From NCBI GenBank assembly GCA_049322615.1, contig JBMORX010000001.1, forward strand, positions 6,715 to 70,714: a stretch of DNA of 64,000 nt, read 5' to 3'. The position numbers and the translations under genes are program-made. Shown here piece after piece: positions 1-64,000 of the stretch. The stretch comes from Patescibacteria group bacterium (lineage in GTDB: Bacteria > Patescibacteriota > Microgenomatia > CAYGWK01). Positions within the stretch are counted from its first letter, which is position 1. Every line of letters starts with the position of its first letter. The notes beneath the pieces were generated by a model, which did not search any database, was not told the origin of the DNA, and saw only the letters and a list, made by a program, of their open reading frames with translations.

Positions 1-243
1 CAACCTCCCGAACTCCTAATCCTTGAATTTTTCTGGCTAATTTTTCAACTGTTGTCGCTGCCGCATAAGGGGTGGACTTTCGAGTTCCCTTAAACCCAGC
101 GCTTCCCGAAGTCTCCCAGGCAATAGTATCTCCCAAAGGGTCAGTGGCGGTAACCAAGGTATTATTAAAGGTTGCCGTTACGTAAATTTTTGCCTGTTCA
201 ATCTTCCCTTTTTGTCTTTTTTTTGCTTTTATTTTTGCCATAT
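1..243 (-). CDS. rpsK: 30S ribosomal protein S11, 5' portion (3' end lies beyond the window start)
   Basis: My own reverse-complement translation from ATG at 243 gives MAKIKAKKRQKGKIEQAKIYVTATFNNTLVTATDPLGDTIAWETSGSAGFKGTRKSTPYAAA, a typical S11 N-terminus; it sits downstream of rpsM as in the alpha operon. Confidence 0.85.
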
Positions 244-248
244 TTTAA

Positions 249-674
249 TTAAACAGCCTTCTTTTCACCTTTAACTTTTTGACCTGGCTCAATCCTGGTA
301 GTCAAAACTTCTTTTTTCATTGCTCCAATAGTGACCCTTTTACCCCTTTTAGTTCGGGCATTAGTCCGAGTTCTTTGTCCCCGAACAGGGAGATTCTTAG
401 CATGTCTTATCCCCCGGTAACTTCCGATTTCTTTCAGTCTTTTTATGTTTTCGGAAACCTCCCTCCGAAGGTCTCCCTCAATTTTGAAGTCTTCCAAGAC
501 TTTGGAAATTTTGGCAATTTCCTCGCTTGAGAGATCTGATGCTTTCTTGGCACCATCAATTTTGGCTTGATTTAAGATTTTAAGCACGTTTTTCCTTCCT
601 ATCCCATAAAGATAGGTTAAGGCAATCCAGGTAGGCTTATTTTCCGGTATATCTACTCCAGCAATTCTCGGCAT
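249..674 (-). CDS. rpsM: 30S ribosomal protein S13
   Basis: ORF translation begins MPRIAGVDIP and ends in a KRGKR-rich tail, the S13 signature. Confidence 0.95.
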   Translation of the reverse strand: MPRIAGVDIPENKPTWIALTYLYGIGRKNVLKILNQAKIDGAKKASDLSSEEIAKISKVLEDFKIEGDLRREVSENIKRLKEIGSYRGIRHAKNLPVRGQRTRTNARTKRGKRVTIGAMKKEVLTTRIEPGQKVKGEKKAV

Positions 675-818
675 GTTCCCTCGCTTTCGCTTCAGTCAAA
701 TGGAAAAATTAAAATGAAAAACTAAAAATGACAATGTTAAATTAAAAATTTTAAAAATTTGATCTTTTTAAATTTTGAGTTGTAATTTTTCATTTTTATA
801 TTTTATTTTTTATTTTTA

Positions 819-932
819 TCATCCTTGTCTTTGTTTGTGTCGGGGGTTTGAACAGGTAACAAAAAGCATGCCCCGACGTTTGACAATTTTACAATTTTTA
901 CAGCGTTTTTTTACTGATGCTTGAACTTTCAT
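819..932 (-). CDS. rpmJ: 50S ribosomal protein L36 (37 aa; absent from the ORF track because it is under 60 aa)
   Basis: My own translation of the minus strand gives [37 protein letters not shown], a canonical zinc-ribbon L36; its position between infA and rpsM is the conserved one. Confidence 0.8.
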
Positions 933-962
933 AAGAATCTTAAGTTACTTAAGTGACTTAAG
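933..962 (-). repeat. CTTAAGTNA 9-bp-periodic repeat filling the infA-rpmJ spacer; mRNA sense cuuaagucacuuaaguaacuuaagauucuu-AUG
   Basis: Directly seen. Related copies at 4440..4472, 4895..4928, 5085..5128 and 12189..12225. Confidence 0.8.
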
Positions 963-1184
963 TTACTTATATCTATAAATAATCCTTCCTTTTGTCTGGT
1001 CATATGGCGTCATTTCCACCTTAACCTTGTCTCCTGGCAAAATCCGAATATAGTTCATTCTCATTTTCCCAGAGAGATGGCAAAGCAAAACTCTGCCATC
1101 AGAAAGCTTCACCCTAAAAAGAGTATTGGGCAAAGCCTCGATTACTTCTCCCTCAACTTCAATTGTTCCTTGATGCACCATCAT
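963..1184 (-). CDS. infA: translation initiation factor IF-1
   Basis: 73 aa with an S1-like fold; [24 protein letters not shown] is the IF-1 signature. Confidence 0.95.
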
Positions 1185-1188
1185 GAAA

Positions 1189-1953
1189 TTACTTCGTTAA
1201 CACTAAGGGATCGTTGGCGGTTACGGCGACGGTCTCCTCAAAAAGCCCTGATATTTTACCATCTTTTGTCTTAATTGTCCAGCCATCGGAGGTTAAAACT
1301 ACCTCAGGTAAGCCAAGATTATAGATAACCTCAATTGCTAAAGTCATTCCTTTTTTAAGTTTTGGTGTTTTTTCTACCCTTCCTTCCAAAAAACAGGGAA
1401 TTTGCGGCTCCTCATGAAGAATCCTGCCAATCCCGTGCCCTGTCAAAGCCCGCACTGGAGAAAACCCAGCCTTTTTAATTTCCCCCTCAATGGTTTTGCT
1501 TATCTGTCCTAAATAATTTCCCGCTTTTGCCATTTTAATCGCCTCCTCAAGCGCTTTTCTCCCAGTTTCTAAAAATCTCTCTGTTTCTTCATTTTTAATT
1601 TTTAATTTTTCATTTTTAATTTTTATCGTCTCTGCCATATCCGTATGAAACCCCTTATAATACATTCCCATGTCGACTCCGACAACATCGCCCTCTTTAA
1701 TCTTTCTTTCTCCCGGGATTCCATGAACCACTTCCTCATTGACGGTAATACAGGTTGCCCAAGCATAGCCTGGAACCATTTTAAAGGATGGTTTTCCTCC
1801 AAAAGCTAAAATTTTTTCTTCGGCTTGCTTGTCAAGCTGCAAAGTCGTTATTCCAGGCTTCAAATTTTTTAGAACATGCTCTAAAACCTGTCTTAACCTT
1901 TTTCCGCCTTCTACCATAATCTCAATTTCTTTTTTGCTCTTGAGTGGTATCAC
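1189..1953 (-). CDS. map: methionine aminopeptidase type I
   Basis: 254 aa with the MetAP fold motifs (HGIPG, GHGIGR); conserved position next to adk. It carries an in-frame [12 protein letters not shown] repeat insert. Confidence 0.9.
1589..1627 (-). repeat. AT-rich in-frame repeat (coding sense AAAAATTAAAAATGAAAAATTAAAAAT, giving [12 protein letters not shown]) inside map
   Basis: ttcatttttaatttttaatttttcatttttaatttttat. Confidence 0.6.
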
Positions 1954-2597
1954 TTTAATTTCCCTAAAATATCCTTTAAAACATCCTTAACTGTCTGTTC
2001 GCCGTTAATCTCGACCACCTTGCCCTTTTTTCTATAATAATTAATCATTGGGGATGTTTGGGAGTGATACTCTTTTAGTCTTTTAACAATAGCTTGCGGT
2101 GTCTCATCTTCCCTGATAACTAACTTAACATCGCACTCATCACAAAGTTCATCATTTTTGGGTGGCATAGTTAGCATATTGTAATTCCGTCCACACTTTG
2201 GACAAATTCTTCGAGCTTGCAACCTCCTTATTGATTCCTTTTTGGAAATGTTTAGATAAATTAACTTATCTATCTGATTATTTTTCTTGGCAAGGATCTT
2301 GTCTAGCCATTTAATCTGCGGCAACGTTCGCGGAGAGCCATCAAGGATGAATCCCTTCTTTAGAACCTCTCTGGTTAAAATCTGTCTTAATAGTCTGACA
2401 ACTTCTCTATCAGGTACCAATACACCTCTGTTAATCCAGGCCTTAACCTCTCTTCCAAAAGCCGTGTTTTTTTCCGCAATCTGCCGAAACATCTCCCCAG
2501 TCTCCAGATGAACTAATCCCATTTTTTCTGCTAAAAGCCGAGCCTGCGTTCCTTTCCCTGAACCCTGGGGCCCGGTAATAATGAGATTCATCCTCAA
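1950..2597 (-). CDS. adk: adenylate kinase with zinc-binding lid
   Basis: [11 protein letters not shown]-loop; lid CPKCGRNYN...CDECD. Confidence 0.9.
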
Positions 2598-3886
2598 TAT
2601 CCCTCCAAAAATTTTTCGTAACCTCGCATTTGAATCATATTTTCAATAACCTTAACCGTCTCCAAGACCACGGAAACAACAATTAGAATTCCCGTCCCCC
2701 CGATGGTTAAGGTGGCAATTCCGGTCATTCCCTGGGCAATTGAGGGAAGAATCGCCACCAACCCTAAAAAAATTGCTCCGGCTAAGGTAATCCTTGTCAA
2801 AATCCAATTTAAAAGGTCTGCGGTTGGCGGTCCAGGACGAATGCCGGGAATAAAACCTCCATATTTTTTGATTTCATCAGCAATTTTTGTCGGGTTGAAG
2901 ATAACCGCAGTATAAAAATAAGTAAAACCAACCACCAGGAAAAAGTAAGTTAGATTATAAACCACGCCTCCTGGATTAAAGAAAGTAGCAAAACTGCGAG
3001 CAATTCCCGAAAGAAAGGGATTTGGAACCTGTTCTAAAAACCGACCAAGCATCGAAGGAAGAAGGACCAAGGAAATAGCAAAAATAATCGGAATTACTCC
3101 TGCCTGATTAACTCTTAAAGGCAAATAAGTGCTAGTTCCGCCATACATTCTTCCTCCCCTTATTCTTTTAGCATATTCGATCCGAATTTGGCGCGAGGCT
3201 TCATTAACCACCGTAATCGCCCCAATAACCAAAACTGCCATAACAGAAAAAACAACGATATTGAAAAAGTTCTGGGCTTCAAAAGTGGCTAAAGTCTGCC
3301 CAAGAGCAATTGGGAAGCGCCCGACAATTCCGGCAAAAATAAGAAGGGAGATTCCGTTCCCAATTCCATTTTCGGAAATCAGCTCCCCAAGCCACATCAA
3401 AAAAATTGTCCCACAAGTCATCGTTGTCACCAAAGATATTAGGGCAACAGGAGAAAGGTTCCCCATTATCCCTTGATTTTTCAAAAGGGCGTACATCCCA
3501 AAAGCCTGAAGAGCCGAGAGAGGAACAGTTAAAAATCTAGTATATTGATTAATTTTTTCCCGACCATATTCTCCCTCTTTTGAAAGTTCTTCCAAATAGG
3601 GAAAAACCATGGTTAAAAGTTGAAAAATAATTGAGGCATTAATATAGGGGTTAAGCCCTAAAGCCATGATGGAAAAGTTAGCCAGAGTTCCGCCTGAGAA
3701 AATATCCAAAAGTCCTAAGAATTGACTCCTTTCAAATAAAGCCCGCAAAGAGGGAAGGTCAACCCCCGGAACCGGAATATGGGCTGCCAGTCTAAAAATT
3801 ATAAAAATAAAGGCAGTAAAAACGATCTTTCTTCGCAAATCAGGAATTTGAAAAGCGCTTGCTAGAACTTCAATAATCCTATTCAT
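2594..3886 (-). CDS. secY: preprotein translocase subunit SecY (probable start at the internal Met MNRIIEV at 3886; the track start at 3964 would overlap rplO)
   Basis: 10-TM SecY with the N-terminus [23 protein letters not shown]; conserved position after rplO. Confidence 0.9.
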
Positions 3887-3890
3887 GGCA

Positions 3891-4439
3891 TCACTGAGAC
3901 GCGGAACCCCGCTTAGCGGGGCGCAGAGACGCGGAAATTTTCTGCGTTTCCGCCTGCCCGCCAAGGCTTACGCCATCAGGCGTTGGCAGGCGGGCGGTTA
4001 CAATTTTTCCTCCCGCTTTTTCGATCTTTGCCTTAGCTCCCTTAGAACACGGCAGTTTGACAATTAAGGGAATTTTAACCTCGCCTTCACCTAAAATTTT
4101 AACATTTTTGGATTTGCTATCCTCAATTCTTAATATTCCCTTATCTTCCAGAGTTTTTAAAGTAACCTCTTCTTTGGGAGAAAAAAGATTCAGATACTTT
4201 AAATTGACGATAATTGGTTTTTGGGAACTTGGTTTGAATTTGCCTTTCCCCCTTATTAAAGGCAGTCTTTTAAGAAGAGACTTCTTTATTTTTGTTCCCT
4301 CAAAAAGAAAAGCTATTTTTCCCCTCGCTTTCTGACCTTTGGCGCCCCGACCAACAGTATGACCTCCCTTGCCTGAACCGATTCCCCGACCAATTCTTTT
4401 TTTAGATCTAGTTGTTATTTTAGGTAGTTTGCTTAACAT
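3891..4439 (-). CDS. rplO: 50S ribosomal protein L15 with a roughly 35-aa C-terminal extension encoded by a GC-rich repeat element
   Basis: [25 protein letters not shown]15 motif; 182 aa against a typical ~145; the extension covers 3896..3997. Confidence 0.9.
3896..3997. repeat. GC-rich palindromic element, copy 1 (core 3896..3953 plus an extra inverted repeat to 3997), translated as the L15 C-terminal tail
   Basis: gagacgcggaaccccgcttagcggggcgcagagacgcggaaattttctgcgtttccgc; about 65% GC in a roughly 38% GC context. Confidence 0.8.
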
Positions 4440-4472
4440 ATAAGTTACTTAAGTCACTTAGGTAACTTAAGT
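4440..4472 (-). repeat. CTTAAGTNA repeat spanning the rpsE 3' end (it encodes KLKLPK) and the spacer before the rplO AUG
   Basis: ataagttacttaagtcacttaggtaacttaag. Confidence 0.8.
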
Positions 4473-4894
4473 TTTTTTAATGCCTCAAAAGTGGCATAAA
4501 CATTCGAGGCTTGATTCCGAGTTCCTAAGATTTTTGAAACAATGTCTCTAATTCCTGCCGCTTCAACCACTGCCCTGACTGCTCCTCCGGCAATAACTCC
4601 TGAACCTTCAGGCGCTGGCTTAAGCAAAACTTTCGCTGCTCCAAGTTTAACATAAACTTGATGAGGAATAGTTGTCTCTCTGGTAGGCACAGAAATTAGA
4701 TGCTTTTTAGCGTAAGTTGCTCCTTTTAAGACGGCTGCGGAAACATCAGGAGCTCGGCCTAAACCTACTCCAACTCGACCTTTTTTATCTCCAACAACCA
4801 CTAAAACAGAAAAGGAAATTCTGTTTCCGCCTTTGGTTTTTTTGGAAACCCGATTTACCTGAACTACTTTTTCCTCAAATTCTTCGTTTTCCAT
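4454..4894 (-). CDS. rpsE: 30S ribosomal protein S5
   Basis: S5 dsRBD and C-terminal domain ([17 protein letters not shown]). It is followed directly by rplO with no L30 gene. Confidence 0.95.
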
Positions 4895-4928
4895 AAGTTA
4901 CTTAGGTTACCTAAGTCACTTAATTGAC
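4895..4928 (-). repeat. CTTAAGTNA repeat in the rplR-rpsE spacer, immediately before the rpsE AUG
   Basis: aagttacttaggttacctaagtcacttaattgac. Confidence 0.8.
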
Positions 4929-5222
4929 TTAGAACTCTAACCCTCCTTCCCTGGCTCCTTCGGCTAGGGCTTTTACTCGACCATGATATTTAAATCTTCC
5001 TCGGTCAAAATAGACTTTTTTTATACCTTTTTTCAAGGCTTCCTCGGCTAACAGTTTTCCAACCTGACGACTTCTCTCGATTTTACTTAAGTTACCTAAG
5101 TCACTTAAGTTACTTAAGTCGTTTACCGCCACTAAAGTCTGACCCTCCTCATCGTCAATAATTTGCCCATAAATATATTTATTTGAGCGAAAAACCGAAA
5201 GTCTCAGACGGGTTCTTTTCAT
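4929..5222 (-). CDS. rplR: 50S ribosomal protein L18 (contains an in-frame 9-bp-periodic repeat insert [11 protein letters not shown])
   Basis: L18 fold motifs ([17 protein letters not shown] ... [24 protein letters not shown]). Confidence 0.9.
5085..5128 (-). repeat. CTTAAGTNA repeat inserted in frame inside rplR (encodes [12 protein letters not shown])
   Basis: ttacttaagttacctaagtcacttaagttacttaagtcg, with a 9-bp period that preserves the reading frame. Confidence 0.8.
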
Positions 5223-5800
5223 TTCGTTCCTCCTTTTGCCATACCGGCTGGCGCACCCGCTATTCCAACCTTAACTTGCTTTCCGGGCTTTAATTTAATT
5301 TGCTCTTGCTCAAAGCGGATTCCCTTTCCTTTATAAGCATCTGGGGGCTTAATGGCTCTGATCCGAGCAGCCACTTGCCCCACTAACATCTTATCAGCCC
5401 CCGAAACCGTGATTTTATTTTGGGAAACGGTAAAAGAAATTCCCGGTGGGGGAACAACCTGGATTTGATGGGAAAATCCAAGCGAAAGTGAAAGTTTTCC
5501 CTCAAGCAGGGCTACCCGATAACCTGTTCCTATAATCTCTAGAGTTTTTGACCAACCATCTTTCACCCCTTTTATCATGTTAAAAACAAGATTGCGGATT
5601 GTTCCCTGGTAAGCTTTGGTTTTCTCGGAGGTAGTTTTTTGCGAGAATTGAATTTCCCTCGGGCTGACCTTAACTTTTATTTCCGGAGGCAAGGTTAGGG
5701 AAAGTGAACCTTTTGCTCCAGCCACTTGAATTTTCCCGTCTTTTACTTCTACGGTTACTCCATCTGGTATTTCAACTGGTTTTTTTCCTATCTTAGACAT
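5219..5800 (-). CDS. rplF: 50S ribosomal protein L6
   Basis: Two L6 domains; canonical spc order. Confidence 0.95.
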
Positions 5801-5810
5801 TTGCTCCTTT

Positions 5811-6206
5811 CTACCATATTTCGCAAATCATCTCTCCGCCTAAATTTTTCTTCCTTGCTTCTTCTCCAGTCATAAGTCCTCCGGGGGTAGAGATGATATT
5901 TATTCCTGTTCCTCCCAAAACTTTTTTTATCTCTTTGGCTTTTAGATAAACTCTTACTCCTGGTTTGGAGATGATTTTAACCCCGCTTATCGCTGGTTTT
6001 TTACCTTGGTAAGTTAAGCCAATCTCAAGGACTTTGTTTTTTTGTTTTTTTGACTCTAAAACCTGAAACTTGGCGAGAAATCCTTCATCTACTAAAACCT
6101 TCGCCAACCTTTTACCAAAACCAAAATAAGGAAAAGTGACATCCTTTTTCCTTGCCAAATAAGCATTCTTAATTCTAACTAACATATCTGTAACTCTATC
6201 AGTCAT
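5811..6206 (-). CDS. rpsH: 30S ribosomal protein S8
   Basis: MTDRVTDMLVRIKNA S8 N-terminus. Confidence 0.95.
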   Translation of the reverse strand: MTDRVTDMLVRIKNAYLARKKDVTFPYFGFGKRLAKVLVDEGFLAKFQVLESKKQKNKVLEIGLTYQGKKPAISGVKIISKPGVRVYLKAKEIKKVLGGTGINIISTPGGLMTGEEARKKNLGGEMICEIW

Positions 6207-6216
6207 AAAGATATAA

Positions 6217-6405
6217 TTACCAAGAAGCTTTTTTTACTCCTGGTAATTCTCCTTTCTGGGCAAGTCCGCGAAAACAAAGTCGACAAAGCCCAAAAAGCCG
6301 CATAAAACCTCTTGGTCTGCCACAAACCGCACAGCGATTCCGAAAACGGACTTCATATTTTAGTCTCTTTTGGGTTTGCTTAACAACTTTTGATTTTTTC
6401 GCCAT
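6217..6405 (-). CDS. rpsZ: 30S ribosomal protein S14, zinc-binding type Z
   Basis: 62 aa with CxxC...CxxC (CAVCGRP...CRLCFR). Confidence 0.9.
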
Positions 6406-6876
6406 TTATTTCTCCTTTTTAAAGGGTGCACCTTGCGCCTCGAGTAATTTTTTTGCTTCCTCATCGGTTTTACTCGAGGAGACAATTGTTATCTCAAGTC
6501 CCATCGCTTTTTCGCCTTTTGAAAACTCTGCTTCTGGAAAAACAGTTTGCTCCCTTATTCCAATCGTATAATTGCCATGCCCATCAAAACTTTTTGAGGA
6601 TAATCCACGAAAATCGCGGACTCTTGGCAAAACTAAAGAAAAAAGCTTTTTTAAAAAATCAAACATTTTCTTTCCTCGAAGAGTTACCGCCAAGCCAATG
6701 GGTGCCCCTTTCGAAATCTTAAAACCGGCGATTGATTTTTTCGCCCGACAAATTTTGGGTCTTTGCCCGGTTATCTTTGCCAATATTTCTCCTTGTTTAG
6801 CCAAGAGATTCTCATCGCTTGCTCCCTCTTTTATTCCCACATTGACTACCACCTTTAAAAGTTTTTGTTCTGACAT
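6406..6876 (-). CDS. rplE: 50S ribosomal protein L5
   Basis: L5 signature and spc order. Confidence 0.95.
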   Translation of the reverse strand: MSEQKLLKVVVNVGIKEGASDENLLAKQGEILAKITGQRPKICRAKKSIAGFKISKGAPIGLAVTLRGKKMFDFLKKLFSLVLPRVRDFRGLSSKSFDGHGNYTIGIREQTVFPEAEFSKGEKAMGLEITIVSSSKTDEEAKKLLEAQGAPFKKEK

Positions 6877-6877
6877 T

Positions 6878-7219
6878 TTAAATCACCTCTTTGCATTTTC
6901 GACAAATCCTTAATTTGGAGAGGGCTCCGTCCCCTCCAACTCCCCCAATTATTTTAAAACCTATTCTCGTTGGTTCTCCACACTTTGGACAGATGAAAGC
7001 AACGCTTGAATAAGGCAGGGGGGAAACAATATCAATAATTCCTCCTGAACTTCTGCCTTCCTTTCCCTGGCGGCGTGAGTGTTTTTTGTAGATATTGCAA
7101 CCTGAAACTAAAACTTTTTCTTTCTTTGGAAAAACCTTCTCCACCATTCCCTCTCTGCCTTTGTCTTTTCCTGCTATTATTTTTACCTTATCACCTTTTT
7201 TAAGCTTTGTTTTTCTCAT
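6878..7219 (-). CDS. rplX: 50S ribosomal protein L24 with C-terminal zinc-ribbon extension (CPKCGEP...CRKC)
   Basis: N-terminal KOW motif (KKGDKVKIIAGKDKGREG) followed by a Cys4 extension. Confidence 0.9.
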   Translation of the reverse strand: MRKTKLKKGDKVKIIAGKDKGREGMVEKVFPKKEKVLVSGCNIYKKHSRRQGKEGRSSGGIIDIVSPLPYSSVAFICPKCGEPTRIGFKIIGGVGGDGALSKLRICRKCKEVI

Positions 7220-7572
7220 ACTAGTTCCTCTGCCAGTGAGGCAATTTTGTTAAAACCTTTTTCCTTTACCTCGCGCGCTATTGGTCCAAAAATTCTCGTC
7301 CCTAAGGGATTTCCTTCTTTATCAATTAAAACTCCAGCGTTGTCATCAAAGCGGATGTAAGAACCATCAGGTCTTTTTATTTCTTTTTTTGTTCTGACAA
7401 GCAAAGCCTTAACAATCTGGGAGTCTTTGACCGCTCCGTTTGAGTCTGCTTGATCAACCACACAGACAACTACCTCTCCAATTTTAGCAAAACGGCTTTT
7501 AGTGTGAATTACCTTTAACTTTTTGGCGCCGGTATTATCAGCCGGAACAAGCACGGATCTCAATTGAATCAC
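7216..7572 (-). CDS. rplN: 50S ribosomal protein L14
   Basis: MIQLRSVLVPADNTGAKK, the L14 N-terminus. Confidence 0.95.
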   Translation of the reverse strand: MIQLRSVLVPADNTGAKKLKVIHTKSRFAKIGEVVVCVVDQADSNGAVKDSQIVKALLVRTKKEIKRPDGSYIRFDDNAGVLIDKEGNPLGTRIFGPIAREVKEKGFNKIASLAEELV

Positions 7573-7799
7573 TTTTTAACCACCTCCACTATTTTCCATT
7601 TTTTTGTCTTTGAAATTGGCCGTGTCTGAACAAATTTGACTAAGTCTTTCTCTTTAACGCCAAGTTCGTCATGAACATGATATTTTTTCCTCACCTTTAT
7701 TCTTTTTTTATAAAGAGAGTGGATTTTCTGACGGACGACTCTGACCACGGCTGTTTTTGGCGTTTTTGTCGAAACAACTTCTCCTTTAAATTCTTTCAT
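7569..7799 (-). CDS. rpsQ: 30S ribosomal protein S17
   Basis: OB-fold S17 (GEVVSTKTPKTAVVRV). Confidence 0.9.
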   Translation of the reverse strand: MKEFKGEVVSTKTPKTAVVRVVRQKIHSLYKKRIKVRKKYHVHDELGVKEKDLVKFVQTRPISKTKKWKIVEVVKK

Positions 7800-8005
7800 T
7801 TTTCCTCCAATGCTTTCTTTTCGCTAATTTTGGTTAATATTTGGGCTATTTCGTCCCTTTTTCTTGAAACCGCCCGAACATTTTTGGTCTTCGCCGTTTT
7901 CAAATCCATCTTCAGCTTCACTAAAGAAATTTGCGTCTCCTCCAAAAGTTTTTTAAGCTCTTCTTGGGTTTTGCCTGAGAGTTCTTTTATGTCTTTTCTT
8001 TTCAT
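7796..8005 (-). CDS. rpmC: 50S ribosomal protein L29
   Basis: 69-aa helical protein in the conserved position between L16 and S17. Confidence 0.85.
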   Translation of the reverse strand: MKRKDIKELSGKTQEELKKLLEETQISLVKLKMDLKTAKTKNVRAVSRKRDEIAQILTKISEKKALEEK

Positions 8006-8412
8006 ACGTTTTTAGCAACAAAACGAGTTTTAAAAGGAATCCTATATCCTGCTCGGCGCAAAGCCTCTCGGGCTGCCTCAAGAGGAATTCCGGAAACTTC
8101 AAAAATTATCTTACCCGGAGTTACCGGAACTACAAACCCAACCACGTCCCCCTTACCCGAACCCATTCTTGTTCCGGCTGCCTTTTGGGTTACAGGCTTA
8201 TCGGGAAAGACCCGGACCCAAATTTTGCCTTCCTTGCGCGTAAAAAAGGAAATAGCCCGCCGGGCTGCTTCAAGTTGTTTTTCGCTTAACCTTCCCCTGG
8301 TAACTGCTTTAAGACCAAAGTCGCCGAAAACAATGTTTGCGCCTTTTTCAGAAATTACCCTGGCTCCCCTTCTGAACTGTTTCTTAAATTTTTGTTTTTT
8401 TGGTTGCAACAT
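8002..8412 (-). CDS. rplP: 50S ribosomal protein L16
   Basis: MLQPKKQKFKKQFRG ... L16 signature. Confidence 0.95.
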   Translation of the reverse strand: MLQPKKQKFKKQFRRGARVISEKGANIVFGDFGLKAVTRGRLSEKQLEAARRAISFFTRKEGKIWVRVFPDKPVTQKAAGTRMGSGKGDVVGFVVPVTPGKIIFEVSGIPLEAAREALRRAGYRIPFKTRFVAKNV

Positions 8413-8443
8413 TTACTCTCCTTTATAAGCTTGCTTTCAAGTT

Positions 8444-9073
8444 TTACTTATATATCCAAACCTTGACTCCGACAAAACCTGATTTGGTCAAGGCTGCCAC
8501 TTTAGCAAAATCAATATTCGCCCTAATAGTACTTAAAGGCAGTTTTCCAGCCGCAAATCTCTCCCGGCGGGAGATTTCTGCTCCGGCAATTCGACCAGAA
8601 AGAACGACCTTGACGCCCTTGCCCCCAGCCGTCATCACCCTTTCCATGGCTCGCTTAACTACTCTCCGATGGGGAAGACGACGTTCAAGTTCACTTGAGA
8701 TTCTTGAAGCCACGAGCATTGCCGAAAGCTCAGGGTCGGAAACCTCAACTACCTCGATTTGAACATTCTTCTCCGGTTCAAGCAGAGAGACTAGAGGCAT
8801 TAACATTTTTTTAAGTTCCTCAAGTCCCGAGCCTCCCCGACCAATGACCACCCCGGGTCTGGTAACATGAATAGTGATTTTCATTTTGTGTATCAAGCGG
8901 TCAATCTCCACCCCCACAATTCCCGCCAACTTTAATTTTTCAAACAAAAACTTGCGAATTCTTAAATCCTCAACGAGATTTTTTTGGTAAGCCTTTTTTC
9001 CGGCAAACCAATGTGATTGCCAAGTTTTCCCTTGGCCCATTCTAAAACTTATTGGATTAACTTTTTGTCCCAT
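8444..9073 (-). CDS. rpsC: 30S ribosomal protein S3
   Basis: MGQKVNPISFR, plus KH and S3-C domains. Confidence 0.95.
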   Translation of the reverse strand: MGQKVNPISFRMGQGKTWQSHWFAGKKAYQKNLVEDLRIRKFLFEKLKLAGIVGVEIDRLIHKMKITIHVTRPGVVIGRGGSGLEELKKMLMPLVSLLEPEKNVQIEVVEVSDPELSAMLVASRISSELERRLPHRRVVKRAMERVMTAGGKGVKVVLSGRIAGAEISRRERFAAGKLPLSTIRANIDFAKVAALTKSGFVGVKVWIYK

Positions 9074-9083
9074 ATTCGCTGAT

Positions 9084-9503
9084 TTACGCAGATTTTTTAA
9101 CTGATCTACGCTGATTGCCTCCTTTTTCGTTAGCCCCTGATACTTTTGATGTCTCTAACATCTTCTTTTTTTCAGCTTCCGCCTCAAGGATCACTTTTAT
9201 ATGACTTGTTCTTTTTTTAATTGGATGAGCCTGACCTCGGGAAACTGGCTGAAAACGTTTATATATCGGTCCTTCGCTTACTTCTATTTTTTTTATCTTC
9301 AAATCCTCATTTTTTAAAGAAAAATTATTTTGGGCGTTGGCAATTGCCTGTTTTAAGGTTTTGCTTAACCATTCTCCTCTTTTGCCTGCTTGAGAAAGCA
9401 AGACAAGTGCCTGTTTTGAGTTCATTCCCCGAATACTGTCGGCGACCAAACGCAGTTTTCGCGGGCTAATCCTTGTATATCTTGACTTGGCAACAATTTC
9501 CAT
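9084..9503 (-). CDS. rplV: 50S ribosomal protein L22
   Basis: L22 fold (AKSRYTRISPRKLRLVADSIRG). Confidence 0.9.
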   Translation of the reverse strand: MEIVAKSRYTRISPRKLRLVADSIRGMNSKQALVLLSQAGKRGEWLSKTLKQAIANAQNNFSLKNEDLKIKKIEVSEGPIYKRFQPVSRGQAHPIKKRTSHIKVILEAEAEKKKMLETSKVSGANEKGGNQRRSVKKSA

Positions 9504-9788
9504 TTAGGTTTTCTCCAAAATTCTTTTGACTACTTGTCCGTGACCTCGGAAAATTCGAGTTTGAGCAAATTCACCAAGCCTATGCCCAACCATTGCCTCA
9601 GTCACAAAAATTTCTTTAAAATCCTTTCCGGTATGAACTTGAAATTTGTGACCAACAAACTCTGGCGGAATCTGGCAGCTTCTTGCCCAAGTTTTAATTG
9701 GCTCATGAGAATCTTTGGCTTTTTGAGCCTGAACTTTTTTGAGCAATTTTTGATCAATATATGGACCTTTTTTAGAACTTCGTGCCAT
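9504..9788 (-). CDS. rpsS: 30S ribosomal protein S19
   Basis: MARSSKKGPYID ... GHKFQVHTGK. Confidence 0.95.
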   Translation of the reverse strand: MARSSKKGPYIDQKLLKKVQAQKAKDSHEPIKTWARSCQIPPEFVGHKFQVHTGKDFKEIFVTEAMVGHRLGEFAQTRIFRGHGQVVKRILEKT

Positions 9789-9791
9789 AAT

Positions 9792-10553
9792 TTACCTCCG
9801 TCGCTTAATAATCCATTTATCGCTATATTTTCCTTTCTTTCTTGTTCTTTTCCCCAAAGTTGGTTTCCCCCAAGGAGACACAGGTCCGGGCATGCCAATC
9901 CCTGACCTTCCTTCTCCACCTCCATGGGGATGAGAGGCCGGATGTTGGGCAACCCCCCTTACCGTTGGTTTTATTCCCATGTGTCTTTTTCTCCCTGCTT
10001 TAGCAAATTTGACATTTTTCCAATCAATGTTACCAACTTGGCCAATGGTGGCAAAACAATTTAGGGAAATTTTTCTTGTCTCTCCAGAAGGAAGTTTAAC
10101 CACGGCAAAATCTTTCTCTTTAGCCAAAACTGAAGCGGATGAGCCGGCTGACCTTATAACTTGTCCCCCTTTGCCTGGGGTAAGTTCAAGGTTATGAATC
10201 GGAGTTCCAATCGGAATTTTAGAAAGTGGTAGGTGGTTACCTATTTTTACTTCGACTTGGGGCCCTGAAACCACCTCGTCCCCAACATGCAAGCCCTCTG
10301 GGGCTAAAATATAGCGTTTCTCTCCATCAGAATAGGCAAGAAGAGCAAGGTTAGCAGTCCGATTCGGGTCATACTCAAATGCTAACACTTTAGCCTGGAT
10401 ACCAAACTTTTCTCTTTTAAAATCTATTTCCCGCATAAATCTTTTTTCTCTTCCTGCCTGATGACGAACTGTCACCTTTCCCCACGAGGATCTTCCTGCT
10501 TTTTTCTTGAGAATTCTTATTAATGACTTTTCAGGAATGCTTTTGGTTATCAT
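9792..10553 (-). CDS. rplB: 50S ribosomal protein L2
   Basis: [32 protein letters not shown], the L2 C-terminal signature. Confidence 0.95.
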
Positions 10554-10858
10554 TTTTTCTCCTCCTCTTTTCCGGTTTCGAAAACATCAATTTTTTGTCC
10601 TTCTTTTAGTTTAACAATTGCTTTTTCCCAATTGCCTAAACGATATTCTCTTCTGGTCTTAAGCGCCCGCCGAGTCTTTCCCTTGACAACCATTGTTTTT
10701 ACCTTCTTAACATCTACTCCAAAAACTTTTTTTAATGCTTGAACAATATCTTTCTTTTTGGCGTTTTTGTCTACCTCAAATGTGTATTCACCTTTAGAAG
10801 CAGCCTCAAGCGATTTTTCGGAAATTATTGGTCGTTTTAAAACTAATCCTTGCTCCAT
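10550..10858 (-). CDS. rplW: 50S ribosomal protein L23
   Basis: L23 fold in the conserved position. Confidence 0.9.
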
Positions 10859-11514
10859 TTTTCCTCCATAATTTTAAGCGCTTCTTTGGTGATTAAAATT
10901 TTCCTCGCTTTTAGAATCTCGTAGGTATTTAATAAATTAACCTGGGTAGGTCTTACTCCTTCAATATTTCTGGTAGCAAGAATAACATCTTCAACTGATT
11001 CAGGTAGAACAACTAAAATTTTTAATTTTGCTTTGCCCGCCTGTCGGCGAGGCAGGTCATTTTTCATTTTTAATTTTAAATTTTTAATTATCTTTAACAT
11101 CTCTTTTGTCTTTTTCACTTTTTCAAGTCCTTCAACAACCACTATTTCTTTGTCTGAAGCTTTGCTGGATAAGGCAGAGATAATGGCAGCTCGGCGCATT
11201 TTTTTAGGCAAAGTCATTTGGTAATTCTCAAGTCCGGTTGGTCCATGTGCCTTGCCGCCACCGACAAAAATCGGAGCCGAGCGGGCCCCATGCCTTGCCC
11301 GACCAGTTCCCTTTTGGCGAAACCATTTTGCTTTTGTCCTTGAAACTTGAGCGCGGGTTTTGGCTTTTGCCCGAGCTTTCCGTTGGTTACTCAAATAGAC
11401 CCTTACTGCTTGAGCCAAAAGAGATGGGTTTATCTTTGCCCCAAAAATTTTTTTGGGCAGGGAAATTTTTGGTTTTTTTGTTCCTGATAAAGTTATTACC
11501 TCGGCATAAATCAT
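10843..11514 (-). CDS. rplD: 50S ribosomal protein L4 (contains an in-frame lysine-rich repeat insert KNLKLKMKN)
   Basis: L4 family; conserved S10-operon position. Confidence 0.9.
11058..11092 (-). repeat. The same AT-rich in-frame repeat inside rplD (encodes [11 protein letters not shown])
   Basis: gtcatttttcatttttaattttaaatttttaatt. Confidence 0.55.
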
Positions 11515-12188
11515 ACTTTTTCCTCCTCACCTTTCTCTGGGCTCTCCATTTCTTTCTGCACCCTCTGCCTTGCAGGTTTCTTAATAATCAAAAGCCCCTT
11601 TTTTGCTCCAGGAACCAAACCCTTAACTAAAAGTAGATTTTTCTCAGGCAAAACTTCAAAAACTTGCAAATTCCGCACTGTTACCCTTGCCCCACCCATT
11701 CTTCCAGCCATTTTCTTACCTTTTAAAACTCTTCCTGGAGTGGTGGTTGAGCCAATTGAGCCTGGAGCCCTTTCTCTGTCTGACTGACCATGAGTTTTAG
11801 GTCCTCCGGCAAATCCCCATCTTTTAACCACCCCGGCAAAACCTTTGCCTTTGGAAGTGCCCGTAACATCAACAATATCTCCAGGTTTTAAAACATCCCC
11901 AACTTTAATCTCATCCCCAACTTTAAGATTAGCGCTGATTTCCTGCTGATTAGCGCTGACTTCTCGCAAAAAGCGGGGGATAATTTTTAACCCCGCTTTT
12001 TTTATGTGCCCTAAAATTGGTTTCTTGGTCTTTTTTTCTTTTTTTTCACCAAATCCAAGCTGAACTGAATCTTTTTTAATTTGAACCACGAAACAGGGAC
12101 CAGCCTGAATTTGGCTTACTGGGATTCGCTCTCCTTCGCTGGTAAATTTTTGCGTTTGTCCTAATTTTATTCCTAAAATCGTATCCAT
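11511..12188 (-). CDS. rplC: 50S ribosomal protein L3
   Basis: L3 signature (KGKGFAGVVKRWGFAGGPKTHGQS). Confidence 0.95.
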   Translation of the reverse strand: MDTILGIKLGQTQKFTSEGERIPVSQIQAGPCFVVQIKKDSVQLGFGEKKEKKTKKPILGHIKKAGLKIIPRFLREVSANQQEISANLKVGDEIKVGDVLKPGDIVDVTGTSKGKGFAGVVKRWGFAGGPKTHGQSDRERAPGSIGSTTTPGRVLKGKKMAGRMGGARVTVRNLQVFEVLPEKNLLLVKGLVPGAKKGLLIIKKPARQRVQKEMESPEKGEEEKV

Positions 12189-12225
12189 AAGTTACTTAGG
12201 TTACTTAAGTCACTTAAGTATTACC
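12189..12225 (-). repeat. CTTAAGTNA repeat immediately upstream of the rplC AUG
   Basis: ataagttacttaggttacttaagtcacttaagtattaccc. Confidence 0.8.
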
Positions 12226-12228
12226 CAC

Positions 12229-12250
12229 CAAAAAAGTGCCAGGAGGCACT
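12229..12250 (-). terminator. intrinsic terminator/attenuator hairpin 45 nt upstream of the rplC start (minus-strand sense agugccuccuggcacuuuuuugg)
   Basis: 6-bp GC-rich stem with a U6 run on the minus-strand transcript. Confidence 0.6.
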
Positions 12251-12325
12251 TCTCTTGAAAACTTGTGCCAAGCCGAAAAACCTCTTTTTAATCGGGTGAA
12301 TTCACCTCCATTTCAATTAGGAAAT

Positions 12326-12354
12326 ATTATACTAAAAAGGAAGGTAAGATGCAA
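12326..12354 (-). promoter_or_regulatory. sigma70-like promoter (TTGCAT-17-TATAAT on the minus strand) driving the rplC leader
   Basis: Reverse complement of 12321..12356 is atttgcatcttaccttcctttttagtataatatttc. Confidence 0.55.
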
Positions 12355-12372
12355 ATGAAGAATTGGGTATTA

Positions 12373-12394
12373 CAAAAAATGGCGCGGTCGCGCC
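12373..12394 (-). terminator. intrinsic terminator downstream of rpsJ (GGCGCGGTCGCGCC palindrome with a U-run on the minus strand)
   Basis: aaaaaatggcgcggtcgcgccaaaatat. Confidence 0.55.
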
Positions 12395-12422
12395 AAAATA
12401 TGTAATATTGCGATGGAAAACC

Positions 12423-12452
12423 TACATCTTGATTTCGATGTCGACGCCTGCC
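12423..12452 (-). repeat. duplicated copy of the last 9 codons plus stop of rpsJ (AGVDIEIKM*), about 100 bp downstream of the real rpsJ 3' end
   Basis: ctacatcttgatttcgatgtcgacgcctgc against the real rpsJ end ctacattttgatctcaatgtcgacgcctgc at 12527..12556: 27 of 30 identical. Confidence 0.8.
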
Positions 12453-12531
12453 CCAGTATAGTCTTACCACTCGCCTTTTCAGTATTATTCATACACGGCT
12501 CGTGGAGCGACCTTTGCGGGGCAATCGGCGT

Positions 12532-12840
12532 CTACATTTTGATCTCAATGTCGACGCCTGCAGGGAGATCGAGGTGTTGGAGGGAATCAATGGTTTTTTC
12601 CGTAGGTTCTAAAATATCAATTAAGCGCTTGTGAGTGAGAATTTCAAAATGTTCCCGGGCATCTTTGTCAGTATGAGGAGAAGTGGTAACGCAGATTAAT
12701 TTTCTCTGGGTTGGTAAGGGGATGGGTCCGGAAATTTTGGCACCTGAGGCTAGAGCCGCCTCCAAAATTTTTGAAGCGGCTTCATCAATAACCCGGTGAT
12801 CGTAAGATTTTAAACGTACTCTAATTCTTCCTTTAGGCAT
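12532..12840 (-). CDS. rpsJ: 30S ribosomal protein S10 (start taken at [14 protein letters not shown]; the longer track ORF starts further upstream)
   Basis: Canonical S10 sequence. Confidence 0.95.
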
Positions 12841-12928
12841 ATAATTTAAAGGGGTGGGGATGAGAAATGGGAAGTGGGTAAGATAAATCTCACCTCTCAC
12901 CTCTCACCCTCACCCCAAATTGTCAAAC

Positions 12929-14128
12929 TTAGGAAATTACTTTGGAAATCACCCCAGCCCCAACTGTGTGTCCGCCTTCCCGAATAGCAAATCTTAATCC
13001 TTCTTCCATTGCCACTGGTTGAATTAACTTTACCTTCATCTTGGCATTATCCCCTGGCATAACCATTTCTACCCCCGAGGGCAGAGTGGTTTCTCCAGTA
13101 ACGTCAGTAGTTCTGATATAAAACTGGGGTCTGTACCCGGTGAAGAAAGGAGTGTGTCTTCCTCCCTCTTCTTTGGTTAAAATATAAACTTCAGCCTCAA
13201 ATTCGGTGTGAGGAGTAATTGTCCCAGGCTTTGCTAAAACCTGACCCCGCTCAACATCATCTTTTTCAATTCCCCGAAGTAAAACTCCAATATTGTCTCC
13301 TGCCTGACCTTCGTCCAATGACTTTCTAAACATCTCAATCCCGGTGACAACTGTCTTTTTGGTTGGTCTAATTCCCACAATTTCAATCTCATCATTTAAC
13401 TTTACCTTACCTCGTTCAACCCGACCGGTAACGACTGTTCCCCGACCTTTAATTGAGAAAACATCCTCAATTGGCATTAAAAATGGCTTATCCAAATCTC
13501 GAGTAGGGGTTGGAATATTCTCATCAACCGCCTTGGTCAAATCCAAAATTGCTTTTTCTGCCTCAGCGTCTCCTTCAAGAGCCTTCAATGCCGAACCGCG
13601 AATAATCGGAATTTTATCCCCTGGAAACTGATATTTAGTCAAAAGTTCCCTAATTTCCATCTCAACCAAATCTAAAAGCTCTGGATCGTCAACCATATCA
13701 ACTTTATTTAAGAAAACGACAATTGCCGGAACATTTACCTGGCGAGCCAAAAGAATATGTTCTCGGGTTTGAGGCATTGGTCCATCAGGAGCGGAAACGA
13801 CCAAAATTGCGCCATCCATCTGGGCCGCTCCGGTAATCATGTTTTTGACAAAGTCCGCATGTCCCGGACAGTCAATATGAGCATAGTGGCGATTATCGGT
13901 CTCGTATTCGGAATGATGAATGTTAATAGTTACCCCGCGTTCTTTTTCTTCTGGAGCATTGTCAATGTCATAGAAATCCAAGGCTTTGGTTTTATTACCT
14001 GGCTGCTTTGATAAAACGTGGGTAATGGCGGCGGTTAGAGTAGTTTTTCCGTGGTCAACGTGACCAATCGTCCCAATGTTTAAATGGGGTTTGGTTCTTT
14101 CAAATTTTGCTTTTGCTGTTTCTGCCAT
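12929..14128 (-). CDS. tuf: elongation factor Tu
   Basis: [25 protein letters not shown] GTPase motifs; 399 aa. Confidence 0.97.
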
Positions 14129-14256
14129 ATTTTTTGAGTTAAAAAAGAGGTCTAAACCTCAAATCTTTTTGTATTTTACAGGCTTATTTTACAGATGTCA
14201 AGCCCCGATTGCAAATCGGTGTATAAGTTAAGTCAAGCACCTTATTTGTAACTTCT

Positions 14257-14290
14257 TTGTATCATTGTCATAGTACAATAGTACAAAAAC
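14257..14290. promoter_or_regulatory. operator-like motif copy A (contains TGTCATAGTACA, the reverse complement of the core), ~130 bp upstream of island-1 promoter
   Basis: tttgtatcattgtcatagtacaatagtacaaaaac. Confidence 0.55.
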
Positions 14291-14437
14291 TCGGCTTTAC
14301 ATGAGTATTTTCTCCCATGCCTTAATAAGTAGAAAGTCAAATCTGAGTAATCCCCAACCTTAGAGGTTGAATCTTATTCTCTATAACTTCTATAACTTGA
14401 TTTCAATCACCTTTCTTGTTATAATTTCTCCTCTAAT

Positions 14438-14602
14438 ATGTCCAATATGTCCACGGAAAGAGTTACTGATAATCAAAAAGATCAAAGAGTTCAGCAAGAA
14501 ATAGCCGATATTATGGCGTTAACTCCGTCTGGATCTAGGAAAGAGAGGCTGCAAAGAGGTGCAGAAATGGCTCAACTGTATGCTAGGCTTAGACAAAATT
14601 GA
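14438..14602 (+). CDS. small hypothetical protein (54 aa; MSNMSTERVTDNQKDQRVQQEIADIMALTPSG...), first gene of the plus-strand island between fusA and tuf
   Basis: My own translation; an extended -10 (TGTTATAAT) about 15 nt upstream; its stop overlaps the next ORF's start. Confidence 0.3.
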   Translation: MSNMSTERVTDNQKDQRVQQEIADIMALTPSGSRKERLQRGAEMAQLYARLRQN

Positions 14603-15042
14603 AGCAGGTTTCTGACCCTACAATTGCTCACCTAGCTTTAGGGGGACATCGTTTAGCAATGACAGAATTTGACAGGAGACTTGACGAAGGAAGAATCTTT
14701 CCGTTAGATGTATTGTTTGAAGCCGCAATGCCTCTTGCATCAAGCTCTTTAGTAACTAAAGGAGATAAGAGATTATATAAGCGGATAGTTGACGCCATTG
14801 AAAGACATGCACCAAGTGCCCCTCTTGAAGAAGTAGTGAATGCATTTGAAAAGTATGCAGGAAGCCAATTAGATCTAAACGTTGACCTTTTAGATGTTTT
14901 ATTAAGTTGTAGAGATGATGCCGACACTATTGTTTCGGCAGTTATAGCAAGCGCATCAGATAAAAAGTTTTTAATTTTAGATATGGAGCAGAGAAAAATA
15001 AGAGCGGGGATAATCCGAGACAGAAGGAAGAATAAGGTTTAG
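14599..15042 (+). CDS. hypothetical protein (147 aa, TTG start) in the plus-strand island inserted in the str operon
   Basis: Long ORF on the opposite strand to all its neighbours, noticeably more GC-rich than its surroundings; no recognisable family. Confidence 0.5.
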   Translation: MKQVSDPTIAHLALGGHRLAMTEFDRRLDEGRIFPLDVLFEAAMPLASSSLVTKGDKRLYKRIVDAIERHAPSAPLEEVVNAFEKYAGSQLDLNVDLLDVLLSCRDDADTIVSAVIASASDKKFLILDMEQRKIRAGIIRDRRKNKV

Positions 15043-15045
15043 CGC

Positions 15046-17154
15046 CTAACTCTTCCTCGCTAAAATTGCTTCTTGAATGTTTTTTGGGACTTCTTCATAA
15101 TGAGAAGGCTCCATATAATAGGCAGCCCGACCTTGGGTTAGAGAACGCAAGGTGGTGGCATAACCGGGAATCTCGGCTAAAGGAACCAAAGCAGTAATAA
15201 CCCTAACTTTCCCTCTTATTTCTGAACCTAAAATTTGGGCTCGGCGAGAAGACAAATCGCCAATGACTGTTCCCATAAATTCTTCAGGAGTGGTCACCTC
15301 AAGCTTCATAATTGGTTCAAGTAAAGTTGGCTCTGCTTGTTTGACCGCCGACTGTAAAGCCATACTTCCAGCAATCTTAAAGGCGATTTCTGATGAGTCA
15401 ACTTCATGGAATGTTCCATCATAAACCGCCACTTTCATATCAACTAAAGGATAGCCAATCAAAACCCCATTTTCCATTGCCTCCCGGGCTCCTTTTTCAA
15501 TTGCCGGAATAAATTCTGAAGGAATAGCCCCACCTTTAATTTCTGACTTAAATTCGCAGCCTTCACCCCTGCCTTTTGGTTCAACCCGCAAGAAACAATG
15601 ACCATATTGTCCTCGCCCACCAGTCTGTCTAATATATTTCCCTTCAGCGAAGGCTTTCTTTTTAATCGTTTCTTTATAGGCAACTTGGGGACTACCTGTA
15701 GTTGCTCCGACGCCAAACTCTCGTTTCATCCGATCAACAATAATCTCTAAATGTAATTCTCCCATCCCGGAAATTATTGTTTGTCCGGTCTCTGGGTCAG
15801 ATTTTATCTTGAAGGTTGGGTCTTCTTCAGAAAGTCGACCTAAAGCATAGCCTAATTTTTCCTGATCAGCCCGAGTTTTTGGTTCAATCGCCAAAGAAAT
15901 AACCGGTTCGGGAAATTTAATTGACTCCAAAATTATCGGATGAGCGGGATCAGCCAGAGTATCCCCAGTGGTCGTCTTAACCAGTCCGATAGCGGCGACA
16001 ATTTCCCCAGCAAAAACTTGGGAGATTTCTTCACGTTTATTGGCATGCATTAAAAGAAGTCTGCCAACTCTTTCCGGCTCGTGCCTGGTAACATTCAAAA
16101 GACTTGTGCCAGACTTAAGTGTTCCTGAATAAATCCGCAGATATGTCAGTTTTCCTACATGGGGATCAGTTTGAATCTTAAAAGCCAAAGCGGAAAAAGG
16201 CTCCTCGTTTTTGGGCTGGCGGGCTTCTTTCGAGTTTGTTTTTGGATTTATTCCCGAAACTGGCGGAACATCTAAGGGCGAAGGCAGAAAATCTACGACC
16301 CCATCCAAAAGTGGCTGAACTCCTTTATTACGAAGAGAGCTTCCACAGTAGATTGGCACAAGGCGAGAGGAGATAGTGGCTTTTCTAAGCGTCGCTTTCA
16401 AATCAGCCAAAGGCGGTTCCTCTCCCTTGAGGAATTTTTCAATTAAAGCTTCATCTTCTGAGCAAATTTCCTCAACCAGTTTTTTGCGAGCCTCTTCAAC
16501 CTCTTTTTCCATCTCCGCAGGAATTTCTTTCTCGGAAAATTTCACCCCTGATTCGTCCTGATCCCAAATTAAGGCTTTTTTCTCCAAAAGCAAAACCACA
16601 CCGCAAAAATCTTGTTCTTTGCCAATCGGTAAAGTTAAAACAGCGGGTTTTGCTCCAAGCCTGTCTTTAATCATCTCAATCGTTCGAGGAAAATTTGCTC
16701 CAAGTTTATCCATCTTATTGACGAAAACGAGCCTGGGAACATTATATTTTGAGGCTTGATGCCAAACAGTTTCCGACTGTGATTGAACTCCTTCTTCGGC
16801 ATCAAAGACAACCACTCCACCGTCTAAAACGCGGAGTGACCGTTCGACTTCGGCCGTAAAATCAACATGACCAGGGGTGTCAATAATATTTATTCTAGTA
16901 TCTTTCCAAAAGGTTGTCACTGCGGCGGAAACAATCGTAATTCCTCGCTCTCTCTCTTGAGCCATCCAGTCAGTAACCGTTGTTCCCTCATCAATATTCC
17001 CCAGTTTATAAGTTCGACCAGTATAAAAGAGAATCCGCTCGGTCGTCGTCGTTTTTCCAGCATCAATATGGGCAATAATGCCAATATTGCGAACTTTTTC
17101 AAGCGGGACAACTCTTTCTTTAGTGATTTCAATTTTAGGAACTTGTTGAGCCAT
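15046..17154 (-). CDS. fusA: elongation factor G
   Basis: [21 protein letters not shown] and the EF-G domain IV/V signatures; 702 aa. Confidence 0.97.
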
Positions 17155-17310
17155 AAATATAATCTAAAATTTAAAATGTATAATTGATAATTATTATATC
17201 TAATTTTAAGCGTACAAAAAACTGCTTTTCGCAGTTTTGCCTCGAAAGATATTTTAACAAAAACGAGTTTGTAATTCAACAACTTGAAAATATATGATAT
17301 AATTTAAAAA

Positions 17311-17799
17311 ATGACTAAGGTAATCTTTGATTCCTCTTCTTATCTAAAAAACAGAAAACGAAAGCGACAAATCCTGGCGCTTTTGGTTCTTCTGCCTCTT
17401 CTTTTTGGGTTTAGCCTTTTTTCTAACTTGCCTTTGGTCTTTGGTCATTTCCCCATGCTTATCCACCTCACCCGACCCCAGCCCTCAAAACGGGTTTACC
17501 TGCTTGGTGAACCGGTCACAATCAGTCTTAATATCCAAAATGTCAGTCCAGTCGGTTTTTCCACCCCTGTCTGTGTTCGGGAGATAGTCGCTCGGAAAAG
17601 CTACCATATTGGTTGCGTCCCTGAAGTAACTTTTGCTCCGCTTGACGGTGGAAGTAGGTTTACTTTCGAGGTTAGTCGACCAGCCCAACGTCCTGGCCGC
17701 CATTTAGTCATTTTTTCCTATCGCGATATTTATGGAAATTGGCATGAGATTATGGACTCTGGTCATCACCTCTTAAGGACCTCTTACCGCGTCAACTAA
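17311..17799 (+). CDS. hypothetical membrane-anchored protein (162 aa)
   Basis: N-terminal hydrophobic segment LLVLLPLLFGFSLF; located in the second plus-strand island of the str operon. Confidence 0.5.
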   Translation: MTKVIFDSSSYLKNRKRKRQILALLVLLPLLFGFSLFSNLPLVFGHFPMLIHLTRPQPSKRVYLLGEPVTISLNIQNVSPVGFSTPVCVREIVARKSYHIGCVPEVTFAPLDGGSRFTFEVSRPAQRPGRHLVIFSYRDIYGNWHEIMDSGHHLLRTSYRVN

Positions 17800-17914
17800 G
17801 TTGCCTCTCGCTTTTGAAGTTAAAACTTTCGAAAAATTCCCACCTAAAAGGCTTTACATCTGCGGACACAATTTCGTCCAATAGGATGAGATTATATCGA
17901 CAAACTTGACAAAA

Positions 17915-17950
17915 TTTTTGTATCATTGTACTATGACAGTGATACAAACA
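17915..17950 (+). promoter_or_regulatory. operator-like motif copy B overlapping a TTGACA promoter and ending at the ATG of the TrpR/YerC-like gene
   Basis: cttgacaaaatttttgtatcattgtactatgacagtgatacaaacatg. Confidence 0.6.
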
Positions 17951-18474
17951 TGGGAAGAACAACTTACTATCCAAGAATTAAAAGAATTGAAAAACTAAAA
18001 AGAGAAGAGATTTTGGAATTGATGTTTGACTTACTTAATGCCTTTCGCCTAGTGAATTCGCCCCTTGAGACGGCTTTTTTAATCCAAGATCTTTTAACTG
18101 CCAATGAAATTAAAAATTTAGCCAAAAGACTTCGTATCGCCAAACTTTTATTGGAAGACAAAACCCAAAGAGAGATTGCCCAGGAAGTCAAAGTAAGCTT
18201 GGCGACGGTCACCAAAGTTAATTTGTGGCTGATGCAGGGAGGAGAAGGATTCAAAAGAGTAATCTCAAAACTGCCAAAAAAATACCAAATACCAAAAAAA
18301 CTGCCGCCGCGACCACTAACTTTTAATCTTCCGGAAACTCTTTTAATTTTGGCTTCTTATGGTTTAGCCAAAAGACAGGAGAAAAATTTGGAAAAATTCC
18401 TTCAAGGAGTTGAAAATAAACAAATCCTTGATAGAAACCTTCGCGAAGTCTTTGATGAAGAATTCAGAAAATAA
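17950..18474 (+). CDS. TrpR/YerC-like helix-turn-helix DNA-binding protein (ATG at 17950 preferred over the track's TTG at 17926)
   Basis: LLTANEIKNLAKRLRIAKLLLEDKTQREIAQEVKVSLATVTKV follows the Trp-repressor-like YerC/YecD family pattern; the gene is flanked by operator-like motifs. Confidence 0.6.
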   Translation: MGRTTYYPRIKRIEKLKREEILELMFDLLNAFRLVNSPLETAFLIQDLLTANEIKNLAKRLRIAKLLLEDKTQREIAQEVKVSLATVTKVNLWLMQGGEGFKRVISKLPKKYQIPKKLPPRPLTFNLPETLLILASYGLAKRQEKNLEKFLQGVENKQILDRNLREVFDEEFRK

Positions 18475-18480
18475 CTCTTC

Positions 18481-18510
18481 TGTACTACTGTACTATGACA
18501 ATAGTACAAG
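18481..18510 (+). promoter_or_regulatory. operator-like motif copy C, downstream of the TrpR-like gene in the convergent gap with rpsG
   Basis: tgtactactgtactatgacaatagtacaagg, immediately followed by AAGGAGGT. Confidence 0.5.
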
Positions 18511-18550
18511 GAGGTAACAAGATAAAGTGAAAAAATCTAAACCAGGAAAA

Positions 18551-19030
18551 TTACCAACGAAAGTGAGCAAAGGCTTTGTTGGCTTCTGCCATCCGGTGGG
18601 TATCTTCTTTCTTTTTAACCGCCCCACCAGTGCCGTTTGAAGCGTCAATGATTTCTCCAGAGAGTTTTTCGGAAAAAGTAGGGAATTCCTTTGGGGAACG
18701 CTTTTGGGCAGCCTTAATTAACCAACGGATTGCCAGGGTTTCTTTTCTTTCTCCCCGAACTGGCATTGGCACTTGATAGGCTGCCCCCCCAATCCTTCTT
18801 GGCCGGACCTCCATCTGGGGTTTAATATTCTCCAAAGCCTGATTGAAGACAACTATTGGGTCTTTTTTTGTTTTCTCTCTCACCAGTTCAAAAGCCTGAT
18901 AGATTTGTTTTTGGGCAACAGATTTTTTTCCTGATTTCATTGTTCGGTTTATCAACTTCGCCACCAATTTTGACCCAAAGAGCGGCTCTTCTGCGATTTG
19001 TCTTTTTTTAACTTTCTTGTGCCGTGGCAT
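18551..19030 (-). CDS. rpsG: 30S ribosomal protein S7
   Basis: [39 protein letters not shown], an S7 N-terminus. Confidence 0.95.
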
Positions 19031-19502
19031 TTTCTCCTCCCTCTGGTTTTGGCTCTTCCCTAACTACAGTGGTTACTCCAACTGGCGCAACCACTCCAGA
19101 TTTTTTCGTCCCGTAGCGAGAACGACCTTTTTTGCGACCCAAAACTCCGGTCGTGTCGTATTTGCCCCTAACGATATGATATTTAACTCCAGGCAAATCC
19201 TTAACTCTACCGCCCCGAACTAAAACAATCGAGTGTTCTGCTAACTCATGACCAATTCCGGGAATATAAGCGGTTACTTCTTGCTTGTTCGAAAGCCTAA
19301 CCCGGGCAACCTTGCGAAGAGCGGAATTTGGTTTCTTGGGAGTCACGGTTTTCACCAGAAGGACGACTCCCTTCTTAAAAGGGCTTTTGAGTTCTTTCAT
19401 TCGTCTTTGCCTGGCATTAAAATATCTCCGCAAAGCTCCAGCCCGAAATTTCTTTTTAATTTTTTTTCTGCCTTTTCTTGTAAGTTGGAATATTGTTGGC
19501 AT
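19008..19502 (-). CDS. rpsL: 30S ribosomal protein S12 with a C-terminal extension overlapping the rpsG start
   Basis: [13 protein letters not shown] ... [12 protein letters not shown], the S12 core; the ~25-aa tail is unusual. Confidence 0.95.
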
Positions 19503-19609
19503 AATTTAAGTAGGGGTAATAGTCATTAGTAACTCGTTATTAGTAAATTACTAATTACTAATAACATAAAACTTCTACTTTCTACTCTCAATTCTATCAC
19601 AATTTAGGT

Positions 19610-22600
19610 TCACTTTTCAACCTTTGCCCTCTCTGAAAGAACAGGAATGAGCCTACCAATAATCACATTTTCTTTAAGCCCCAAAAGCTTATCTTCTTTA
19701 CCTGAAACCGCCGCATCAGCTAAAACATTAGTCGTTTCCTGAAACGAGGCGGCTGAGAGCCAAGATTCGGTATTAATTGCCGTTCTGATTAGTCCCAGGA
19801 TAGCGATCTGGGCAGTCGCCGGCTTGCCACCTTCTTTTTTAACTTGGGCATTTTCTTCCTCAAGGCGAACTTTATCCACTAATTCCCCGGGAAGTAGGGT
19901 GGTGTCTCCAGAAGTAGTTACTCTTACCTTCTCGCTCATTTTCCTAACAATTACCTCAAAATGTTTATCGTGAATCGGGATTCCTTGAGACTCATAAACA
20001 CTTTGAACTTCAGAAATCAAATATTCTTGGGCAGTCTTAAGCCCGCGAACTTCCAATATTTCCCTAACATCCAAAGCTCCCGAAGCAAGTTGGGTGCCAG
20101 CGGAAACTAACTCGCCATCAGAAACCCAAAGAGTTGAAGTTAGGGGAACAAGATATTCTCTCTCCTCGGCTGGTTTTACGCCAACACTTTTAATCCTAAC
20201 TCTAAAACCCTCCTCAGTCTCGCTAACAGAAACTTTACCGGAAATTTCTGCCAAAGGCGAAAGGGTTTTAGGAATCCTTATCTCAAGTAATTCTTCAACC
20301 CGAGGAAGACCTTGGGTGACATCCAAGCCAACTACTCCCCCGGCATGTTTCGTTTTTAGAGTTAACTGGGTTCCTGGCTCACCAATTGATTGGGCAGCAA
20401 TTACCCCAACTGGCGTTCCCACCTCCACCATTTTTTTATTAGAAAAATCCCAACCATAACAGGTACTGCAGACTCCATAGCGAGTTTTACAAGTCAGGGG
20501 TGAACGAACCATAACTTTCTCAATCTTGTGATTCTCCAACAGAGAAATATTTTCCTCAGTTATTTCTTCGCCTTTCTTCAAAATTACTTTTTTGCTCTTT
20601 GGGTCTTTTAAGTCTCTGCCTAGAATCCGTCCCAAGACTCGAATCGAAAACATTTTTTCCCTTGGACCCTTTCTTCCAATCTCAATTCCCTCGTCTGTGC
20701 CACAATCTTTCTCCCGAACGAGACAATCGTGAGCGACATCAACCAGCCTCCGGGTTAAATAACCTGCATCTGAGGTTTTAATCGCCGTATCAGTTAGCCC
20801 CTTTCTTGAGCCCCGAGCCGAGGTAACGTATTCAAAAACCGACAAACCTTCTCTAAAGTTTGATTTTGTTGGCAAATCGACAATTCTTCCTAGGGGATCA
20901 ACCACTAACCCCCTCATGGCAGACAACTGCTTAATTTGATCTCGGGAGGCTTTTGTTCCTCCAGAATCAACTAAAAGTCTAACCGAAGAATCAGGAGGCA
21001 AGGCTTCCCAGGTTATATCAGCCACTCTTTCGGTTATCTCCATCCAAACTTCTCGAACTAGACGTTTTTTTTCTTCAACCGTAATTAAACCCTGTTTATA
21101 ATTTTCTTCAATCTCCGCCGCTCTTTTGTCTCCTTCTTTAATAATCTTTTCTTTTTCCGAAACCAAAACACAGTCAAAAAGGGAAACTGAAATAGCCGAA
21201 ATGGTGGCAAAATAGAATCCCACATCTTTAAGATTATCAATGAGAGTGGTAACTTCCTCACTTGAACAAATCTGGAGGGCTTTAGTAACAAGAGTCTTAA
21301 TCGTTCCATACTGGACCGTCTCATTAATAAACCGTAAGCCCAAAGGTAGTATCTCATTGAAAATAACTCTCCCAACAGTGGTCTCAATTAATTCTTTATC
21401 CATGGCAATCAAAACCATCTCCCGAAGCCCAATTTTTCCTGCTTGATAGGCAAAAACTGCCTCCTTGGTACTTAAGAAAACCTGTCTTTTCCCTTCCTCT
21501 TTTTGATTGCCGCCTACTGAAGTCAGATAATAAATTCCAACCACCATGTCTTTATTAGGAACGGCAATGGGTGATCCATCGGCTGGTTTAAGTAAATTTT
21601 TATCGGGCATCATCAGGGTTACTGCTTCTTCTTTTGCTTGGGAGGATAAAGGAACATGAACTGCCATTTGGTCTCCGTCGAAGTCAGCATTATAGCCAGC
21701 GCAAACGCAGGGGTGAATCTGGATAGCATTTCCCTCAATTAAAATTGGATAAAAGGCTTGAATCCCAAGTTTATGGAGAGTCGGTGCCCGGTTGAGTAAC
21801 ACCGGATGAGCACGAGTTATCTCTTCTAAAATATCAAAAACTTCAGGTGGACGGTGTTCAAGCATATTTTTCGCCGATCTTACATTTGGGGCAATTCCCC
21901 TTAAAATCATCTCCCGAAGAACATAGGGCTTAAACATCTCCAAAGCCATTTCTTTAGGTAATCCGCACTGAGTGAGTTTTAATTCCGGACCAACGACAAT
22001 AACACTTCTGCCTGAGTAGTCAACCCGTTTACCTAAAAGATTTTGTCTAAACCTTCCCTGTTTACCTCTCAACATATCAGAAAGAGATCGCAAGGGTTGG
22101 GTTAGCCTTCTCCTTTCTTTGGTCCCCCTGCTTGAGGAGTCGATTAGAGCGTCAACTGCCTCTTGAAGCATTCTTTTCTCATTCCGAAGGATAATTTCCG
22201 GAGCTCCCAAATCAATAAGATGCTTTAGTCTGTTGTTTCGATTTATAACCCGACGGTACAGATCATTTAAATCAGAAGTGGCAAATCTTCCACCCGAAAG
22301 CTGGACCATTGGGCGAAGATCCGGGGGAATAACTGGTAAAACCTTAAGTATCATCCAAGAGGGAGAAATTTCCGCCTTTTTCATTCCTTCGATAAGCCGA
22401 AGTCTCTTGGCTGCCTTAAGATGACGCTGTCCAGAAGTTCTAGCCACTTCTTCTCGAAGTTTGCCTACGAGAAAATTAAGGTCAAGATTTGAGATTGCCT
22501 CATCTAAGGCTTCTGCGCCCATCCCAACTTTGAAAAAAGAAGCGGCGTCGTATTGACCAAGTTTTAGGTATTCGTCTTCCGTTAATAAACTTAAATTTCG

Positions 22601-23317
22601 CAGTAGGCGAACTTTTTCAATCAAATTTTGATAAATTTCCCGGCACCTTCCCTCTTCTAAAATTTGCTCATCTCTGATATTTTGAATTTCTTGCTTAGCT
22701 TTTAAATCAAGCTCCCGAAGAGCAAGGGCGCAAGATTCCTTATTTTTAATTTTTTTCTGGGAATTCTTTTTTTCTTTTTCAGTCTCTTTTTTAACTTGTT
22801 TTTCCTTTTCCTCGGCTTCCTTCTTAATCTCCTTAAGTTTTCCTTCAAGTCCTTTTTCCAACCGTAAAACAGCCTCTTTCTTCCCTTTCTGATCAATTTC
22901 ACTGACAAGATATTGAGCAAAATAAACAACTTGTTCTAAAGCTCTTGGGGTTATGTCTAAAATTAAAGAAAGCTTAGAGGGAGCACCCTTGAAAAACCAA
23001 ACGTGAGCACAGGACGCGGCCAGGGTAATATGCCCCATCCTTTCTCTGCGAACGCGTGACTGGGTAACCTCAACTCCACATTTATCACAAATAATTCCTC
23101 GGTATCTTATTCTTTTATATTTTCCACAGTAGCATTCCCAATCTTTAGTTGGACCAAAAATTCTTTCGCAGAAAAGTCCATCTTTTTCTGGACGAAGAGT
23201 CCTGTAATTTATTGTCTCTGGTTTTGTCACCTCACCTTTTGACCACGATTTTATTTCCTCGGGTGAAGCGAGGGCAATTTTAAGTCCTGAAAAATCAATA
23301 ATATTTTTAAGTTCCAT
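19610..23317 (-). CDS. rpoC: DNA-directed RNA polymerase subunit beta'
   Basis: Zinc finger CxxC...CxxC in the N-terminus and NADFDGDQMAVH catalytic motif; 1235 aa. Confidence 0.97.
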   Translation of the reverse strand: MELKNIIDFSGLKIALASPEEIKSWSKGEVTKPETINYRTLRPEKDGLFCERIFGPTKDWECYCGKYKRIRYRGIICDKCGVEVTQSRVRRERMGHITLAASCAHVWFFKGAPSKLSLILDITPRALEQVVYFAQYLVSEIDQKGKKEAVLRLEKGLEGKLKEIKKEAEEKEKQVKKETEKEKKNSQKKIKNKESCALALRELDLKAKQEIQNIRDEQILEEGRCREIYQNLIEKVRLLRNLSLLTEDEYLKLGQYDAASFFKVGMGAEALDEAISNLDLNFLVGKLREEVARTSGQRHLKAAKRLRLIEGMKKAEISPSWMILKVLPVIPPDLRPMVQLSGGRFATSDLNDLYRRVINRNNRLKHLIDLGAPEIILRNEKRMLQEAVDALIDSSSRGTKERRRLTQPLRSLSDMLRGKQGRFRQNLLGKRVDYSGRSVIVVGPELKLTQCGLPKEMALEMFKPYVLREMILRGIAPNVRSAKNMLEHRPPEVFDILEEITRAHPVLLNRAPTLHKLGIQAFYPILIEGNAIQIHPCVCAGYNADFDGDQMAVHVPLSSQAKEEAVTLMMPDKNLLKPADGSPIAVPNKDMVVGIYYLTSVGGNQKEEGKRQVFLSTKEAVFAYQAGKIGLREMVLIAMDKELIETTVGRVIFNEILPLGLRFINETVQYGTIKTLVTKALQICSSEEVTTLIDNLKDVGFYFATISAISVSLFDCVLVSEKEKIIKEGDKRAAEIEENYKQGLITVEEKKRLVREVWMEITERVADITWEALPPDSSVRLLVDSGGTKASRDQIKQLSAMRGLVVDPLGRIVDLPTKSNFREGLSVFEYVTSARGSRKGLTDTAIKTSDAGYLTRRLVDVAHDCLVREKDCGTDEGIEIGRKGPREKMFSIRVLGRILGRDLKDPKSKKVILKKGEEITEENISLLENHKIEKVMVRSPLTCKTRYGVCSTCYGWDFSNKKMVEVGTPVGVIAAQSIGEPGTQLTLKTKHAGGVVGLDVTQGLPRVEELLEIRIPKTLSPLAEISGKVSVSETEEGFRVRIKSVGVKPAEEREYLVPLTSTLWVSDGELVSAGTQLASGALDVREILEVRGLKTAQEYLISEVQSVYESQGIPIHDKHFEVIVRKMSEKVRVTTSGDTTLLPGELVDKVRLEEENAQVKKEGGKPATAQIAILGLIRTAINTESWLSAASFQETTNVLADAAVSGKEDKLLGLKENVIIGRLIPVLSERAKVEK

Positions 23318-26300
23318 TTCCAGTTTTTACTATTTCTACCTCCTCAGGCATTTCAACTGTTTCCAGTCCTTTCCCTTCAGCAATAATTTCTGCTCCAGCT
23401 GCTTGAGCTAATTCCTCTGCCTCTTTTAATGTTTTCTCCTCCTCGGGTTTCTCTTCTACTTTAGCCTCAACTACTCCGGTTGAGATAACTGATAGAGAAA
23501 GACTTGCCAACTCTTTGACCAAGACTTTAAATGACTCCGGAATGCTTGCTTGGGGAATATCCGTACCCTTAACAATCGCCTCAAAAGCCCTTCCTCTGCC
23601 AATGACATCATCTGACTTTATGGTCAACATTTCCTGGAGAGTATAGGCAGCCCGATGAGACTCTAGGGCCCAAACTTCCATTTCTCCTAATCTTTGTCCA
23701 CCCATTTGGGCTTTTCCCCCAAGGGGCTGCTGGGTCACCAGTGAATAAGGACCGGTTGAGCGAGCATGGGTTTTGTCCTCAACCATATGAATTAGTTTCA
23801 TAATATAAGCGATTCCAACCACTACTTTTTGATCAAGGGGCTCGCCTGTTTTACCGTCAAAAAGAATTGTTTTTCCATCAATTGGCAAACCGGCATTTTT
23901 AAGTTCCTGAATAATTTTTTCCTCGGAAATCTTTTCAAAGACAGGGATGGCAAATGATTTTCCTTGTTTTTGAGCGGCAATGCCTAGATGCGCTTCAAGT
24001 AATTGTCCCAGGTTCATTCTTGCCAAGACGGAAAGAGGAGAAATAATGATGTCAACCGGAGTTCCGTCTGGAAGATAAGGCATATCAGCCTGGGGAATAA
24101 TTTTTGAAATCACTCCTTTATTGCCATGGCGTCCAGCCAGTTTATCGCCGACAACGACCTTCCTTATTTGGGCGACTTTAACAATTACCTTTTTATTAGC
24201 TCCTGGTTCAAGCTCGTCTCCCTTTTCTTTGTCCAAAATGGAAACATCAATGACAATTCCTCTCTCGCCGTGGGGCATCCTAAGTGAAGTATCCCGAACT
24301 TCCCGAGCTTTTTCTCCAAAAATTGCCCGCAGAAGCCTTTCTTCAGCCGTTAACTCTGTTTCTCCTTTGGGAGCAATTTTACCCACCAGAATGTCGTTTG
24401 GACCAACCTCTGAACCGACAACCACAATTCCATCAGAGGCAAGGTGAGCCAGATCCTGTTCAGCCACATTGGGAATATCCCGAGTCAGCTCTTCTGGTCC
24501 AAGCTTAGTATCAACCACTAATGCTTCGTGTTCTTCAATTGTAATTGAGGTCAAAATATCTTCGCGAACAAGTCTCTCGGAAATAACCACTGCATCCTCA
24601 TAACCTAAACCCTCAAAAGAACAATAAGCAATAAGTAAATTCTGACCAAGAGCAATCTCGCCGTTGTCTATAGCTGGACCATCAGCCAGAAGATCTCCCT
24701 TTTTAACATTTTCGCCAACGGAAACTTTTGGTCTTTGGGAATAACAAGTTGAGCCAGGATTTGTCCGGACAAATTTGGTCAAAAAATAAATTTCGTTCCC
24801 TCCCTCAATCTTAATATTTTCTTCAAGATTTTCCTCATTTTTTGGCTTCTGGTTAAGCCTAACAATGATTTTTTCTCCATCAACGAAAATAATCTTTCCG
24901 TCGTGTCGAGCCCGAACCATTCTTCCCATTGCCCCAGCAACCAGGAACTCCATTCCTGTCCCCACCGTTGGAGCTTTGGGTTTAACTAAAGGTACTGCCT
25001 GACATTGCATAATAGTTCCCATTAAAGCTCGGTTTGCTTCATCGTGAGAAAGGAAGGGAATCAAAGAGGCAGAGGTACCAACAATTTGTCTTGGCAAAAG
25101 ATCAATAAAAGAAACAAGTTCTGCCGGTCCTTCTAAAAATTCACCCTTATACCTTACTGGAACCCAGGGATCGGAGATAAAACCATCTTTATCAATGGCA
25201 ACCCCCGCGTGGGTAATATAATATTCTTCTTCGTCATCTGCTTGAAGATAGATAACCTCATCAGTAACCCGCATTCTAGTTTTGCCACCAATTGTTACTT
25301 TCTCCACTTTTCTATACGGTGTTTCCAAAAATCCATATTCATTAATCCGAGCATACAAAGCCATATAAGTGATAAGTCCGATATTCGGTCCTTCAGGCGA
25401 ACGAATCGGACATATTCGACCATACTGGGAGGAATTTATATCTCGAATTGAAAATGAAGCTCTCTCTCTGGTTATTCCTCCTGGACCCATCACCGAAAGT
25501 CTTCTTAAATTATCTATCTCAGATAGGGGATTTGTTTGGTCTAAAATTGTTGAAAGTTGATTTGAACGATAAAATTCATTGATTGAAGAGATAATCGGTC
25601 TAGCGTTAACTAGCATCATGGGGGTCACCTGTTCCTCGGTTCCCACCAAACTCATTTTTTCTCTAACTGCCCTCTCTAGCCGCAAAAGTCCGGGTCTAAA
25701 GGCAGCTTGACAGACTAATTCTCCAACCCGTTTGACCCGACGATTTGCCAAGTGATCAATATCATCAGTCCAACCTTCTCCGCTTTGTAAGCTCATAAGA
25801 TAAGAAGTGGTTGCTAAAACATCCTCGGGTTTTAAAACCCAGTTTTCTTGAGTGTTAGGAATAGATAAGCCGAGGCGTTTATTCAGTTTATAGCGACCAA
25901 CCCGACCTAAATCATACCTTCGGGGATTAAAAAACATATTAAAGATGAGCTCCTGAGCATTTTCCAAAATGGCTGGCTCACCTGGTCGCATTTTTCGATA
26001 AAGTTCGATTAAAGCTTCTTCTCGAGTTTTGCTGGGATCTCGCTCCAGGGTGGCGGTAATAAACGCCCCAAAAGGCTGCTCCTTTTTGGCAAAACGGGAA
26101 AGAATTTCTTCATCAGAACCTATCCCTATCGCCCGCAAGAGGGTGGTAACGGCAAATTTTCTTTTTCTGTCAATTCGAACCGAAATAACATCATTTCGGT
26201 TGACAAAGAATTCAAGCCAAGAACCACGAATGGGTCTAATCTCAGCCATGTAGAGCATTCGCCCGGTAACCGGATCTATATCACCAGTAAAATAAACTCC

Positions 26301-26714
26301 AGGTGAACGAACAATCTGATTGACAACTGCTCTATCAATTCCATTAATAACAAAGGTGCTCTCGGTCGTCATTTGGGGAATATCGCCAAGAAAAACTTCT
26401 TGGGTTGTTTTCTTTCCGGTCTGTTTATTAATCAGGGTTGCCTGAACTTTTAGGGGAACATCGTAGGTTAGACCCTTAATCCTTGCTTCACTTGGGGTTC
26501 TTGAGGGCTTACCAAAGGAGTGTTTACCAAATTCCAAAATCCAGTTTTTACCGGTAAAATCCTCAATTGGAGAGATTTCCGCTAAAACTTGGGCAATTCC
26601 TTCTTCTAAAAACCATTGCCAGGACTCTCGCTGGACGTAAGATAAGTCAAGCAATGGTAAGTTGGGGTAGGTTTTACCCCAAAAAAGCCGAGGAGGGGTC
26701 TTTTTATTTGGCAT
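23307..26714 (-). CDS. rpoB: DNA-directed RNA polymerase subunit beta
   Basis: Conserved beta-subunit blocks (e.g. GDKLAGRHGNKGVISKI); 1135 aa. Confidence 0.97.
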   Translation of the reverse strand: MPNKKTPPRLFWGKTYPNLPLLDLSYVQRESWQWFLEEGIAQVLAEISPIEDFTGKNWILEFGKHSFGKPSRTPSEARIKGLTYDVPLKVQATLINKQTGKKTTQEVFLGDIPQMTTESTFVINGIDRAVVNQIVRSPGVYFTGDIDPVTGRMLYMAEIRPIRGSWLEFFVNRNDVISVRIDRKRKFAVTTLLRAIGIGSDEEILSRFAKKEQPFGAFITATLERDPSKTREEALIELYRKMRPGEPAILENAQELIFNMFFNPRRYDLGRVGRYKLNKRLGLSIPNTQENWVLKPEDVLATTSYLMSLQSGEGWTDDIDHLANRRVKRVGELVCQAAFRPGLLRLERAVREKMSLVGTEEQVTPMMLVNARPIISSINEFYRSNQLSTILDQTNPLSEIDNLRRLSVMGPGGITRERASFSIRDINSSQYGRICPIRSPEGPNIGLITYMALYARINEYGFLETPYRKVEKVTIGGKTRMRVTDEVIYLQADDEEEYYITHAGVAIDKDGFISDPWVPVRYKGEFLEGPAELVSFIDLLPRQIVGTSASLIPFLSHDEANRALMGTIMQCQAVPLVKPKAPTVGTGMEFLVAGAMGRMVRARHDGKIIFVDGEKIIVRLNQKPKNEENLEENIKIEGGNEIYFLTKFVRTNPGSTCYSQRPKVSVGENVKKGDLLADGPAIDNGEIALGQNLLIAYCSFEGLGYEDAVVISERLVREDILTSITIEEHEALVVDTKLGPEELTRDIPNVAEQDLAHLASDGIVVVGSEVGPNDILVGKIAPKGETELTAEERLLRAIFGEKAREVRDTSLRMPHGERGIVIDVSILDKEKGDELEPGANKKVIVKVAQIRKVVVGDKLAGRHGNKGVISKIIPQADMPYLPDGTPVDIIISPLSVLARMNLGQLLEAHLGIAAQKQGKSFAIPVFEKISEEKIIQELKNAGLPIDGKTILFDGKTGEPLDQKVVVGIAYIMKLIHMVEDKTHARSTGPYSLVTQQPLGGKAQMGGQRLGEMEVWALESHRAAYTLQEMLTIKSDDVIGRGRAFEAIVKGTDIPQASIPESFKVLVKELASLSLSVISTGVVEAKVEEKPEEEKTLKEAEELAQAAGAEIIAEGKGLETVEMPEEVEIVKTGNGT

Positions 26715-26808
26715 TATTTTTTGAACGACAAAAATTGGCGTATGCCATAATACGCCTATCAGAAAATAGACTTATACTATAAATAACATATTTTTTTCTT
26801 TTTGTCAA

Positions 26809-26912
26809 GCCCTGAACCAGAATGAAATTCGGTTCAGGGCGCAGACCCCGTATACTCGCCCCTCGGAGGCGAGGACGTAGACCTCGCGACGAGGTAAGAG
26901 TTATACGGGGTC
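26809..26912. other. GC-rich multi-hairpin element between divergent promoters of rpoB and the 26971 gene
   Basis: A perfect 10-bp-stem hairpin gccctgaacc-N12-ggttcagggc, then an 11-bp closing stem gaccccgtata...tatacggggtc enclosing two hairpins (ctcgcc-cctcgga-ggcgag and acctcg-cga-cgaggt). Confidence 0.6.
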
Positions 26913-26970
26913 AAGGGGTAAATTTCTTTCTTCTTGACAGCATTCCGAAAATCGATTAGTATTAAAAAAG

Positions 26971-27531
26971 ATGAAAAAAATAATTCTCGTTTTTCTTTTG
27001 GGATTTTTGCTTTTCCCCTCTTATGTTTTAGCCAAACCTCCTTCTTGGACAACTCCACCTAATAAACCAGAAGTCACAAGACCAGTTATTACCAGGGTGC
27101 CTCTCCCAACCAAAAAGGCAGAAATAAAAGCAAGACTTACGGAGAAACGTCAACAATTTATTCGTCAGTTTTTTAATCAAATGGTCAAACGGCTTGAGGC
27201 GGCGATTGCCCGATTAGAAAAGTTAATCTCCAGAATTGAATCAAGACTGGCAAAACTTGAAAGCCAGGGCGAAGATGTCTCAAAAATTAAAACCGAGGTT
27301 GCCGATGCCAAAACAAAACTCGCCAAAGCAAAGGCTGATTTGGAAAAAGCTAAGAATAAACTGGAAACAGTTCTTGCAAGCGATGATCCCAAGGCTGCTT
27401 TTGGGGAAGTTCGAACTTTAATCAAGGGGGTTAAAAGCCAACTAATTGAGGTTCACCGAATTCTAGTTCATGTCATTGGCGATATTAAAGGCTTAAGAGT
27501 CGGTCAGATTACGCCTACACCAACAATATGA
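26971..27531 (+). CDS. hypothetical secreted coiled-coil protein (signal peptide MKKIILVFLLGFLLFPSYVLA)
   Basis: N-terminal signal peptide, then heptad-rich K/E/A sequence. Confidence 0.6.
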   Translation: MKKIILVFLLGFLLFPSYVLAKPPSWTTPPNKPEVTRPVITRVPLPTKKAEIKARLTEKRQQFIRQFFNQMVKRLEAAIARLEKLISRIESRLAKLESQGEDVSKIKTEVADAKTKLAKAKADLEKAKNKLETVLASDDPKAAFGEVRTLIKGVKSQLIEVHRILVHVIGDIKGLRVGQITPTPTI

Positions 27532-27773
27532 AACTGAAAAAAGAAAACTCATTTTTAATTTTACTGGCAGCGGCTATCCTTTTAATAGGGATGGTGGGAA
27601 TTTATCTTAGCAAAAAACCACCAGCTCGAGTTAAAGACACCCAAACCCAAAAACTTCAAATCCAACAAAAATCTGATGAAACCTCCTCAATCGAGCAAGA
27701 TCTAAAGGCAACCGATTTCTCCGGACTTGACAAGGAGCTTGAAGATATCGAAGCCGAACTCTCGGGAATTTAA
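27528..27773 (+). CDS. small membrane-anchored hypothetical protein
   Basis: Single TM (FLILLAAAILLIGMVGIYL); 4-nt overlap with the upstream gene suggests co-translation. Confidence 0.45.
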   Translation: MKLKKENSFLILLAAAILLIGMVGIYLSKKPPARVKDTQTQKLQIQQKSDETSSIEQDLKATDFSGLDKELEDIEAELSGI

Positions 27774-27781
27774 CCTCACCA

Positions 27782-28150
27782 ATGGAAAATAATTCTCTAA
27801 TCTCTTCTTTTGGTTTTGCTTTCTCGGGAATTTGGCAGGCAGTCAAAAGAGAAAGAAACTTAAAAATTCACCTCTTGGCGGCAATCCTGGTAATCTTGGC
27901 GGGAATTTATTTCAAGATTTCCAGACTTGAGTGGCTGGTATTGGTCTTGACTATTTCTTTGGTTTTGACTGCCGAGATTTTTAACTCGGCCATCGAGGAG
28001 ATCTGCAACCTCTTAAAAGAGAAACTAAGTCTGGATTACGGCAAGACAACCCTTATTCGCAATCTTTCTGCGGGAGCAGTTCTAATTTTGGCTATTGGTT
28101 CGGTAATTTTAGGCTTAATTATTTTTCTTCCCCATCTACTTTCCCGCTAA
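27782..28150 (+). CDS. dgkA: prokaryotic diacylglycerol kinase / undecaprenol kinase family
   Basis: FAFSGIWQAVKRERNLKIH and LTAEIFNSAIEEICN match DgkA conserved segments; three TM helices; 122 aa. Confidence 0.75.
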   Translation: MENNSLISSFGFAFSGIWQAVKRERNLKIHLLAAILVILAGIYFKISRLEWLVLVLTISLVLTAEIFNSAIEEICNLLKEKLSLDYGKTTLIRNLSAGAVLILAIGSVILGLIIFLPHLLSR

Positions 28151-28465
28151 TTTCCTCACTAATTTTATTTGCCAGAGGAAAAATATCCCAGCCAAAATAG
28201 AGATTGCCCCCCAAATTAAAAACCCTAAATAACCTTTTGGATAAATAATTGAGTCTAAGAAAGCAAGAATTGCCAAACCTGTCGGCGATAAACCAGTTTC
28301 TAAAAGACCGAAGAAGGAAATTTTGTAAAACAAGGGGTGGAAAATCAGAAAAATTCCAAAAATCAAAAAACTACCTCCCAGAGCCGCCTTTACATAACAT
28401 AAAAACTCATACCAAAGATTTGGATATGGGTCAGAAAGTTTTAAAATTTTCCCTAACTTCCCCAT
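28136..28465 (-). CDS. hypothetical integral membrane protein
   Basis: Three to four hydrophobic helices; no recognisable family. Confidence 0.45.
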   Translation of the reverse strand: MGKLGKILKLSDPYPNLWYEFLCYVKAALGGSFLIFGIFLIFHPLFYKISFFGLLETGLSPTGLAILAFLDSIIYPKGYLGFLIWGAISILAGIFFLWQIKLVRKLAGK

Positions 28466-28470
28466 TTTCT

Positions 28471-29412
28471 CTATTTTACCACAAGCAAGAAATTTTTCGC
28501 GATTTTTGCTAAATCCCGCAAAAAGATTCTGACCGTAACCGGCCCAATTCCTCTAAATTCTAAAAGTTTTTTCTCTAACTCCCTTTGATTTTTTGATTGA
28601 CGAAGAAGGTTAGTCAGACTCTCATATTTAGTTTTAAGTTCTTGACAAATCTCTAAAAGTTTGGTGGCGGTCGAGAAATCGTATCTCACATAGTGCCCTC
28701 TATCCAAAACCTCAACTAATTTATCCCAACCGGCTTCTAAAATTTTTTCAGGAGTAAGCAGGTCTTCTTTTTGAAACTCAAAATAAGTTCTTTTAGCCAC
28801 CTCTTGCTGGATGGGCTTACCAAATAAAAGACAGGCTAAAAACCACTTAAAAATTTCCTTTTCCTTGCCCGATTTTAAATCAATACCCAACTGGTAAGAA
28901 TAAATTTTCTTTTTCCGAGGGGAAGCCTTCCGCAAACGAGATGAGGTTTTAATTAAAACATAGCGGGCTAAAGTTTCGGCGGCGATTGTCTGAAAAGAAA
29001 CCTTTTTGTTTTTATAAATCGCATGTCTTCGAGGCAACCAAGTTTTATGTGTTTTCCATAAAAGCACTAGCTGTTCTTCTGATAAATTTGCTTTAACCCA
29101 TTTTCTTGCAGACTTTCTAAGTTTATCAAATTTGTTATTAAATTCACTCAAAATTTGCTTTTCTGTCCTTAGTTGAGGATTAAGATATTTTTCTTTTATC
29201 TTTAACAAATTTATTGATTTTTCTTCCAAAAGAAGGTTAATTAACAGTTTAAATAATTGAAGTGGCGCTGTTTCTGGTAATTGATGAGAAATTAGATGGC
29301 GAAATTCTCTTAGATTTTCTGGAACCCTCCGATGATTAGGTAATCCCCGAAGTTTCAAGGCCATTTCCTTCTCGAATTGTTCTTTAATTTCTTTCCAATT
29401 TATCTTTCTCAC
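28471..29412 (-). CDS. hypothetical protein with a possible C-terminal helix-hairpin-helix motif (EFRGIGPVTVRIFLRDL)
   Basis: 313-aa ORF; the HhH-like GIG motif near the C-terminus is the only recognisable feature. Confidence 0.5.
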   Translation of the reverse strand: MRKINWKEIKEQFEKEMALKLRGLPNHRRVPENLREFRHLISHQLPETAPLQLFKLLINLLLEEKSINLLKIKEKYLNPQLRTEKQILSEFNNKFDKLRKSARKWVKANLSEEQLVLLWKTHKTWLPRRHAIYKNKKVSFQTIAAETLARYVLIKTSSRLRKASPRKKKIYSYQLGIDLKSGKEKEIFKWFLACLLFGKPIQQEVAKRTYFEFQKEDLLTPEKILEAGWDKLVEVLDRGHYVRYDFSTATKLLEICQELKTKYESLTNLLRQSKNQRELEKKLLEFRGIGPVTVRIFLRDLAKIAKNFLLVVK

Positions 29413-29520
29413 AATTTCATTTTAGCAAATCCAGGAAGAAACTTTATTATAGAACAGAGCGGGTATCCTTATTCCAATATTCTCAAGAGTTCGAGAATGT
29501 TTTTGAGAATGTTTGGAGAA

Positions 29521-29546
29521 TATATCATATATCGATATATGATATA
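29521..29546. promoter_or_regulatory. perfect 26-bp palindrome TATATCATATATCGATATATGATATA, with 12-bp tandem repeats (gagaatgttt x2.5) just upstream, in the leader of the 28471..29412 gene
   Basis: Reverse complement is identical; contains TGATATAT extended -10-like hexamers in both directions. Confidence 0.5.
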
Positions 29547-29603
29547 TGAATTCGTTCGTAAGGGATTCAGAGCAAAACAAATTTCGATTAAGATGGGTGA
29601 TTT

Positions 29604-29652
29604 TAGGAAAGACCGGCCACGCGGGGCTGTCCCACCCCGAGGTGGAAAAACG
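29604..29652. repeat. diverged copy of the composite intergenic repeat (gattttagg ... gcggggc ... ccgaggtggaaaaa)
   Basis: gggtgattttaggaaagaccggccacgcggggctgtcccaccccgaggtggaaaaacg shares modules with the 57.5-62.3 kb repeats. Confidence 0.5.
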
Positions 29653-29657
29653 TAAAT

Positions 29658-30161
29658 TTAAGTTCTCGATTTATCGGAATCTGGTGTCAATAAATTTGAT
29701 ATCTTTAAAACTTTACCTATTAATTTAGAATCTTTGTTGATAAAATTCTTCATTTGATAGATCCTCTTGTCGGTATAGCTAACTTGAAGCCAAAGAATCA
29801 TCTCCAGAGAAAGTAAATCTTTATTGGAATCTTTTAGAAAAGTCCTTTGTCTAAAATCTCTTATTACTTTCCCATTATAAGCTACAGCACCGATGACGTT
29901 ATGGACAAAATTGGTCCAATTTAATTGAGGATGATTAGAGGTAAAAGCAACCACCCATGAATGCTCGTGACCGGAATCGTAGTCTTCAAATTGTTTTTTA
30001 GCAGTATGCAAAAACCTTCTAAGTTTGTAAAAGGTGGTATCCCAGTGATACATTCTTGTAACCGGATTAAGTTTATGCTCGGGAGTTTTGACTTCGCAAT
30101 AAAAAATTAAGTTGTTTTTATTTGATACCATAAAGTCTGGAGATTTTTTACCTGGCGGCAA
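29658..30161 (-). CDS. PD-(D/E)xK nuclease-like protein, probably frameshifted at its 5' end
   Basis: SPDF...NLIFYCEVKT gives a PD-x14-E-x-K motif. The same frame upstream reads LVKNYLEKHGFDCKEIKTKK but is closed by a TGA; the adjacent frame encodes MDWASIKPLTEFEAAR. Confidence 0.5.
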   Translation of the reverse strand: MPPGKKSPDFMVSNKNNLIFYCEVKTPEHKLNPVTRMYHWDTTFYKLRRFLHTAKKQFEDYDSGHEHSWVVAFTSNHPQLNWTNFVHNVIGAVAYNGKVIRDFRQRTFLKDSNKDLLSLEMILWLQVSYTDKRIYQMKNFINKDSKLIGKVLKISNLLTPDSDKSRT

Positions 30162-30323
30162 TTTTTTAGTTTTAATTTCCTTACAATCAAATCCGTGTTT
30201 TTCAAGGTAGTTTTTTACTAACGTGCGGCCTCAAATTCAGTTAAAGGTTTGATACTCGCCCAATCCATGTATTTTTAAACTGATTCTCCTTTCTCTGTTT
30301 TATTTTGCTGATATCTTCTAACA

Positions 30324-31655
30324 TCACCTTAAAATTTTATCCATCATGGTGAGTGTCTTTCTACGTAAAAAGGGGCACTTTATGAGAAATACCAGAGAAA
30401 TCGCTGACACTACCGCTCCTCCGAAACCTATGATAGCTTTATACCAAGGAACTAACGATACTAAGCCGAAGCCAACACTAGCAGAAAGCCCCAAAATAAC
30501 ACCAAATAAAGTTAAACTATTCGTGTCCCAATTTCCCTTTAAAATTTCTTTTACGTATCCTAGTTCGGCTTTTGCCCTGTCTTTTATTTCTCTTAATCTC
30601 TTTTCCTGTTCCCATCTTTTCTTGGAACCATGTTCAAATGAATATTGGTAATAATCCAGTGCTTGATTAATCAGCTGGTAGTCAGCTTCCCAGGAGAACA
30701 ATAAATTCTCTATCTCGTTACTAATCTCTTTGGCCCTACATCTTTTCTTGCTCTCTTTTTCTTCGAATGCGAGCGTACCCCCATATACTCTTCTATTATT
30801 TAGTTCGTTAAGTCTTTTTCCTTGAGGAGATTCCCAAAACTCAATTTCCTTTATCCGCCTTTCGGCTTCTGATAGTTTCCTAGTAGTTTCTATTTGCTGT
30901 TTTTCTTCTTCATAAATTTTCCACAAGGCCTTAAGCTCTCTTTCCTCACCATCAGACAAAAGAGAAGCAGGATCTTCAAACTCGGGATCTAAAATATCTT
31001 CGTAAGGACCTAAGAAGCTCATTTTTGAATTAGCCAAAACATCTATTACATCTTTCGCCTTACAATCAATTGGTTTACGGGAAGTAACTATCAAAGAAAT
31101 TTCAATCTTGTCTTGAACCGGGGTTAAAACAAGTTGTGTAAAATTTTTTTCAAAATCGCTTAACCTTTTCTTTCTAAAATCAGAAAACAAAGATTCATCT
31201 TTCAATAATTCATGCTTTATATCAAAAACATAGGTGAGGAATCTTGCTAAGCACCAAAGTGTGTAATCGCCCGAGGGAATCCAAATAGTTTTTGCTTTTT
31301 CTTTTTTTTGTTGGGCAATGGCTGCTTTCTGTTTGGAATGCCAATAATTTGCAATAACCTCTCTAATCTCTTTCCATCTATAATTTTTACTATCATTTAA
31401 CCAAGGCTTTAAATCTAAATCTAGCAAAATTTTCTCAAGCGCTCCTCCCCAAACATCATCCCTTGCGGAATCTAGCTCCGTTATCATAAACTTCCTTGCT
31501 TCCCGCACTTCTATCAACCTTGCAACCGTAGCTTTATATTCAACTCCATTTTTTTTAAGTACACCCTTATACCGTCTTGTTTCAACTTTTACATCTACAG
31601 AAAAGGATTCTAGTTTACCCCGGCGGTTATATAGAAATGGCAAAAAACTTCTCAT
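30324..31655 (-). CDS. hypothetical protein: ~380-aa soluble domain plus a C-terminal two-helix transmembrane hairpin
   Basis: C-terminus LTLFGVILGLSASVGFGLVSLVPWYKAIIGFGGAVVSAISLVFLIK; no recognisable N-terminal family; sits between a putative REase and a PD-ExK nuclease. Confidence 0.6.
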   Translation of the reverse strand: MRSFLPFLYNRRGKLESFSVDVKVETRRYKGVLKKNGVEYKATVARLIEVREARKFMITELDSARDDVWGGALEKILLDLDLKPWLNDSKNYRWKEIREVIANYWHSKQKAAIAQQKKEKAKTIWIPSGDYTLWCLARFLTYVFDIKHELLKDESLFSDFRKKRLSDFEKNFTQLVLTPVQDKIEISLIVTSRKPIDCKAKDVIDVLANSKMSFLGPYEDILDPEFEDPASLLSDGEERELKALWKIYEEEKQQIETTRKLSEAERRIKEIEFWESPQGKRLNELNNRRVYGGTLAFEEKESKKRCRAKEISNEIENLLFSWEADYQLINQALDYYQYSFEHGSKKRWEQEKRLREIKDRAKAELGYVKEILKGNWDTNSLTLFGVILGLSASVGFGLVSLVPWYKAIIGFGGAVVSAISLVFLIKCPFLRRKTLTMMDKILR

Positions 31656-31712
31656 TTTATTTTGTTAAAGCTTCAATTTCTTCCAGCGTGAGGCTAATAT
31701 ATGTCCTTAAAT

Positions 31713-32576
31713 TTAAAAGTATTTCTCGATCCTTTGTGTGAGTAATTTGGCTAGATTTTGATAAGGAATAGCCTTATTAGCAGAAAAGAAGTTCAATGTT
31801 AATCTTAAGACTTTCCCCTTTCTAAACATTACCTTAATAATTCCTTCTTCCCATAATTTTTCATTTTCTAAAATTTTTCTCCAATTCCTTAATTCTAAGT
31901 TTTTAATTTCCTTAAAGCTTTTCTGTGGTGACGCATCAAAGTCTATCTTGGGTAATTCTGGTAGGTCATCTTTCCATCGTTTCAACCAAGAAAGTATGTT
32001 ATCCCAAATTTCGGGATGTTTTAGATATTCAAATAACTCTTTTCCATAAAAGAGATACAACTCTACGCCGTAAAATTCTTTCAGTCTGCGGAGCTCTTGA
32101 AGATAATAATTTTTATTTTTGGTTAAATCGGGATCTATAAAATACATAATCCCAAACAACGCTGATTTATGCTTTTTTTGTAAGATTTCAAGTTTTGTTT
32201 CAAAGTTAGTTATTTGTCCTCGTTTTTTGGAAGAATCATGATCGTCTCTTACTTTCTGTTCAACAAACCAATATATCTTTCCGTCAGTAAAATATTGGTC
32301 TAATGAGAACGCGTTTCCATTCTCATCAGTCATACCTTTAGGCATAACTTTAAAACCTAGGGAATTAAGAATTTCTTCTATTATTTCTTCAAGCGCGTCA
32401 CCCATCCGGATTTCGTGAGATTGTAAAAGATGTTGCAAAATCTTGGCTCCTGGTTTTGTTGGCCTGAAAAGACCCATAAAACGCTCTGGGTTTTTAGCTA
32501 TATTCCGCAGCAATTCTACTTTCTCACCTTCAAAAATATGTTTATTTAAAATGGCACAAAATCTTTGATAATTCAT
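31713..32576 (-). CDS. putative type II restriction endonuclease (PD-(D/E)xK-like core LDQYF...YWFVEQK)
   Basis: Start overlaps the methyltransferase stop by 4 bp (ATGA) on the same strand, the classic R-M arrangement; a D...ExK motif is present; no closer homology is recognisable by eye. Confidence 0.5.
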   Translation of the reverse strand: MNYQRFCAILNKHIFEGEKVELLRNIAKNPERFMGLFRPTKPGAKILQHLLQSHEIRMGDALEEIIEEILNSLGFKVMPKGMTDENGNAFSLDQYFTDGKIYWFVEQKVRDDHDSSKKRGQITNFETKLEILQKKHKSALFGIMYFIDPDLTKNKNYYLQELRRLKEFYGVELYLFYGKELFEYLKHPEIWDNILSWLKRWKDDLPELPKIDFDASPQKSFKEIKNLELRNWRKILENEKLWEEGIIKVMFRKGKVLRLTLNFFSANKAIPYQNLAKLLTQRIEKYF

Positions 32577-33460
32577 TTAAATGCCCCTAAATTCATGTAT
32601 TTATTTATATATTCTTCACTCAAGGAGGGTTGCTCTGTTATTTTTAATGGGTGTTTAAATCTCTCCTCTATGCCCTTTACATACTTTGGGTTGATTTCTA
32701 TCATAACAAAATTTCGTTTTAACGCCTGGGCAACATACCCTGTTGTTCCAGTCCCTGCTACAGGGTCTAAAATCAAATCGCCCTCTTTTGTAGATGTTAA
32801 AATTACTCTTTTAAGAAGATCTACTGGTTTTTGGGTAGAGTGCAGTTTTTTGCCTTTTTCATTTTTAAGTCGCTCGTCTCCCCAACAAAGCGGCAAAACC
32901 CAAACATTCGCACCTACTTTGCCAATCCCAAATTTTTTAGCATATTCTTTGTTAAATGTGTATTTTTTAGAGTTTTTGTCTTTTACTGCCCAAATGAGAT
33001 TCTCGGTAGCGTTTGTAAATCTCACGCCTAACCAGTTCGGCATAGGATTAGTCTTTACCCAAATCACATCATTGAGTATCCAATAACCTAAATCTTGCAT
33101 AATTTTCCCTATTCTAAAAGCACTATGATAAGTAGAAATAACCCAGATTGTAGCGGTTGGTTTCATTACTCTTTTTACTTCGGTAAGCAGTTTTCGGATA
33201 AACTCATCGTACTCTTCAAATGAAGAAAATTTATCCCATTCGTCATTAACTCCCTCAACTACAGTTTTGACACTCCACCTTCTTAATTCTTTATTTGGTA
33301 ATTGTAAGAAATAAGGTGGATCAATAAATACCATATCAAACGTTTCGTCGTCAATTTTTTTAAGCACTTTAAAAGCATCACCCAAAATGACCTTATTTTT
33401 GATTTCGTTTAACTTATATTTCTCACTCGCTGGGGTATCTTTTACTACTAGATTGTCCAT
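32573..33460 (-). CDS. beta-class amino DNA methyltransferase (N6-adenine or N4-cytosine)
   Basis: Motif IV DPPY (MVFIDPPYF) precedes motif I (ILDPVAGTGTTG), and HSTQKP is present, which is the circular-permuted beta-class order seen in M.PvuII/M.RsrI-like enzymes. Confidence 0.85.
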   Translation of the reverse strand: MDNLVVKDTPASEKYKLNEIKNKVILGDAFKVLKKIDDETFDMVFIDPPYFLQLPNKELRRWSVKTVVEGVNDEWDKFSSFEEYDEFIRKLLTEVKRVMKPTATIWVISTYHSAFRIGKIMQDLGYWILNDVIWVKTNPMPNWLGVRFTNATENLIWAVKDKNSKKYTFNKEYAKKFGIGKVGANVWVLPLCWGDERLKNEKGKKLHSTQKPVDLLKRVILTSTKEGDLILDPVAGTGTTGYVAQALKRNFVMIEINPKYVKGIEERFKHPLKITEQPSLSEEYINKYMNLGAFK

Positions 33461-33640
33461 TGTCTATTTATTTTCCCAATTTTATCATTTTCTGAATCTT
33501 TTAACAAACCCGACTTCGGGAAATTAAGATATTAAGAGATTGAGAAATTAAGGGTTTTTAGAGACTAGAGAGTAGAGATTATGATAGACTAGGACTAAAT
33601 AAGAAATTAATCTAATTAATCTAATTTCTAATTGACCTAA

Positions 33641-34315
33641 ATGAGAAAGAAAAGGATAAATTTTAGCCTAATTTTGTTTTTACTTTTAATTCCTTCCCTA
33701 CTTTTAAACATCTTTCTTTTTCAAAAAACAGAAAAGCTAGAAGAAAACAATCTGGTTACAGGAGTAATTGATGGCGATACTTTTGTCTTAAAATCAGGAC
33801 AAAAGGTAAGATTAGGAAATCTTGACGCCCCAGAACTGGAATTTTGCGGAGGCAAAGAAGCCAAAGAAAGATTAGAAAAGTTAATTTTGGGCAAGACCGT
33901 CGAGCTTGATATCTTCTCCTATGGTGAATTCAACCGCCCCCTGGCTTTGGTCTATCAAAAGGGAACCTTAGTTAATGAAATTTTACTTAAAGAAGGTCTG
34001 GTCAGATATGACGGCGATCCCAGTCCTCAAAGAGAAAGACTCAAGAAAGCTCATGATGAAGCAGTTGAGAACAGAAAAGGGATTTTTGGTCCGCCCTGTC
34101 TTTCTTTAGAGCCTGATAAACCAGGTTGTCTTATTAAGGCAAATATTGATCGCCACAGTGGTAAGAAGATTTATCATTTTCCGGGCTGTAATGAGTATCA
34201 AAGCGTCAAGGTAGAAAAGGATTTAGGGGAAAACTGGTTCTGCTCAGAGGAGGAGGCGGAAAAAGCAGGCTTTAGCAAAGCTCTAAATTGTCATGGGAAG
34301 AGTTATAATGATTGA
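33641..34315 (+). CDS. membrane-anchored staphylococcal-nuclease (SNase)-like thermonuclease with a Cys-containing C-terminal domain
   Basis: N-terminal TM, VIDGDTFVLKSGQKVRLGNLDAPE SNase core, and a C-terminal CLIKANIDRHSGKKIYHFPGC...[13 protein letters not shown]...NC shared with the paralogue at 55369..56127. Confidence 0.8.
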   Translation: MRKKRINFSLILFLLLIPSLLLNIFLFQKTEKLEENNLVTGVIDGDTFVLKSGQKVRLGNLDAPELEFCGGKEAKERLEKLILGKTVELDIFSYGEFNRPLALVYQKGTLVNEILLKEGLVRYDGDPSPQRERLKKAHDEAVENRKGIFGPPCLSLEPDKPGCLIKANIDRHSGKKIYHFPGCNEYQSVKVEKDLGENWFCSEEEAEKAGFSKALNCHGKSYND

Positions 34316-34316
34316 T

Positions 34317-35324
34317 TTATTGGAGTAAGTATTTGGTGATGTTTTCTTGGTGTTCTTCGGAAGTTTTGGCATAGTGCATTTTGCCTTCTTTATCCGAAAG
34401 ATAATACCAATAGTCAGTACTTTGGGGATCTAAAACTGCCTTAATTGCTGCCAGACCGGGATTACAGATTGGTCCTGGCGGAAGACCGGGGTAAAGATAA
34501 GTATTGTAGGGAGATTTGATTTTTAAATCCTCGCGGGTTAAATTTTTTGGCCACCAATCTTCACACTTTTCACTTCTCCCTTCGCACTTCTTGCTCCCCA
34601 CCGCATACTGGACCGTCGCATCCGCCTGCAATGGCCAGTTCTTTGCCAGGCGTTTAAGTAAAATTCCCGCCACAATCGGTCTATCCTGGCTATATTTTGC
34701 CTCTCTTTCCACAATTGAGGCTAAAATCAGGACTTCTCTTGTCGGTAGAGGAGTTTTTTTGGCAAAATTTTTGGTTAAAATCTCAACAATTTTTTTAGCA
34801 TCCGCCTCTCGAGGAATTAAATAGGTATCAGGAAAAAGTTTTCCCTCTAAATTTTTGGTTTGTTCCAGAAATTCCTCATATTGGAAATTGGAATCTGGAA
34901 ATTGGAAATTTGAGGCCAAGTATTGGCCGATTTGTTCTCTTCTTAATCCCTCAATAATTGTTACCCAACGATCTAGGGTTCCGTGGGTTAATTCCCTGGC
35001 GATTTCTAAAGGCGCCATCTTTGGATTAAGCCGGAAATCGCCTGCCTGAATTTTTCGAGTAATCCCTTGGCTGGTTGCCAAAATTTGAAAAGCAACTGAA
35101 GAACGGATGAGTTTTTCATTCTCCAGGCGCTGGCTAACTGAACCTAAACTTTCTCCTTTTGAAACCACAAAAATTTTAGGCTGACAGTCTTTCTGGCAGG
35201 CTGGCGAAGTCGCCCAAGACCACCATAGCCAAGAGAGAAGAAAGAAGAGAGAAGAAAGAAGAATAAAAAATAATACCTTTTTCATTCGTTTAAATTCGCG
35301 AGCCCGAAAATGCTTTTTGGGCAT
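34317..35324 (-). CDS. mltG: endolytic murein transglycosylase MltG (YceG family)
   Basis: N-terminal TM, and YNTYLYPGLPPGPICNPGLAAI conserved in MltG/YceG. Confidence 0.85.
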   Translation of the reverse strand: MPKKHFRAREFKRMKKVLFFILLSSLFFLLSWLWWSWATSPACQKDCQPKIFVVSKGESLGSVSQRLENEKLIRSSVAFQILATSQGITRKIQAGDFRLNPKMAPLEIARELTHGTLDRWVTIIEGLRREQIGQYLASNFQFPDSNFQYEEFLEQTKNLEGKLFPDTYLIPREADAKKIVEILTKNFAKKTPLPTREVLILASIVEREAKYSQDRPIVAGILLKRLAKNWPLQADATVQYAVGSKKCEGRSEKCEDWWPKNLTREDLKIKSPYNTYLYPGLPPGPICNPGLAAIKAVLDPQSTDYWYYLSDKEGKMHYAKTSEEHQENITKYLLQ

Positions 35325-35396
35325 TAAAAAAGCTTACTGGCATCCAATATAACACAACAAAACCAGTAAGCAAAATTCGTGTTAATTCGTGTTGGT

Positions 35397-35597
35397 CTAG
35401 ACTTCTTCAAAGAGGGCCCGGCGATATTTTTTAGTCTTTTTATCAAAAATGTAAATTCTGCCACATTTGCAAGTCACTTTTTCCCCTAGGTCACTTTTGA
35501 TCTGCCTTTTGCCTTTTTCTAAAGATACACCACAACCAACACACTTGCCTTGGGCAAGTAACCATGCTTGAACTGGAGCAATAATTTTTTTAAACAT
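35397..35597 (-). CDS. small zinc-ribbon protein (CxxC...CxC), hypothetical
   Basis: 66 aa with CVGCG ... CKCG. Confidence 0.45.
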   Translation of the reverse strand: MFKKIIAPVQAWLLAQGKCVGCGVSLEKGKRQIKSDLGEKVTCKCGRIYIFDKKTKKYRRALFEEV

Positions 35598-35608
35598 ATT
35601 ATAACGCT

Positions 35609-35688
35609 AAGACGCTGAACCTCGCTTCGCTCGGCGCAGAGACGCTAAAAATTTTGCGTTTTTGCTAAATTCTACGTTTTTGCGTTTC
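35609..35688. repeat. GC-rich palindromic element, copy 2 (same orientation as copy 1), between ruvX and the Zn-ribbon gene
   Basis: aagacgctgaacctcgcttcgctcggcgcagagacgctaaaaattttgcgtttttgc. Confidence 0.75.
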
Positions 35689-36030
35689 CAGATACTCTTG
35701 CAATATTAGCGCCGCAGAGATAGCATCTTCGTCTTTGACTCTCTTGCCTATCTCTTTCATTTTAGCAACTGCTTCTTGACTCGTCAAGGTTTCATCTTGA
35801 AACTTAACTGGCAACCCGGTAATTTTTCCCAAACCACGCCCAAATTTTCTTGCTCTTTCCGCCATTTTTCCTTCAGATATTCCGACGACTATTTTCTCAA
35901 TTCCCTCTTTCTGGCAAATACTTACAATTTGCCTGTTACTTTTTACTATTTTTAAGGGCTCGGCTAGCACTCCTTCAGAGATTGCCAACCCAATTTTTCT
36001 CTCACCATAATCTATTCCCAATATTTTCAT
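35665..36030 (-). CDS. ruvX: Holliday-junction resolvase-like RuvX/YqgF
   Basis: MKILGIDYGERKIGLAIS, the RNase H-like YqgF N-terminus. Confidence 0.85.
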   Translation of the reverse strand: MKILGIDYGERKIGLAISEGVLAEPLKIVKSNRQIVSICQKEGIEKIVVGISEGKMAERARKFGRGLGKITGLPVKFQDETLTSQEAVAKMKEIGKRVKDEDAISAALILQEYLETQKRRI

Positions 36031-36722
36031 ATCTTGACCAACCTTGTCCTAACCACCAACCTGCGCAGGTATGTCCCCGGCGGAACACAGGTAATCAGGG
36101 TTAAATATGAATCGTCATATTTTTGTTCAAGAACAGAAATATCTTCTTTTTTAACTTCAGTCATTTGTTCAATCATGTACTTATATTTAACCCCGTCAAA
36201 ATCAACCAAAATTTCATCTTTCACTTTTAAGGTCGGTAAGGTTGAAAAAATGGTTAAATAGTTTTTGGGGTTATAGAATTGAGGCAAAACCGAATGACCA
36301 AAGACAACCGTATTGCCAAATTGACCAGGAAAAGCTGTTCCTTCATATTGAATCAGGCTTTTTTTCAAATCTTCGCCACCAATTTGAACTACAGCCTCGG
36401 CAATTTTTAGTTTTGGGATAGTCAAGGTATAATGGGTGATTTTTGAGGGTAAAGGTGGAAGTTTTGGCGCAGTCGGAAACCAGTTGGATACTTTAGTAAA
36501 ATCAACTTCCTCTACATTTTTTTCTCCTAAAACTTGCTCTTGGGGTATCGGTTTTATCATCTCGGAAAATTTTGGGGAAACAAAAAATTGATAGAAGAAA
36601 ATCGGTCCGGCTGCGCTTCCGATTAAAATAAAACCGACCAAACTCAAAAAAATAGATAAAAATTTGCTATTTACGGCATGTTCTCGAGTTTGGCTCTCTT
36701 TTTTAACATAACAATAGTGCAT
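36027..36722 (-). CDS. sortase family transpeptidase
   Basis: N-terminal TM, a catalytic His in VVFGHS and the TLITC active-site Cys motif. Confidence 0.75.
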   Translation of the reverse strand: MHYCYVKKESQTREHAVNSKFLSIFLSLVGFILIGSAAGPIFFYQFFVSPKFSEMIKPIPQEQVLGEKNVEEVDFTKVSNWFPTAPKLPPLPSKITHYTLTIPKLKIAEAVVQIGGEDLKKSLIQYEGTAFPGQFGNTVVFGHSVLPQFYNPKNYLTIFSTLPTLKVKDEILVDFDGVKYKYMIEQMTEVKKEDISVLEQKYDDSYLTLITCVPPGTYLRRLVVRTRLVKI

Positions 36723-38870
36723 CTACTTACTCCTTATCTCAAGGGTAATCTTATTCTCCCTTCTAGGGATGGTTCCCAATATTCCGGGAAGCCGGGGAGA
36801 AAGGATAATTTCTGAATCAGCATACCCGGAAAGACTTGAAAGATACTTTTTGGCAAGATCTGGGTACTTTCCCTTGATATTTTTAATAATTTCTTCTTTG
36901 TCTAGCTTTGGCAAAAGATTGGCTTTAATAATTGTCTTGAAAAGAATGCTCCCGTCCTCATTTTTCTTCTTAATCTCAAAACGGGCAGTGATTTCTTCTT
37001 TCTTAAGTTCGAAATCTTGGGGAATTGAGCCTGAGATAAGTTTCTGAGCCAAAAAAGCAAGATCCTCATCAGTAAAAGTCAGTCCAGTTACTTTAACGGT
37101 TAGGTTTAAAGCCAGCGTTTGGGCTTCATCGCCGACTTTATGATCAAAATTTGTAGAAACAGGCTGAGCCAGAATCTCCTCAATTAATTTTTTACCTGAG
37201 GACACTTTAGATAAAAGACTCATTTTCCCTTTCTCAGTAAGTTCTTGAGAAAGTTTTACGAGAAGGTCTTTTTGGTCTTTTTCGGAAACTGCTTGGATCT
37301 GCCGACTTGTCCCGCCAATGAAAGCAGACTCATTTTTAGCCAAATATGAAGAGGTGGGAAAATCTTTAAAAGAAAACTGGGAGGAGGAAGCTAAATTATA
37401 TTGAGCGCCAATATCAACAGCAGTAACGGCAGTTTTCGTCTCTCCCCACTTATCCACTCCGCTTGCTAAATCTGGGGTTTTAGAGGCAACAGTTGTTTCT
37501 CGATCAAGAGTAAATTTAAGATTTCCCGGTCCAACAATAATTGTTCCCTCAGCAAAGATCTTCTTGCTATCTGTCCGGTTATAGACAGTTACCTCGCCAC
37601 GAGCATGCTCACCCACAGTTTTCTCCCCAGTAGTTGGGGCGGTTTTCTCTCCAGTTTCCTGGGTTTCAATGACTTGAGCCGGCAAAATAAAATTTTTCTC
37701 ATCAACCACTTCTTGATTTGGATCAACGGTCAACTCTAGCCCTTTTTCGAGAGCTTGAGGAGTGACATAAATTGTCACTTGAGCTTTGGGCACATTCCAC
37801 CAAAAGACCACCACTGCTCCTAAGATTAAAAGGATTATTCCAACACCCATGGTAACAAGCGGCATTCCAACCGGCAGGGCTGGTAATGAGGGGAGATGAA
37901 TTGTGGATAACTTTTCTTTTAAAAGCCCGAGTGTTGGTTTGGGTTTTTCCTCTTGGGGCGGGGCAAAAGTTGGTTCCTCAGGCACAGGGACAACCTCTGC
38001 TTTAAACTCTGAAGCCACATCTTTGCCTTTAACAAATCCCAAATCTCTAGAGGGTTCCACTTCTTTTTTTGGTTCAGAGATAACTTTAAATCCTAAACTT
38101 TTAGCCACTTCTTTTCCTCCAGCCAAGGAAACGGCAGTGATATCAAAATCATAAGGAAGAATTTCTATTTTGGGAAAATGTAAAAACGGAAGCCTTTTTC
38201 CCTCAATTTGAAAAGTTTGCCACTGATAACCAATTAAAACCTGCCTTGCTTCCTCCATGTCCTCACCATTGAAAAGAAGCATTCGTGAAGGCAAAATTTC
38301 AATCCCGGTAAATCGCAATAATCCTTCACAAACATCAGCTGCCAAATTCTCGCTTCGCACAATTTGCTCTACTCCCTTTATTTTCCCAACCTCAACAATC
38401 GCCAAAGTTACTTTTGTTCTGCCGGGACTAATTAAAATTGCCGAAGCTGGTGTCCCTTCGACATCTTTTAAATGATGATTCAAGGCATCAAAAGTTGAAA
38501 CAAAACCAACTGGCTCAAGCTCTAATTTCTGACAAAGAGCCGAAAGCTTTTCCTGATACTCGGGCTTAATCTTGTTCTCCAATGTCCAGTCTTCTGGTAA
38601 GCCAAAAATAACTTTTGAGGGCTCGCCTCCTTCGCCAACAAACCGTTCAGAGGCTGTCGAAAGACTTTTATCAACGGCAATCGTTAACTCTTCAACTCCA
38701 TCTTCCCAAGCCTCATGGCTCCCTAAAGCCACAACCTTGGTTTTCTCCTCTTCAACCGTCCAGATAGCGCTTTTGACTCCTTCGTCCCAAATTTGAAGAG
38801 CCCAAAAATATTCTTTTTTAGCTTTTTCTTCTGGATGAGTTATTTTATCGATGATGTTAGGCAGCTCCAT
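36723..38870 (-). CDS. large hypothetical membrane protein (N-terminal ~330-aa cytoplasmic domain, one TM, long extracellular domain)
   Basis: TM GMPLVTMGVGIILLILGAVVVFWW; no recognisable family; likely translationally coupled to the downstream sortase. Confidence 0.6.
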   Translation of the reverse strand: MELPNIIDKITHPEEKAKKEYFWALQIWDEGVKSAIWTVEEEKTKVVALGSHEAWEDGVEELTIAVDKSLSTASERFVGEGGEPSKVIFGLPEDWTLENKIKPEYQEKLSALCQKLELEPVGFVSTFDALNHHLKDVEGTPASAILISPGRTKVTLAIVEVGKIKGVEQIVRSENLAADVCEGLLRFTGIEILPSRMLLFNGEDMEEARQVLIGYQWQTFQIEGKRLPFLHFPKIEILPYDFDITAVSLAGGKEVAKSLGFKVISEPKKEVEPSRDLGFVKGKDVASEFKAEVVPVPEEPTFAPPQEEKPKPTLGLLKEKLSTIHLPSLPALPVGMPLVTMGVGIILLILGAVVVFWWNVPKAQVTIYVTPQALEKGLELTVDPNQEVVDEKNFILPAQVIETQETGEKTAPTTGEKTVGEHARGEVTVYNRTDSKKIFAEGTIIVGPGNLKFTLDRETTVASKTPDLASGVDKWGETKTAVTAVDIGAQYNLASSSQFSFKDFPTSSYLAKNESAFIGGTSRQIQAVSEKDQKDLLVKLSQELTEKGKMSLLSKVSSGKKLIEEILAQPVSTNFDHKVGDEAQTLALNLTVKVTGLTFTDEDLAFLAQKLISGSIPQDFELKKEEITARFEIKKKNEDGSILFKTIIKANLLPKLDKEEIIKNIKGKYPDLAKKYLSSLSGYADSEIILSPRLPGILGTIPRRENKITLEIRSK

Positions 38871-38906
38871 GATTATAGTAAATTTTAAATAGTAAATAGC
38901 AAATAG

Positions 38907-40769
38907 TTAGTCTAGTGTTGCATAGATCCGACGGATACCGGCGCCTGCCGACCCTTCTTTTATAATCTTAAACCTTCCAAGCCTGCCTGTAAAGTCAACA
39001 TGAGGTCCACCGCAAACTTCAACCGAAAAAACTTGCCCTGAGCCTACCGAAGGGTCTCCGATTGAGTAAACCTTAACTTTTTCACCATATTTTTTTTCAA
39101 ATTCAGCCATGGCTCCTTTCTCCTTGGCTTGCTCAAGCGTCATCATTTCCATCTCAACTGGCAGGTTTTCTTTTATCTTCTGGTTTACTAATTCTTCCGT
39201 GTCTTTCAGTTCTTTTTCCGTGAGTTTCCGTGGGTTGGGAAAGTCGAAACGAAGCCGCTCGGCCGTGATATTTGAACCAGATTGTTTAACATGCTCGCCT
39301 AAAATTTTCCGCAGGGCAGAATGCAAAAGATGGGTAGCTGTATGAAGTTTTGTAACTTTCTCCGAATGATCCGCCAAGCCGCCGGCAAATTTTTTCTCTG
39401 CCCCAACCCGAGAAGTTTCCTGATGTTTTTTAAATTCTTCTTCAAATGCTTTTTTATCAATTTTTTGCCCCCTTTCTTGAACAATTTCCTCGATCATCTC
39501 CAGAGGGAATCCATAGGTTTCGTAGAGATAAAAAGCAATTTTTCCATCAAGTTTTTTACATTTTTCTATTTCTTTAAGTCCGCGCTCTAAGGTTTTTTTA
39601 AATTTTTCTTCTTCCAAAGTCAAAGTTTCCAAAATCTGGTTCTTTTTCTTTTCTAATTCTGGATATTCTCCTTTCATTGTCTGAATTACAGTTTCTGCAG
39701 CATTTGGAGTAAACAGTTTAATTAATTGTCCGCCTTTGGCGGAAAGTGTTCTTCCAAAACGGACTGCTCGTCGAATCAGTCGGCGCAAAACATATCCCTG
39801 TTCAACATTTGAAGGTGTCACACCATCGGAAATCAAAAATGTTGCCGCCCGAAGATGATCAGCAATAATTCGCATTGGTTTTTGGTTTTCTTCTTGCTCG
39901 TAATTTTTTCCAGAAAGCACTTCAATTGATTGAATTATTGGTTTAAACAGTTCTGTTTGGTAATCATCATCAAGTCCACCCAAAACCGCAACCGTTCTCT
40001 CAACTCCCATCCCGGTATCCACGTTTTTTTGTTTAAGAAAAACATATTCGAAATCCTTTTCTCTGGCGTTCTCATTTTTTAATTTTTCATTTTTAATTTT
40101 TAACTTTTTTTCGTACTCCATAAAAACATCATTCCAAATTTCAACCCAGGAAACATCATCTGGATTAAAGGTTTTTGGTGCTTCATCTTTGCCCACCCAA
40201 ACAAACATTTCCGTATCCGGTCCGCAGGGACCAGTTTTCCCAGCCGGGCCCCACCAATTGTTCTTTTTGGGTAATTTTGCTATTCGAGTATCGGATATAC
40301 CCAATGAAACCCAAATATCATATGATTCCTTATCAAATGGAGCATCGTTATCTCCAGCAAAAACGGAAATTGCCAGTTTGTTTTTGTCAATTCCCAACCA
40401 TTCTTTACCGGTTAAAAACTCAAAACTCCACTGGATCGCTTCTTTTTTCCAGTACCCGCCTTGTCCGATGCCGTCAGGCGAGGCAGGATCTCCCAAACTC
40501 CAATTTCCCAACATTTCAAAAAAGGTATGATGGACAGTATTTCCGACTTTATCAATATCATCGGTCCGCAGACATCTTTGAACCGAGCAAAGTCTCTCGC
40601 CAAAGGGGTGAGGCTCACCAAGTAAATATGGTACCAGCGGGTGCATGCCGGCGGAAATAAAAAGAGCAGTTGGATCGTTTTCGGGAATCAAGGAAGCATT
40701 GGGGATAACTCTATGCCCTTTTTTGGCAAAAAAATCAAGATATTTTTGCTTTAATTCTTTAGCGGTCAC
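38907..40769 (-). CDS. alaS: alanine--tRNA ligase, short form (catalytic, tRNA-binding and editing core; no C-Ala domain)
   Basis: FISAGMHP ... HHTFFEMLGNWSLGD class II core; editing HxxxH (HTATHLLH) and CGGPHV; 620 aa; an in-frame [13 protein letters not shown] repeat insert. Confidence 0.9.
   Translation of the reverse strand: MTAKELKQKYLDFFAKKGHRVIPNASLIPENDPTALFISAGMHPLVPYLLGEPHPFGERLCSVQRCLRTDDIDKVGNTVHHTFFEMLGNWSLGDPASPDGIGQGGYWKKEAIQWSFEFLTGKEWLGIDKNKLAISVFAGDNDAPFDKESYDIWVSLGISDTRIAKLPKKNNWWGPAGKTGPCGPDTEMFVWVGKDEAPKTFNPDDVSWVEIWNDVFMEYEKKLKIKNEKLKNENAREKDFEYVFLKQKNVDTGMGVERTVAVLGGLDDDYQTELFKPIIQSIEVLSGKNYEQEENQKPMRIIADHLRAATFLISDGVTPSNVEQGYVLRRLIRRAVRFGRTLSAKGGQLIKLFTPNAAETVIQTMKGEYPELEKKKNQILETLTLEEEKFKKTLERGLKEIEKCKKLDGKIAFYLYETYGFPLEMIEEIVQERGQKIDKKAFEEEFKKHQETSRVGAEKKFAGGLADHSEKVTKLHTATHLLHSALRKILGEHVKQSGSNITAERLRFDFPNPRKLTEKELKDTEELVNQKIKENLPVEMEMMTLEQAKEKGAMAEFEKKYGEKVKVYSIGDPSVGSGQVFSVEVCGGPHVDFTGRLGRFKIIKEGSAGAGIRRIYATLD
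40072..40106 (-). repeat. The same AT-rich in-frame repeat inside alaS (encodes [13 protein letters not shown])
   Basis: tcattttttaatttttcatttttaatttttaac. Confidence 0.6.
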
Positions 40770-40786
40770 GAAGAAAATTATACTAT

Positions 40787-41188
40787 TTAGGAGAGCCTTT
40801 TACCAGCCCGAAGGAAGAAGCGGCGCGCCGGCGATTCCGAAGGTAATTCTTCTTGTTTTTCCTTGTCCTCCGAAGCTTCAGCGAAGGAGGATTTTTTCTC
40901 AATCTTTTTCTCTTCGCCTCCACCTTCTTTCAAAAACGTCTTAATAAATTCTGCCAAGGAACGAAGACCGGTAGCAAGATCAGAAATGCCTGAAATTGGT
41001 TTGGCAATAGATTCAGAAATTATTCCCGTGTCATCTAAAATTTTGTTCATTTTTCGAACTGACTGGCGAAATTCCTTCAAGATTAGAAAAACCTCAACTC
41101 CGACAATCGAAAGGATAGTGGTTAAAACCAAAACCGTAATGATAAGAAGAATTTGAGTGGTATCCATGGCACGTAAATTGCGAAACAA
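40787..41188 (-). CDS. small membrane protein, hypothetical
   Basis: Single N-terminal TM, acidic C-terminal tail. Confidence 0.45.
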   Translation of the reverse strand: MFRNLRAMDTTQILLIITVLVLTTILSIVGVEVFLILKEFRQSVRKMNKILDDTGIISESIAKPISGISDLATGLRSLAEFIKTFLKEGGGEEKKIEKKSSFAEASEDKEKQEELPSESPARRFFLRAGKRLS

Positions 41189-41275
41189 TAACGTGCCTAC
41201 GGCGTTAATTCTCGAGAATTTTACGCCGTGGGCAGTCTACTTCTTCTAAAAGTCTAAATCCTAAAATCTGTGGTG

Positions 41276-41914
41276 TCAAGGACCAAAGTAAATAGTTCTT
41301 TCAATTTTTGTCTTCTTTCCCCGGCGGGATAGGGCTTCAATTAAGATTTTGTTTTCTCCAGGAGAAAGGGCGAGAGTTTTTTCAAAAGAACCATCGGCTA
41401 GAACTAAAGCCATTTCTCCATTAATAAAAACTACTGCGTCAGGACTAGTCTTCCCTTGAATTCTCACCTCATTTGTTTTAAGACTTTCTCTGTTTGCCGG
41501 AGAATAAATTTCCAAGGGGGGAGAACCTAAAAACCCCAAAAGTTGGAATGCTAAATAGGTAGCCAGAATGAAAAATAAAGCCCCGACTCCAAATCCAATC
41601 GTCAATTTTGGTGTCCAAGAAAAATTTGGCTGATAAAGTGGTTCATAAACTCCCCGAGGCAGAATCTTTCCCTTTTCATCCTCAATAAAATCCCGGCGAA
41701 AGATAGCCAGCAAATCACGTGAGGAGAGCCCAAGGAACTCGGCATAATTTTTGATAAAACCGCGAACTACCGTAGCTTCGGCGATTTTGGAAAAATCATT
41801 CTTTTCCAAAGCCTCAAGAAAGCGCACTTTTATTTTTGTCGCCCCTTCGACTTCGCTCAGGGCAAGCTTCTTTTTCAGTCTTTCATTTCTTAGAATCTCG
41901 CCAACAGTTTTCAT
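41276..41914 (-). CDS. RodZ-like cytoskeleton protein (N-terminal HTH, one TM, C-terminal domain)
   Basis: XRE-like HTH at the N-terminus (TVGEILRNERLKKKLALSEV), a TM in the middle and a beta-rich C-terminal domain, the RodZ architecture. Confidence 0.6.
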   Translation of the reverse strand: MKTVGEILRNERLKKKLALSEVEGATKIKVRFLEALEKNDFSKIAEATVVRGFIKNYAEFLGLSSRDLLAIFRRDFIEDEKGKILPRGVYEPLYQPNFSWTPKLTIGFGVGALFFILATYLAFQLLGFLGSPPLEIYSPANRESLKTNEVRIQGKTSPDAVVFINGEMALVLADGSFEKTLALSPGENKILIEALSRRGKKTKIERTIYFGP

Positions 41915-44001
41915 GAAGTTTCTCCAGAGGAGCTTAAGAATTCGTCAGGATTACGGACTAAAACATCCCGAGGCTTTGAACCTTCTCCCGGACCAACGAC
42001 TCCTGCTGCCTCCAGCTGATCCAGAATCCGGGCCGCCCGGGCATAACCGATTGAGAGCCGACGCTGCAAAAGGGATGCACTTGCCCGTTCATACTGACAA
42101 ACAGTCCGTAGGGCTTCTTCAAAAAGCTCGTCTCTTTCCTCTTCCTCACCCTTTACCCCCCAACGTCTTACCCCAACTGGCATAGTCGTTACTTCCTCGG
42201 TATAAGCCGGGGCTGCTTTTTTCCGTAAGAAATCAATTAAGCGTTGAATTTCTGGTTCGGAGACAAAAGCACCCTGAATTCGAGTTGCTTTTGCTTGATC
42301 AGGAGGAATATAAAGCATGTCTCCTCGACCTAAAAGTTTTTCTGCTCCCCCTTGGTCAAGAATAACTCTTGAGTCAACCATTGAGGAAACGGCAAAAGAA
42401 ATTCGACAAGGAATATTGGCTTTAATCAATCCAGTTAAAACATCAACCGAGGGACGTTGGGTTGAAATAACCAAATGGATTCCCGTTGCCCGCGCCATTT
42501 GGGCAATTCGACAAATGGCATCCTCAACCTCAACTGGAGCAAAAAGAATGATATCTGCCAACTCGTCAATGATAATCACAATATAGGGCATGGCAACAAA
42601 ACCAGAAAGCTCGTTATAAGAGTCAATGTTGCGGACCCCGGTTTCGGCAAAAAGCTTATATCTTCTGTCCATCTCGGAAATTGCCCATTTTAAAGCCGAA
42701 AGAACCTTTTCGGGATCAACGATAACTGGAGTTAGAAGATGGGGAACACCATTGTATTGAACAAGCTCGACCCTTTTTGGATCAACCAAAATTAATTTGA
42801 CTTCATTTGGAGTTGTCTGAAATAAAAGGGTGGCAATAAAAGAGTTCAGAAGAACAGTTTTCCCGCTTCCAGTTGAACCAGCAATTAAAACATGAGGCAT
42901 TCGGGCAATATCAGCCACAACTGCCTCGCCTGAAACATCAAGTCCTAAAGCAACCGTTAACTTGCTCTTGGCATTTTTTAAAACATTTGACTCTAGCATT
43001 TTTTTCAAAGTGACAAACTCAAGGGAACGATTGGGAAGCTCTATCCCAACCAAAGACCTTCCGGGAATCGGCGCTTCAATCCTAATCTGTCCATGGGGAG
43101 CAGCCAACGCCAAAGCCAAATCATTTGATAAAGCGGTAATTTTAGAAAGTTTTGTTCCCAAAGCAACCTCAAAAGCATATTGGGTAACTGCCGGACCTAA
43201 ATTTACCTCAACCACCCGAGCAGAAATTCCAAAAGACTCTAAAGTTTTCTCAATAATGGCTGCATTACTCTTGATATCACCCCTGTCTGCTTTACTTCCA
43301 AAAACATCGGAAAGAAGCGTTATCGGTGGATATTCCCAAATTTTTGTTTGAGCCGAGGAGATGGCGCTTAAACCTGGAGCAAGTTCTTCCTTTGCGGGCA
43401 CCGCTTTTAGGGGTTGAGCTTCAGAAACTCGAAGGAGGGGCTTTTCTTCCAAAACCTTTGGGACTTTTGGTTTGCGAACTGCGACAACAAAACCTTTAAT
43501 GCTTTTTAAAAGATTAATTATAAAAATAATGACCTGGTCGATTGAAGTATTAAAAAGAACAATTAGACCAATTAAAACTCCACCAACCAGGACTAATAAT
43601 GCTCCGGCAGAAGTAATCATTCCCGCGGTCCCAATCCAGATTTCTCGACCAAAAACTCCGGCTTTGGTCAAACCAAGAGATGAAAGCAAAAGCAAAATGG
43701 CACCAACAAAAACGTGGGGTTCGTTAACTGGGGTTTTTAGTTTAGTGAGCACTAAACCGGCAACAGTTAAAATAAATGGAAGAAAAATTACCCCCCAACC
43801 AAAAAGATGTAAAAGATAGCTATTTAGCTTAATCAGTAAACTCCCCTGTCTTAAAAAAGAGATAATAGTCAGCCCTGCTAAGGAAAGAAAACAAACACTC
43901 CCGATTGAGAAAATAGTTGATCTTCTAAGGCGAACCCGAAAAGAGCGGCGTAAAAACCGTCGGGAGGGAAACTGTGATGGTAAACCTGGCAGGATCATCA
44001 A
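41911..44001 (-). CDS. ftsK: DNA translocase FtsK/SpoIIIE
   Basis: N-terminal TM helices, Walker A GSTGSGKT, and a gamma-domain-like wHTH at the C-terminus. Confidence 0.9.
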   Translation of the reverse strand: MMILPGLPSQFPSRRFLRRSFRVRLRRSTIFSIGSVCFLSLAGLTIISFLRQGSLLIKLNSYLLHLFGWGVIFLPFILTVAGLVLTKLKTPVNEPHVFVGAILLLLSSLGLTKAGVFGREIWIGTAGMITSAGALLVLVGGVLIGLIVLFNTSIDQVIIFIINLLKSIKGFVVAVRKPKVPKVLEEKPLLRVSEAQPLKAVPAKEELAPGLSAISSAQTKIWEYPPITLLSDVFGSKADRGDIKSNAAIIEKTLESFGISARVVEVNLGPAVTQYAFEVALGTKLSKITALSNDLALALAAPHGQIRIEAPIPGRSLVGIELPNRSLEFVTLKKMLESNVLKNAKSKLTVALGLDVSGEAVVADIARMPHVLIAGSTGSGKTVLLNSFIATLLFQTTPNEVKLILVDPKRVELVQYNGVPHLLTPVIVDPEKVLSALKWAISEMDRRYKLFAETGVRNIDSYNELSGFVAMPYIVIIIDELADIILFAPVEVEDAICRIAQMARATGIHLVISTQRPSVDVLTGLIKANIPCRISFAVSSMVDSRVILDQGGAEKLLGRGDMLYIPPDQAKATRIQGAFVSEPEIQRLIDFLRKKAAPAYTEEVTTMPVGVRRWGVKGEEEERDELFEEALRTVCQYERASASLLQRRLSIGYARAARILDQLEAAGVVGPGEGSKPRDVLVRNPDEFLSSSGETS

Positions 44002-44031
44002 ACTTAATTATACTCGCCACGCTTGGCGGGG

Positions 44032-45702
44032 TCAAACTTTAATCACCTGGGTAAGGATTATCGGTCGGCGACCAGTTTTTTGAAAGAAGAATTTCTCAAG
44101 AGCGTCCTGAAGATCTCTTTGGACAAAACGAAATTCAGTTTTTTTGCCTGTCCATTTTGCTAAAATTTTCTTTATCTCTGTCTTTGTTTCCCTGATTAAT
44201 TTTTCTGACTCCTTAACATAAACAAAACCTCGGGTAACAATTTCTGGCTCACTTAAAAGTTTAAAAGTTAGTTGGTCAATCAGAATAATTGCCACCACAA
44301 TTCCTTCTTGGGAGAGAATTTTTCGGTCGCGTAAAACTACATTGCCAACATCGCCAACTCCTAAAGCATCAACCATCACTGTCCTAACCTCAATGGCTTG
44401 GGAAAGATCCACCCTCCCTTCGGAAAATAATTTAACTATTTGACCATTATCGGGAAGAATTATTCTATCTTTTTGAAAACCCAATCCTTGAGCCAATTTT
44501 TGATAGGCAATCATGTGGCGAAAATTTCCCCCAATGGGTAAAACAAATTTCGGTTTTACCATCTCAATTAGTTTTTTTAAATCGGAAGAAGATCCATGAC
44601 CAGAAACATGGACGTCAGAGGTCACATCAGCATAAGAAACTTCTCCACCTTGACGCATAATTTCATCAATCAAAGCGTAAATTGCCGCTTCGTTGCCAGG
44701 AATATAATCCGTAGAAAAAACAACTTTATCTCCCCTTTCAATTTTAACTTCATGCTCGCCCGCGACAATTTTTTCCAGAGCCGAACCTGGTTGTCCTTGA
44801 CTTCCAGCCACCAAAAAGGTAAGACCCAAAGCGGGGAATCTTCTTGCTTCTTTCACTGATAAAAATAAGTTTGGGGGAAATTTTAAATAGGAAAGTTTTA
44901 AGGCTTGAGCCACATTTTCTTCCACCGACCGACCGACTAAAACCACTTTTCGCTTGTGTCTTTGAGAAACCTCAATTGCCTGCTTAAGCCTGGAGATGTT
45001 CGAGGACATGGTGGTAACAAAAAATTTTCCCAAGGTTTTCTCGATTTCTCTTTCAAACATTTCTTGAAGTTTTGCCTCTGAAGGAGTAAATCCCTCTCTT
45101 TCTGCTCGCAAACAATCCGAAAGAAGACAAAAAACTCCTCTTTTACCGACTTGAACAATAAGATTCTGGTCTGTTGGCTTCCCCATCACTGGGGTTAAAT
45201 CAAGTTTAAAATCAGCCGCATGATAAAAAATTCCAATTGGAGTCGAAATTACCAAATGCATTGTTTCGGGAATCGAATGAGTCACCTCAATGAATTCGAT
45301 TTGAAAATTTCCCAAAAAAAGTTTTTTACCTTCGGATATTTCTTGAAAATTTGCCCCAAAACCAAATTCAGAAAGTTTTTCCCTAGCTAAGGCTAAAGCC
45401 CACTTTGAGCCGAAGACAGGAATTTTGCCAAGTTTAGGCAAGATGTAGGGAAGAGCACCGATGTGATCATCATGACCATGAGAAATTATAAGTCCCTTAA
45501 TTTTTTGTTTTTTAGGCAGGAGATAGGAAACATCAGGAATAAGCAAATCCACCCCTCTCATTTCTTCAGTGGGAAAACCAATACCACAGTCGACAATTAA
45601 AATGTCTTTTTCCGTCTCATAGACAAACATATTGTTTGTCACCTGTCCAAACCCGCCAAGGGAAATGATTTTTAAATAATTTTTCTCTGCTTTCTGGTTC
45701 AT
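44032..45702 (-). CDS. rnj: ribonuclease J
   Basis: Metallo-beta-lactamase HGHDDH motif plus beta-CASP and C-terminal domains; 556 aa. Confidence 0.9.
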   Translation of the reverse strand: MNQKAEKNYLKIISLGGFGQVTNNMFVYETEKDILIVDCGIGFPTEEMRGVDLLIPDVSYLLPKKQKIKGLIISHGHDDHIGALPYILPKLGKIPVFGSKWALALAREKLSEFGFGANFQEISEGKKLFLGNFQIEFIEVTHSIPETMHLVISTPIGIFYHAADFKLDLTPVMGKPTDQNLIVQVGKRGVFCLLSDCLRAEREGFTPSEAKLQEMFEREIEKTLGKFFVTTMSSNISRLKQAIEVSQRHKRKVVLVGRSVEENVAQALKLSYLKFPPNLFLSVKEARRFPALGLTFLVAGSQGQPGSALEKIVAGEHEVKIERGDKVVFSTDYIPGNEAAIYALIDEIMRQGGEVSYADVTSDVHVSGHGSSSDLKKLIEMVKPKFVLPIGGNFRHMIAYQKLAQGLGFQKDRIILPDNGQIVKLFSEGRVDLSQAIEVRTVMVDALGVGDVGNVVLRDRKILSQEGIVVAIILIDQLTFKLLSEPEIVTRGFVYVKESEKLIRETKTEIKKILAKWTGKKTEFRFVQRDLQDALEKFFFQKTGRRPIILTQVIKV

Positions 45703-46301
45703 TTCAGTGTCCTCTGTGTTGCAAGTTTTTTATTCAATAATTGTCCCAGTTTACTAAAATCGTTTCTTAATTCCTTCAAGATTCCCCCATTTCTTAACCC
45801 AGCCGCCGGGTGATACATCGGCATCACCATTATCTTTCTGCTATTCCAGTATACCATGCGACTTGTTCCATGAATTTTAGAAATAGATTCGCCTGGCAAA
45901 AATTTTGCCATCGAAAATCTACCCAAAGTAACAATAATTTCTGGGTTTATAATTTCTATTTGTTTATCAAGCCAAACTGAACAAGATTGAATCTCTTCCG
46001 ACAGTGGATCACGGTTGCCAGGTGGTCTGTGCTTTATCAAATTTCCAATCCAGACATCTTTTCGAGCCACTTTAATTAATTGAAGTAATTGTTCCAATAA
46101 CTTACCGGCTTGACCAACAAATGGTTTTCCTTGTTTGTCCTCAAAAAAACCGGGCGCCTCACCAATAAACATAATTTTTGTATTCGGATTTCCCTCTCCA
46201 GGAACTGCTTGGGTGGCAGTTTTATAAAGAGAACATCTCCGACAAGAAGAAATTTCCTGGGAAATTTCTTTTAATTTTTCTTCCTTTTCTTCTAAAGTCA
46301 T
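45699..46301 (-). CDS. uracil-DNA glycosylase, family 4 (Fe-S)
   Basis: CRRCSLYK ... GEGNPNTKIMFIGEAPGFFEDKQGKPFVGQAGKLL, the family-4 UDG motifs. Confidence 0.85.
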   Translation of the reverse strand: MTLEEKEEKLKEISQEISSCRRCSLYKTATQAVPGEGNPNTKIMFIGEAPGFFEDKQGKPFVGQAGKLLEQLLQLIKVARKDVWIGNLIKHRPPGNRDPLSEEIQSCSVWLDKQIEIINPEIIVTLGRFSMAKFLPGESISKIHGTSRMVYWNSRKIMVMPMYHPAAGLRNGGILKELRNDFSKLGQLLNKKLATQRTLK

Positions 46302-46596
46302 TTAAACAAGTACTTTAAATAATTAAAGTGGCTTTCTTTCACCCAATTCTCTACGGTTTAATGATACTTATTTTCTTGTTCTTTTATATATTTTCTAACC
46401 GTCCCAATTGTAACATTTCCGGCAGCTCGATACTCTCGGCACTGAAGTGTCGAGTCTCAAAAATTTAGGTTCTAAACTACTCGGCTCTAAAGAGCCAAGT
46501 TTTCAAAAACAGGCTCGGCATTTCAATGCCGAGTATTTGAGGGCATCTGAGACCACTCCCGGCAATTCATTGTCGGGTAACCAACTTCCGATCCAC

Positions 46597-47670
46597 CTAC
46601 CAGGTAGGCAAAAATTCCTTGATGTTCTCCTCTGTCAGCCGGAATTTTTTGTCTTTTTTCTCAACCATCATTTTGGCGACTTTGCGGCAAATGCCATTAA
46701 TTGTCCGCTCCAAGGTTCTTACTCCCGCGTCATAACCTAGGGGTCTGACAATTTTGGGCCAAACTACCTCGCTTATCTCCAAATTATCTTTAGTTAGTCC
46801 TGCTTCTTCTATTGTTCTTGGCAAAATATAATCCCGTCCAATGGTAATCTTCTCCTCATCAGTATAAGAAGGCATCATCATCGGTTCAAGTCGATCCATT
46901 ACTGCGGTTGAAATATTAGTCGTATTGTTGGCGGTGGCGATAAACAAAACCTCAGACAAGTCAAAAGGATAGTCTAGATAGTGATCAGAAAAAGCCATAT
47001 TTTGTTCAGGATCTAAAAGTTCAACTAAAACTCCCATGATCGTCGCCCGCGATTCCTCAACTACCCGATCAATTTCATCAAGTAAAATTACCGGGTTTTT
47101 TGTCCCGGCTCTACGTAAAGCCTTTATAACTTGCCCTGGTTCGCTGTCTGGGTGAACTCGCGATTGCCCCCGAAGATATAAAGGATCTCCCATTCCGCCA
47201 AAAGGAATTCTTTCAAATTTTCTTCCCATCGCTTCGGCAATTGAATAAGCAATCGTTGTTTTCCCAGTTCCAACAAGACCGACAAAACAAAGAATCGGCG
47301 CTCTCATAAAACTCCCTCTCACCCTTTCGCTCTCTTGCCCTCTTGCTCTTTTTAATTTCAATACTGCTAAATATTCTAAAATCCTTTCTTTAATTGGTCC
47401 CAAACCATAATGATTCTTATCAAGAATTTTCTTGGCAAAATCAAGGTCTAAGATGTCATCGCTTCTTTTTATCCACGGAAGACGGCAAACCCAGTCAACA
47501 TAAGTTGAAATCTGGACGTACTCTTGAGTATATCCGCCAGACCCAGCTAGTCTTCGGAGTCTTAGGGTTTCTTCTTCAAGTTTTTCTTTGAGTTCAGGCG
47601 GGAGGGTGACTTCCTTTATTTTCTTTTCAAGTTTTTCTATCTCGATGAGAATTTCTGGTTTTTCGGTCAT
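46597..47670 (-). CDS. Lon-like AAA+ ATPase lacking both the N-terminal substrate domain and the C-terminal S16 protease domain
   Basis: YVDWVCRLPW ... HYGLGPIKERILEYLAV and Walker A GLVGTGKTT match the Lon ATPase module; the ORF ends right after the AAA+ alpha subdomain. Confidence 0.8.
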   Translation of the reverse strand: MTEKPEILIEIEKLEKKIKEVTLPPELKEKLEEETLRLRRLAGSGGYTQEYVQISTYVDWVCRLPWIKRSDDILDLDFAKKILDKNHYGLGPIKERILEYLAVLKLKRARGQESERVRGSFMRAPILCFVGLVGTGKTTIAYSIAEAMGRKFERIPFGGMGDPLYLRGQSRVHPDSEPGQVIKALRRAGTKNPVILLDEIDRVVEESRATIMGVLVELLDPEQNMAFSDHYLDYPFDLSEVLFIATANNTTNISTAVMDRLEPMMMPSYTDEEKITIGRDYILPRTIEEAGLTKDNLEISEVVWPKIVRPLGYDAGVRTLERTINGICRKVAKMMVEKKDKKFRLTEENIKEFLPTW

Positions 47671-47719
47671 GGGCAGCGTCGTGTCCTTTTAGGTTTATAT
47701 TAGCAAACCTTGCTAAATT

Positions 47720-49840
47720 TTACCAGCTAGGTCGACGAGGACGGAAAAATCGGGGTTTTAAAGCTTGAGGGCGAAATTTCTGCCTTTCCTTTTGTTCACC
47801 AAAAAGCATCGAAAGATTAATCCTTTTTAGCTCGTCAATCTCCGTCACCCTCACTTTTACCTTTTGCCCAACAGAAACAATTTCTGATGGGTCTTTGACA
47901 AAACCAGGGGACATTTGCGAAACATGAATCAGACCTTCCTTTCCTGGTATTATCTCGACAAACGCCCCAAAAGGCTGAATTCTTTTGACGACTCCCTCGT
48001 AAATCTCACCAGGGCGAACCTCTTTGGTTAAACCACCAACCAAATCAACTGCCTTCTTTACCGAAGCTTCGTCAATTCCGGAGATATTGACTGTTCCGTC
48101 GTCTTCAATGTCAACCGTCGCTTGGGTTTCGGCGATTATTTTTCTAATTACTTTTCCACCTGGACCAATAACCTCACCAATCTTTTCCGGATCAACATGC
48201 AAAACAACTACTCGGGGGGCATACTGGGAAAGTCTTTCTCTCGGCTTGGGTAGGGCGCGGGTCATCTTTTCTAAAATAAAAAGTCTTGCCTGGCGGGCTT
48301 TTTTTATGGTCTCTTCAATTACATTACTGTCAAGTCCGGGGATTTTAACATCCAGCTGGACGGCGGTAATTCCATTTTTGCTTCCGGCAACCTTAAAATC
48401 CATATCTCCATTAAAATCCTCCATTCCTAAAATATCAGTCAAAATCATAAACTTCCCGTCTTTTCCCATCATTAATCCCATGGCAATCCCAGCGACAGGC
48501 TCTAAAATTGGTACTCCAGCGTCCATTAAAGAAAGACTCGAACCACAGGCTGAAGCCATTGAAGTTGAGCCGTTCGAAGATAAAACCTCGGAAACCAGAC
48601 GAATAGTGTAGGGAAATTCATCTACCGAAGGAATCACCGGTTCTAAGGCTTTCTCTGCTAAGGCTCCGTGTCCGATTTCTCGACGATTTGGGCCAACCAC
48701 TCTGCCTACCTCACCCATTGAATATGGCGGCATACTATAATGATGAATAAATCTTTTGGTTTCTTCTCCTTCTGGACTTTCAATTAACTGTTCAAGCGAA
48801 GGACTGCCAAGGGTTGTGACCGTTAAAACCTGGGTTTGACCCCGAGAAAAAAGGGCACTCCCATGAGTTCGAGGTAGAAGTCCAACCTCAATTTCGATTG
48901 GTCTTATCTCATCAGCCTCTCTCCCATCGATTCTTTTACCTGACAATGTCTTTTCTCTAACTGCCTTTTTGAAAACCTCATCAAAAATTTTCCCAATCTC
49001 CCTCTTTTTCTCTTCTGAAAATTCTTCCAAAATTGCAGTTTTTACCTCGAAACTCTCTATTTTATCCGAAAATATAAGGTCCATATTTTTCTTTATTGCT
49101 TTTTCTATCCTGCTTTTAATTTCCTGGTCTACATGCTCTTTCTCAACCTCTTTTTTGGGAACTCCTGCCTCTTTTGCCAAGGAAGAAATTAGAGAAATAA
49201 TTTTTGAAGCCTCTTGGCTTCCAAAGTTTATCGCCTCTAAAAATTTCTCTTCGGGAACCTGTTTGGCTGCTGCTTCAATCATTACTACCTTATCACCACT
49301 TGAGGAGACGACTAAATCTAGGTCAGAAAATTCCAATTCGCCATTAACTGGATTAACAAAACAACTTCCATCCTTAAGCCCTACTCTGACTGTTCCGACT
49401 GGTCCACTCCAGGGAATATCAGAAATCGCTAAAGCAGCCGAGGCGGCAATAACTGACAAGGTATCCGGACTATTCTCCAAATCAACCGACAGAACGGTAA
49501 TTGTTATCTGGGTCTCATTTAAATATTCTTTGGGAAAAAGTGGCCGGAGAGAGCGATCAACTAACCTACCAACTAAAATCGCTTCATCCGAGGGTCTTCC
49601 TTCTCGCTTTACCCAACGGGAGCCCTTAATTCTCCCCCCGGCGTAGAGCCTCTCAACGTACTCAATGTCCAAAGGAAGGTAGTCTAGATCCTCTCTCTTT
49701 GCTCCAGAGCAAACTGCGGCTAAAACCTCGGTGTCTCCATAACGGGCTAAAACTGCCGATTTTGCCTGATAAGCAATCCCGCCAGTCTCAAGCATCAAGG
49801 TTCTTCCTCCAATTTCTGCTGATTTGGAAATTTTTCTCAT
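47720..49840 (-). CDS. pnp: polyribonucleotide nucleotidyltransferase (PNPase)
   Basis: Two RNase PH domains, KH and S1 domains; 706 aa; follows rpsO. Confidence 0.95.
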   Translation of the reverse strand: MRKISKSAEIGGRTLMLETGGIAYQAKSAVLARYGDTEVLAAVCSGAKREDLDYLPLDIEYVERLYAGGRIKGSRWVKREGRPSDEAILVGRLVDRSLRPLFPKEYLNETQITITVLSVDLENSPDTLSVIAASAALAISDIPWSGPVGTVRVGLKDGSCFVNPVNGELEFSDLDLVVSSSGDKVVMIEAAAKQVPEEKFLEAINFGSQEASKIISLISSLAKEAGVPKKEVEKEHVDQEIKSRIEKAIKKNMDLIFSDKIESFEVKTAILEEFSEEKKREIGKIFDEVFKKAVREKTLSGKRIDGREADEIRPIEIEVGLLPRTHGSALFSRGQTQVLTVTTLGSPSLEQLIESPEGEETKRFIHHYSMPPYSMGEVGRVVGPNRREIGHGALAEKALEPVIPSVDEFPYTIRLVSEVLSSNGSTSMASACGSSLSLMDAGVPILEPVAGIAMGLMMGKDGKFMILTDILGMEDFNGDMDFKVAGSKNGITAVQLDVKIPGLDSNVIEETIKKARQARLFILEKMTRALPKPRERLSQYAPRVVVLHVDPEKIGEVIGPGGKVIRKIIAETQATVDIEDDGTVNISGIDEASVKKAVDLVGGLTKEVRPGEIYEGVVKRIQPFGAFVEIIPGKEGLIHVSQMSPGFVKDPSEIVSVGQKVKVRVTEIDELKRINLSMLFGEQKERQKFRPQALKPRFFRPRRPSW

Positions 49841-49844
49841 GAAG

Positions 49845-50114
49845 TTATTTTGGAAGATCGAGGTCTGAAATTACCTTTTTATAACGATCTTCATCTTTTT
49901 TTAAAAGATATGATAAAAGTCTTCTTCTTTTTGAGACCATAGACAAAAGTCCCCTTCTTGAATGAACATCCTTTTTATGGTCTTTAAGATGCTCGGTGAG
50001 TTTTTTTATTTTTTCGCTCAAAAGGGCAATTTGGACTTCAGGACTACCAGTATCACCCCGAACAGTGGCAAATTTTTCAATTATTTTTTTCTTTTCCTCT
50101 AAAGTCAGCGGCAT
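49845..50114 (-). CDS. rpsO: 30S ribosomal protein S15
   Basis: [15 protein letters not shown] ... S15 helical signature. Confidence 0.95.
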
Positions 50115-50161
50115 AAGTACATTAATTATATCAAAAGTAAGTCTTGCTTCGCAAGAAGAGA

Positions 50162-50986
50162 TTATGGCAGGGTTGAGCCTTTGTAGATTTTGGGTTCAAG
50201 CCAGTCCGAGGGGGCCGCCGCTTGGGTTTTCTTCTCTTCTTTTGGAGGAGAAACCACCTCTCTTCTTCCTCCGGCTCGCAAACAGAAAGCCGCTGCCTCA
50301 AAGGTATCAGCGGAAACTTTCGGATTTTGAAAATTTTGCGTTGCCTCTCCTATTCCTTGGATTAAATTAGAGCCAATGTCTTCATCAATCGGCAAACCTA
50401 GACTCTGAATAATCGCCGCCACCGTCTCCGAACAAGAGGAAGACTCCAAATCCACCAGGTTTAATCTCCCGAAATTAGAATTTTGAGGGTTATTGTCAAT
50501 GTTGACTATCGGTTTTTCCTGAAAAATTACCTGGTTTTCTAAATATATTTTTCCTAAGCCTTCAACTTTCCTTGCGCCGACGGTAATAACAAGATCTACT
50601 CCTCCCCCAGATTGGTTAAAAATAATTTGTTCTTTAGTGATTGGCGAGACCCCTGCTTTCGGGGCAATAACTAAACTTAGGTGTTGACCATCATCTGTGG
50701 TTGAAATTTTATCAACATTCTCAATTGGGGTATTTATGGTTAAAACTAAATTTCCCCCTAAGATTTTATCAGTTATTTTATCAAGACCTACAAGGTGGGA
50801 GAACCCAACTGTCATTGGTTCGGGAGAGACGATATTGACACTTTTTCCTGTTTTTGAAAGACTTAAAAATAGAGAAAGACCGGCCGCTGCCTGATCTAAA
50901 GTAACGCTTTTAGGCAAGCAAATCAAAACATTTTTTGCTTCTCCTAAAAGTCTTTGAATTTCTGTGAAAGGATAATTCTTATTCAT
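50162..50986 (-). CDS. DHH/DHHA1-like (NrnA-like) protein with a degenerate active site
   Basis: Occupies the rbfA/nrnA slot downstream of infB. A GGG motif (FNQSGGGVD) sits where DHHA1 has GGGH, and no DHH motif is visible, so it is probably inactive or divergent. Confidence 0.45.
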
Positions 50987-53900
50987 TTGTCTTGGGCAGG
51001 GCGGGCTGATATTAACACATCACCAACCTTGAAGTCAAGTGAGGGCGTGAAAACTGCGCCAAATTCTTCTCCTTCTAAAGCCTCGGAAATATCAGTTTTT
51101 TGATGTTTCATTGAAGAAATTTTTGTTTCTCCAACTTCCTTTCCCCCTCTTTGAAGAGACAAATTGCAAGTCTTATTTATTCTTCCTTCTAAAACCTTGC
51201 AACCAGCAATTCTTGTTCCGGAGATATTGAATCCCTTAATAATCACCGCTTTACCCAAGATTTCTCTTTCAACTTCAGGCAAAACTTTCTCCAGTCCTTT
51301 TTTCTCTACATCCTCCAAAAGTTCATAAATAATTTTATAGGTTTTTATCTTCACTTTTTCGGTTTCTGCCAGTTTCTCAACTTGAGAGGAGGCTTTGACA
51401 TTAAAACCAACAACTTCAGCGTTAATTGTCCGGGCAAGTAAAATATCAGATTCCAAGATGTCTCCAACGCCTGACATAACGATAAAAACATTTCCTGGTA
51501 AACTTCCTTTTATCGCCTCTCCAGAACCAAAAGAATCAGTTCTTAAAATAATTTTAAGTTTGTCTTTTGCTTCTTCTGGAATTTCAAGTTTTCCTATCTC
51601 CCTGGGCAAAGCTTGGGGAGTTGTTAGTTCTTCTATTTTCTCCACCTTGGCTCCCACTAAAGGAAAACTCTCAAAACCCCAAACTTCGACTGGCTGACCA
51701 GGTTTAGCCTCAGTTAAATTCCTGCCATTTTCATCCATCATTCCTCGAACTCGAGTGGAAACTTTCTCAACCAAAATCTGCTCACCTGTCCTTAGGGTAC
51801 CATTTTTGACAATCATCGTTCCCACCATCCCCCTCCTATCCATTTTTGATTCAATAACGACAGCCTCAAGGGGCGCTTGCGGGTCGCTTTTAATTTCTTC
51901 CATCTCCCCCAAAAGAAGAATCATCTCTAGAAGTTCTTCTATTCCTTGTCCGGTCTTGGCTGAAACTGGGACGCAGACGATATCTCCACCATATCCCTCA
52001 ACTAAAACTCCATTATCAGCTAGCTGTTTTTTTACTTTCTCTGGGTCGATTCCAGGGAGATCAATTTTACTTATGGCAACTAAGAATGGCACTTGGGCTT
52101 CCTTGATATGCTCTAAAGACTCTAGGGTTTGGGGCATGACACCATCATCAGCCGCTACCACCAAAACGACAATATCAGCCACGTTTGCCCCTCGAGACCG
52201 CATGGCGGAAAAAGCCTGATGTCCTGGAGTATCAATGAAGGTGATCTTGCGTGTTTGGTCCACAAGGTCATCCTGAGCTTGCCGAAGGATCCCTCGACTC
52301 TCTTCGGTCGCTCGGGATGACGGTTCCACCGTCACCTGATAAGCGCCTATTTTTTGGGTAATTCCCCCGGCTTCCCTTTCAGCGACGTGTGTTTGGCGGA
52401 TACGGTCAAGAAGGGTGGTATTGTGAATAACGATACGCTCAGCAATAAAGTTATGCGTGTCAGGGACAGTAAAATCGTACACAAATTTATCCCGTGCTCT
52501 TATTTTTTCTACCTTGCGAACTCTCACAGAACTTAAACTGGTATTTAAAACCGCTCCCATCTGATTCTTAAATTTTAGTAATCCTAAAGAAGATAGGTGT
52601 TTTAAAAAAGGACGAGTTAAAAACCCGCTGGTTTTCTGGTAACTGCCCCAATACGGAATTACCTTGTTGTTAGTTTTAATTCCCTTTAAAAACTGAGAAG
52701 TTAAAGGAGTAAAATCAAAAATTCTACTCACCGAGGACCTAGTTAAAGCATTTTTAATTCTTGTTTTCTTATAATCAAGCCGTAAATTAAATTGTCGTAA
52801 GAAAATCTCAAGATAAGGCTTGTTGGCGATACGCAAATAAGTATAACCATTCTTGCGATAGAGCGTACTGTGGATGCCAAAGTGAAGTAAGGTCACGCCT
52901 ACCTGTCTTAACAAAATCTCACTTCTGCTTGTAAATTCGGCGCTGTAATTAATTTCCGAAACATAGCCGTCGGTATCAAAAAGGCCAGCAATAAATTCTC
53001 TCATTAACGGAAGGGAACGGGTTATTAACGAAGGCACCCCTACCTCCGAGCTTTTCCGAAGGAGGGGAATATCGAAAATCTCTGTCATAAAACGTCGCAA
53101 TGTTTTACCGCCAGTGGTATAACTCTTGAGGGCGGGATGACCGCGCCTAGTTTGAGTAGCGACACCAAATATTTCCTCCATGTATTTCCTAAAAGTTCCA
53201 TAAACCTGAGCATCATTGTTGTGAAGGAAGATATTGTTCTCATTAAGGCTACCATCACCGACAATACAGCCAGTAATATAAGCCAATTTAGTAAAATCTG
53301 TTTTGGTTTTAGGGAGAATAATTTTGTTACTTGTGTGTCCAACTCGCCATTTTGGGGAAGCATTCTTGACTGCCGTTATAAAATCATAAAGCTCCTCATC
53401 AGTAAAACCCAGAATAGAACCAAGATTAAGATAGTCCTGGAGGCGCAACCGTCTTTTTCCAAGCTGCGTCCGGGCATCAGTCGTGAATAAATTCTTTCTC
53501 ACAAGATCGCTGGTTTTGCATTTTTGGATTTTTTGCCAAAACCTTTCTGCTTCTTTATGTAAAAAAATTACCCAATTCCCCCGAGCTATCATCCTTTGCA
53601 AAATATCTCTTTTAATATCTTTCAGGCTTGCCGAGCGGATAGGTAAATCTTTCGGCACAATGACAAAATCACCTACTGTTAACTGTTCTGCTTTCTTTTG
53701 GATGATTTCTCCATGGGGAGTAAAAAGATAGAAAGGATGCTCTCCTGTCGTCACCACCCTATCACCCGAATAAAGTGCTGTCCTAACAAGGTACTTTGGA
53801 GAATTTAGTTTCCAAAGATGAGAAACGCGACGCGTGGTTATTCTTTTTCCATCAAAGCTAAAAACTTTAAGTAAACCTTTCAATTCAAACCTTGATCCGT

Positions 53901-54087
53901 CTGGAAATTTTTCTTCTTGAAGACTGCCGGAATAAATCTCGAAAATTTTGGCGGCGGTAAGAACTCTACCGTCGGCGAGGGGAATTAACGTCTCACCGGT
54001 AACGCACTTTCCATGGTCAACGTGTCCTAAAACCGCCACAATCGGCGGCCGGGTAAAAGCTTTGCTTTTCTCTTCTTTTTTGGCCAT
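50983..54087 (-). CDS. infB: translation initiation factor IF-2 interrupted by an intein in the G1 P-loop
   Basis: GHVDHGK | C...HN | TTLLDRIRQT, then the G-domain, domain II and C-terminal domain; 1034 aa, of which 529 are intein. Confidence 0.95.
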   Translation of the reverse strand: MAKKEEKSKAFTRPPIVAVLGHVDHGKCVTGETLIPLADGRVLTAAKIFEIYSGSLQEEKFPDGSRFELKGLLKVFSFDGKRITTRRVSHLWKLNSPKYLVRTALYSGDRVVTTGEHPFYLFTPHGEIIQKKAEQLTVGDFVIVPKDLPIRSASLKDIKRDILQRMIARGNWVIFLHKEAERFWQKIQKCKTSDLVRKNLFTTDARTQLGKRRLRLQDYLNLGSILGFTDEELYDFITAVKNASPKWRVGHTSNKIILPKTKTDFTKLAYITGCIVGDGSLNENNIFLHNNDAQVYGTFRKYMEEIFGVATQTRRGHPALKSYTTGGKTLRRFMTEIFDIPLLRKSSEVGVPSLITRSLPLMREFIAGLFDTDGYVSEINYSAEFTSRSEILLRQVGVTLLHFGIHSTLYRKNGYTYLRIANKPYLEIFLRQFNLRLDYKKTRIKNALTRSSVSRIFDFTPLTSQFLKGIKTNNKVIPYWGSYQKTSGFLTRPFLKHLSSLGLLKFKNQMGAVLNTSLSSVRVRKVEKIRARDKFVYDFTVPDTHNFIAERIVIHNTTLLDRIRQTHVAEREAGGITQKIGAYQVTVEPSSRATEESRGILRQAQDDLVDQTRKITFIDTPGHQAFSAMRSRGANVADIVVLVVAADDGVMPQTLESLEHIKEAQVPFLVAISKIDLPGIDPEKVKKQLADNGVLVEGYGGDIVCVPVSAKTGQGIEELLEMILLLGEMEEIKSDPQAPLEAVVIESKMDRRGMVGTMIVKNGTLRTGEQILVEKVSTRVRGMMDENGRNLTEAKPGQPVEVWGFESFPLVGAKVEKIEELTTPQALPREIGKLEIPEEAKDKLKIILRTDSFGSGEAIKGSLPGNVFIVMSGVGDILESDILLARTINAEVVGFNVKASSQVEKLAETEKVKIKTYKIIYELLEDVEKKGLEKVLPEVEREILGKAVIIKGFNISGTRIAGCKVLEGRINKTCNLSLQRGGKEVGETKISSMKHQKTDISEALEGEEFGAVFTPSLDFKVGDVLISARPAQDK
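52420..54006 (-). mobile_element. intein (Hint splicing domain plus LAGLIDADG homing endonuclease) inserted between GHVDHGK and TTLLD of IF-2
   Basis: N-terminal CVTGETLIPLADG (block A), LAGLIDADG motifs LAYITGCIVGDGSL and EFIAGLFDTDGYV, C-terminal VIHN followed by Thr+1; 529 aa. Confidence 0.85.
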
Positions 54088-54093
54088 TTTTTC

Positions 54094-55188
54094 TCACTTC
54101 TTTTTTGTTTTTTTTGTTTTTTTCTGTGCTTTCTGCTTGCCCGCCGTAGCCTTGCTCGGCCTCCGCAGCCGCTTCGGCGAAGGAGGCGCGGAGGCGGGTG
54201 TTGCAGGTTTTCCCTCTCCTTCACCCATAATATCAATTTTGTAGCCAGTCAATTTTGCCGCCAGCCTGACGTTTTCTCCCTTTTTGCCAATTGCCAAAGA
54301 TAATTGATCCCCAGGGACAACCACTTTAGCAGTTTTTAGTTTTTCATTAAGCTCAACGCTTATTCCCTGAGCTGGAGATAAAGAGGCGGTAATAAATTTT
54401 TCTGGATTATCGCTGTGCTGAATGATATCGATTTTTTCCCCATTTAACTCTTCAATTACTTCCTGAACCCTAACCCCTTTTTGACCAACGCATGAGCCAA
54501 CTGGATCAACTCCGGCTTGATTTGAGAAAACAGCAATTTTAGTCCTTCCTCCCGGTTCTCGGGCAATGGCGGCAATTTCAACTGCTCCTGAGGAGACTTC
54601 AGGTACTTCTCGTTTAAAAAGTCCTTCCACCAAACCCCTTGAGGCTCGAGAAACAATAATTTGTTGACCGCGAGGTCCCTCTTTAATTCCTTCAATATAA
54701 AACGTCAGTCTTTGATTAAGCTTGTAGCCCTCGCTTCTGACTTGTTCTGAAGGAGGCATAACCGCCTCGGTTTTACCAATATCAACCACAATGTTAGGAC
54801 CATCAAAACGGAGAATCATTCCCGAAACTAGAGTGCCTATTCTTTGCGAATACTCATCCAAAATAGCACTTTTCTCAGCCTCGCGGATTTTTTGCAAGAT
54901 TACTTGTTTTGCGGTCTGAGCGGCAATTCTTCCAAATCCAGGGGGGGTAATATCTTCTCTTTTTTTGCCCTTTTTCTGAAAAATCTTTGCTTCGCCTGAA
55001 GAAGGGTTTATTTCAACTTCAAATTCTTCTTCTTCAGGAATTACTATTCCCCGCTCCCGGGCATCCCGCCGGTAGGCGGCGACAATGGCTGCCTTAATTG
55101 TTTCCAAAACCACCTCGGGCTCAATCCCTCTTTCTGTGGCAACTTGAGTTAAGGCAGTGGCAAATTCAGTTCTTGGTATATAAGCCAT
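54094..55188 (-). CDS. nusA: transcription termination/antitermination factor NusA (start at MAYIPRTEF; the track ORF extends upstream through a repeat element)
   Basis: N-terminal domain, S1 domain, two KH domains, and a lysine-rich tail. Confidence 0.9.
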   Translation of the reverse strand: MAYIPRTEFATALTQVATERGIEPEVVLETIKAAIVAAYRRDARERGIVIPEEEEFEVEINPSSGEAKIFQKKGKKREDITPPGFGRIAAQTAKQVILQKIREAEKSAILDEYSQRIGTLVSGMILRFDGPNIVVDIGKTEAVMPPSEQVRSEGYKLNQRLTFYIEGIKEGPRGQQIIVSRASRGLVEGLFKREVPEVSSGAVEIAAIAREPGGRTKIAVFSNQAGVDPVGSCVGQKGVRVQEVIEELNGEKIDIIQHSDNPEKFITASLSPAQGISVELNEKLKTAKVVVPGDQLSLAIGKKGENVRLAAKLTGYKIDIMGEGEGKPATPASAPPSPKRLRRPSKATAGKQKAQKKTKKTKKK

Positions 55189-55195
55189 AATAGTA

Positions 55196-55262
55196 TCGCA
55201 GAAACGCAAAATTTTCTGCGTTTTCGCGCCCCGATTTAATCGGGGTTCCGCGCCTTTGCGTA
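55196..55262. repeat. GC-rich palindromic element, copy 3 (inverted orientation), immediately upstream of the nusA start
   Basis: Reverse complement gcggaaccccgattaaatcggggcgcgaaaacgcagaaaattttgcgtttctgcg aligns base-for-base with copy 1. Confidence 0.8.
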
Positions 55263-55368
55263 TCTTAAAAAGGTGGGTTCTTCCCACCTTCAGAACGTCT
55301 GACGTTCTCAATCTCACTTAAACTTAAGAAAAATTCTATCACGAAGACTTTCAGAAGTCAAACAAAAA

Positions 55369-56127
55369 TTACGGACAATTTAAAGCCTTGCGCCAACCGG
55401 CTGCTTTGGCTTCTTCTTCTGAACAAAACCAGCGTTCGCCCCGGCTCTCATCTATTTTGGTTTTGGCATAAGAACCACAAGTTTGAAGATGATAAATTTT
55501 TTCTCCAGAGGAGCTGATGTTTCCCTTAATATTACAATCAGCCGAAATCTTGCCGCTGGGGGATGGGCTGGAAACTGTTGGTGATGCCAAAGGACAAGCG
55601 GACCAAAGTCCTCGATTTTCTCTTCTGGCTTCTGCCTCGGCGGCAAGAATTTCAGTTTGATGTTTTACGTCTGGCGGATAGGTGTAAGAAGTGGCAAAAC
55701 CAAGTTTTACCAACTCAAGATTAACAAAGACGACTTGTCCTGAGCCTGTCGAAGGATCCACGTAAACATAGCGCAAAAGCCTGCCATACTTATCTTTGTC
55801 AGAAATATCTTTTTCCAAACGAACATTTTTCCCTTCAACCAATTCTTTATTCTTCCTTGAAGCCTCAACCCCAAAACATTGAACTGGTTTTCGGGGATCA
55901 ACTGTTTCTGGAGTATCAATCCCTAAATAGCGTACCCGTTCACCACCTTCGATTTCGATAGTATCACCGTCAATTACCCGAGTTACTTTAAAAGTTTCTG
56001 AAACTGGCAATGGCAAGGAAGATTTATTATCAATGTTTACTCGACCTAAAAGAAAACCAATCAGAAGAAGGAAAATCCCGCCAGCCAGAAAAACAAGGCT
56101 CTTTTTCTCAATTTTCACCAAAACCAT
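55369..56127 (-). CDS. membrane-anchored SNase-like thermonuclease, paralogue of 33641..34315
   Basis: [26 protein letters not shown] SNase core, and the shared C-terminal domain [26 protein letters not shown]...[19 protein letters not shown]. Confidence 0.8.
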
Positions 56128-56132
56128 GATAA

Positions 56133-56786
56133 TTAATCAAATTCGGCGATGAGTTTATGCCAACGGCAAAATTCACACTCGGTATGTTCTTTTGGAATTG
56201 GTCTTTGGAGGGTTTCGACGGCTTTGTTAATTAAATTTTGGGCATCATTTAAATTTGTTTTTATTTCTTCTGGAGTAATTTCAAATTTGAAGATTCCGCC
56301 TTCCTGCTCACTTTTTGGGTAAAAATAAATTAAATAAGAAGTTCCGTCGGTTTTATAACCATTTTTATCCAAAAGAAAAGTATAAAGATCAAGCTGGTGT
56401 TGATAAAATTCTTTGGTTTCCCCTTTTGCCTCCGATGCTCGGGTTTTAAAATCAATCGGAATAAAAATTTCGCCATCTTGCAAAACATCATCAAAAGCAC
56501 CGTATAAGGACCACTCCTCGTTTCCTATTCTTAAGCTTGTTTTCCAATTTCGCCAGCGATTTAATAATTCTTGATCATCGAAAAGAACACCTCTGACTTT
56601 TCCTTGTATTTCCGGAGGTAATTTTCCTCGATATTTGTCAAAATATTCTTTAATAATTAAATCCATTCCGCCAGGAAGTGAGGGAAAAGCCCCACCCGGT
56701 CGTTTATGACCGCGATTTACATGAAGCCAAAAACACCGCGGACACTCTTTATAAATTCCCAACAGAAACGGCGAAAGAAAAATCAT
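56133..56786 (-). CDS. Cas4-like / RecB-family PD-(D/E)xK nuclease with a four-Cys (Fe-S) cluster
   Basis: N-terminal CPRC, C-terminal CEFC, a core IPIDFKT (D-x-K) and a QLDLY (QhxxY) motif, the DUF83/Cas4 signature. No CRISPR array or other cas genes are in the window. Confidence 0.6.
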
Positions 56787-56789
56787 AAT

Positions 56790-57506
56790 TCAATTCTTCC
56801 CTTCTTCACTCAAATTAAATTCTAAATTAATAATTTTTGCTAAATCCAATGACGCTTTGCCTAAACGAACCATCTTGCTCCTTAATGGTCGCAAAGGCTT
56901 ATGCTCGGCAAGATTGGCTAAGGCCTCACCTACCGAAATTAATCCATTAACAACAATAAAAGCCGAGGTTTCGGCATCAAAAGTTCGAAGCTCTGGGTCT
57001 TTTTCTTTTTCATCTTCCAACCTTGAAGTTAAAGCCCGGTAAATTTTGGCTCGAATTAATGGTTGGTAATGAGAAATAACCTCCATATTTTCCAAAACAA
57101 GCCTTTCATTAGTCTCGATAGGAACTATCTCTAAATTTTTTAAAAGTTTTTCTAATCTTTTTGAAAATTTTTCAACTAAATTATAAAGAGGAAATTTTTC
57201 TGGTTCCGGGGGTGGCTCGTAATCCGAATCGTCAATTTTACTTAAATCAATTCCCCATTTTTTCGCCCCTTTTTCGATAAGTCTCATTGTCTTTTCAAAA
57301 CTTTCTTTAACCGTCACAAAAACATATTCCCAAGAGTCAGGATCTTTACCTTGCTTTATCCACTTTTCTCTTGATTTTTGCTCGTCCTGAAAAACTTTGC
57401 AGATTTCCGTTAAGTTGCATCTCTCGCACCAACGATCACAATAATTAAAAGGAAGATGATAAAAATCTTTTTTGTCAATCCAGGGTGGTCTTATTGCTCC
57501 AGCCAT
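56790..57506 (-). CDS. hypothetical protein with an N-terminal Cys cluster (YCDRWCERCNLTEIC)
   Basis: 238 aa; 4-nt spacing to the Cas4-like gene suggests an operon. Confidence 0.5.
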   Translation of the reverse strand: MAGAIRPPWIDKKDFYHLPFNYCDRWCERCNLTEICKVFQDEQKSREKWIKQGKDPDSWEYVFVTVKESFEKTMRLIEKGAKKWGIDLSKIDDSDYEPPPEPEKFPLYNLVEKFSKRLEKLLKNLEIVPIETNERLVLENMEVISHYQPLIRAKIYRALTSRLEDEKEKDPELRTFDAETSAFIVVNGLISVGEALANLAEHKPLRPLRSKMVRLGKASLDLAKIINLEFNLSEEGKN

Positions 57507-57526
57507 TTCATTCTAAATTGTAGCAA

Positions 57527-57565
57527 ATTTTGGGGCGGGATTTTAAGAGGTCAAAAAGTTGGTTT
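57527..57565. repeat. composite intergenic repeat R, copy a (partial)
   Basis: ttttggggcgggattttaagaggtcaaaaagttgg. Confidence 0.6.
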
Positions 57566-57730
57566 TATTCTTTGCCGAAAAGGCTTTTAATCCAGTTTAT
57601 AAGTGAGCGCAACCAGTCTATGAGAGAGACGGCTCTATCAACTTTCTCTCGACCCTCTTCCAGTTTATCTAAAGTTTCCATATTCCAATTATACAACAAC
57701 CCTTCCCAGGAAGTTTACCCTGAATGAAAT

Positions 57731-57772
57731 GAGGGGGAATTTTAAGGGCCCAAATCCCGAGGTGGAAAAAAC
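57731..57772. repeat. composite intergenic repeat R, copy b
   Basis: gagggggaattttaagggcccaaatcccgaggtggaaaaaac. Confidence 0.65.
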
Positions 57773-57780
57773 TTTGCCAC

Positions 57781-57809
57781 TTGACAAGGGGTTTATTTTA
57801 GGTATAATA
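57781..57809 (+). promoter_or_regulatory. near-consensus sigma70 promoter TTGACA-17-TATAAT on the plus strand
   Basis: ttgacaaggggtttattttaggtataat. Confidence 0.6.
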
Positions 57810-57850
57810 TCGTCTTGCAGTCGAAAAGGCTGTTTATCAACCGCCTTCAG

Positions 57851-57880
57851 TCCCGACACTTGTCGGGATTTGGCTTTTTA
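57851..57880 (+). terminator. intrinsic terminator (cccgac-actt-gtcggg plus a T-run) ending a roughly 65-nt transcript from the 57781 promoter
   Basis: tcccgacacttgtcgggatttggcttttta. Confidence 0.55.
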
Positions 57881-58569
57881 AGAAGACCTAACCAAGAATT
57901 CTTCTCTAAGTTTCCAAACGTCTTGATAGTGATCTATATTCTTTGAGGTTCTAAGCTCATCAGCCACATGTCCCCTTCTAGATAAAACCAGCACTCTCTT
58001 CTTATGCTTTTTAAGAAAGGATGTTAAATAGACAAAATCACTATCTCCAGAGAAAAGTACGAAGGTATCAAAGTTATTCAGCCAGGAGACCGCATCAACT
58101 GAAATCTCAACGTCAAAATCGGCTTTACGCTCATCTGCCATTCTATTTTTATGTCCACACTGTTCGCATGTGATAGTCTTTCCTCTGCCCAAGATAGTTT
58201 TTATTGGTTTCCAAACAACGCGATATCCGTTTTTCTTTAAAAACATAAGAAATTTATCATGCGACCTTGTCCCAAAACGAGCTGTATAGAAACTTATACT
58301 TGAGACCCGAGTATTCTTTCTAAAAAATTTGTGAAGCTTCTTATAGTCTACTCGCCAAAGGTTTTTATTCGCTTTCCAATTTGCACCTTCGGCGAGATGT
58401 TTTGGCGGGGTAAAACCCAATGCTTGAACCGATTTTCGAGGTTTGCCGCATCAATATAAACAGCCACCAGACCCTGTAGTTGACTAATTAGTTCCCTTGT
58501 TATCTGTTTTTCTGCCGTTTTTAAACTCTTACCTTTTCCTGGTTCCTTTTTTCTTTTCATTAAATCCAT
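57878..58569 (-). pseudogene. NYN-domain (LabA/YacP-like) ribonuclease gene split by a frameshift near 58400-58440
   Basis: The 73-aa ORF (58348..58569) carries the N-terminal AVYIDAANL motif. The 180-aa ORF (57878..58420) continues in another frame with RVDYKKLHKFF ... FSGDSDFVYL and a CEQCGH zinc-ribbon insert. The overlap lies at a GGG/TTTT/CCCC/AAAA run. Confidence 0.6.
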
Positions 58570-58596
58570 TGTAACAGATTTTAAGGAGAGAAATTT

Positions 58597-58670
58597 TGGG
58601 GCGGGGCGGGATTTTAAGGGCTCAAATCCCTAGGTGGCGAACCTGTTTTACCTCCAAGGTGGAAGAGTCA
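58597..58670. repeat. composite intergenic repeat R, copy c
   Basis: ttttggggcggggcgggattttaagggctcaaatccctaggtggcgaacctgttttacctccaaggtggaagag. Confidence 0.75.
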
Positions 58671-58682
58671 CTTTCCTCCACA

Positions 58683-58740
58683 ATTTTAATCAAATTTGGC
58701 AATAAGCCTATACCAACGGCAAAATTCGCACTCGGCAACA
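58683..58740 (-). pseudogene. remnant 3' end of a second Cas4-like gene (encodes ...ECEFCRWYRLIAKFD*)
   Basis: ttaatcaaatttggcaataagcctataccaacggcaaaattcgcactcgg aligns with the 3' end of the intact Cas4-like gene at 56130..56180 (attaatcaaattcggcgatgagtttatgccaacggcaaaattcacactcgg). Confidence 0.6.
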
Positions 58741-58778
58741 AAAACGGCGACAAAGAAATCATAATTAAAAATAATGGT

Positions 58779-59228
58779 TCAACTATGTCCTGAGGGTATA
58801 TTTTGGCCAACATAGTTAGCCAAAAATCTTGCCTGCCAGTTAATTTTTCCGACCTTTCCCCTAGATAAATTAGATAAATTTGGAAGTCTGTCTCGCTGAT
58901 CCCGGTATAGTAGATAAAACTGCGCCTCATTAGCTATCGATACAAAAGCATGTGCCATCGATTCAAATACTGCCTCTTCCACGGTTCTATCTCCCCATTG
59001 AGGTCCAGTTTCATACTTCCATTGTTTATTAAATCTCTCTTTAAAAAGAGGACTATCTAAGAATTGTTTAAGAGATTTATAAGGATCCTTTATCCTAATA
59101 TCTTTAGGAGGGCGTTTATTCCAAAATGCTATGATCTGTTCTGGCTTAAAGTGCATATCCAAAATAATCGCTAGGGCTACTTCTGGCGAAGATTGCATAG
59201 TTAGTTCTGATAATTGCTCATTACTCAT
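58779..59228 (-). CDS. hypothetical protein (149 aa)
   Basis: Preceded by an extended -10 (TGATATAAT on the minus strand at 59252..59262); its 3' end runs into a gene remnant and repeat element. Confidence 0.4.
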   Translation of the reverse strand: MSNEQLSELTMQSSPEVALAIILDMHFKPEQIIAFWNKRPPKDIRIKDPYKSLKQFLDSPLFKERFNKQWKYETGPQWGDRTVEEAVFESMAHAFVSIANEAQFYLLYRDQRDRLPNLSNLSRGKVGKINWQARFLANYVGQNIPSGHS

Positions 59229-59327
59229 ATTTACAGGACGGAAGAGATTATATCATAATGATTTAAATCATTTAAACAATTTGTGGGAGATTTTAATTAA
59301 GACAAGGGAAGTTTAAAAAAACTCACT

Positions 59328-59365
59328 CGGGGCGGGATTTTAAGGGCGCAAAGAGGTGTGAACCT
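59328..59365. repeat. composite intergenic repeat R, copy d (5' module only)
   Basis: ctcggggcgggattttaagggcgcaaagaggtgtgaacc. Confidence 0.65.
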
Positions 59366-59382
59366 AGAATTTTATAAATACT

Positions 59383-60228
59383 TCATTGCCTTTTCCCAAA
59401 GACTTCAATTCTCATGTTTGGATAAGAAAGGGAGGAGACAGGTAAAGAAAATTCCTTGGCAAAAATTCCCCTCTTTTCTAACCCTTCCTCTTCTTCTACT
59501 ACCAGGGTTGTCAGGAGGAAATTAGCCTTTGTAGAAATTCTTCCAAATTGATCAAAAAATAAACTCTCAAAAAATAAGTCTGAAGGATAACAATAAACCA
59601 GATCGGCTGTTAGAAGTAAGCCATCTTCCGTCTCTTTTAATAATCCTAATTGACTATATGGGTTTGGCCCAGTTTCTCCTAGAACGCAGGAGATTTTTTC
59701 CTCCACTGTCGTTTCTAAAGAAAGTCTGCCCGGTGATACTAAAAGCGAGTCCACATAATCCTTGAAACTGTCAGTCTCCAAACAACCATATTTGGAAAAA
59801 CGCCTTTTCAATTCTTCAACCATCTTTTCTTTTAACTCGCCAGCCAACTGGGGAATATAATAAGAACCAATCGCAATCTTTCCTTCGCTGAAAACTAACC
59901 CTTCTTTATATGCCCTAAAATTTATTTCCTGGGCGATCGAGGCTAAGTCTTCGCTTGCCTCAATCCCAAAACTCTCAAATCCTGCCAATCCCGCTAAAAC
60001 CATCACTGTTCCATCTCCACAACCACAATCTAGAGAAATCGGTCTGGGTTCTGGAAACATTTCTCGAAGCTTAATAAATCCTGCCAAAAGAGAGGGTAAT
60101 ATTTCCTTTGGCTCGTTAAGATATGAGGGCCACCAATGCTCCAACTTACTTAATTGGGGATTTTTCTCTTCGAGCAGTCTAAGCACTTTAGGAATACAAT
60201 CAGATGGAACCTTTCCTCTCTCTTTCAT
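59383..60228 (-). CDS. class I SAM-dependent methyltransferase
   Basis: Motif I ISLDCGCGDGTVMVL. Confidence 0.75.
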   Translation of the reverse strand: MKERGKVPSDCIPKVLRLLEEKNPQLSKLEHWWPSYLNEPKEILPSLLAGFIKLREMFPEPRPISLDCGCGDGTVMVLAGLAGFESFGIEASEDLASIAQEINFRAYKEGLVFSEGKIAIGSYYIPQLAGELKEKMVEELKRRFSKYGCLETDSFKDYVDSLLVSPGRLSLETTVEEKISCVLGETGPNPYSQLGLLKETEDGLLLTADLVYCYPSDLFFESLFFDQFGRISTKANFLLTTLVVEEEEGLEKRGIFAKEFSLPVSSLSYPNMRIEVFGKRQ

Positions 60229-60315
60229 TGGCTCATACGGGCAGCGAGTTGGATTATATCATTTTTTCAAGACAAGCAGGACCATAAAAAATTGCCTTCA
60301 GTAATCTCATGGCAA

Positions 60316-60436
60316 GCGGGGCGGGATTTTAAGGGCTCAAATCCCTAGGTGGCGAACCCCATAAACCAGAAGAAACGGTTTAGGGCCATGAACCGATTAA
60401 ATCTGGTTCATTGGCTATTCCACCTCCCAGGTGAAA
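60316..60436. repeat. composite intergenic repeat R, copy e (full length, ~120 bp, four hairpin modules)
   Basis: gcggggcgggattttaagggctcaaatccctaggtggcgaaccccataaaccag...ggtttagggccatgaaccgattaaatctggttcattggctattccacctcccaggtg. Confidence 0.8.
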
Positions 60437-60455
60437 ATTTCTAGTATATCTTTTT

Positions 60456-61523
60456 TTAATAAGAGAGTAACTTTATTAACTTCTCGAATATATAAATTCT
60501 TCTATTTTTAAAACGCACTATTTTCACTACGTCTAACTCGCTAAATTTTGTCAATAACCTCCTTATAGTTCTTTCTTCAATTTTCGAGCTTTTACTAACA
60601 TCTCTCACCTTAAATATGGGCATCCTGAACATGAAATTTACAATCTTATAGGTATAGGGAGATTTTAGATGTCCGGTTAAATTTTCGACTTCTTTCATCA
60701 ATGTATTAATTTTTGAGATTAAATTTTGCGTTTCTTTTGCTTGGTTCTTAACAGAAATTAAGAAAAACTTCAACCATCTTTCGTACTCTCCTGTTTTGTC
60801 AACTTGATTTAAAGCATCTATATACCTATCCCTACGTTTATCAAAATAACCACTAATATAAAGAGTTGGTTGGAAAAGTAATTTTTTCCAAAATAAGTAT
60901 AAAGGTATAAGTAATCTACCAATTCTCCCATTGCCGTCTTGAAAAGGGTGTATTGCTTCAAATTGATAGTGAAGAATCCCAACCTTAATTAGAGGATGTT
61001 CACCGTCTCCAAGGAGATATTCTTCTAAATTTTCCATATAGTCTTGAATTAATAATGCCTCGAGTGGAATATAGGTTGCTTTCTCAATAGGCTCTCCTTC
61101 TTTTCCAATCCATACTTGTTCTTTTCTGAAATTTCCTCTTGTTTTATGCCCTCTGGTATTCTCCAAGAGTATTTGGTGAAGACCCTTTATAAAACTCAAG
61201 TCAATAGGTGTATTTTTCAGTTGTTCAATCGCCATGACCATTGCTTTTTTATAATTAGAAACCTCAACAGTATCGGGATGTTTAATTTCGCCTGTTGCTT
61301 CATATTTAAGCACGTCAGAAATAGTGCTTCTCGTGCCTTCGATTCTCGAACTAATAGTTGCTTCCTTAATCAAAAGAGGAGAAATTAAAATTTGAGGGTT
61401 TGGTAAGCTCCTTTGAAGTCCATCTAACCTACCTAATTCAAAAGAAGCGCTAGCTAGCTCGTTTGACAAGGTTGAGAAATTATATTTCGCTAACAATTTA
61501 GGTGGGTGATGTGGTTCTATCAT
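60456..61523 (-). CDS. Fic family protein (AMPylase-type) with a C-terminal winged helix
   Basis: Canonical Fic motif HPFQDGNGRIGRLL. Confidence 0.9.
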   Translation of the reverse strand: MIEPHHPPKLLAKYNFSTLSNELASASFELGRLDGLQRSLPNPQILISPLLIKEATISSRIEGTRSTISDVLKYEATGEIKHPDTVEVSNYKKAMVMAIEQLKNTPIDLSFIKGLHQILLENTRGHKTRGNFRKEQVWIGKEGEPIEKATYIPLEALLIQDYMENLEEYLLGDGEHPLIKVGILHYQFEAIHPFQDGNGRIGRLLIPLYLFWKKLLFQPTLYISGYFDKRRDRYIDALNQVDKTGEYERWLKFFLISVKNQAKETQNLISKINTLMKEVENLTGHLKSPYTYKIVNFMFRMPIFKVRDVSKSSKIEERTIRRLLTKFSELDVVKIVRFKNRRIYIFEKLIKLLSY

Positions 61524-61640
61524 TTTACGCTGATATTAACATATCCCGGACACTTTGTCAACTTTCTGTCCGAAAACCTCGATCTCCGGACACAAGTGTC
61601 CGAAAATAAGAACTTAAATAAGAAAATTAATTAAGGTACC

Positions 61641-61665
61641 TATTCCACCTCCGAGGTGGAAAAAT
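61641..61665. repeat. composite repeat R, 3' module only (ctattccacctccgaggtggaaaaa)
   Basis: A CCACCTC-c-GAGGTGG palindrome shared with copies b, e, f and the 29.6 kb copy. Confidence 0.6.
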
Positions 61666-61674
61666 TAATTCTCT

Positions 61675-61905
61675 TCATTTTTTCTTCTTTAAAAGTTTCT
61701 CAAATTCCTCGATGCTTATGTTGGCAAGTTTTAATTGTTTTCTGAGTAAAAATGGAGCAATCTCTTTATGTCTTGGAATAGAAATATTATAAGGACATTT
61801 ATCACTCTTCAAAATTATATGAGCACCATCGTCGCTTCTAATATAAAAATCGGCCCGTTGAAAGGCCACAACAACTTCTTTCCAAGAAAGTCCGACTAAC
61901 TTCAT
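61675..61905 (-). CDS. hicA: HicA-like mRNA interferase toxin
   Basis: 76 aa; W...GAH...ISIPRHKEIAPFLLRKQLKLANIS follows the HicA pattern (GSH...TVPHPKK...GTVKSILKQAGL); immediately downstream of a HicB-like gene. Confidence 0.65.
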   Translation of the reverse strand: MKLVGLSWKEVVVAFQRADFYIRSDDGAHIILKSDKCPYNISIPRHKEIAPFLLRKQLKLANISIEEFEKLLKKKK

Positions 61906-62142
61906 TTAGGCAGCGGCAAATACTTTGGGAAGCGAAACCCGAACGTTTCTGACTTCACCTACTTCTTTTTTCTCTTCTTCAGCCCTTACTTTCAGAAACG
62001 CTTTAATTGCCTTTTTTACATTGGAGACCGCCTCTCTTTTTGTTTTTCCTTGAGACATACAACCCGGAAGATTTAAAACCTCGGCAACGTAACCCTTATA
62101 TGCTTTATCGTAGATTAATTTAATGGTAAAAGTAGAAGCCAT
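61906..62142 (-). CDS. hicB: HicB-like antitoxin (RNase H-like fold N-domain)
   Basis: YDKAYKGYVAEVLNLPGCMSQGKTKREAVSNVKKAI matches the HicB/UPF0150 pattern. Confidence 0.65.
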   Translation of the reverse strand: MASTFTIKLIYDKAYKGYVAEVLNLPGCMSQGKTKREAVSNVKKAIKAFLKVRAEEEKKEVGEVRNVRVSLPKVFAAA

Positions 62143-62208
62143 GTTAAATAGATTTTATCCAATTTTCGGCTTTTTGTCAACGTCGAATTAGGTGGAGAAA
62201 TTTTTCGC

Positions 62209-62336
62209 GAGCGGGAGTTTAAGGGCTCAAATCCCTAGGTGGCGAACCCCATAAACCAGTCCGCCAACCGGCGAACGGTTTAGGGCCATGAACCGATTAA
62301 ATCTGGTTCATTGGCTATTCCACCTCCGAGATGGAA
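62209..62336. repeat. composite intergenic repeat R, copy f (full length; near-identical to copy e)
   Basis: gcgggagtttaagggctcaaatccctaggtggcgaaccccataaaccagtccgccaaccggcgaacggtttagggccatgaaccgattaaatctggttcattggctattccacctccgagatgg. Confidence 0.8.
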
Positions 62337-62395
62337 GGATAAGTTTGTATTATATTCGATTTTTTAGAAAATGAGTAGGAAACCAAAGAATGTGG

Positions 62396-63079
62396 TTATT
62401 TTTGAGATTGGTAGTAAGTTCTGCCCTTTTTCGTAATCTCCCAAATCCCACGAGGAGAGTCTTTCATTAACAGTCCTTCTTCTTTCATTTTCTGCCGTTC
62501 CCACTGGGCGGCATTTTCCCATCTGATAGATGTTCCTGACGGAAGCCTTCCTAAATCTGCGGTGGTTAATTTATCCTTTATTTTGCTTTTTATTTTTTCT
62601 AAAACTTTTTCCATTTTCCCTCTCCCGCCCATTTCTATTAAGCTCTCCAAAATAGGAATTCGATATTCTTTTTGGGGGGTTCTTTTTATTTTTTTTCTTG
62701 TTGATTTCGGAAACTCTTCCCGCTCTCCTGCTACGGTCACTACTCCTTTCTCTTCCAGTTTATCTATAGGTATATTCCTTAGGAGCAAACTTACGTTTTC
62801 TGAAAACTCTTTATAACTCTCCTGAAGGAAGATAAATTTTTCTCCTTCCCGCTCGTATGCATATTTTTCAGCAATTTTGTGTACCCCCTCTTCACAATCT
62901 GATAATATCATCAATGGATTCAATTCCCATAAATCTAATATTTCGGCACTTCGATGACTCCGCCTATATTGGACCAGTGTAGCTCTAATGTTTGTCGTTT
63001 TTCCTATTTTAACATCGGAGATTTTCAATCCGCTATAAGACAAATCAGCAACTTTTATCGCATAAATCATTTCAGCCAT
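62396..63079 (-). CDS. GIY-YIG-like N-terminal domain protein with a C-terminal Mrr_N-like winged helix
   Basis: MIYAIK ... KIGKTTNIRATL resembles GIY-x10-YIG; the C-terminus TTADLGRLPSGTSIRWENAAQWERQKMKEEGLL resembles restriction-system wH domains. Confidence 0.45.
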   Translation of the reverse strand: MAEMIYAIKVADLSYSGLKISDVKIGKTTNIRATLVQYRRSHRSAEILDLWELNPLMILSDCEEGVHKIAEKYAYEREGEKFIFLQESYKEFSENVSLLLRNIPIDKLEEKGVVTVAGEREEFPKSTRKKIKRTPQKEYRIPILESLIEMGGRGKMEKVLEKIKSKIKDKLTTADLGRLPSGTSIRWENAAQWERQKMKEEGLLMKDSPRGIWEITKKGRTYYQSQK

Positions 63080-63303
63080 AATTTACCTCCACAAACCCGT
63101 CTTGCCCTAATTTTACCCCATAAATTTGCTTTCAGCAACTTACTGGGCAAGCCGCCCTCTCCTTTTTATCAATCAGAGGTTTTTCTGTTTCGTTTTGGAA
63201 ACCTATCTTGGTTCGAGGCGGAGGATGAGGCGGGCAGTTAAAACTTTATCAGCTTTTAATTGAAGAGGGCAAAAAAACCAGCGTAGGCGCCCTCAGGTCG
63301 AAT

Positions 63304-63953
63304 CTAATCTTGAATAAAACTGACATCGCTCATAAATTTTACTTCATCATTATTTTTTAACACTTCGTCTTCTGTTGGGGGTCTATCATTTAAGAGAAAT
63401 CCTAAAGTGCCCGGATGGAATTTTTGATGAATTTCTGGGTAAGAAGAAAAGATAAAATTTAAAAATTGAACAAATGTTAAGTTTTTGGAAACTATCGCTT
63501 CTTCAAAGCTTTTCCCGGTAATTCTTTGCAATCTGTCATCATAAAAAATCTTAATTTTAATTGGTCTTAAGAGTTTTCTCATCATAAACCTAAAAGTGGT
63601 TTCTCCCAGCCAAAGCAAGTTTCTTGGTCTTTGAGAATCTCAAAAGCTTTACGGCACGAAGAGTCAAGTTTGACATACTCGATTAACATCGCGACGACTT
63701 CTTCTATAAACCCGCCGACAGTTCCGTCAGAATCGTCAACACCGCCGAAACTTAATTTTTTATCCAGCCTCAAAAGCAATTTAATAACAAGCTCTGTTGT
63801 CTGGAGGCTCACCGGCAAATCTGAAACTATCACCGCTAAACGATTGCATCCTTCAGTAAGCGATGCTTGGTAGGCAAACCAAATTTTAGAAGGACCATTA
63901 TAGGGCTTGATATAACGGGCTGCCTCAGAAATCAAACTTTTAACTTTTATCAA
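63304..63953 (-). CDS. hypothetical protein, possibly one frameshifted gene (ORFs 63582..63953 and 63304..63618 overlap in different frames)
   Basis: Two consecutive overlapping ORFs with no recognisable family. Confidence 0.35.
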
Positions 63954-64000
63954 TTGATTTTTGTCCAGCTTACCCAGATGACCACTGCATTTTATTTCAA

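Follow-up and report, generated by a model that had tools for sequence, protein, structure and literature searches.

A 9-bp-periodic palindromic repeat at cistron junctions and inside rplR in a Patescibacteria ribosomal-protein cluster

In the 64-kb stretch of Patescibacteria DNA analysed here (the window), one 9-bp-periodic sequence stands at the start codons of four ribosomal-protein genes and recurs, in frame, inside a fifth, rplR. Is it a signal that these genes use, or a piece of DNA that they are able to accommodate? We think it probable, though well short of certain, that each run is one copy of a short DNA repeat dispersed in Microgenomates genomes, similar to REP, RPE and MIRU elements and compatible with translation.

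Five arrays in the ribosomal-protein cluster

The preliminary description reported five CTTAAGTNA runs among genes transcribed from the minus strand. Strand and number were both borne out; the runs are arrays of 9-bp units, and their coordinates were refined to TA-bounded limits. A search of the window with CTTAAGTNACTTAAGTNA, allowing up to 3 mismatches, returned 31 overlapping matches versus 0.94 expected, all at the same five places, and the exact 8-mer ACTTAAGT occurred 10 times (1.09 expected), with 9 of the 10 within arrays. A relaxed array search of the window added just two matches elsewhere, both at chance level. All five arrays lie in the ribosomal-protein cluster, within 12 of the 64 kb, and the other 51 kb contain none. 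The element is discrete, TA(RGTNACYTA)3-4, 29-38 bp long, and can equally be described as three to four overlapping 11-bp inverted repeats, TARGT-N-ACYTA, in a 9-bp register. The five copies, all among minus-strand genes, are as follows:

c1, 932-969: TA plus four units, filling the infA-rpmJ junction; the rpmJ ATG begins with A932.
c2, 4441-4469: TA plus three units, from the rpsE 3' end across the junction with rplO.
c3, 4894-4931: TA plus four units, an exact fill of the rplR-rpsE junction.
c4, 5088-5116: TA plus three units within the rplR reading frame, and a partial unit reaching 5083.
c5, 12188-12216: TA plus three units, directly 5' of rplC; A12188 is the A of its ATG.

Three of the arrays contain the stop codon of an upstream gene. 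The TNA of a c1 unit supplies the infA TAA (963-965, minus strand), that of a c2 unit the rpsE TGA (4454-4456), and the first TA(A) of c3 is the rplR stop codon, TAA. At the other end, array and start codon overlap by one base for rpmJ, rpsE (the final A of c3) and rplC, the terminal A of the array opening the ATG, and one extra T separates c2 from the rplO ATG (4439). The c1 unit that adjoins the rpmJ ATG is degenerate, reading AGAATCTTA on the plus strand. The original proposal that four copies make up the entire spacer 5' of a start codon holds in that each ATG is fused to its array or lies one T away, but it fails for rplC, where the spacer behind rpsJ is 343 nt long and c5 covers just its final 29-37 nt, downstream of a conserved rplC leader with a T-run hairpin. 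Likewise, c2 does encode the final residues of S5 (...KLKLPK*), as proposed, but the ...KKLK part is ancestral, since relative L005 has AAA AAG CTT AAA.

The copy inside rplR encodes L18 residues D35-S46 in the frame NAC-YTA-RGT and, in an AF2 model of L18, lies in the linker that joins strand 28-34 to helix 47-64. It had been thought to be a private addition of 11 residues. Neither point survived comparison with orthologues: the segment is common to a subclade of L18 proteins, and a length check gave +3 residues relative to the matching stretch of Thermus L18. The proposed use of the element as coding sequence was sustained, in that the orthologues share the nucleotide motif and not the peptide alone. 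Codon choice in the rplR arrays follows the motif and not genome usage: Leu is YTA in 25/28 cases, Ser is AGY in 16/17, Gly is GGT in 10/11, Asn is AAC in 12/13 and Asp is GAC in 15/18, where the background for those choices is 0.2-0.4. The same codon pattern was found in independent metagenome loci, and lineages whose L18 proteins are only 66-81% identical still keep the motif at synonymous sites. Judged by these codons, the rplR copy is conserved at the nucleotide level. This counts against the reading favoured here: an insert that is purely selfish ought to decay, and the persistence of this one needs either continuing conversion or a function.

Occurrence in other genomes and fit to reading frames

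We scanned one genome per species (185,579 species genomes) with CYTARGTNACYTARGTNACYTARGT. Loci were called by an exact nucleotide pattern and genes by a crude ORF rule, and the fractions given for the matches listed are approximate. More than 118 stretches were present among the matches listed, ~97 of them of the heterogeneous-N type and from Microgenomates-type MAGs; the same element thus occurs at more than 97 listed loci of Microgenomates (CPR; ultra-small bacteria), with at least 4-6 matching loci per genome. The non-CPR and viral matches were simple homogeneous arrays, visibly different. The label 'uncultured Gammaproteobacteria' on some MAGs was wrong: the L2 of one such MAG had its best named matches in Gottesmanbacteria/Patescibacteria (70-76% identity), and the mislabelled MAGs are syntenic with named Microgenomates. 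Microgenomates genes behind arrays include enolase, gyrA, dnaN, carB, ndk, rplK and others, and in-frame copies were seen in genes for L18, a four-helix-bundle protein, a phosphoesterase and large surface proteins. Further copies, in other genomes, lie at the tuf-rpsJ, rplN-rplX and rplB-rpsS junctions.

The number of units is narrowly distributed, with 3 (49 cases), 4 (68), 5 (4) and 6 (1) per array among the matches listed. Replication slippage, by which ordinary microsatellite-type repeats would have arisen independently at each site, would suit the trivially tandem structure and the range of 3-5 units in the L18 subclade. However, hundreds of sites spread over many genomes have one and the same unit, degenerate at the same positions, array length is capped at 4 units and is mostly 3-4, and the homogeneous simple arrays are seen instead in the non-CPR and viral matches. 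Identical N in adjacent units (50/255 among the matches listed) is below expectation and not enriched; therefore, the element is not a slippage microsatellite. A slippage or VNTR origin, contradicted by this count and by the unit-number distribution, is very improbable.

The half-sites are palindromic, with variation just at the symmetric positions 2 and 5 and at the central N, and the consensus has no internal start codon. Strand asymmetry of N is weak, the element being nearly strand-symmetric, and no base-pair covariation was found between the Y/R positions of neighbouring units. Predicted hairpins of the arrays have z scores of -1.3 to -3.2 and end 0-13 nt before the AUG; an Rfam search with the arrays gave no match, even at E up to 1. 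Because of the near symmetry of the strands and the lack of pairing covariation, a DNA-level repeat fits better than a dedicated RNA signal.

Among the matches listed, 81 of 183 arrays (~44%) lay inside ORFs, 44 (~24%) spanned a stop-to-start junction, 17 adjoined only a start and 25 only a stop. Copies fell outside ORFs in ~56% of cases versus ~11% of random positions, 89% of the latter being in open frames. The enrichment by start codons suggested at the outset was upheld, with an ORF-opening ATG adjoining 39% of listed copies versus 18% of random positions. Among the 97 long ORFs in the matches listed that end at an array, 79 take their stop codon from it. The in-ORF arrays of the matches listed are always open, using the frames NAC-YTA-RGT (66) and CYT-ARG-TNA (15) and never TAR (0). 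One frame of the element is always open (x-Leu-Ser/Gly), one always stops (TAR) and one stops if N is A or G; its end, ...CYTA, becomes a start codon when followed by TG. Since it offers open, stopping and start-making frames, the element can sit in a protein loop, as in rplR, and by the same properties it can replace a cistron junction while the upstream gene is still ended and the next one started.

Array sites do not coincide with predicted promoters; they are cistron junctions within operons and the interior of ORFs. This location bears on the suggestion that the array is a site for a dimeric, sequence-specific DNA-binding protein on three to four adjacent palindromes, as with MetJ, or a chromosome-organising site like parS or matS, and is for that reason conserved even in genes. 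The palindromic half-sites with their symmetric variation, the bound of 3-4 units, the equivalence of the strands without RNA-pairing covariation, and the conservation of the rplR motif at synonymous sites are all consistent with such a site. In form the array does resemble MetJ operators, which comprise 2-5 adjacent 8-bp palindromes (here ACYTARGT plus 1 nt). However, met boxes stand at the promoters of one regulon and are bound by a known repressor, whereas the arrays lie at cistron junctions and in ORFs, away from promoters, and turn over between lineages, orthologous sites often gaining or losing a copy. No protein emerged as a candidate, and fusion to start and stop codons would be left unexplained. 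We consider a protein-binding site distinctly unlikely.

Initiation at array-led genes

The four array-led genes have no Shine-Dalgarno (SD) site before them, as first described: their predicted anti-SD duplexes reach only -0.9 to -3.7 kcal/mol, versus -5.8 to -12.2 kcal/mol for 17 other cluster genes, energies being computed against ACCUCCUUA, an assumed canonical 16S tail that may not be this organism's own. It had also been stated that other cluster genes bear strong SDs, which is true of many but not of tuf, rpsC, rpmC, rpsH, infA and secY. SD-less genes without arrays thus exist in the cluster, and this organism translates tuf, rpsC, rpmC and rpsH with no SD; SD loss is tolerated. A role for the array as an SD or other rRNA-complementary translational enhancer was rejected, array leaders having no complementarity to the 16S 3' tail (canonical tail assumed).

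Since essential genes sit behind arrays, some compatibility of the arrays with translation must exist. The downstream ATG is in the 9-bp register, as CYT-ATG, in three of the four leaders here and in 26 of 65 elsewhere among the matches listed. In 24 register-fused leaders of the matches listed, the motif extends back to exactly -37, i.e., four units, and the last unit is A/U-biased, with R = A in 21/24 and N never G; the SD-like variant, R = G, is under-used (3/24). The precision of the ATG fusion and the A/U preference of the last unit point to some translation-related selection. Ribosomes may initiate on array-led genes independently of an SD, using the short A/U-rich tail, or may re-initiate after terminating inside the array.

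Is the array, then, primarily a translation signal, a portable cassette for SD-independent initiation or for termination-reinitiation (coupling)? A terminating ribosome would open the hairpin of palindromic units and so expose the A/U-rich tail and the fused AUG. The register of the ATGs, the A/U-rich last unit, the hairpins ending just short of the AUG and the upstream ORFs that stop within arrays would all be expected of such a cassette. So would the replacement of SDs before essential, highly expressed genes (those for S5, L15, L3, L36, L11, L24, enolase, gyrA and dnaN) and the retention of an array at the start of orthologues in different genomes (rplK, carB, ndk). Against it stand the ~44% of listed copies within ORFs and others that adjoin stops only, the near strand symmetry with no compensatory variation to maintain pairing, the lack of complementarity to the canonical anti-SD, the array-free SD-less genes of the same cluster, and the rare, scattered occurrence of copies in orthologous ribosomal-protein operons. 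We therefore regard a primary role in translation as possible, although unlikely.

Turnover of copies and relation to known repeats

The copies differ in age. A relative with 76% L18 identity (L001) has an array at the same infA-rpmJ junction, its last unit before the ATG likewise degenerate, while in L005 this junction has none. The rpsE-rplO junction is array-free in relatives L001, L003, L005, L124 and L125. At the rplR-rpsE junction, seven relatives have overlapping or tight genes, TTCTAATG, with the SD, GGAGG, in the L18 3' end, so that c3 represents a 35-nt gain; at the rplC start, relatives have GAAACAGAGAG-ATG or similar instead of c5. The nearest L18 relatives (78-81% identity) are without the junction copies. 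By these comparisons the rplR and infA/rpmJ copies are old, and the rplR/rpsE, rpsE/rplO and rplC copies are recent, lineage-specific gains that displaced SD sites. The three recent copies were probably copied from one another; c3 and c5 are identical at 34/36 nt, ATGGA included. More generally, same-genome pairs of copies share more variable positions than between-genome pairs (6.25/9 versus 5.68/9, p = 1.6e-6).

In an unbiased set of 80 orthologous Microgenomates ribosomal-protein clusters, we found just six copies:

rplN-rplX junction, one copy.
rplB-rpsS junction, one copy.
rpsJ-rplC junction, one copy.
Inside rplR, two copies.
Inside rplC, one copy.

With so few copies and such varying junctions, the array is not a conserved operon signal. 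The preliminary description had also raised an RNA-binding site for autoregulation, here an mRNA site for a ribosomal protein acting on the spc/S10 operons. Although all five copies of the window lie in a ribosomal-protein cluster and one follows the conserved rplC leader, the same element occurs before or within unrelated genes, nearly all the orthologous clusters lack it and no Rfam family matches it. Regulation of rplC probably lies with the conserved leader and its T-run hairpin, present in array-free relatives. This suggestion was accordingly dropped, and we give it almost no credence.

A dispersed DNA repeat that translation can accommodate would account for these patterns as follows. 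Within one genome, copying or conversion would carry the element from site to site; it would come and go at orthologous sites and would persist where harmless, its harmlessness being built into the sequence alike on both strands. The preliminary idea of a dispersed leader element is thus retained as to dispersal, coding use and start-codon enrichment, but not as a signal specific to ribosomal-protein genes, given the ~44% of copies in ORFs. Template switching or gene conversion may account for its spread, or else an enzyme with a possible link to the four-helix-bundle cassette described below. No target-site duplication, clean empty-versus-filled pair or mobilising enzyme was found; the sole alignable empty-versus-filled pair (rplR/rpsE) shows the 35-nt gain with no clean TA duplication, though the elements begin and end with TA.

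The closest parallels are with known dispersed repeats. Like the REP/BIME elements of enterobacteria and pseudomonads, which are associated with RAYT, the arrays are short imperfect palindromes (20-40 bp in REPs, 29-38 bp here) able to form stem-loops and apparently dispersed in many copies, for the most part between cistrons of an operon or directly behind a stop codon; copies are more alike within than between genomes, and arrays flank a recurrent gene as REPs flank RAYT genes. Unlike REPs, they have a 9-bp periodicity from overlapping 11-bp inverted repeats, no GTAG head in the consensus and many copies in frame in genes or fused to start codons, and the recurrent neighbouring gene encodes a four-helix-bundle protein instead of a Y1/HUH transposase (RAYT). 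Rickettsia palindromic elements (RPEs) are also palindromic, lie in frame in unrelated coding genes, at surface positions that tolerate the peptide, and occur between genes. However, RPEs are 100-150 bp long, not tandem-periodic, and not known outside Rickettsia; the arrays are unrelated to the RPE sequence families, belong to a different phylum and, whichever way round they lie, specify the same x-L-S/G peptide. MIRUs share the intercistronic position in operons, where the upstream stop and downstream start overlap the repeat (as in c1-c3 and the 44/183 listed junction arrays), compatible with translational coupling, but are 46-101-bp direct repeats with small ORFs, neither palindromic nor in frame in genes. 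Correia elements and other MITEs are likewise small, non-coding, palindromic, TA-bounded and co-transcribed and can form mRNA hairpins; Correia elements, however, measure 100-155 bp, their terminal inverted repeats are distinct and a TA duplication can be demonstrated for them; for the arrays no duplication could be shown, and they have no known transposase partner.

At 26 of 118 loci among the matches listed, a four-helix-bundle gene (TIGR02436 + TIGR04258) is flanked and interrupted by arrays, and it occupies different sites within one syntenic neighbourhood. This seemingly movable cassette encodes no known transposase. The TIGR02436/PF05635-like four-helix-bundle family is known from 23S rRNA intervening sequences. 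Arrays and gene might jointly make up a mobile system of CPR bacteria that has not been described before, with solo 38-bp arrays as non-autonomous members that now serve as portable stop-plus-start modules; we put this forward tentatively and think it rather unlikely. In such a system the unit [array]-four-helix-bundle gene-[array] would move, for instance to the 45 bp that separate tRNA-Arg(CCT) from tRNA-Pro(CGG). If this were so, array modules could replace SD-based junctions even in the core ribosomal-protein operons of these bacteria.

Repeat arrays at gene junctions in the window

The 9-bp repeat runs reported by the preliminary description are real: CTTAAGTNACTTAAGTNA with up to 3 mismatches gave 31 overlapping matches in the window vs. 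0.94 expected, confined to five places, and Tandem Repeats Finder placed 9-bp arrays at the same five sites. Nine of the 10 occurrences of the exact palindrome ACTTAAGT in the window (1.09 expected) fell inside arrays, and beyond the arrays a relaxed pattern search of the window returned just two matches, both at chance level. The unit is more accurately written TA(RGTNACYTA)n, i.e., overlapping 11-bp inverted repeats TARGT-N-ACYTA. The genes concerned are ordered on the minus strand as tuf, rpsJ, rplC ... rplF, rplR, rpsE, rplO, secY, adk, map, infA, rpmJ, rpsM, and the cluster has no L30 gene, which is usually missing in CPR bacteria. The arrays are:

932-969, infA/rpmJ junction
4441-4469, rpsE/rplO junction
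4894-4931, rplR/rpsE junction
5088-5116, within rplR
12188-12216, 5' of rplC

Read on the mRNA strand, infA, rpsE, and rplR each have their stop codon within an array, and the array's last base is the A of the ATG in rpmJ, rpsE, and rplC; the array provides the stop of the upstream gene and has its last A in common with the start of the downstream one. All four array-led genes do lack a Shine-Dalgarno (SD) sequence, as had been described, with anti-SD duplexes of -0.9 to -3.7 kcal/mol vs. -5.8 to -12.2 kcal/mol for 17 other, SD-bearing genes of the cluster. The array RNA has a modest predicted hairpin ending 0-13 nt 5' of the AUG. An SD is also missing in six further genes, namely secY and the following five, which are highly expressed and array-less:

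12929-14128, tuf
8444-9073, rpsC
7796-8005, rpmC
5811-6206, rpsH
963-1184, infA

Since these five have neither an SD nor an array, SD-independent initiation is apparently commonplace in this organism.

Comparison with relatives showed that the junction copies are not conserved. In seven relatives with L18 71-81% identical to that of the window, rplR and rpsE meet at a tight junction, ...GAAGGAGGnTTnnAnTTCTAATG, without an array, and the rpsE SD is a GGAGG inside the L18 3' end. The rpsE/rplO and rplC arrays are likewise missing in relatives, and the infA/rpmJ array is the only junction copy in common with a relative (locus L001). These three young copies (rplR/rpsE, rpsE/rplO, and rplC) have removed SD-based junctions 5' of essential genes. 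A metagenome scan for dating the junction copies found no relative closer than 88% S5 identity. The one alignable pair of empty and filled sites, with a 35-nt gain at rplR/rpsE, spoke against a TA target-site duplication or transposon footprint. The rplR/rpsE and rplC arrays, 7.3 kb apart, match at 34 of 36 nt and agree at all variable positions but one, which argues for copying between sites of the genome. The window is exceptional in holding five arrays inside 12 kb, and this clustering suggests local copying; clusters also occur elsewhere (8 arrays in 4.4 kb at L020, 7 in 3 kb at L107), and arrays are more similar within than between genomes.

The array within rplR

The segment of L18 encoded by the rplR array had been taken for an insertion; alignment of orthologues showed that it is not a private one. 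Window L18 is identical to that of a "Patescibacteria group bacterium" MAG (contig of 110,692 bp), and among named relatives a Shapirobacteria L18 comes closest. Aligned orthologues of an L18 subclade share a stretch of 3-5 (D/N)-L-(S/G) units, periodic at 3 residues, which was not found in the aligned L18 of more distant Microgenomates or Thermus. The stretch is just 3 residues longer than its counterpart in solved Thermus L18 and, in an AlphaFold model (mean pLDDT 83.7), forms the linker from strand 28-34 to helix 47-64. Because it is shared by the subclade, exceeds Thermus by only 3 residues, and lies in a linker, the rplR array is an old in-frame copy, common to the subclade and placed in a loop. 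The nucleotide resemblance to the spacer repeat stood: relatives' rplR DNA retains the motif, and codon choice tracks the motif rather than genome usage, in three independent metagenome loci as well. In the rplR of L005, the motif has decayed to TTG and AGC codons while the peptide is retained.

Codon choice in the rplR array (codon, in array, background)
Leu YTA, 25/28, 0.40
Ser AGY, 16/17, 0.2-0.3
Gly GGT, 10/11, 0.2-0.3
Asn AAC, 12/13, 0.31
Asp GAC, 15/18, 0.32

Distribution and gene associations

A scan with CYTARGTNACYTARGTNACYTARGT of 185,579 species, each represented by a single genome, returned at least 118 stretches. Among the matches listed, at least 41 were named Microgenomates-type CPR MAGs (Gottesman-, Shapiro-, Davies-, Roizman-, Curtiss-, Levy-, and Collierbacteria, WWE3), at least 50 were third-party assemblies labelled "uncultured Gammaproteobacteria" or "Saccharibacteria," at least 6 were unnamed "bacterium" MAGs, and at least 21, from other taxa, were of a simple homogeneous array type. 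The "uncultured Gammaproteobacteria" label is in all probability wrong for these MAGs, since L2 of one of them (L086) has its best named matches in Gottesmanbacteria and Patescibacteria (70-76% identity). These MAGs further resemble named Microgenomates in gene order and in one gene at 50-65% identity, and those under either label appear to be Microgenomates. The loci under these labels number 47 (L006, L010, L012, L013 ... L121) plus L041, L089, and L094. A phage origin was rejected, as the 15 viral-contig matches were mostly simple homogeneous repeats. A literature search found no paper with the repeat sequence or describing such a repeat.

The arrays had also been proposed to act as leaders of ribosomal-protein genes or as sites of autoregulation. 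Pattern-found loci do include further ribosomal-protein sites (tuf|rpsJ, rplN|rplX, rplB|rpsS). However, in an unbiased set of 80 orthologous clusters (726 kb) obtained by a protein-based S5 metagenome search, just 5 of 80 clusters held arrays, 6 in total (rplN|rplX, again ATG-fused; rplB|rpsS; rpsJ|rplC; rplR, two; rplC, one), so that the arrays are not a ribosomal-protein feature. What probably regulates rplC is a conserved leader upstream of the array rather than the array itself. This leader combines a promoter-like site with a GGAGGTGA-containing element, either hairpin or mini-ORF, and a T-run G+C hairpin; it is present in relatives without any array, and in many Microgenomates rplC is immediately preceded by a T-run hairpin. 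This leader, without an Rfam match, is a candidate attenuator-type ribosomal-protein leader:

12217-12400, minus, conserved rpsJ-rplC leader (elsewhere L001 2940-3200; L003 2930-3140; L145, L183, L199, L209, L215)
12395-12380, minus, terminator-like hairpin
12355-12326, minus, promoter-like TTTGCA-18-TATAAT
12311-12288, minus, AAATGGAGGTGAnTTCACC and possible 7-codon ORF MEV(N/I)SPD*
about 12250-12230, minus, G+C hairpin with T run, just 5' of rplC

In the same spacer, a second copy of the rpsJ 3' end, stop codon included, lies 110 nt downstream of the first, forming a 30-nt direct repeat (12422-12451 and 12532-12561, 90% identical).

A different gene recurs beside the arrays of other genomes. 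At least 26 of at least 118 loci, among the matches listed, encode a four-helix-bundle protein of ~190 aa (TIGR02436 and TIGR04258 above cut-offs, PF05635 weakly), with arrays flanking the gene at both the 5' and the 3' end and two more in frame inside it; no homologue was found in the 64-kb window. The gene occupies differing sites within one syntenic neighbourhood. Five genomes have it between divergent tRNA-Arg(CCT) and tRNA-Pro(CGG), with a gap of 630-705 bp, while in L033, L042, and L065 the two tRNA genes are 44-45 bp apart; other sites are after mreB, between argS and a phosphoesterase, and beside tRNA-Val. Judged from these positions, the array-flanked gene looks like a mobile cassette. 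The five tRNA-flanked cassettes are:

L006, 4080-4892
L083, 3869-4688
L100, 4085-4863
L112, 3331-4185
L120, 3175-3988

Nature of the element

Across the clade, loci were defined by exact nucleotide pattern and genes by a crude ORF rule, so that the fractions are approximate. Array size is bounded (3 units in 49, 4 in 68, 5 in 4, and 6 in 1). In the unit after the last perfect one, positions 1-4 (CYTA) are ~90% conserved and conservation then ends, indicating that the element starts and ends with TA. Unit variation is restricted to positions 2 (Y), 5 (R), and 8 (N), and sense-strand N is mildly purine-rich (60%, p = 0.025). A selected RNA hairpin was rejected, since Y is not correlated with R in neighbouring units (Fisher p = 0.10 and 0.21) and N(i)/N(i+2) complementarity is not above chance. 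Identical neighbouring N are depleted (50/255), which speaks against slippage and growth by 9-bp target duplication. No genuine Rfam match appeared on 1-14.5 kb even at E up to 1, nor did the whole window give one at the gathering threshold. That such an array is primarily a protein-binding DNA array we regard as distinctly improbable.

CTTAAG, CCTAGG, and GTNAC are the AflII, AvrII, and MaeIII sites. A restriction-modification origin was discarded, as CTTAAG, CCTAGG, CTTAGG, CCTAAG, GTNAC, and RGTNACY are at Markov expectation outside arrays, and no link was found between the arrays and the window's CcrM/HinfI-like pair. Other features of the window are:

31713-33460, minus, type II restriction-modification pair: CcrM/HinfI-like N6-adenine methyltransferase (PDB 6pbd, E = 1e-73) and adjoining restriction endonuclease (PADLOC REase_II, 4e-78)
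17926-18474, plus, Trp-repressor-family protein (PF01371, E = 1.7e-17), between fusA and rpsG-rpsL

The pair lies in a low-GC stretch at ~28-34 kb (34-35% vs. ~41% elsewhere) with several ORFs without family match. In the window outside arrays, CTNAG is rarer than expected (107 vs. 183, z = -5.6; all four variants low, ratios 0.46-0.73) and GATC is low (ratio 0.62), with GANTC, like GTNAC and CTTAAG, at expectation. Restriction pressure may have left this shortage; CTTAG and CTAAG are present in the arrays themselves.

The earlier proposal of a dispersed element also taken up into coding sequence is right. In the wider set, ~81 of 183 arrays lie within long ORFs (control, 89% of random positions in open frames). 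Their frames are NAC-YTA-RGT in 66, CYT-ARG-TNA in 15, and TAR in none. A further 44 of the 183 bridge a stop to a start, 17 have only a start and 25 only a stop as neighbour, and 79 of 97 long ORFs ending at an array take their stop codon from it. Among 65 ORF-opening ATGs within 30 nt of an array, the offset was 3 in 20 and 26 lay in that register. In 24 register-fused leaders the motif reaches back to exactly -37, and the last unit is A/U-rich (R = A in 21/24; N never G). The start-adjacent unit is often a variant, CTTAAGA(W)(W)CTTATG, with A in place of the motif T (AAGATTC, AAGAATC, AAGATAC, AAGAAAC), an orientation-specific feature of some copies (window 932-942; L114 and L166 upstream of rpsS; L012, L071, L101, L107).

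SD mimicry by UAGGU or UAAG was rejected on account of weak duplexes and avoidance of the G variant near the ATG; pairing with the 16S region GUAACAAGGUAACC needs, on paper, mRNA N = U, yet A predominates. Nor is a gene class enriched, since register-fused arrays are followed by housekeeping genes of diverse kinds; these include enolase, gyrA, dnaN, carB, ndk, rplK, rplX, nadD, pilC, and DNA ligase. The possibility that the array primarily serves translation is an unlikely one in our estimation. A purely selfish model has most difficulty with the nucleotide-level conservation in rplR and the exact fusion to start codons. We consider it reasonably probable that the array is a dispersed palindromic repeat of Microgenomates, REP/RPE/MIRU-like, harmless at cistron junctions and in one frame. 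Such an element would spread at the DNA level, and array-led genes would still be translated, with ribosomes either initiating on the A/U-rich tail independently of an SD or re-initiating once they have terminated within the array.

If this is true, Microgenomates own a family of miniature palindromic repeats of 9-bp modular build, which encode the same harmless peptide in either orientation, carry their own stop codons, and fuse at one end to start codons. Gene calling, start prediction from SDs, and protein alignment can all be led astray by the repeat (spurious "LSNLS" similarity, C-terminal tails), which would also provide strain-typing markers for unculturable organisms. The cassette association, if true, would be a concrete lead on the function of a widespread four-helix-bundle family. 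Loss of the SD would likewise be tolerated at essential ribosomal-protein junctions of a reduced genome.

Follow-up and report, generated by a model that had tools for sequence, protein, structure and literature searches.

A probable family of non-autonomous palindromic repeats at gene junctions of a Patescibacteria genome, with copies lying wholly or partly within the L15 and RuvX reading frames

A ~60-nt element present in three copies in a 64-kb stretch of a Patescibacteria genome (the window, meaning the whole stretch analysed) probably represents, with about two chances in three, a lineage-restricted family of ~60-90 bp non-autonomous palindromic repeats inserted at gene junctions. The element is multi-copy and lies in both orientations, orthologous junctions are found in four states (empty, filled, truncated or occupied by another subfamily), subfamilies are common to different genomes at non-orthologous sites, and inserts are far more similar between genomes than their flanks. 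The DNA covered comprises about 69 kb from this genome and some 50 kb from relatives. The host range is a narrow lineage of ultra-small Patescibacteria/Microgenomates-type bacteria, and no real match was found in GTDB representative genomes, JGI metagenomes, phages or plasmids. An earlier note had described a REP/MITE-like mobile palindrome. This holds in kind, given the junction states and the shared subfamilies, but not for membership of a classical REP family: no GTAG or CGTC tag adjoins the stem (in the sense of PMC3733652), no cognate RAYT was found, and only ~1 copy is seen per 21 kb.

Copies and architecture of the repeat

An nhmmer profile built from the three copies recovers all of them with E values on the order of 1e-17 to 1e-19 (6e-19 to 2e-17 over the 64 kb), at 3894-3953 (+), 35607-35665 (+) and 55258-55198 (inverted), where the earlier note had placed them. 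Palindromic self-hits aside, no further copy in the 64-kb window scores better than E 0.26, so that the density seen is 3 copies per 64 kb. An 11-nt unit, GCGTNTNNGCG, occurs 5 times against 0.44 expected, always within the three copies, and motif counts reveal no enrichment outside them. The GC content is 63% in copy 1 (67% with its extra hairpin), 51% in copy 2 and 52% in copy 3, against 40% in the window; the previously given ~65% against ~38% thus roughly describes copy 1 and not the other two or the window.

The element is modular (unit or units, spacer, inverted unit, hairpin 1, terminal unit). On the left, a ~10-15-nt unit, TAYC-GCRRAAACGC, is present one to three times, followed by an A/T-rich spacer. 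The inverted unit, GCGTYTYYGC, then pairs with the left unit to give hairpin 2, a short GC hairpin represents hairpin 1, and a terminal direct unit, TTCNGCGTCTYAG[CG], serves together with the left end as a terminal inverted repeat, though an imperfect one. Across all copies, the GC...GC at the ends of the unit and the ACGC...GCGT half-sites at the core of hairpin 2 are invariant.

Copy 1, of subfamily 1 (3894..3953; nhmmer E 1.9e-18, sequence, alignments), has its element-sense on the minus (mRNA) strand and runs through the left unit GCGGAAACGC, an A/T loop, the inverted unit GCGTCTCTGC, hairpin 1 (3907..3921, minus strand; CCCCGC-TTA-GCGGGG, a GC-rich stem of 6 bp, from sequence and RNAfold) and the terminal unit TTCCGCGTCTCAG. 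Hairpin 2 (3923..3953, minus strand) is formed by GCAGAGACGC and GCGTTTCCGC flanking the A/T-rich loop. At the left end lies a nested GC-rich palindrome (3954..3997, minus strand; alignment and fold), of which blastn-short finds no second copy in the window; aligned with the relatives L001, L003 and L002, whose copies lack it, it is an insertion. Copy 2, of subfamily 2 (35600..35689, minus strand; sequence, and nhmmer E 2e-23 with a 6-copy profile), carries two left units, at 35680-35689 and 35656-35665 on the plus strand, with an inverted unit, the imperfect hairpin CCGAGCGAAGCGAGG and the terminal unit TTCAGCGTCTTAGCG. Copy 3 is subfamily-1-like (55190..55267; nhmmer E 1.8e-19, sequence, fold), with hairpin 2 at 55198-55228 and hairpin 1 at 55229-55245 (CCCCGA-TTTAA-TCGGGG). 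Its element-sense is on the plus strand, inverted relative to transcription, which places the copy in antisense in the leader of nusA. Over four independent sites the orientations are 3 sense to 1 antisense, a ratio that does not discriminate.

Gene junctions in the window and in related genomes

At the L15-secY junction of the window, rplO (3891..4439, minus strand; ORF and Pfam) encodes an L15 of 182 aa that runs 35 aa past the end of its Pfam domain at residue 147. The nested palindrome and copy 1 together code for residues 148-182 (3894-3998), in a frame free of stops until the TGA at 3891-3893, which bears out the claim that copy 1 lies within rplO and adds about 35 aa. The ATG of secY (2594..3886, minus strand; Pfam SecY) lies at 3886, 4 nt after this stop, and gives a protein of 430 aa, a length as in relatives; the longer TTG start that had seemed to read through the element is spurious. 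Copy 2, taken before as purely intergenic after ruvX, in fact supplies through its left unit the last ~6 codons and the stop of this gene (..LETQKRRI*). Indeed, ruvX (35665..36030, minus strand; 121 aa by translation, NCBI MFZ5365715.1) matches Pfam RuvX over residues 1-115 only. Copy 3 ends 9 nt from the ATG (55188) of nusA (54094..55188, minus strand; Pfam NusA_N and KH_5), and a promoter scan places a promoter-like site at 55361-55333 (minus strand), upstream of the copy.

The L15-secY junction was compared across seven genomes, the window and L001, L002, L003, L004, L017 and L023. It is empty in L017 (GAA TAA A ATG, that is, stop TAA, 1 nt, ATG), which has its copy at L22-S3 instead. L001 and L003 hold a full subfamily-2 element with a 75-nt hairpin module, L002 and L023 left units only, L004 the right 26 nt only, and the window subfamily 1 with the nested palindrome. 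L15 has 148 aa in relatives with an empty site, and every filled variant among the six related genomes has L15 reading into the insert. A second polymorphic site is L22-S3, filled in L017 (E 1.7e-15) and empty in L002; L22 in L017 and RuvX in the window read into their copies in the same frame. In the window this site may hold a degenerate relic (9077..9114, minus strand; TCAGCGTAGATCAG ... TCTGCGTAAATCAG), a weak assignment from sequence with a motif count that is not significant; L22 is here extended to 139 aa, against 122-123 in relatives, with the putative relic read as its end. The added tails measure +7 to +25 for L15 and +8 for L22 in relatives, and +35 for L15 and +6 for RuvX here. To call the translated copy unusual was thus an overstatement, also in view of the Rickettsia RPEs and other MITEs (PMC10969869), and the L15 tail is not unique among orthologues: element-derived tails occur in relatives, patchily on an L15 tree that is poorly resolved (~145 aa).

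Copy 2 resembles copies of other genomes more than those in the window: its identity is 90% with the copy at L15-secY in L003 and 86% with that in L001, against 80% and 77% with copies 1 and 3. L001 and L003 share 68% identity in the L15 core and 77% in secY, yet 92% over the 155-nt insert, which has sharp boundaries and includes a stretch of 75 nt that is 100% identical. Such identity beside flanks of 68-77% looks like recent transfer and not like selection on structure. The L15-secY copies have a common left boundary, ACC|GC, and could therefore stem from one old insertion followed by loss, conversion and decay, and not from several insertion events.

Selected module, transposon partner or artefact

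An alternative that we regard as unlikely is that the element is a selected cis-acting RNA structure or protein-binding site tuning expression at operon junctions, kept for working and not for moving. Its role could be that of a hairpin for mRNA stabilisation or processing, of a roadblock or operator (the palindrome ACGC-N10-11-GCGT), or of a device for translational coupling before secY, nusA and S3. All copies end upstream of a start codon, by 4-11 nt in the window and within ~115 nt in relatives, and strong functional selection would also yield both the invariant half-sites and unit ends and an L001/L003 insert conserved far beyond the flanking essential genes. The position of the L15 stop fits a need for continued secY translation: where no Shine-Dalgarno motif is present (window, L002, L004, L023) the extended L15 ORF ends between 8 nt of overlap and 5 nt before the secY ATG, while in L001 and L003 it ends 77-114 nt upstream and AAGGAAG, contributed by the added module, stands 3 nt before the ATG. 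However, the structure is dispensable, since this junction is empty in a close relative and in three others is reduced to unrelated fragments, either left-only or right-only; copy 3 lies opposite to transcription, the unit is not enriched outside the elements, and the stretch at 100% identity has the look of transfer.

Two adjacent hairpins on either strand are predicted for copies 1 and 3 (z -4.7 to -5.8 against shuffles; -5.5/-5.8 for copy 3), so that the two hairpins formerly assigned to every copy are supported in these two. In copy 2 hairpin 1 is imperfect (CCGAGC GAA GCGAGG, containing a tandem G.A), and the mRNA sense folds no better than shuffles (z -0.5), as is the case for the subfamily-2 copies at large (z -0.2 to -1.7). 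In favour of a selected RNA, the tandem G.A of the subfamily-2 hairpin is stable on the mRNA-sense strand only. Against it, no Rfam family was matched, either at the gathering threshold or at E<=10, and RNAalifold found no compensatory pairs (covariation term +0.76). No terminator-like sites occur within the elements. The element behaves as inserted DNA rather than as a conserved regulatory RNA.

If the element is inserted DNA, its mover has to be considered. In proteobacterial REP-RAYT systems, REPs are spread by the RAYT, a REP-associated tyrosine transposase of the Y1/HUH class, and the element, a GC-rich hairpin repeat in both orientations, might be the REP/REPIN partner of such an enzyme, spread as single-stranded hairpin DNA. 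A 214-aa Y1_Tnp protein (PF01797) is encoded in relatives, in L002 between S10 and L3 (L002:848-1593); of the NCBIfam models it matches only that for RAYT, NF047646, at 63 bits where the cut-off is 80. Its family is widespread in Microgenomates (3489 proteins at E<=1e-20, of constant length and graded identity), and most clusters among the matches listed are on a single contig, which resembles single-copy, vertically inherited RAYTs. These IS200/IS605-RAYT-like units share with the element the lineage, the ribosomal-protein operon and hairpin-bearing ends. Yet the gene, in two genomes with proteins ~65% identical, has conserved ends of its own (a CGATCCWGGATCG hairpin and a GACGAAACTGG inverted repeat) that bear no relation to the element and showed no dispersal across the loci examined, and neither gene (tblastn) nor ends are present in the window. 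Together with the lack of a GTAG tag, the CGTC within the unit and not adjoining the stem, and stem and loop dimensions unlike those of CGTC families (PMC3733652), this makes a RAYT partnership quite improbable.

Somewhat less probable still is an origin as a MITE from a DDE transposon of IS630/Tc1-mariner type. These transposons insert at TA, which is duplicated, and stops would be lost because the insertion hits the TA of TAA or TAG; the empty L15 site offers one in its TAA. The termini form imperfect inverted repeats (copy 3 TATCGCAGAAACGC against the reverse complement of GCGCCTTTGCGTA, about 11/14 positions matching). On the left, a TA is found 2-3 nt beyond the core in copies 1, 2 and 3 and those of L003 and L017; on the right, one is found 0-3 nt beyond it in copies 2 and 3 and those of L001, L003, L004 and L017. 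On the other hand, the spacing from TA to the conserved core varies and TA is common at 40% GC, there is none to the right of copy 1 or to the left of the L001 copy, no DDE transposase was seen, and simply splitting GAA TAA would not give the left junctions observed (GAA ACC GC.).

Finally, although repeats are prone to metagenome-assembler errors and the short Logan contigs of relatives could be chimeric across a common repeat, an artefact behind the L15 read-through or the repeats is scarcely credible, since an independent assembly of the same data set (Logan contigs, run SRR32167786) has 0 mismatches against 1595-4470 and 32665-39030, which span copies 1 and 2 and exclude the frameshift or assembly error once considered for L15, since L15 reads into related inserts in genomes from other runs among the six compared, and since NCBI annotates identical ORFs (182-aa L15, MFZ5365674.1; 121-aa RuvX).

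Kinship with known repeats and a possible route of insertion

Like REP/BIME sequences, the element consists of short GC-rich imperfect palindromes in an AT-richer genome, lies at gene boundaries in both orientations with occasional intragenic units, has subfamilies differing in stems and loops, and forms mosaics with other hairpin modules (copy 1 with the nested palindrome, L001 and L003 with the 75-nt module). Unlike REPs, it is a composite of unit, inverted unit, hairpin and unit, of 60-90 bp against a single 20-40 bp hairpin, flanks no RAYT and is seen at low density. It has no GTAG tag, its CGTC is inside the repeated unit, and its stem is of 6 bp against the 8-9 bp with A/T first pairs of CGTC families (PMC3733652); the phyla which that survey lists do not include the lineage of the host. 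Correia/NEMIS, ERIC, RUP and BOX-type MITEs are similar in size range, imperfect terminal inverted repeats, co-transcription with neighbours, presence/absence polymorphism between related strains and, as for BOX, modular structure. In contrast to them, the element has no clear target-site duplication or known parent IS, its terminal repeats are ~13-15 nt and ~75% matched, and no similarity was found in phage or plasmid collections.

The Rickettsia RPEs offer a parallel for the tails. In-frame fusion of palindromic repeats with host ORFs is documented for them and for other MITEs (PMC10969869); they too are palindromic repeats with open frames that a small, reduced genome tolerates within its essential genes or at their ends, and they are translated as extra peptide. 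They differ in being ~100-150 bp long and inserted internally, where they encode a conserved peptide, while the present element is found at gene 3' ends and junctions, gives variable C-terminal tails and has no sequence similarity to them.

For the probable inserted family, the following route may be proposed. A trans-acting enzyme would insert the element, in either orientation, into the few nucleotides that separate adjacent genes. Because genes abut or overlap in this compact genome, insertion before a start codon would remove or displace the upstream stop, and the upstream gene would then be translated into the element as far as the first in-frame stop. Later decay by deletion and gain of other hairpin modules would give BIME-like mosaics. 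From the reading frames, we infer that the tails are actually translated, and such read-through may be tolerated or even favoured, as it would let ribosomes proceed across the hairpins and would maintain the translational coupling with the gene that follows. In the loci examined in the window and relatives no transposase is tied to the element, no consistent target-site duplication was found among the copies, and no insertion/excision polymorphism was seen within one population.

Collectively, the element is a new REP/BIME/MITE-like family, and thus a well-known kind of selfish repeat rather than a novel kind of system. By analogy with the Rickettsia palindromic elements, its translated tails are probably a by-product of insertion between abutting genes, and the Y1 units of Microgenomates show that these bacteria do possess HUH/Y1 enzymes capable of mobilising hairpin DNA.

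Three copies of a palindromic element and their anatomy

The window comes from a contig of 110,692 nt in a MAG annotated as 'Patescibacteria group bacterium'; its GC content is 40%, the minus strand carries almost all of its genes, and neither a tRNA nor an Rfam family was found in it. The best named relatives of its L15 (the rplO product) and of a neighbouring transposase family are Microgenomates (Gottesmanbacteria, Shapirobacteria). A profile built from the three copies of the palindromic element recovers all of them in the window with E values of 6e-19 to 2e-17, which confirms that they are real: copy 1 (3894-3953, between L15 and secY) and copy 2 (35607-35665, at the 3' end of ruvX) are found on the plus strand of the profile search, and copy 3 (55258-55198, in the nusA leader) on the minus strand. 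The next non-palindromic match of this profile in the window has an E value of 0.26, and a profile of six copies returns the same three. Written in element sense, copies 1 and 2 lie on the minus strand and copy 3 on the plus strand. In the window the 11-nt unit GCGTNTNNGCG is present five times (0.44 expected), always within the three copies, and no copy of the element was found in 5 kb of adjoining contigs. Its density amounts to three per 64 kb in the window and to one per ~10 kb in L017 and L002, two contigs of related genomes. The GC content of about 65% previously ascribed to the element holds for copy 1 (63%) and not for copies 2 and 3 (51% and 52%). Copy 2, moreover, had been regarded as purely intergenic; instead, its left end encodes the last ~6 residues of RuvX (MFZ5365715.1) and the stop (..LETQKRRI*).

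At copy 1, L15 (MFZ5365674.1; 3891-4439, minus strand) is 182 aa long, with a Pfam domain that ends at residue 147, and its TGA stop (3891-3893) lies 4 nt ahead of the secY ATG at 3886. This ATG gives a SecY of 430 aa, the same as in relatives, and the long 'SecY' reading frame with a TTG start is spurious. A Logan assembly of run SRR32167786 is identical to the window over 1595-4470 and 32665-39030, and thus a frameshift artefact in L15 is excluded as far as two assemblies can exclude it; the second assembly and the relatives together rule out reading the extended L15 as an artefact.

The alignment of the copies reveals a modular plan, in which [TAYC] GCRRAAACGC, present one to three times, is followed by an A/T-rich spacer, by the inverted unit GCGTYTYYGC, which generates hairpin 2, and by a short GC hairpin (hairpin 1). 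The repeated unit is TAYCGCRRAAACGC. The terminal module, TTCNGCGTCTYAG(CG), is a direct repeat of the unit preceding hairpin 1 and at the same time an imperfect inverted repeat of the left end; the left and terminal units are inverted copies of each other with ~10-11 of 13-15 positions matched, short and imperfect as termini. Two subfamilies can be distinguished by hairpin 1, which is perfect in subfamily 1 (copies 1 and 3; CCCCGC/GCGGGG or CCCCGA/TCGGGG) and imperfect in subfamily 2 (copy 2 and the copies of the related contigs L001 and L003; CCGAGC-GAA-GCGAGG). The left end of copy 1 also carries a nested GC-rich palindrome of 44 nt (3954-3997), found once in the window.

Two hairpins had been attributed to each copy. 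Copies 1 and 3 do fold in this way on either strand (z -4.7 to -5.8), with 6 bp in hairpin 1 and 9-10 bp in hairpin 2, while copy 2 in mRNA sense does not fold well (z -0.5), owing to a tandem G.A in its first hairpin. Applied to five copies, RNAalifold predicts hairpin 2 and some of hairpin 1, with 0 compensatory pairs and a covariation term of +0.76; the MAFFT alignment places hairpin 1 of copy 3, which has a 5-nt loop, out of register, and by eye the loop-closing pair shows one compensatory change (C-G in copy 1, A-T in copy 3). Conservation lies in the sequence (ACGC...GCGT, GC...GC) and not in a covarying structure.

Occupied and empty gene junctions in relatives

The C-termini of L15 homologues are highly variable, and the six closest together with two more distant ones fall into two classes. 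Proteins of the first class are 148-149 aa long and end in KVE*, while those of the second carry tails made from the peptide A-E/K-T-Q-K, the translation of GCGGAAACGCAGAAA (the tails are TAETQKEAKTQKI, TAETQKGAETRNLASSRRAKRGSAS, TARGSAS and NAETQKGIVK). The corresponding DNA is found in several states. In the related contigs L017-L020 the L15-secY junction is empty (GAA TAA A ATG); in L001 and L003 it holds a complete subfamily-2 element, then a 75-nt module with three further hairpins, ending AAGGAAGTTT-ATG; L002 and L023 retain left units only and L004 the right-hand 26 nt only; and the window has a subfamily-1 element with the nested palindrome. This orthologous site is thus polymorphic for presence and absence: L017-L020 lack the element there, and six genomes have it whole or in part. 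Each time the junction is filled, the L15 stop is lost and L15 reads into the insert, so that the earlier description of the translated copy as unusual was overstated. More distant Microgenomates L15 proteins (P0065, P0076, P0100/P0102, P0105, P0106 and P0116) bear other tail segments that are not lysine-rich, such as PASPAGRQ, PRADQPLVG, DPNASRRGAG, SFAEATEG and SVPSGGSVPS; these resemble translated GC-rich repeats of other kinds, and the 3' end of L15 could be a landing site in general.

A second junction of the same operon shows a different distribution. L22-S3 is filled in L017 (E 1.7e-15), although the L15 junction of that genome is empty, and the left boundary of this copy, ACC|GCAAAAACGC, is shared with the L15-junction copies; here it is L22 that enters the element (..DTAKTQKI*). 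In L002 the L22-S3 junction is empty and L22 overlaps S3, and the window has at most a degenerate relic there, with an L22 of 139 aa vs 122-123.

The similarities among copies are instructive. Copy 2, at ruvX, is 90% identical to the L15-secY copy of L003 and 86% to that of L001, and its identity is lower within its own genome (80% to copy 1, 77% to copy 3). In an L15 tree, itself weak, element-bearing proteins are scattered among element-free ones. Between L001 and L003 the L15 core is 68% and secY 77% identical, whereas the 155-nt insert between them is 92% identical, with 75 nt at 100%; on one side identity is back at background level a few bases from the secY ATG, on the other already inside the left units. 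The 75 nt correspond to the three-hairpin module (L001:2550-2624, L003:1184-1258), which has an SD-like AAGGAAG just before secY and is absent from the window. Its complete identity would reflect either a very recent exchange among co-occurring populations or chimeric Logan contigs joined across a shared repeat.

Nature and origin of the element

Inserted DNA of a repeat family, namely a small non-autonomous palindromic element of the REP/BIME/MITE kind, is indicated jointly by the pattern of junction occupancy, by subfamilies shared across genomes at non-orthologous sites, by the contrast in identity between insert and flanks, by the two orientations and by the lack of covariation. The earlier note was right in kind when it called the element REP/MITE-like, its overstatement concerning only how unusual a translated copy is. 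The serious rival is a selected cis-regulatory element, which would account for copies lying close to start codons, for invariant half-sites and for the extreme conservation between L001 and L003; such a role is hard to reconcile with an element that is dispensable and fragmented at L15-secY in close relatives, that lies antisense at nusA, that has neither covariation nor an Rfam match, and whose subfamily 2 folds poorly.

As inserted DNA, the element would be gained and lost at gene junctions and would accrete other hairpin modules. Genes are tightly packed at its sites, with L15 and secY ~1 nt apart in L017 and L22 overlapping S3 in L002, and a viable insertion ahead of a downstream start would have to occupy or replace the end of the upstream reading frame; the translated tails would thus follow from host genes that nearly touch or overlap. 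Read-through may be tolerated since translational coupling through the hairpins is preserved, a suggestion drawn from six variants only. Indeed, in the window, L002, L004 and L023 there is no SD (Shine-Dalgarno motif) at secY, and the extended L15 ends between an 8-nt overlap and 5 nt before the ATG, while in L001 and L003 L15 stops 77-114 nt upstream of secY and an AAGGAAG located 3 nt before the ATG comes from the added module. The L22-S3 copy of L017 runs counter to this pattern, with a stop 38 nt upstream and no SD. L15, L22 and RuvX all enter the element in one common frame (x-T-Q-K), which is the frame of the earliest stop in subfamily 2 (ATT TAG); selection for short tails would fit this, but chance could also produce it at three sites (1 in 9).

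A bolder reading, which we consider rather unlikely, is that the element and its hairpin modules form an actively spreading cassette that would home to the places in the ribosomal-protein operon where one gene stops and the next starts (L15|secY, L22|S3), be recognised by a conserved putative trans-acting enzyme, and be kept by read-through or by a cassette-borne SD that preserves translation of the downstream essential gene. Horizontal movement between co-occurring Microgenomates is part of this proposal because the 75-nt tract is 100% identical and the flanking genes only 68-77%. If this holds, Patescibacteria would have in the cassette their first described mobile repeat system, one with built-in harmlessness inside essential operons.

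As to the source of mobility, the only hint of a TA-targeting origin of IS630 type comes from TA dinucleotides placed loosely near the ends: copies 2 and 3 and the copies of L003 and L017 have TA or TAT close to each end, at variable spacing, and TA is missing at the right end of copy 1 and the left end of L001. A relationship with a RAYT (REP-associated tyrosine transposase, Y1/HUH class) is not supported, with ~90% of the genome lying outside the window. L002 does encode a Y1 (HUH) transposase of 214 aa between S10 and L3 (L002:848-1593), whose only NCBIfam match is the RAYT model at 63 bits, under the 80-bit cut-off, and which belongs to a Microgenomates family of 3489 proteins at E<=1e-20, which are constant in length and mostly have a single contig per listed cluster. 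This gene and that of L022 (~65% identical), however, have conserved ends of their own (CGATCCWGGATCG and the inverted GACGAAACTGG) that are unrelated to the element, absent from the window and not dispersed, and no Y1_Tnp homologue is encoded in the window.

As a structured RNA family, the element gives 0 Rfam matches at the gathering threshold, the best at E<=10 being a plant-virus 3'UTR model with 28.7 bits vs a gathering score of 100, and the others reaching at most 18 bits. An intrinsic terminator consists of a GC-rich hairpin and then a U-run on the transcribed strand, and no such hairpin with a T-run is present in any of the three elements. Uptake sequences of the DUS/USS type are motifs of 9-12 nt that are strongly over-represented genome-wide, coding DNA included; in the window the unit occurs only inside the three elements, and both this reading and that of an over-represented word were rejected. 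Phage or plasmid origin was rejected after blastn of phage and plasmid collections gave no match.

In its mode of working the element is like REP/BIME and MITE repeats, and its translation recalls the Rickettsia palindromic elements and other in-frame MITEs (PMC10969869). The description of a classical REP as an imperfect palindrome of 20-40 nt with a stem-loop applies to it, but no GTAG or CTAC adjoins either hairpin in any copy, and, unlike a REPIN-RAYT system, it flanks no RAYT gene seen in the window or in the relatives examined. Classical REPs are present in tens to hundreds of copies per genome, mostly extragenic. In CGTC-tagged REPs a terminal CGTC adjoins a stem of 8-9 bp that begins with A/T pairs and has a 4-5 nt loop and a CCA-like tail (PMC3733652), whereas in the element CGTC lies inside the unit GCGTCT, 5-6 nt from hairpin 1, and the stem has 6 bp of G/C pairs with a 3-5 nt loop and no CCA tail. 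Judged by tag position, stem length and tail, the element is therefore not a member of the GTAG- or CGTC-tagged families of PMC3733652, and is a new, lineage-restricted family of a known repeat kind.

Outside a narrow clade the element is not detectable in pattern scans of GTDB representatives and JGI metagenomes: an exact pattern for its 3' half gave 0 matches, and a looser one that fits four known copies gave 10, none related, all in DNA of 59-73% GC and eight of them belonging to a single conserved coding motif. No copy is present in a 20.6-kb locus of a more distant Microgenomates genome. A search of 5.8e9 protein sequences with the element translated in six frames and concatenated, aimed at reading frames that run through further copies, matched only P0045 (E 0.03), in stretches too short to be informative. 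A literature search found no paper on REP/MITE repeats in Patescibacteria or Microgenomates, which is not proof of novelty.

Neighbouring repeats and implications

Several other repeats and insertions lie in the same region. Tandem 9-bp repeats (TTAAGTNAC / GTNACTTAA) occupy ribosomal-protein junctions upstream of S13, L15, S5 and L3 (window 928-979, 4437-4479, 4890-4932, 5075-5126 and 12184-12217), with one array inside the L18 reading frame (4929-5222) translated as 12 residues, and are a second, AT-rich repeat family invading the operon. The S10-L3 spacer, where the RAYT-like gene of L002 has hairpin/inverted-repeat ends, looks like an insertion hot spot; in the window (12420-12560, minus strand) the last 29 nt of rpsJ, encoding S10, are duplicated (12532-12560 and 12420-12448) with an insert of ~83 nt between. 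A GC-rich repeat, GAYCCTTCGRYARGCTCAGGR, has three matches (39036-39052, 52271-52287 and 55738-55754, minus strand) against 0.13 expected, within the coding sequences of AlaRS, IF2 and an SNase-like nuclease; the peptide that it encodes is DPS(V/T)GSGQ or ILRQAQDD, and in IF2 the repeat is part of a longer palindromic insertion in the G domain. The IF2 gene, infB (50983-54087, minus strand), encodes 1034 aa because of an intein near the start of the GTP-binding domain, with a LAGLIDADG homing-endonuclease domain (Pfam Intein_splicing, LAGLIDADG_3). The C-terminal tail of NusA (..GKPATPASAPPSPKRLRRPSKATAGKQK..; 54131-54214, minus strand) is encoded by a stretch of at least 70% GC with the palindrome CCTCCGCGCC..GGCTGCGGAGG, and here too a palindromic insertion at the 3' end of a gene may be translated.

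Between genes, the repeat GGGGCGGGATTTTAAGGGCTCAAATCCCTAGGTGGCGAACCCC, at times followed by AACGGTTTAGGGCCATGAACCGATTAAATCTGGTTCATTGGCTATTCCACCTCC, is found at 57532-57561, 58603-58654, 59329-59358, 60318-60436 and 62208-62336, in a variable region where one gene encodes an Mrr_N-domain protein. Near tuf/fus and the rpoC end of the cluster there are three intergenic copies of an AT-rich palindrome (TTGTACTATTGTACTATGACAATGATACAAA-like; 14246-14288, 17910-17948 and 18472-18520), possibly an operator or promoter. Ahead of rpoB, the spacer (26810-26910, minus strand) contains a very stable GC-rich structure of two long hairpins (-54 kcal/mol, z -6.8) with no Rfam match.

Patescibacteria (Candidate Phyla Radiation) have tiny, tightly packed genomes, and even in these, selfish palindromic repeats can colonise the ribosomal-protein/secY operon and, as a side effect, give essential proteins (L15, L22, RuvX) remodelled C-termini. 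When ribosomal proteins of such MAGs show variable C-terminal 'extensions', these should not be taken for functional novelty or for frameshift errors, and repeats of this type are likely break points in short-read assemblies. If the idea of coupling is right, the junctions would provide a natural series for how translational coupling limits where mobile DNA survives: first empty, then read through as far as the start codon, then stopped early and equipped with an SD from the cassette.

Follow-up and report, generated by a model that had tools for sequence, protein, structure and literature searches.

A TrpR/YerC-family regulator gene bracketed by two copies of its putative palindromic operator within the str operon of a Patescibacteria bacterium

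HisR/YerC proteins of the TrpR family are single-domain proteins of less than 100 aa, which use palindromic operators of ~20 bp and whose targets are the genes of histidine biosynthesis and uptake (PMC9413887). YerC/YecD, that is HisR, the TrpR-family histidine repressor of Firmicutes (3KOR, 3G1C, 3FRW), is the closest match in both sequence and fold to a regulator encoded in a 64-kb stretch of DNA (hereafter the window) that was read from an uncultured "candidate phyla" bacterium of the Patescibacteria. The operators predicted here are palindromic and ~20 bp or longer, as for HisR (PMC9413887), and the recognition helix is conserved, with VSLATVTKV in the regulator and ASTATISRV in YerC/YecD. 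Unlike the short, single-domain YerC/YecD proteins (~90-110 aa), however, the regulator has 174 aa and extends into a conserved linker rich in Pro and a C-terminal helix of 47 residues, and its sites flank its own gene rather than genes of histidine biosynthesis or transport; no his gene was found among the 132 neighbouring genes examined. As a rule, CPR bacteria have neither of the pathways (Trp and His) under the control of known family members. The TrpR protein of E. coli shares the fold (Foldseek 1TRR, 1TRO, 3WRP) and, as proposed below, autoregulation via an operator at its own promoter, but is devoid of the C-terminal extension. In locus L011 the window operator has a perfect version, GTACTAGTAC, which is similar to the GTACT...AGTAC arms found in E. 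coli operators, and presumably to the E. coli trp operator itself; GTACTCTTTAGCGAGTAC is read upstream of E. coli trpR. That gene has a single upstream operator and none after its stop codon, where the best chance match is 11/18, and a two-sided operator layout has not been reported for known Trp repressors. Several identical operators spaced by hundreds of bp, of which one overlies a promoter and the others are promoter-less, are a feature of LacI (O1/O2/O3), lambda CI (OL-OR), DeoR and GalR. These looping repressors nevertheless belong to unrelated families, and their auxiliary operators act on a target operon; those described here enclose the gene of the regulator itself, in a conserved cassette.

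The regulator gene lies within the str operon. ORF calls and NCBIfam equivalogs, all above cut-off, give the minus-strand order rpsL, rpsG, fusA, tuf, rpsJ, and recover at the same coordinates the plus-strand genes that were initially described as breaking the rpsL-rpsG-fusA-tuf order twice, plus-strand DNA now parting fusA from both rpsG and tuf. The guess that these islands are lineage-specific is borne out by locus L001, in which the fusA-tuf gap is 246 nt and holds no island. Both are best explained as separate lineage-specific insertions that have left the operon in three units (rpsL-rpsG, fusA and tuf-rpsJ...), and a consensus-type promoter is found near each of the three. The features are as follows.

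12532-12900, minus: rpsJ, NCBIfam equivalog above cut-off.
12929-14128, minus: tuf, NCBIfam equivalog above cut-off.
14173..14201, minus: predicted tuf promoter, TTGACA-17-TAAAAT, a consensus match only (11/12).
14257..14290, minus: site 1, a solo copy whose core TGTACTATGACA reads on the minus strand, within the intergenic DNA from which tuf and island 2 diverge.
14397..14425, plus: predicted island-2 promoter, TTGATT-17-TATAAT, its -10 box preceded by TG.
14438..15042, plus: island 2, one gene of ~201 aa, called as two ORFs (14438-14602, 54 aa; 14599-15042, 147 aa) with a -1 frameshift at 14599-14602.
15046-17154, minus: fusA (EF-G), TIGR00484, 1054 bits.
17311-17799 and 17950-18474, plus: the two ORF calls of island 1.
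17311..17799, plus: hypothetical protein of 162 aa, hydrophobic over a segment at its N-terminus.
17906..17934, plus: regulator promoter, TTGACA-17-TACTAT, the -10 box being the centre of site 2.
17915..17950 (palindrome 17917-17948), plus: site 2, promoter-proximal putative operator, ending 2 nt before the ATG.
17950..18474, plus: TrpR/YerC-family regulator, 174 aa (PF01371, TIGR02531, predicted fold).
18481..18510, plus: site 3, stop-codon-proximal putative operator, 6 nt past the TAA, without a -35 box.
18551-19030, minus: rpsG, TIGR01029.
19008-19502, minus: rpsL, TIGR00981.

The proposed membership of the regulator in the TrpR/YerC helix-turn-helix family is corroborated by Pfam, NCBIfam, PDB profiles and Foldseek. 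The Pfam profile Trp_repressor (PF01371) matches with an E-value of 1.6e-17 (63.8 bits for a cut-off of 27), regulator residues 33-107 aligning with profile positions 11-86 of 88. The NCBIfam model yecD_yerC (TIGR02531) is passed marginally, with 46.4 bits against 42.2, whereas the TrpR equivalog TIGR01321 is failed (36.4 bits against 67.25). The AlphaFold model (pLDDT 88.5) exhibits an all-helical TrpR fold with the helix-turn-helix, predicted over residues ~12-106 and followed by the linker and the single C-terminal helix. The top 27 Foldseek matches to this model are all TrpR or TrpR-like chains (probability 0.99-1.00, target-normalised TM 0.59-0.77), the best of them being the same structures that the PDB profile search returned (3FRW, 3G1C, 3KOR). 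An NCBI MAG protein with the annotation YerC/YecD family matches the regulator at 100% identity, and the regulator's extension (residues 107-174) is conserved across more than 100 relatives. Its start is the ATG at 17950, where the conserved N-terminus MGRTTYY begins, and the TTG at 17926 was rejected as a start on the same ground.

The core TGTACTATGACA occurs in three exact copies, at 14266-14277 (minus), 17927-17938 (plus) and 18489-18500 (plus), against 0.08 expected in 64 kb, and none of 100 shuffles reached three copies; the claim that three exact 12-mers within 4.3 kb are non-random is thus upheld. The window holds no further copy at up to one mismatch, and the 19 matches at up to three mismatches are within chance expectation. 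The larger conserved pattern that had been seen around the core is also confirmed: similarity extends over ~34 nt at the sites, which form an imperfect palindrome of ~30 bp, GTAyyAyTGTACTATGACArTrrTAC, site 1 being 91% complementary to site 2 over 34 nt and 84% to site 3 over 43 nt. Site 2 spans the spacer, the -10 box and the expected transcription start of the regulator gene, whose promoter reads TTGACA (17906-17911), a 17-nt gap, TACTAT (17929-17934) and the ATG at 17950. Site 2 is conserved in five orthologous loci, its flanks are not, and the TTGACA is invariant and at equal distance in L040, L041 and L042; across orthologues with 77-88% identical proteins, the upstream footprint comprises only TTGACA, palindrome and ATG. 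The promoter reading and this footprint substantiate the earlier view that site 2 lies over a TTGACA promoter and abuts the ATG of the regulator. Autoregulation is the best reading because site 2 overlaps the gene's own promoter, abuts its ATG and is phylogenetically footprinted, and autoregulation through site 2 can be regarded as well supported on these comparative grounds. A regulator bound there would very probably occlude RNA polymerase, resulting in negative autoregulation. Site 3, by comparison, sits where the regulator gene and rpsG converge with their 3' ends, and direct reading of site 1 reveals no -35 box at the position where site 2 has one.

Among 39 Microgenomates/Levybacteria loci, at least 34 have the gene's own palindrome on either side of the gene. 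A direct search found the bracket in 29 of the 39, as well as in the window, and cross-matching added five more; it is present in all five orthologue contigs (5/5). An unbiased 20-mer comparison of upstream and stop regions gave at least 17/20 in 27 of 36 assessable loci, for background maxima of at most 16 except 18 in L003, at a known solo site, and 17 in L036. Nearly all cross-locus matches in 665 kb fell beside the regulator gene or at solo positions already noted, and L038:5555 was the sole new place. The downstream copy is located at the stop codon or just past it, never with a -35 box, and in four orthologous loci nothing else past the stop is conserved as a block; a perfect TTGACA precedes the upstream site in 10 loci and the downstream site in none. 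Upstream and downstream copies co-vary among close orthologues, with TGTACTATAAC in both copies of L170 and TGTAGTAyGACA in both copies of L171. The recognition helix also tracks the centre of the palindrome, S[LI]ATVTK occurring with GTACTAGTAC-type centres and SH[GA]T[IV]AK with CTAC[AG]TAG, a correspondence that phylogeny confounds. Many sites are perfectly palindromic through the centre (TGTATCACTGTACTAGTACAGTGATACA in L011), a symmetry that fits a DNA-binding dimer, as expected; palindromes, promoter overlap and helix/site co-variation are together consistent with a dimer that would occupy a palindromic operator along with a co-repressor ligand, the mode of TrpR-family repressors in general. 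Each locus has two to four operators. The solo copies, of which all nine tabulated lie between called ORFs, have no promoter, and their neighbours are tuf, KsgA, SNase, HAD, methyltransferase, AbiEii and MerR-type genes. The comparison shows the bracket to be an inherited property of the whole Microgenomates/Levybacteria subfamily, in which the gene and its two predicted operators behave as one cassette.

The 174-aa protein is best explained as a TrpR/YerC-family DNA-binding repressor whose cognate operator would be the ~30-bp palindrome. We propose, with a probability of about 0.72, an overall account in which this repressor, its palindromic operator, negative autoregulation and a two-operator cassette are combined. 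Site 3 would most likely be a second anchor for the regulator. In LacI, a C-terminal helix mediates higher-order assembly, and by analogy the predicted C-terminal helix of the regulator could do the same; anchoring at sites 2 and 3 could then close a repression loop of ~560 bp via this long helix. Alternatively, such an anchor may act as a protein roadblock that halts the regulator transcript before it enters rpsG antisense. Transcription of rpsG and rpsL, the upstream part of the str operon, points at site 3, and the roadblock would also halt rpsL-rpsG read-through running antisense into the regulator gene. No single roadblock rationale fits all loci, because the gene after the downstream operator is convergent in only about half of them and co-directional in the others. 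Site 1 might conceivably be part of such a loop or roadblock, or have an effect on either tuf or island 2. We infer these roles of sites 1 and 3 from their positions.

It can be hypothesised further, as an unlikely extension of this account, that the gene and the operators on its two sides form a "transcription valve", self-contained and mobile over evolution. If so, it would have been inserted repeatedly into the core translation operons of Microgenomates (str, S10, spc, rplJL, rRNA) and into zwf-gnd of Levybacteria. Read-through would be blocked by the regulator bound to both ends of its gene, probably in a ligand-dependent manner and possibly with the C-terminal helix as a bridge. Such a valve would uncouple fusA, tuf, secY, 23S rRNA and gnd from upstream promoters, and would offer nutrient-responsive tuning of the synthesis of the translation machinery in reduced, auxotrophic bacteria.

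The varying location of the cassette raises the question of whether it is a small mobile or selfish element, or the descendant of one, with the palindromes as terminal recognition sequences, as in REP/RAYT or the TnpA hairpins of IS200/IS605, and the solo sites as footprints of excision or recombination. The gene and both palindromes do move together, yet occupy differing places even in orthologues with 74-88% identical proteins: at rpsG/fusA in the window, next to rpsG in L042, in the 16S-23S spacer of an rRNA operon in L040, beside SNase in L041 and beside LAGLIDADG ORFs in L170. Deeper relatives are found at rpsJ/rplC, rpsE/secY, after rplJ-rplL and at zwf/gnd, so that the junctions by lineage comprise rpsG/fusA, rpsJ/rplC, rpsE/secY, 16S/23S and zwf/gnd. 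The palindrome pair around a gene and the promoter-less intergenic solo copies are shared with REP/RAYT and IS200/IS605, and a Logan contig ends exactly at site 2, as repeats break assemblies. However, these systems have an HUH/Y1 or other catalytic domain between their palindromes, whereas the protein here consists of the TrpR fold and one helix; Pfam, NCBIfam, AlphaFold and Foldseek revealed no nuclease, recombinase or transposase domain in it, and a PHROG search gave no significant match, the TrpR domain being the only one between the palindromes. The -35 box required for expression also falls outside the palindrome, direct reading shows no target-site duplication beside sites 2 and 3, and the genomes hold a few divergent paralogues with differing palindromes rather than identical copies, with no high-copy dispersal of the palindrome in the 64 kb or the fetched loci. 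We consider a mobile origin of this type rather improbable.

The palindromes could also be conceived as RNA hairpins, paired at the 5' and 3' ends of the regulator mRNA and serving its definition, stability, termination or processing, for example by excision from operon or rRNA precursors. A stem of ~10 bp is possible at each site, the two copies are mutually complementary and bracket the ORF like rRNA processing stalks, the L040 cassette lies within an rRNA operon, and the AAAG...CTTT flanks of the Levybacteria palindromes resemble a bidirectional terminator. In the window group and in L015-L017, however, the predicted -10 box is inside the palindrome, which would place the transcription start in its right arm, where a 5' hairpin cannot form. 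Arm mismatches are devoid of G.U bias (54 A.C against 32 G.T), and many sites are perfect palindromes without a loop. The window-type sites have TTTG...CAAA flanks and thus no 3' U-tract, their stems are AT-rich, and the terminator scan called none of the three as an intrinsic terminator; none of the Rfam 15 covariance models reached its gathering threshold anywhere in the window. A role in RNA only would, in addition, leave the match between palindrome type and recognition helix unexplained, and this reading appears highly improbable.

A conventional small regulon, in which the repressor would shut off island 2 along with its own gene, sites 1 and 3 marking the edges of the islands, is suggested by three near-identical sites within 4.3 kb and by the place of site 1 upstream of island 2, but is very unlikely, given that the family-wide bracket accounts for site 3, that the predicted -35 box of island 2 is over 100 nt downstream of site 1, which is nearer to the tuf promoter, that island 2 is frameshifted with at least 23 related proteins detected, and that the 162-aa gene has no site. 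The preliminary description had each island flanked by a site, which proves to be a coincidence of layout: site 3 is not an island edge, because nearly every relative brackets its regulator gene likewise; it forms the downstream part of a bracket that accompanies this gene, whatever the neighbours. The suggested control of island 2 likewise loses its positional support, as site 1 overlaps neither predicted promoter, its distance upstream of the -35 box being 107-140 nt for island 2 and 56-90 nt for tuf (14201-14173); such control is possible, with tuf as an equally close candidate. The "unknown genes" of island 2 are in fact one frameshifted gene of a small uncharacterised family, whose ATG (14438) comes 12 nt after the end of the predicted -10 box. 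Its product has no match in Pfam, NCBIfam or PHROG, and HMMER with the island-2 ORF returned 23 matches among 1.84 billion representatives. Eight retrieved relatives of ~170-206 aa align to the 147-aa ORF from their residue ~35-65, and the fused translation aligns end to end, P0132 being 56% identical across the junction. On comparative grounds, the 162-aa gene of island 1, with its own predicted promoter (17276-17303), is outside the regulator cassette: its eight homologues (59-72% identity) all lie in unrelated neighbourhoods, with the regulator near none of the eight and the motif as a single 2-mismatch near-match in L043. The island-2 sequence is identical in Logan contig L172.

The regulator encoded at 17950-18474 is best described as a member of a new TrpR/YerC subfamily, specific to the candidate phyla radiation (CPR), which carries a C-terminal helix and whose gene is inherited with a predicted operator at each end. 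In the window, the gene lies within the str operon, whose minus-strand gene order is broken twice by plus-strand ORFs, as the preliminary description had it and as ORF calls and NCBIfam equivalogs confirm.

Features of the str region, by window position (all five minus-strand genes score above their NCBIfam equivalog cut-offs)
12532-12900, minus strand: rpsJ
12929-14128, minus strand: tuf
14257-14290, minus strand: site 1
14438-14602 and 14599-15042, plus strand: ORFs of island 2
15046-17154, minus strand: fusA
17311-17799, plus strand: 162-aa gene of island 1
17915-17950, plus strand: site 2, at the regulator promoter
17950-18474, plus strand: regulator gene of island 1
18481-18510, plus strand: site 3, past the regulator stop codon
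18551-19030, minus strand: rpsG
19008-19502, minus strand: rpsL

The ORF opening with the ATG at 17950 encodes 174 aa that match Pfam Trp_repressor at 63.8 bits (cut-off 27), lie just above the cut-off of the NCBIfam YerC/YecD family TIGR02531 (46.4 vs 42.2) and fall below that of the TrpR equivalog (36.4 vs 67.25). By profile and fold, the nearest solved structures are the YerC/HisR-like 3FRW, 3G1C and 3KOR, followed by E. coli TrpR, and the TrpR/YerC-like identity first assigned to the protein is thus borne out. In the AlphaFold model (pLDDT 88.5), the TrpR helices are followed by a Pro-rich linker and one helix of 47 residues. An identical protein is recorded at NCBI for a 'Patescibacteria group bacterium' MAG, and more than 300 homologues were found, the named ones all from Microgenomates, Woesebacteria or Levybacteria MAGs, with a conserved C-terminal extension of ~70 residues common to them. 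In Bacillus, YerC proved to be the histidine repressor HisR, which uses palindromes of ~20 bp (PMC9413887). Literature searches for TrpR-like proteins in CPR bacteria returned nothing.

The three sites share the 12-mer TGTACTATGACA, at 14266-14277 (minus), 17927-17938 (plus) and 18489-18500 (plus), with no further copy in the 64 kb even when one mismatch is allowed. Three copies against 0.08 expected substantiate the earlier view that such a coincidence is improbable, and the count over the window, with every copy inside one 4.3-kb region, speaks against a general genomic repeat. At up to three mismatches the core has 19 matches in the 64 kb, which is within chance expectation. The likeness among the sites extends over ~34 nt and takes the form of an imperfect palindrome, GTAyyAyTGTACTATGACArTrrTAC. 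The Logan contig L172 is 100% identical to window 12476-17947, hence the same DNA, and its end coincides with the final base of the site 2 palindrome; a contig break at such a point is typical assembly behaviour at a repeat. Rfam and tRNA scans of the 64-kb window gave nothing. A metagenome-wide scan for AYTGTACTATGACARTR yielded 120 single hits, with a handful of full-motif matches from organisms other than that of the window: in those of 54-71% GC the motif precedes GntR/YtrA-type or unrelated genes, and one at 44% GC (L146) has no recognisable gene, while in L129 (69% GC) the core alone is present.

Site 2 lies on a predicted TTGACA-17-TACTAT promoter, the -10 box of which is the centre of the palindrome, and the palindrome ends 2 nt 5' of the regulator ATG. 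Orthologues with proteins 74-88% identical to the regulator were found on five contigs (L040, L041, L042, L170 and L171), and in all five the gene is flanked by the same core or by a core altered jointly in both copies. When the window is aligned with L040, L041 and L042, conservation upstream of the gene is confined to the -35 box, the palindrome and the ATG, and downstream to the palindrome alone. Judged from these alignments, the sites behave as predicted operators of the regulator, which, bound at site 2, would cover its own promoter; autorepression by promoter occlusion is well supported, and the autoregulation suggested at the outset is upheld by the promoter overlap and the orthologue conservation. 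Palindrome centres also vary in step with the recognition helix across the family, an association that counts as support only, because it is confounded by phylogeny. One locus, L011, has a perfect palindrome, TGTATCACTGTACTAGTACAGTGATACA, whose centre GTACTAGTAC resembles the arms GTACT...AGTAC found in E. coli operators. One of these operators was read upstream of trpR, and the trp operator itself shows the same likeness.

This bracketing is a property of the family. It was found, in addition to the window, in 29 of the 39 loci fetched from species-representative genomes, the first palindrome lying on or just before the start and the second overlapping the stop codon or 0-90 nt past it. In an unbiased 20-mer comparison of the upstream and stop regions, 27 of 36 loci reached 17/20 or more, against a background from random windows of at most 16, except for 18 in L003 (a known solo site, that is, a single palindrome away from a regulator gene) and 17 in L036; a further five loci yielded their second copy on cross-matching. 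Cross-locus matches in 665 kb fall nearly all at regulator-flanking or noted solo positions, with one new place (L038:5555). Lineages, and also paralogues within a genome, have different palindromes, but the two copies always agree. A perfect TTGACA stands 5' of the upstream copy in ten loci and of the downstream copy in none. Beyond the downstream copy, the next gene is convergent in roughly half of the loci and co-directional in the others, so that the second copy belongs to the regulator gene and not to the neighbour. In E. coli, by contrast, trpR has a single upstream operator and none after the stop codon. We consider the combination of promoter palindrome, stop-codon palindrome and C-terminal helix, which has not been described for HisR/YerC, to define the subfamily. 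The proposal that the two flanked islands form one regulon is therefore largely a coincidence of layout, since across the family the second copy goes with the regulator gene.

Site 1, a solo copy, lies 107-140 nt upstream of the predicted -35 box of the island 2 promoter and 56-90 nt upstream of that of tuf; its position accordingly gives no support to the supposed control of island 2, and as a candidate target tuf is just as near. The regulator gene and rpsG converge on site 3, which lies exactly between their ends, and minus-strand transcription passing from rpsG through fusA to tuf would cross all three sites. For the copies that lack a promoter we favour a second, anchoring role, in which they would either be joined into a loop through the C-terminal helix of the regulator or, with regulator bound, act as a roadblock that halts transcription. 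Reading the palindromes as RNA hairpins is disfavoured, because the predicted transcription start lies inside the palindrome, the arm mismatches have no G.U bias (54 A.C vs 32 G.T), some palindromes are loop-free and there is no U-tract; a terminator function was considered and down-weighted. That the gene and its palindromes move as a unit would suit a mobile element, to which we assign a low probability, as no catalytic domain is encoded and the -35 box lies outside the repeats. An inversion between sites 1 and 3, which form 43-nt inverted arms, need not be invoked, fusA having kept its ancestral order and orientation, and chance is ruled out by the 12-mer counts, the 20-mer comparison and the cross-locus matching. 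Should the favoured anchoring role hold, as loop or roadblock, the bracket would be a compact insulator or valve design, suggesting how tiny genomes tolerate or exploit antisense genes in ribosomal operons; it would carry greater weight as a regulated insulator within such operons, whereas an autoregulated repressor with a spare site would be a modest addition to the TrpR family. To our knowledge, almost nothing is known about gene regulation in CPR bacteria, for which the analysis yields a concrete, testable pair of predicted repressor and operator.

The cassette, meaning the regulator gene with its two palindromes, is repeatedly found inside core operons, among the most conserved of bacteria, at junctions that depend on the lineage.

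Position of the cassette in relatives
L042: beside rpsG
L040: in the 16S-23S spacer
L001: at the rpsJ-rplC junction, alongside NUDIX and FtsJ-like genes
L004-L006: downstream of rpsE and ahead of secY (the L005 locus stops short of secY)
L019: after rplJ-rplL
Levybacteria: zwf/tRNA_bind on one side, gnd on the other (full arrangement in L027, gnd in L028 as well)

Solo copies, all between called ORFs, adjoin KsgA, SNase, HAD, methyltransferase, AbiEii and MerR-type genes. No target gene is conserved across all loci of the family, the neighbours being heterogeneous; exceptions are the Levybacteria junction zwf-tRNA_bind|gnd and, in both L004 and L006, a solo site upstream of SNase. In the window, one SNase homologue (33641-34315) has no site nearby and a second (55369-56127) no core match nearby at up to three mismatches. 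The zwf...gnd synteny appears to recur among the Levybacteria loci L026-L034, and the gene neighbourhoods hint at a possible pentose-phosphate target for this subgroup; G6PD and 6PGD domains each have 6-7 matches among the 132 neighbouring genes of all loci. Genes for rRNA methyltransferases are divergent from the regulator promoter-operator in L001 (6367-6906, FtsJ/RlmE-like) and L004 (9089-9934, KsgA/RrnaAD), the KsgA gene of L004 being itself bracketed by two palindrome copies. On L040 (1-7698), the orthologous cassette has two upstream predicted operators (1715 and 1770) and one downstream (2337), with a fourth at 9747, after an S1-domain gene; the 16S-23S spacer also holds two tRNA genes, and the 23S and 5S genes are separated by a LAGLIDADG ORF. 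In L041, SNase and the regulator are separated by 1.25 kb without a called gene (1549-2806); this stretch is relatively rich in GC, contains numerous short inverted repeats and has no Rfam hit at the gathering threshold. The upstream neighbour in L042, PRAI-like by eye, has no Pfam hit.

The island proteins other than the regulator matched no Pfam, NCBIfam or PHROG family. A full HMMER search gave 23 relatives of island 2, eight of which (~170-206 aa) were retrieved and aligned: the 147-aa ORF matches them from their residue ~35-65 onward, and when the 54-aa ORF is fused to it through a -1 shift at 14599-14602 (..CAA AAT|TTG AAG..), the product aligns with them end to end. Island 2 (14438-15042), as read from this alignment, is a single predicted gene of ~201 aa broken by a -1 frameshift; of its earlier description as unknown genes, the uncharacterised family stands and the plural does not. 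Its sequence is identical in the independent contig L172, and the frameshift may reflect a pseudogene, programmed frameshifting or a shared assembly error. The 162-aa gene of island 1 has eight homologues, all in unrelated neighbourhoods without the regulator, near which the sole approach to the motif is one two-mismatch hit in L043.

Further observations concern the str genes and other repeats of the window. The rpsL ORF has 164 aa, with a C-terminal extension, against 124 positions in the bacterial S12 model, and its 3' end overlaps the rpsG start by 23 nt (19008-19030). The tuf leader contains, between the predicted promoter and the ATG, a terminator-like hairpin GAGGTTTAGACCTC (14147-14160, minus) followed by T6, a possible attenuator or leader structure. 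The window also has a second repeat family, unrelated to the palindromes of sites 1-3, made up of three to five tandem 9-bp units AAGTNACTT, each a mini-palindrome, and AAGTNACTTARGTNAC has 33 hits against 0.83 expected.

Tandem 9-bp arrays in the window
933-968
4442-4477
4895-4930
5080-5124
12189-12222

None of the 173 fetched loci, among them r-protein operons of other Microgenomates, contains this motif. In the window, four of the five arrays directly adjoin the start codon, read as CAT on the plus strand, of a ribosomal-protein gene on the minus strand; these genes include rplC and rpsE. A perfect AT-rich palindrome of 26-30 bp, ATATATCATATATCGATATATGATATAT, lies at 29519-29548.
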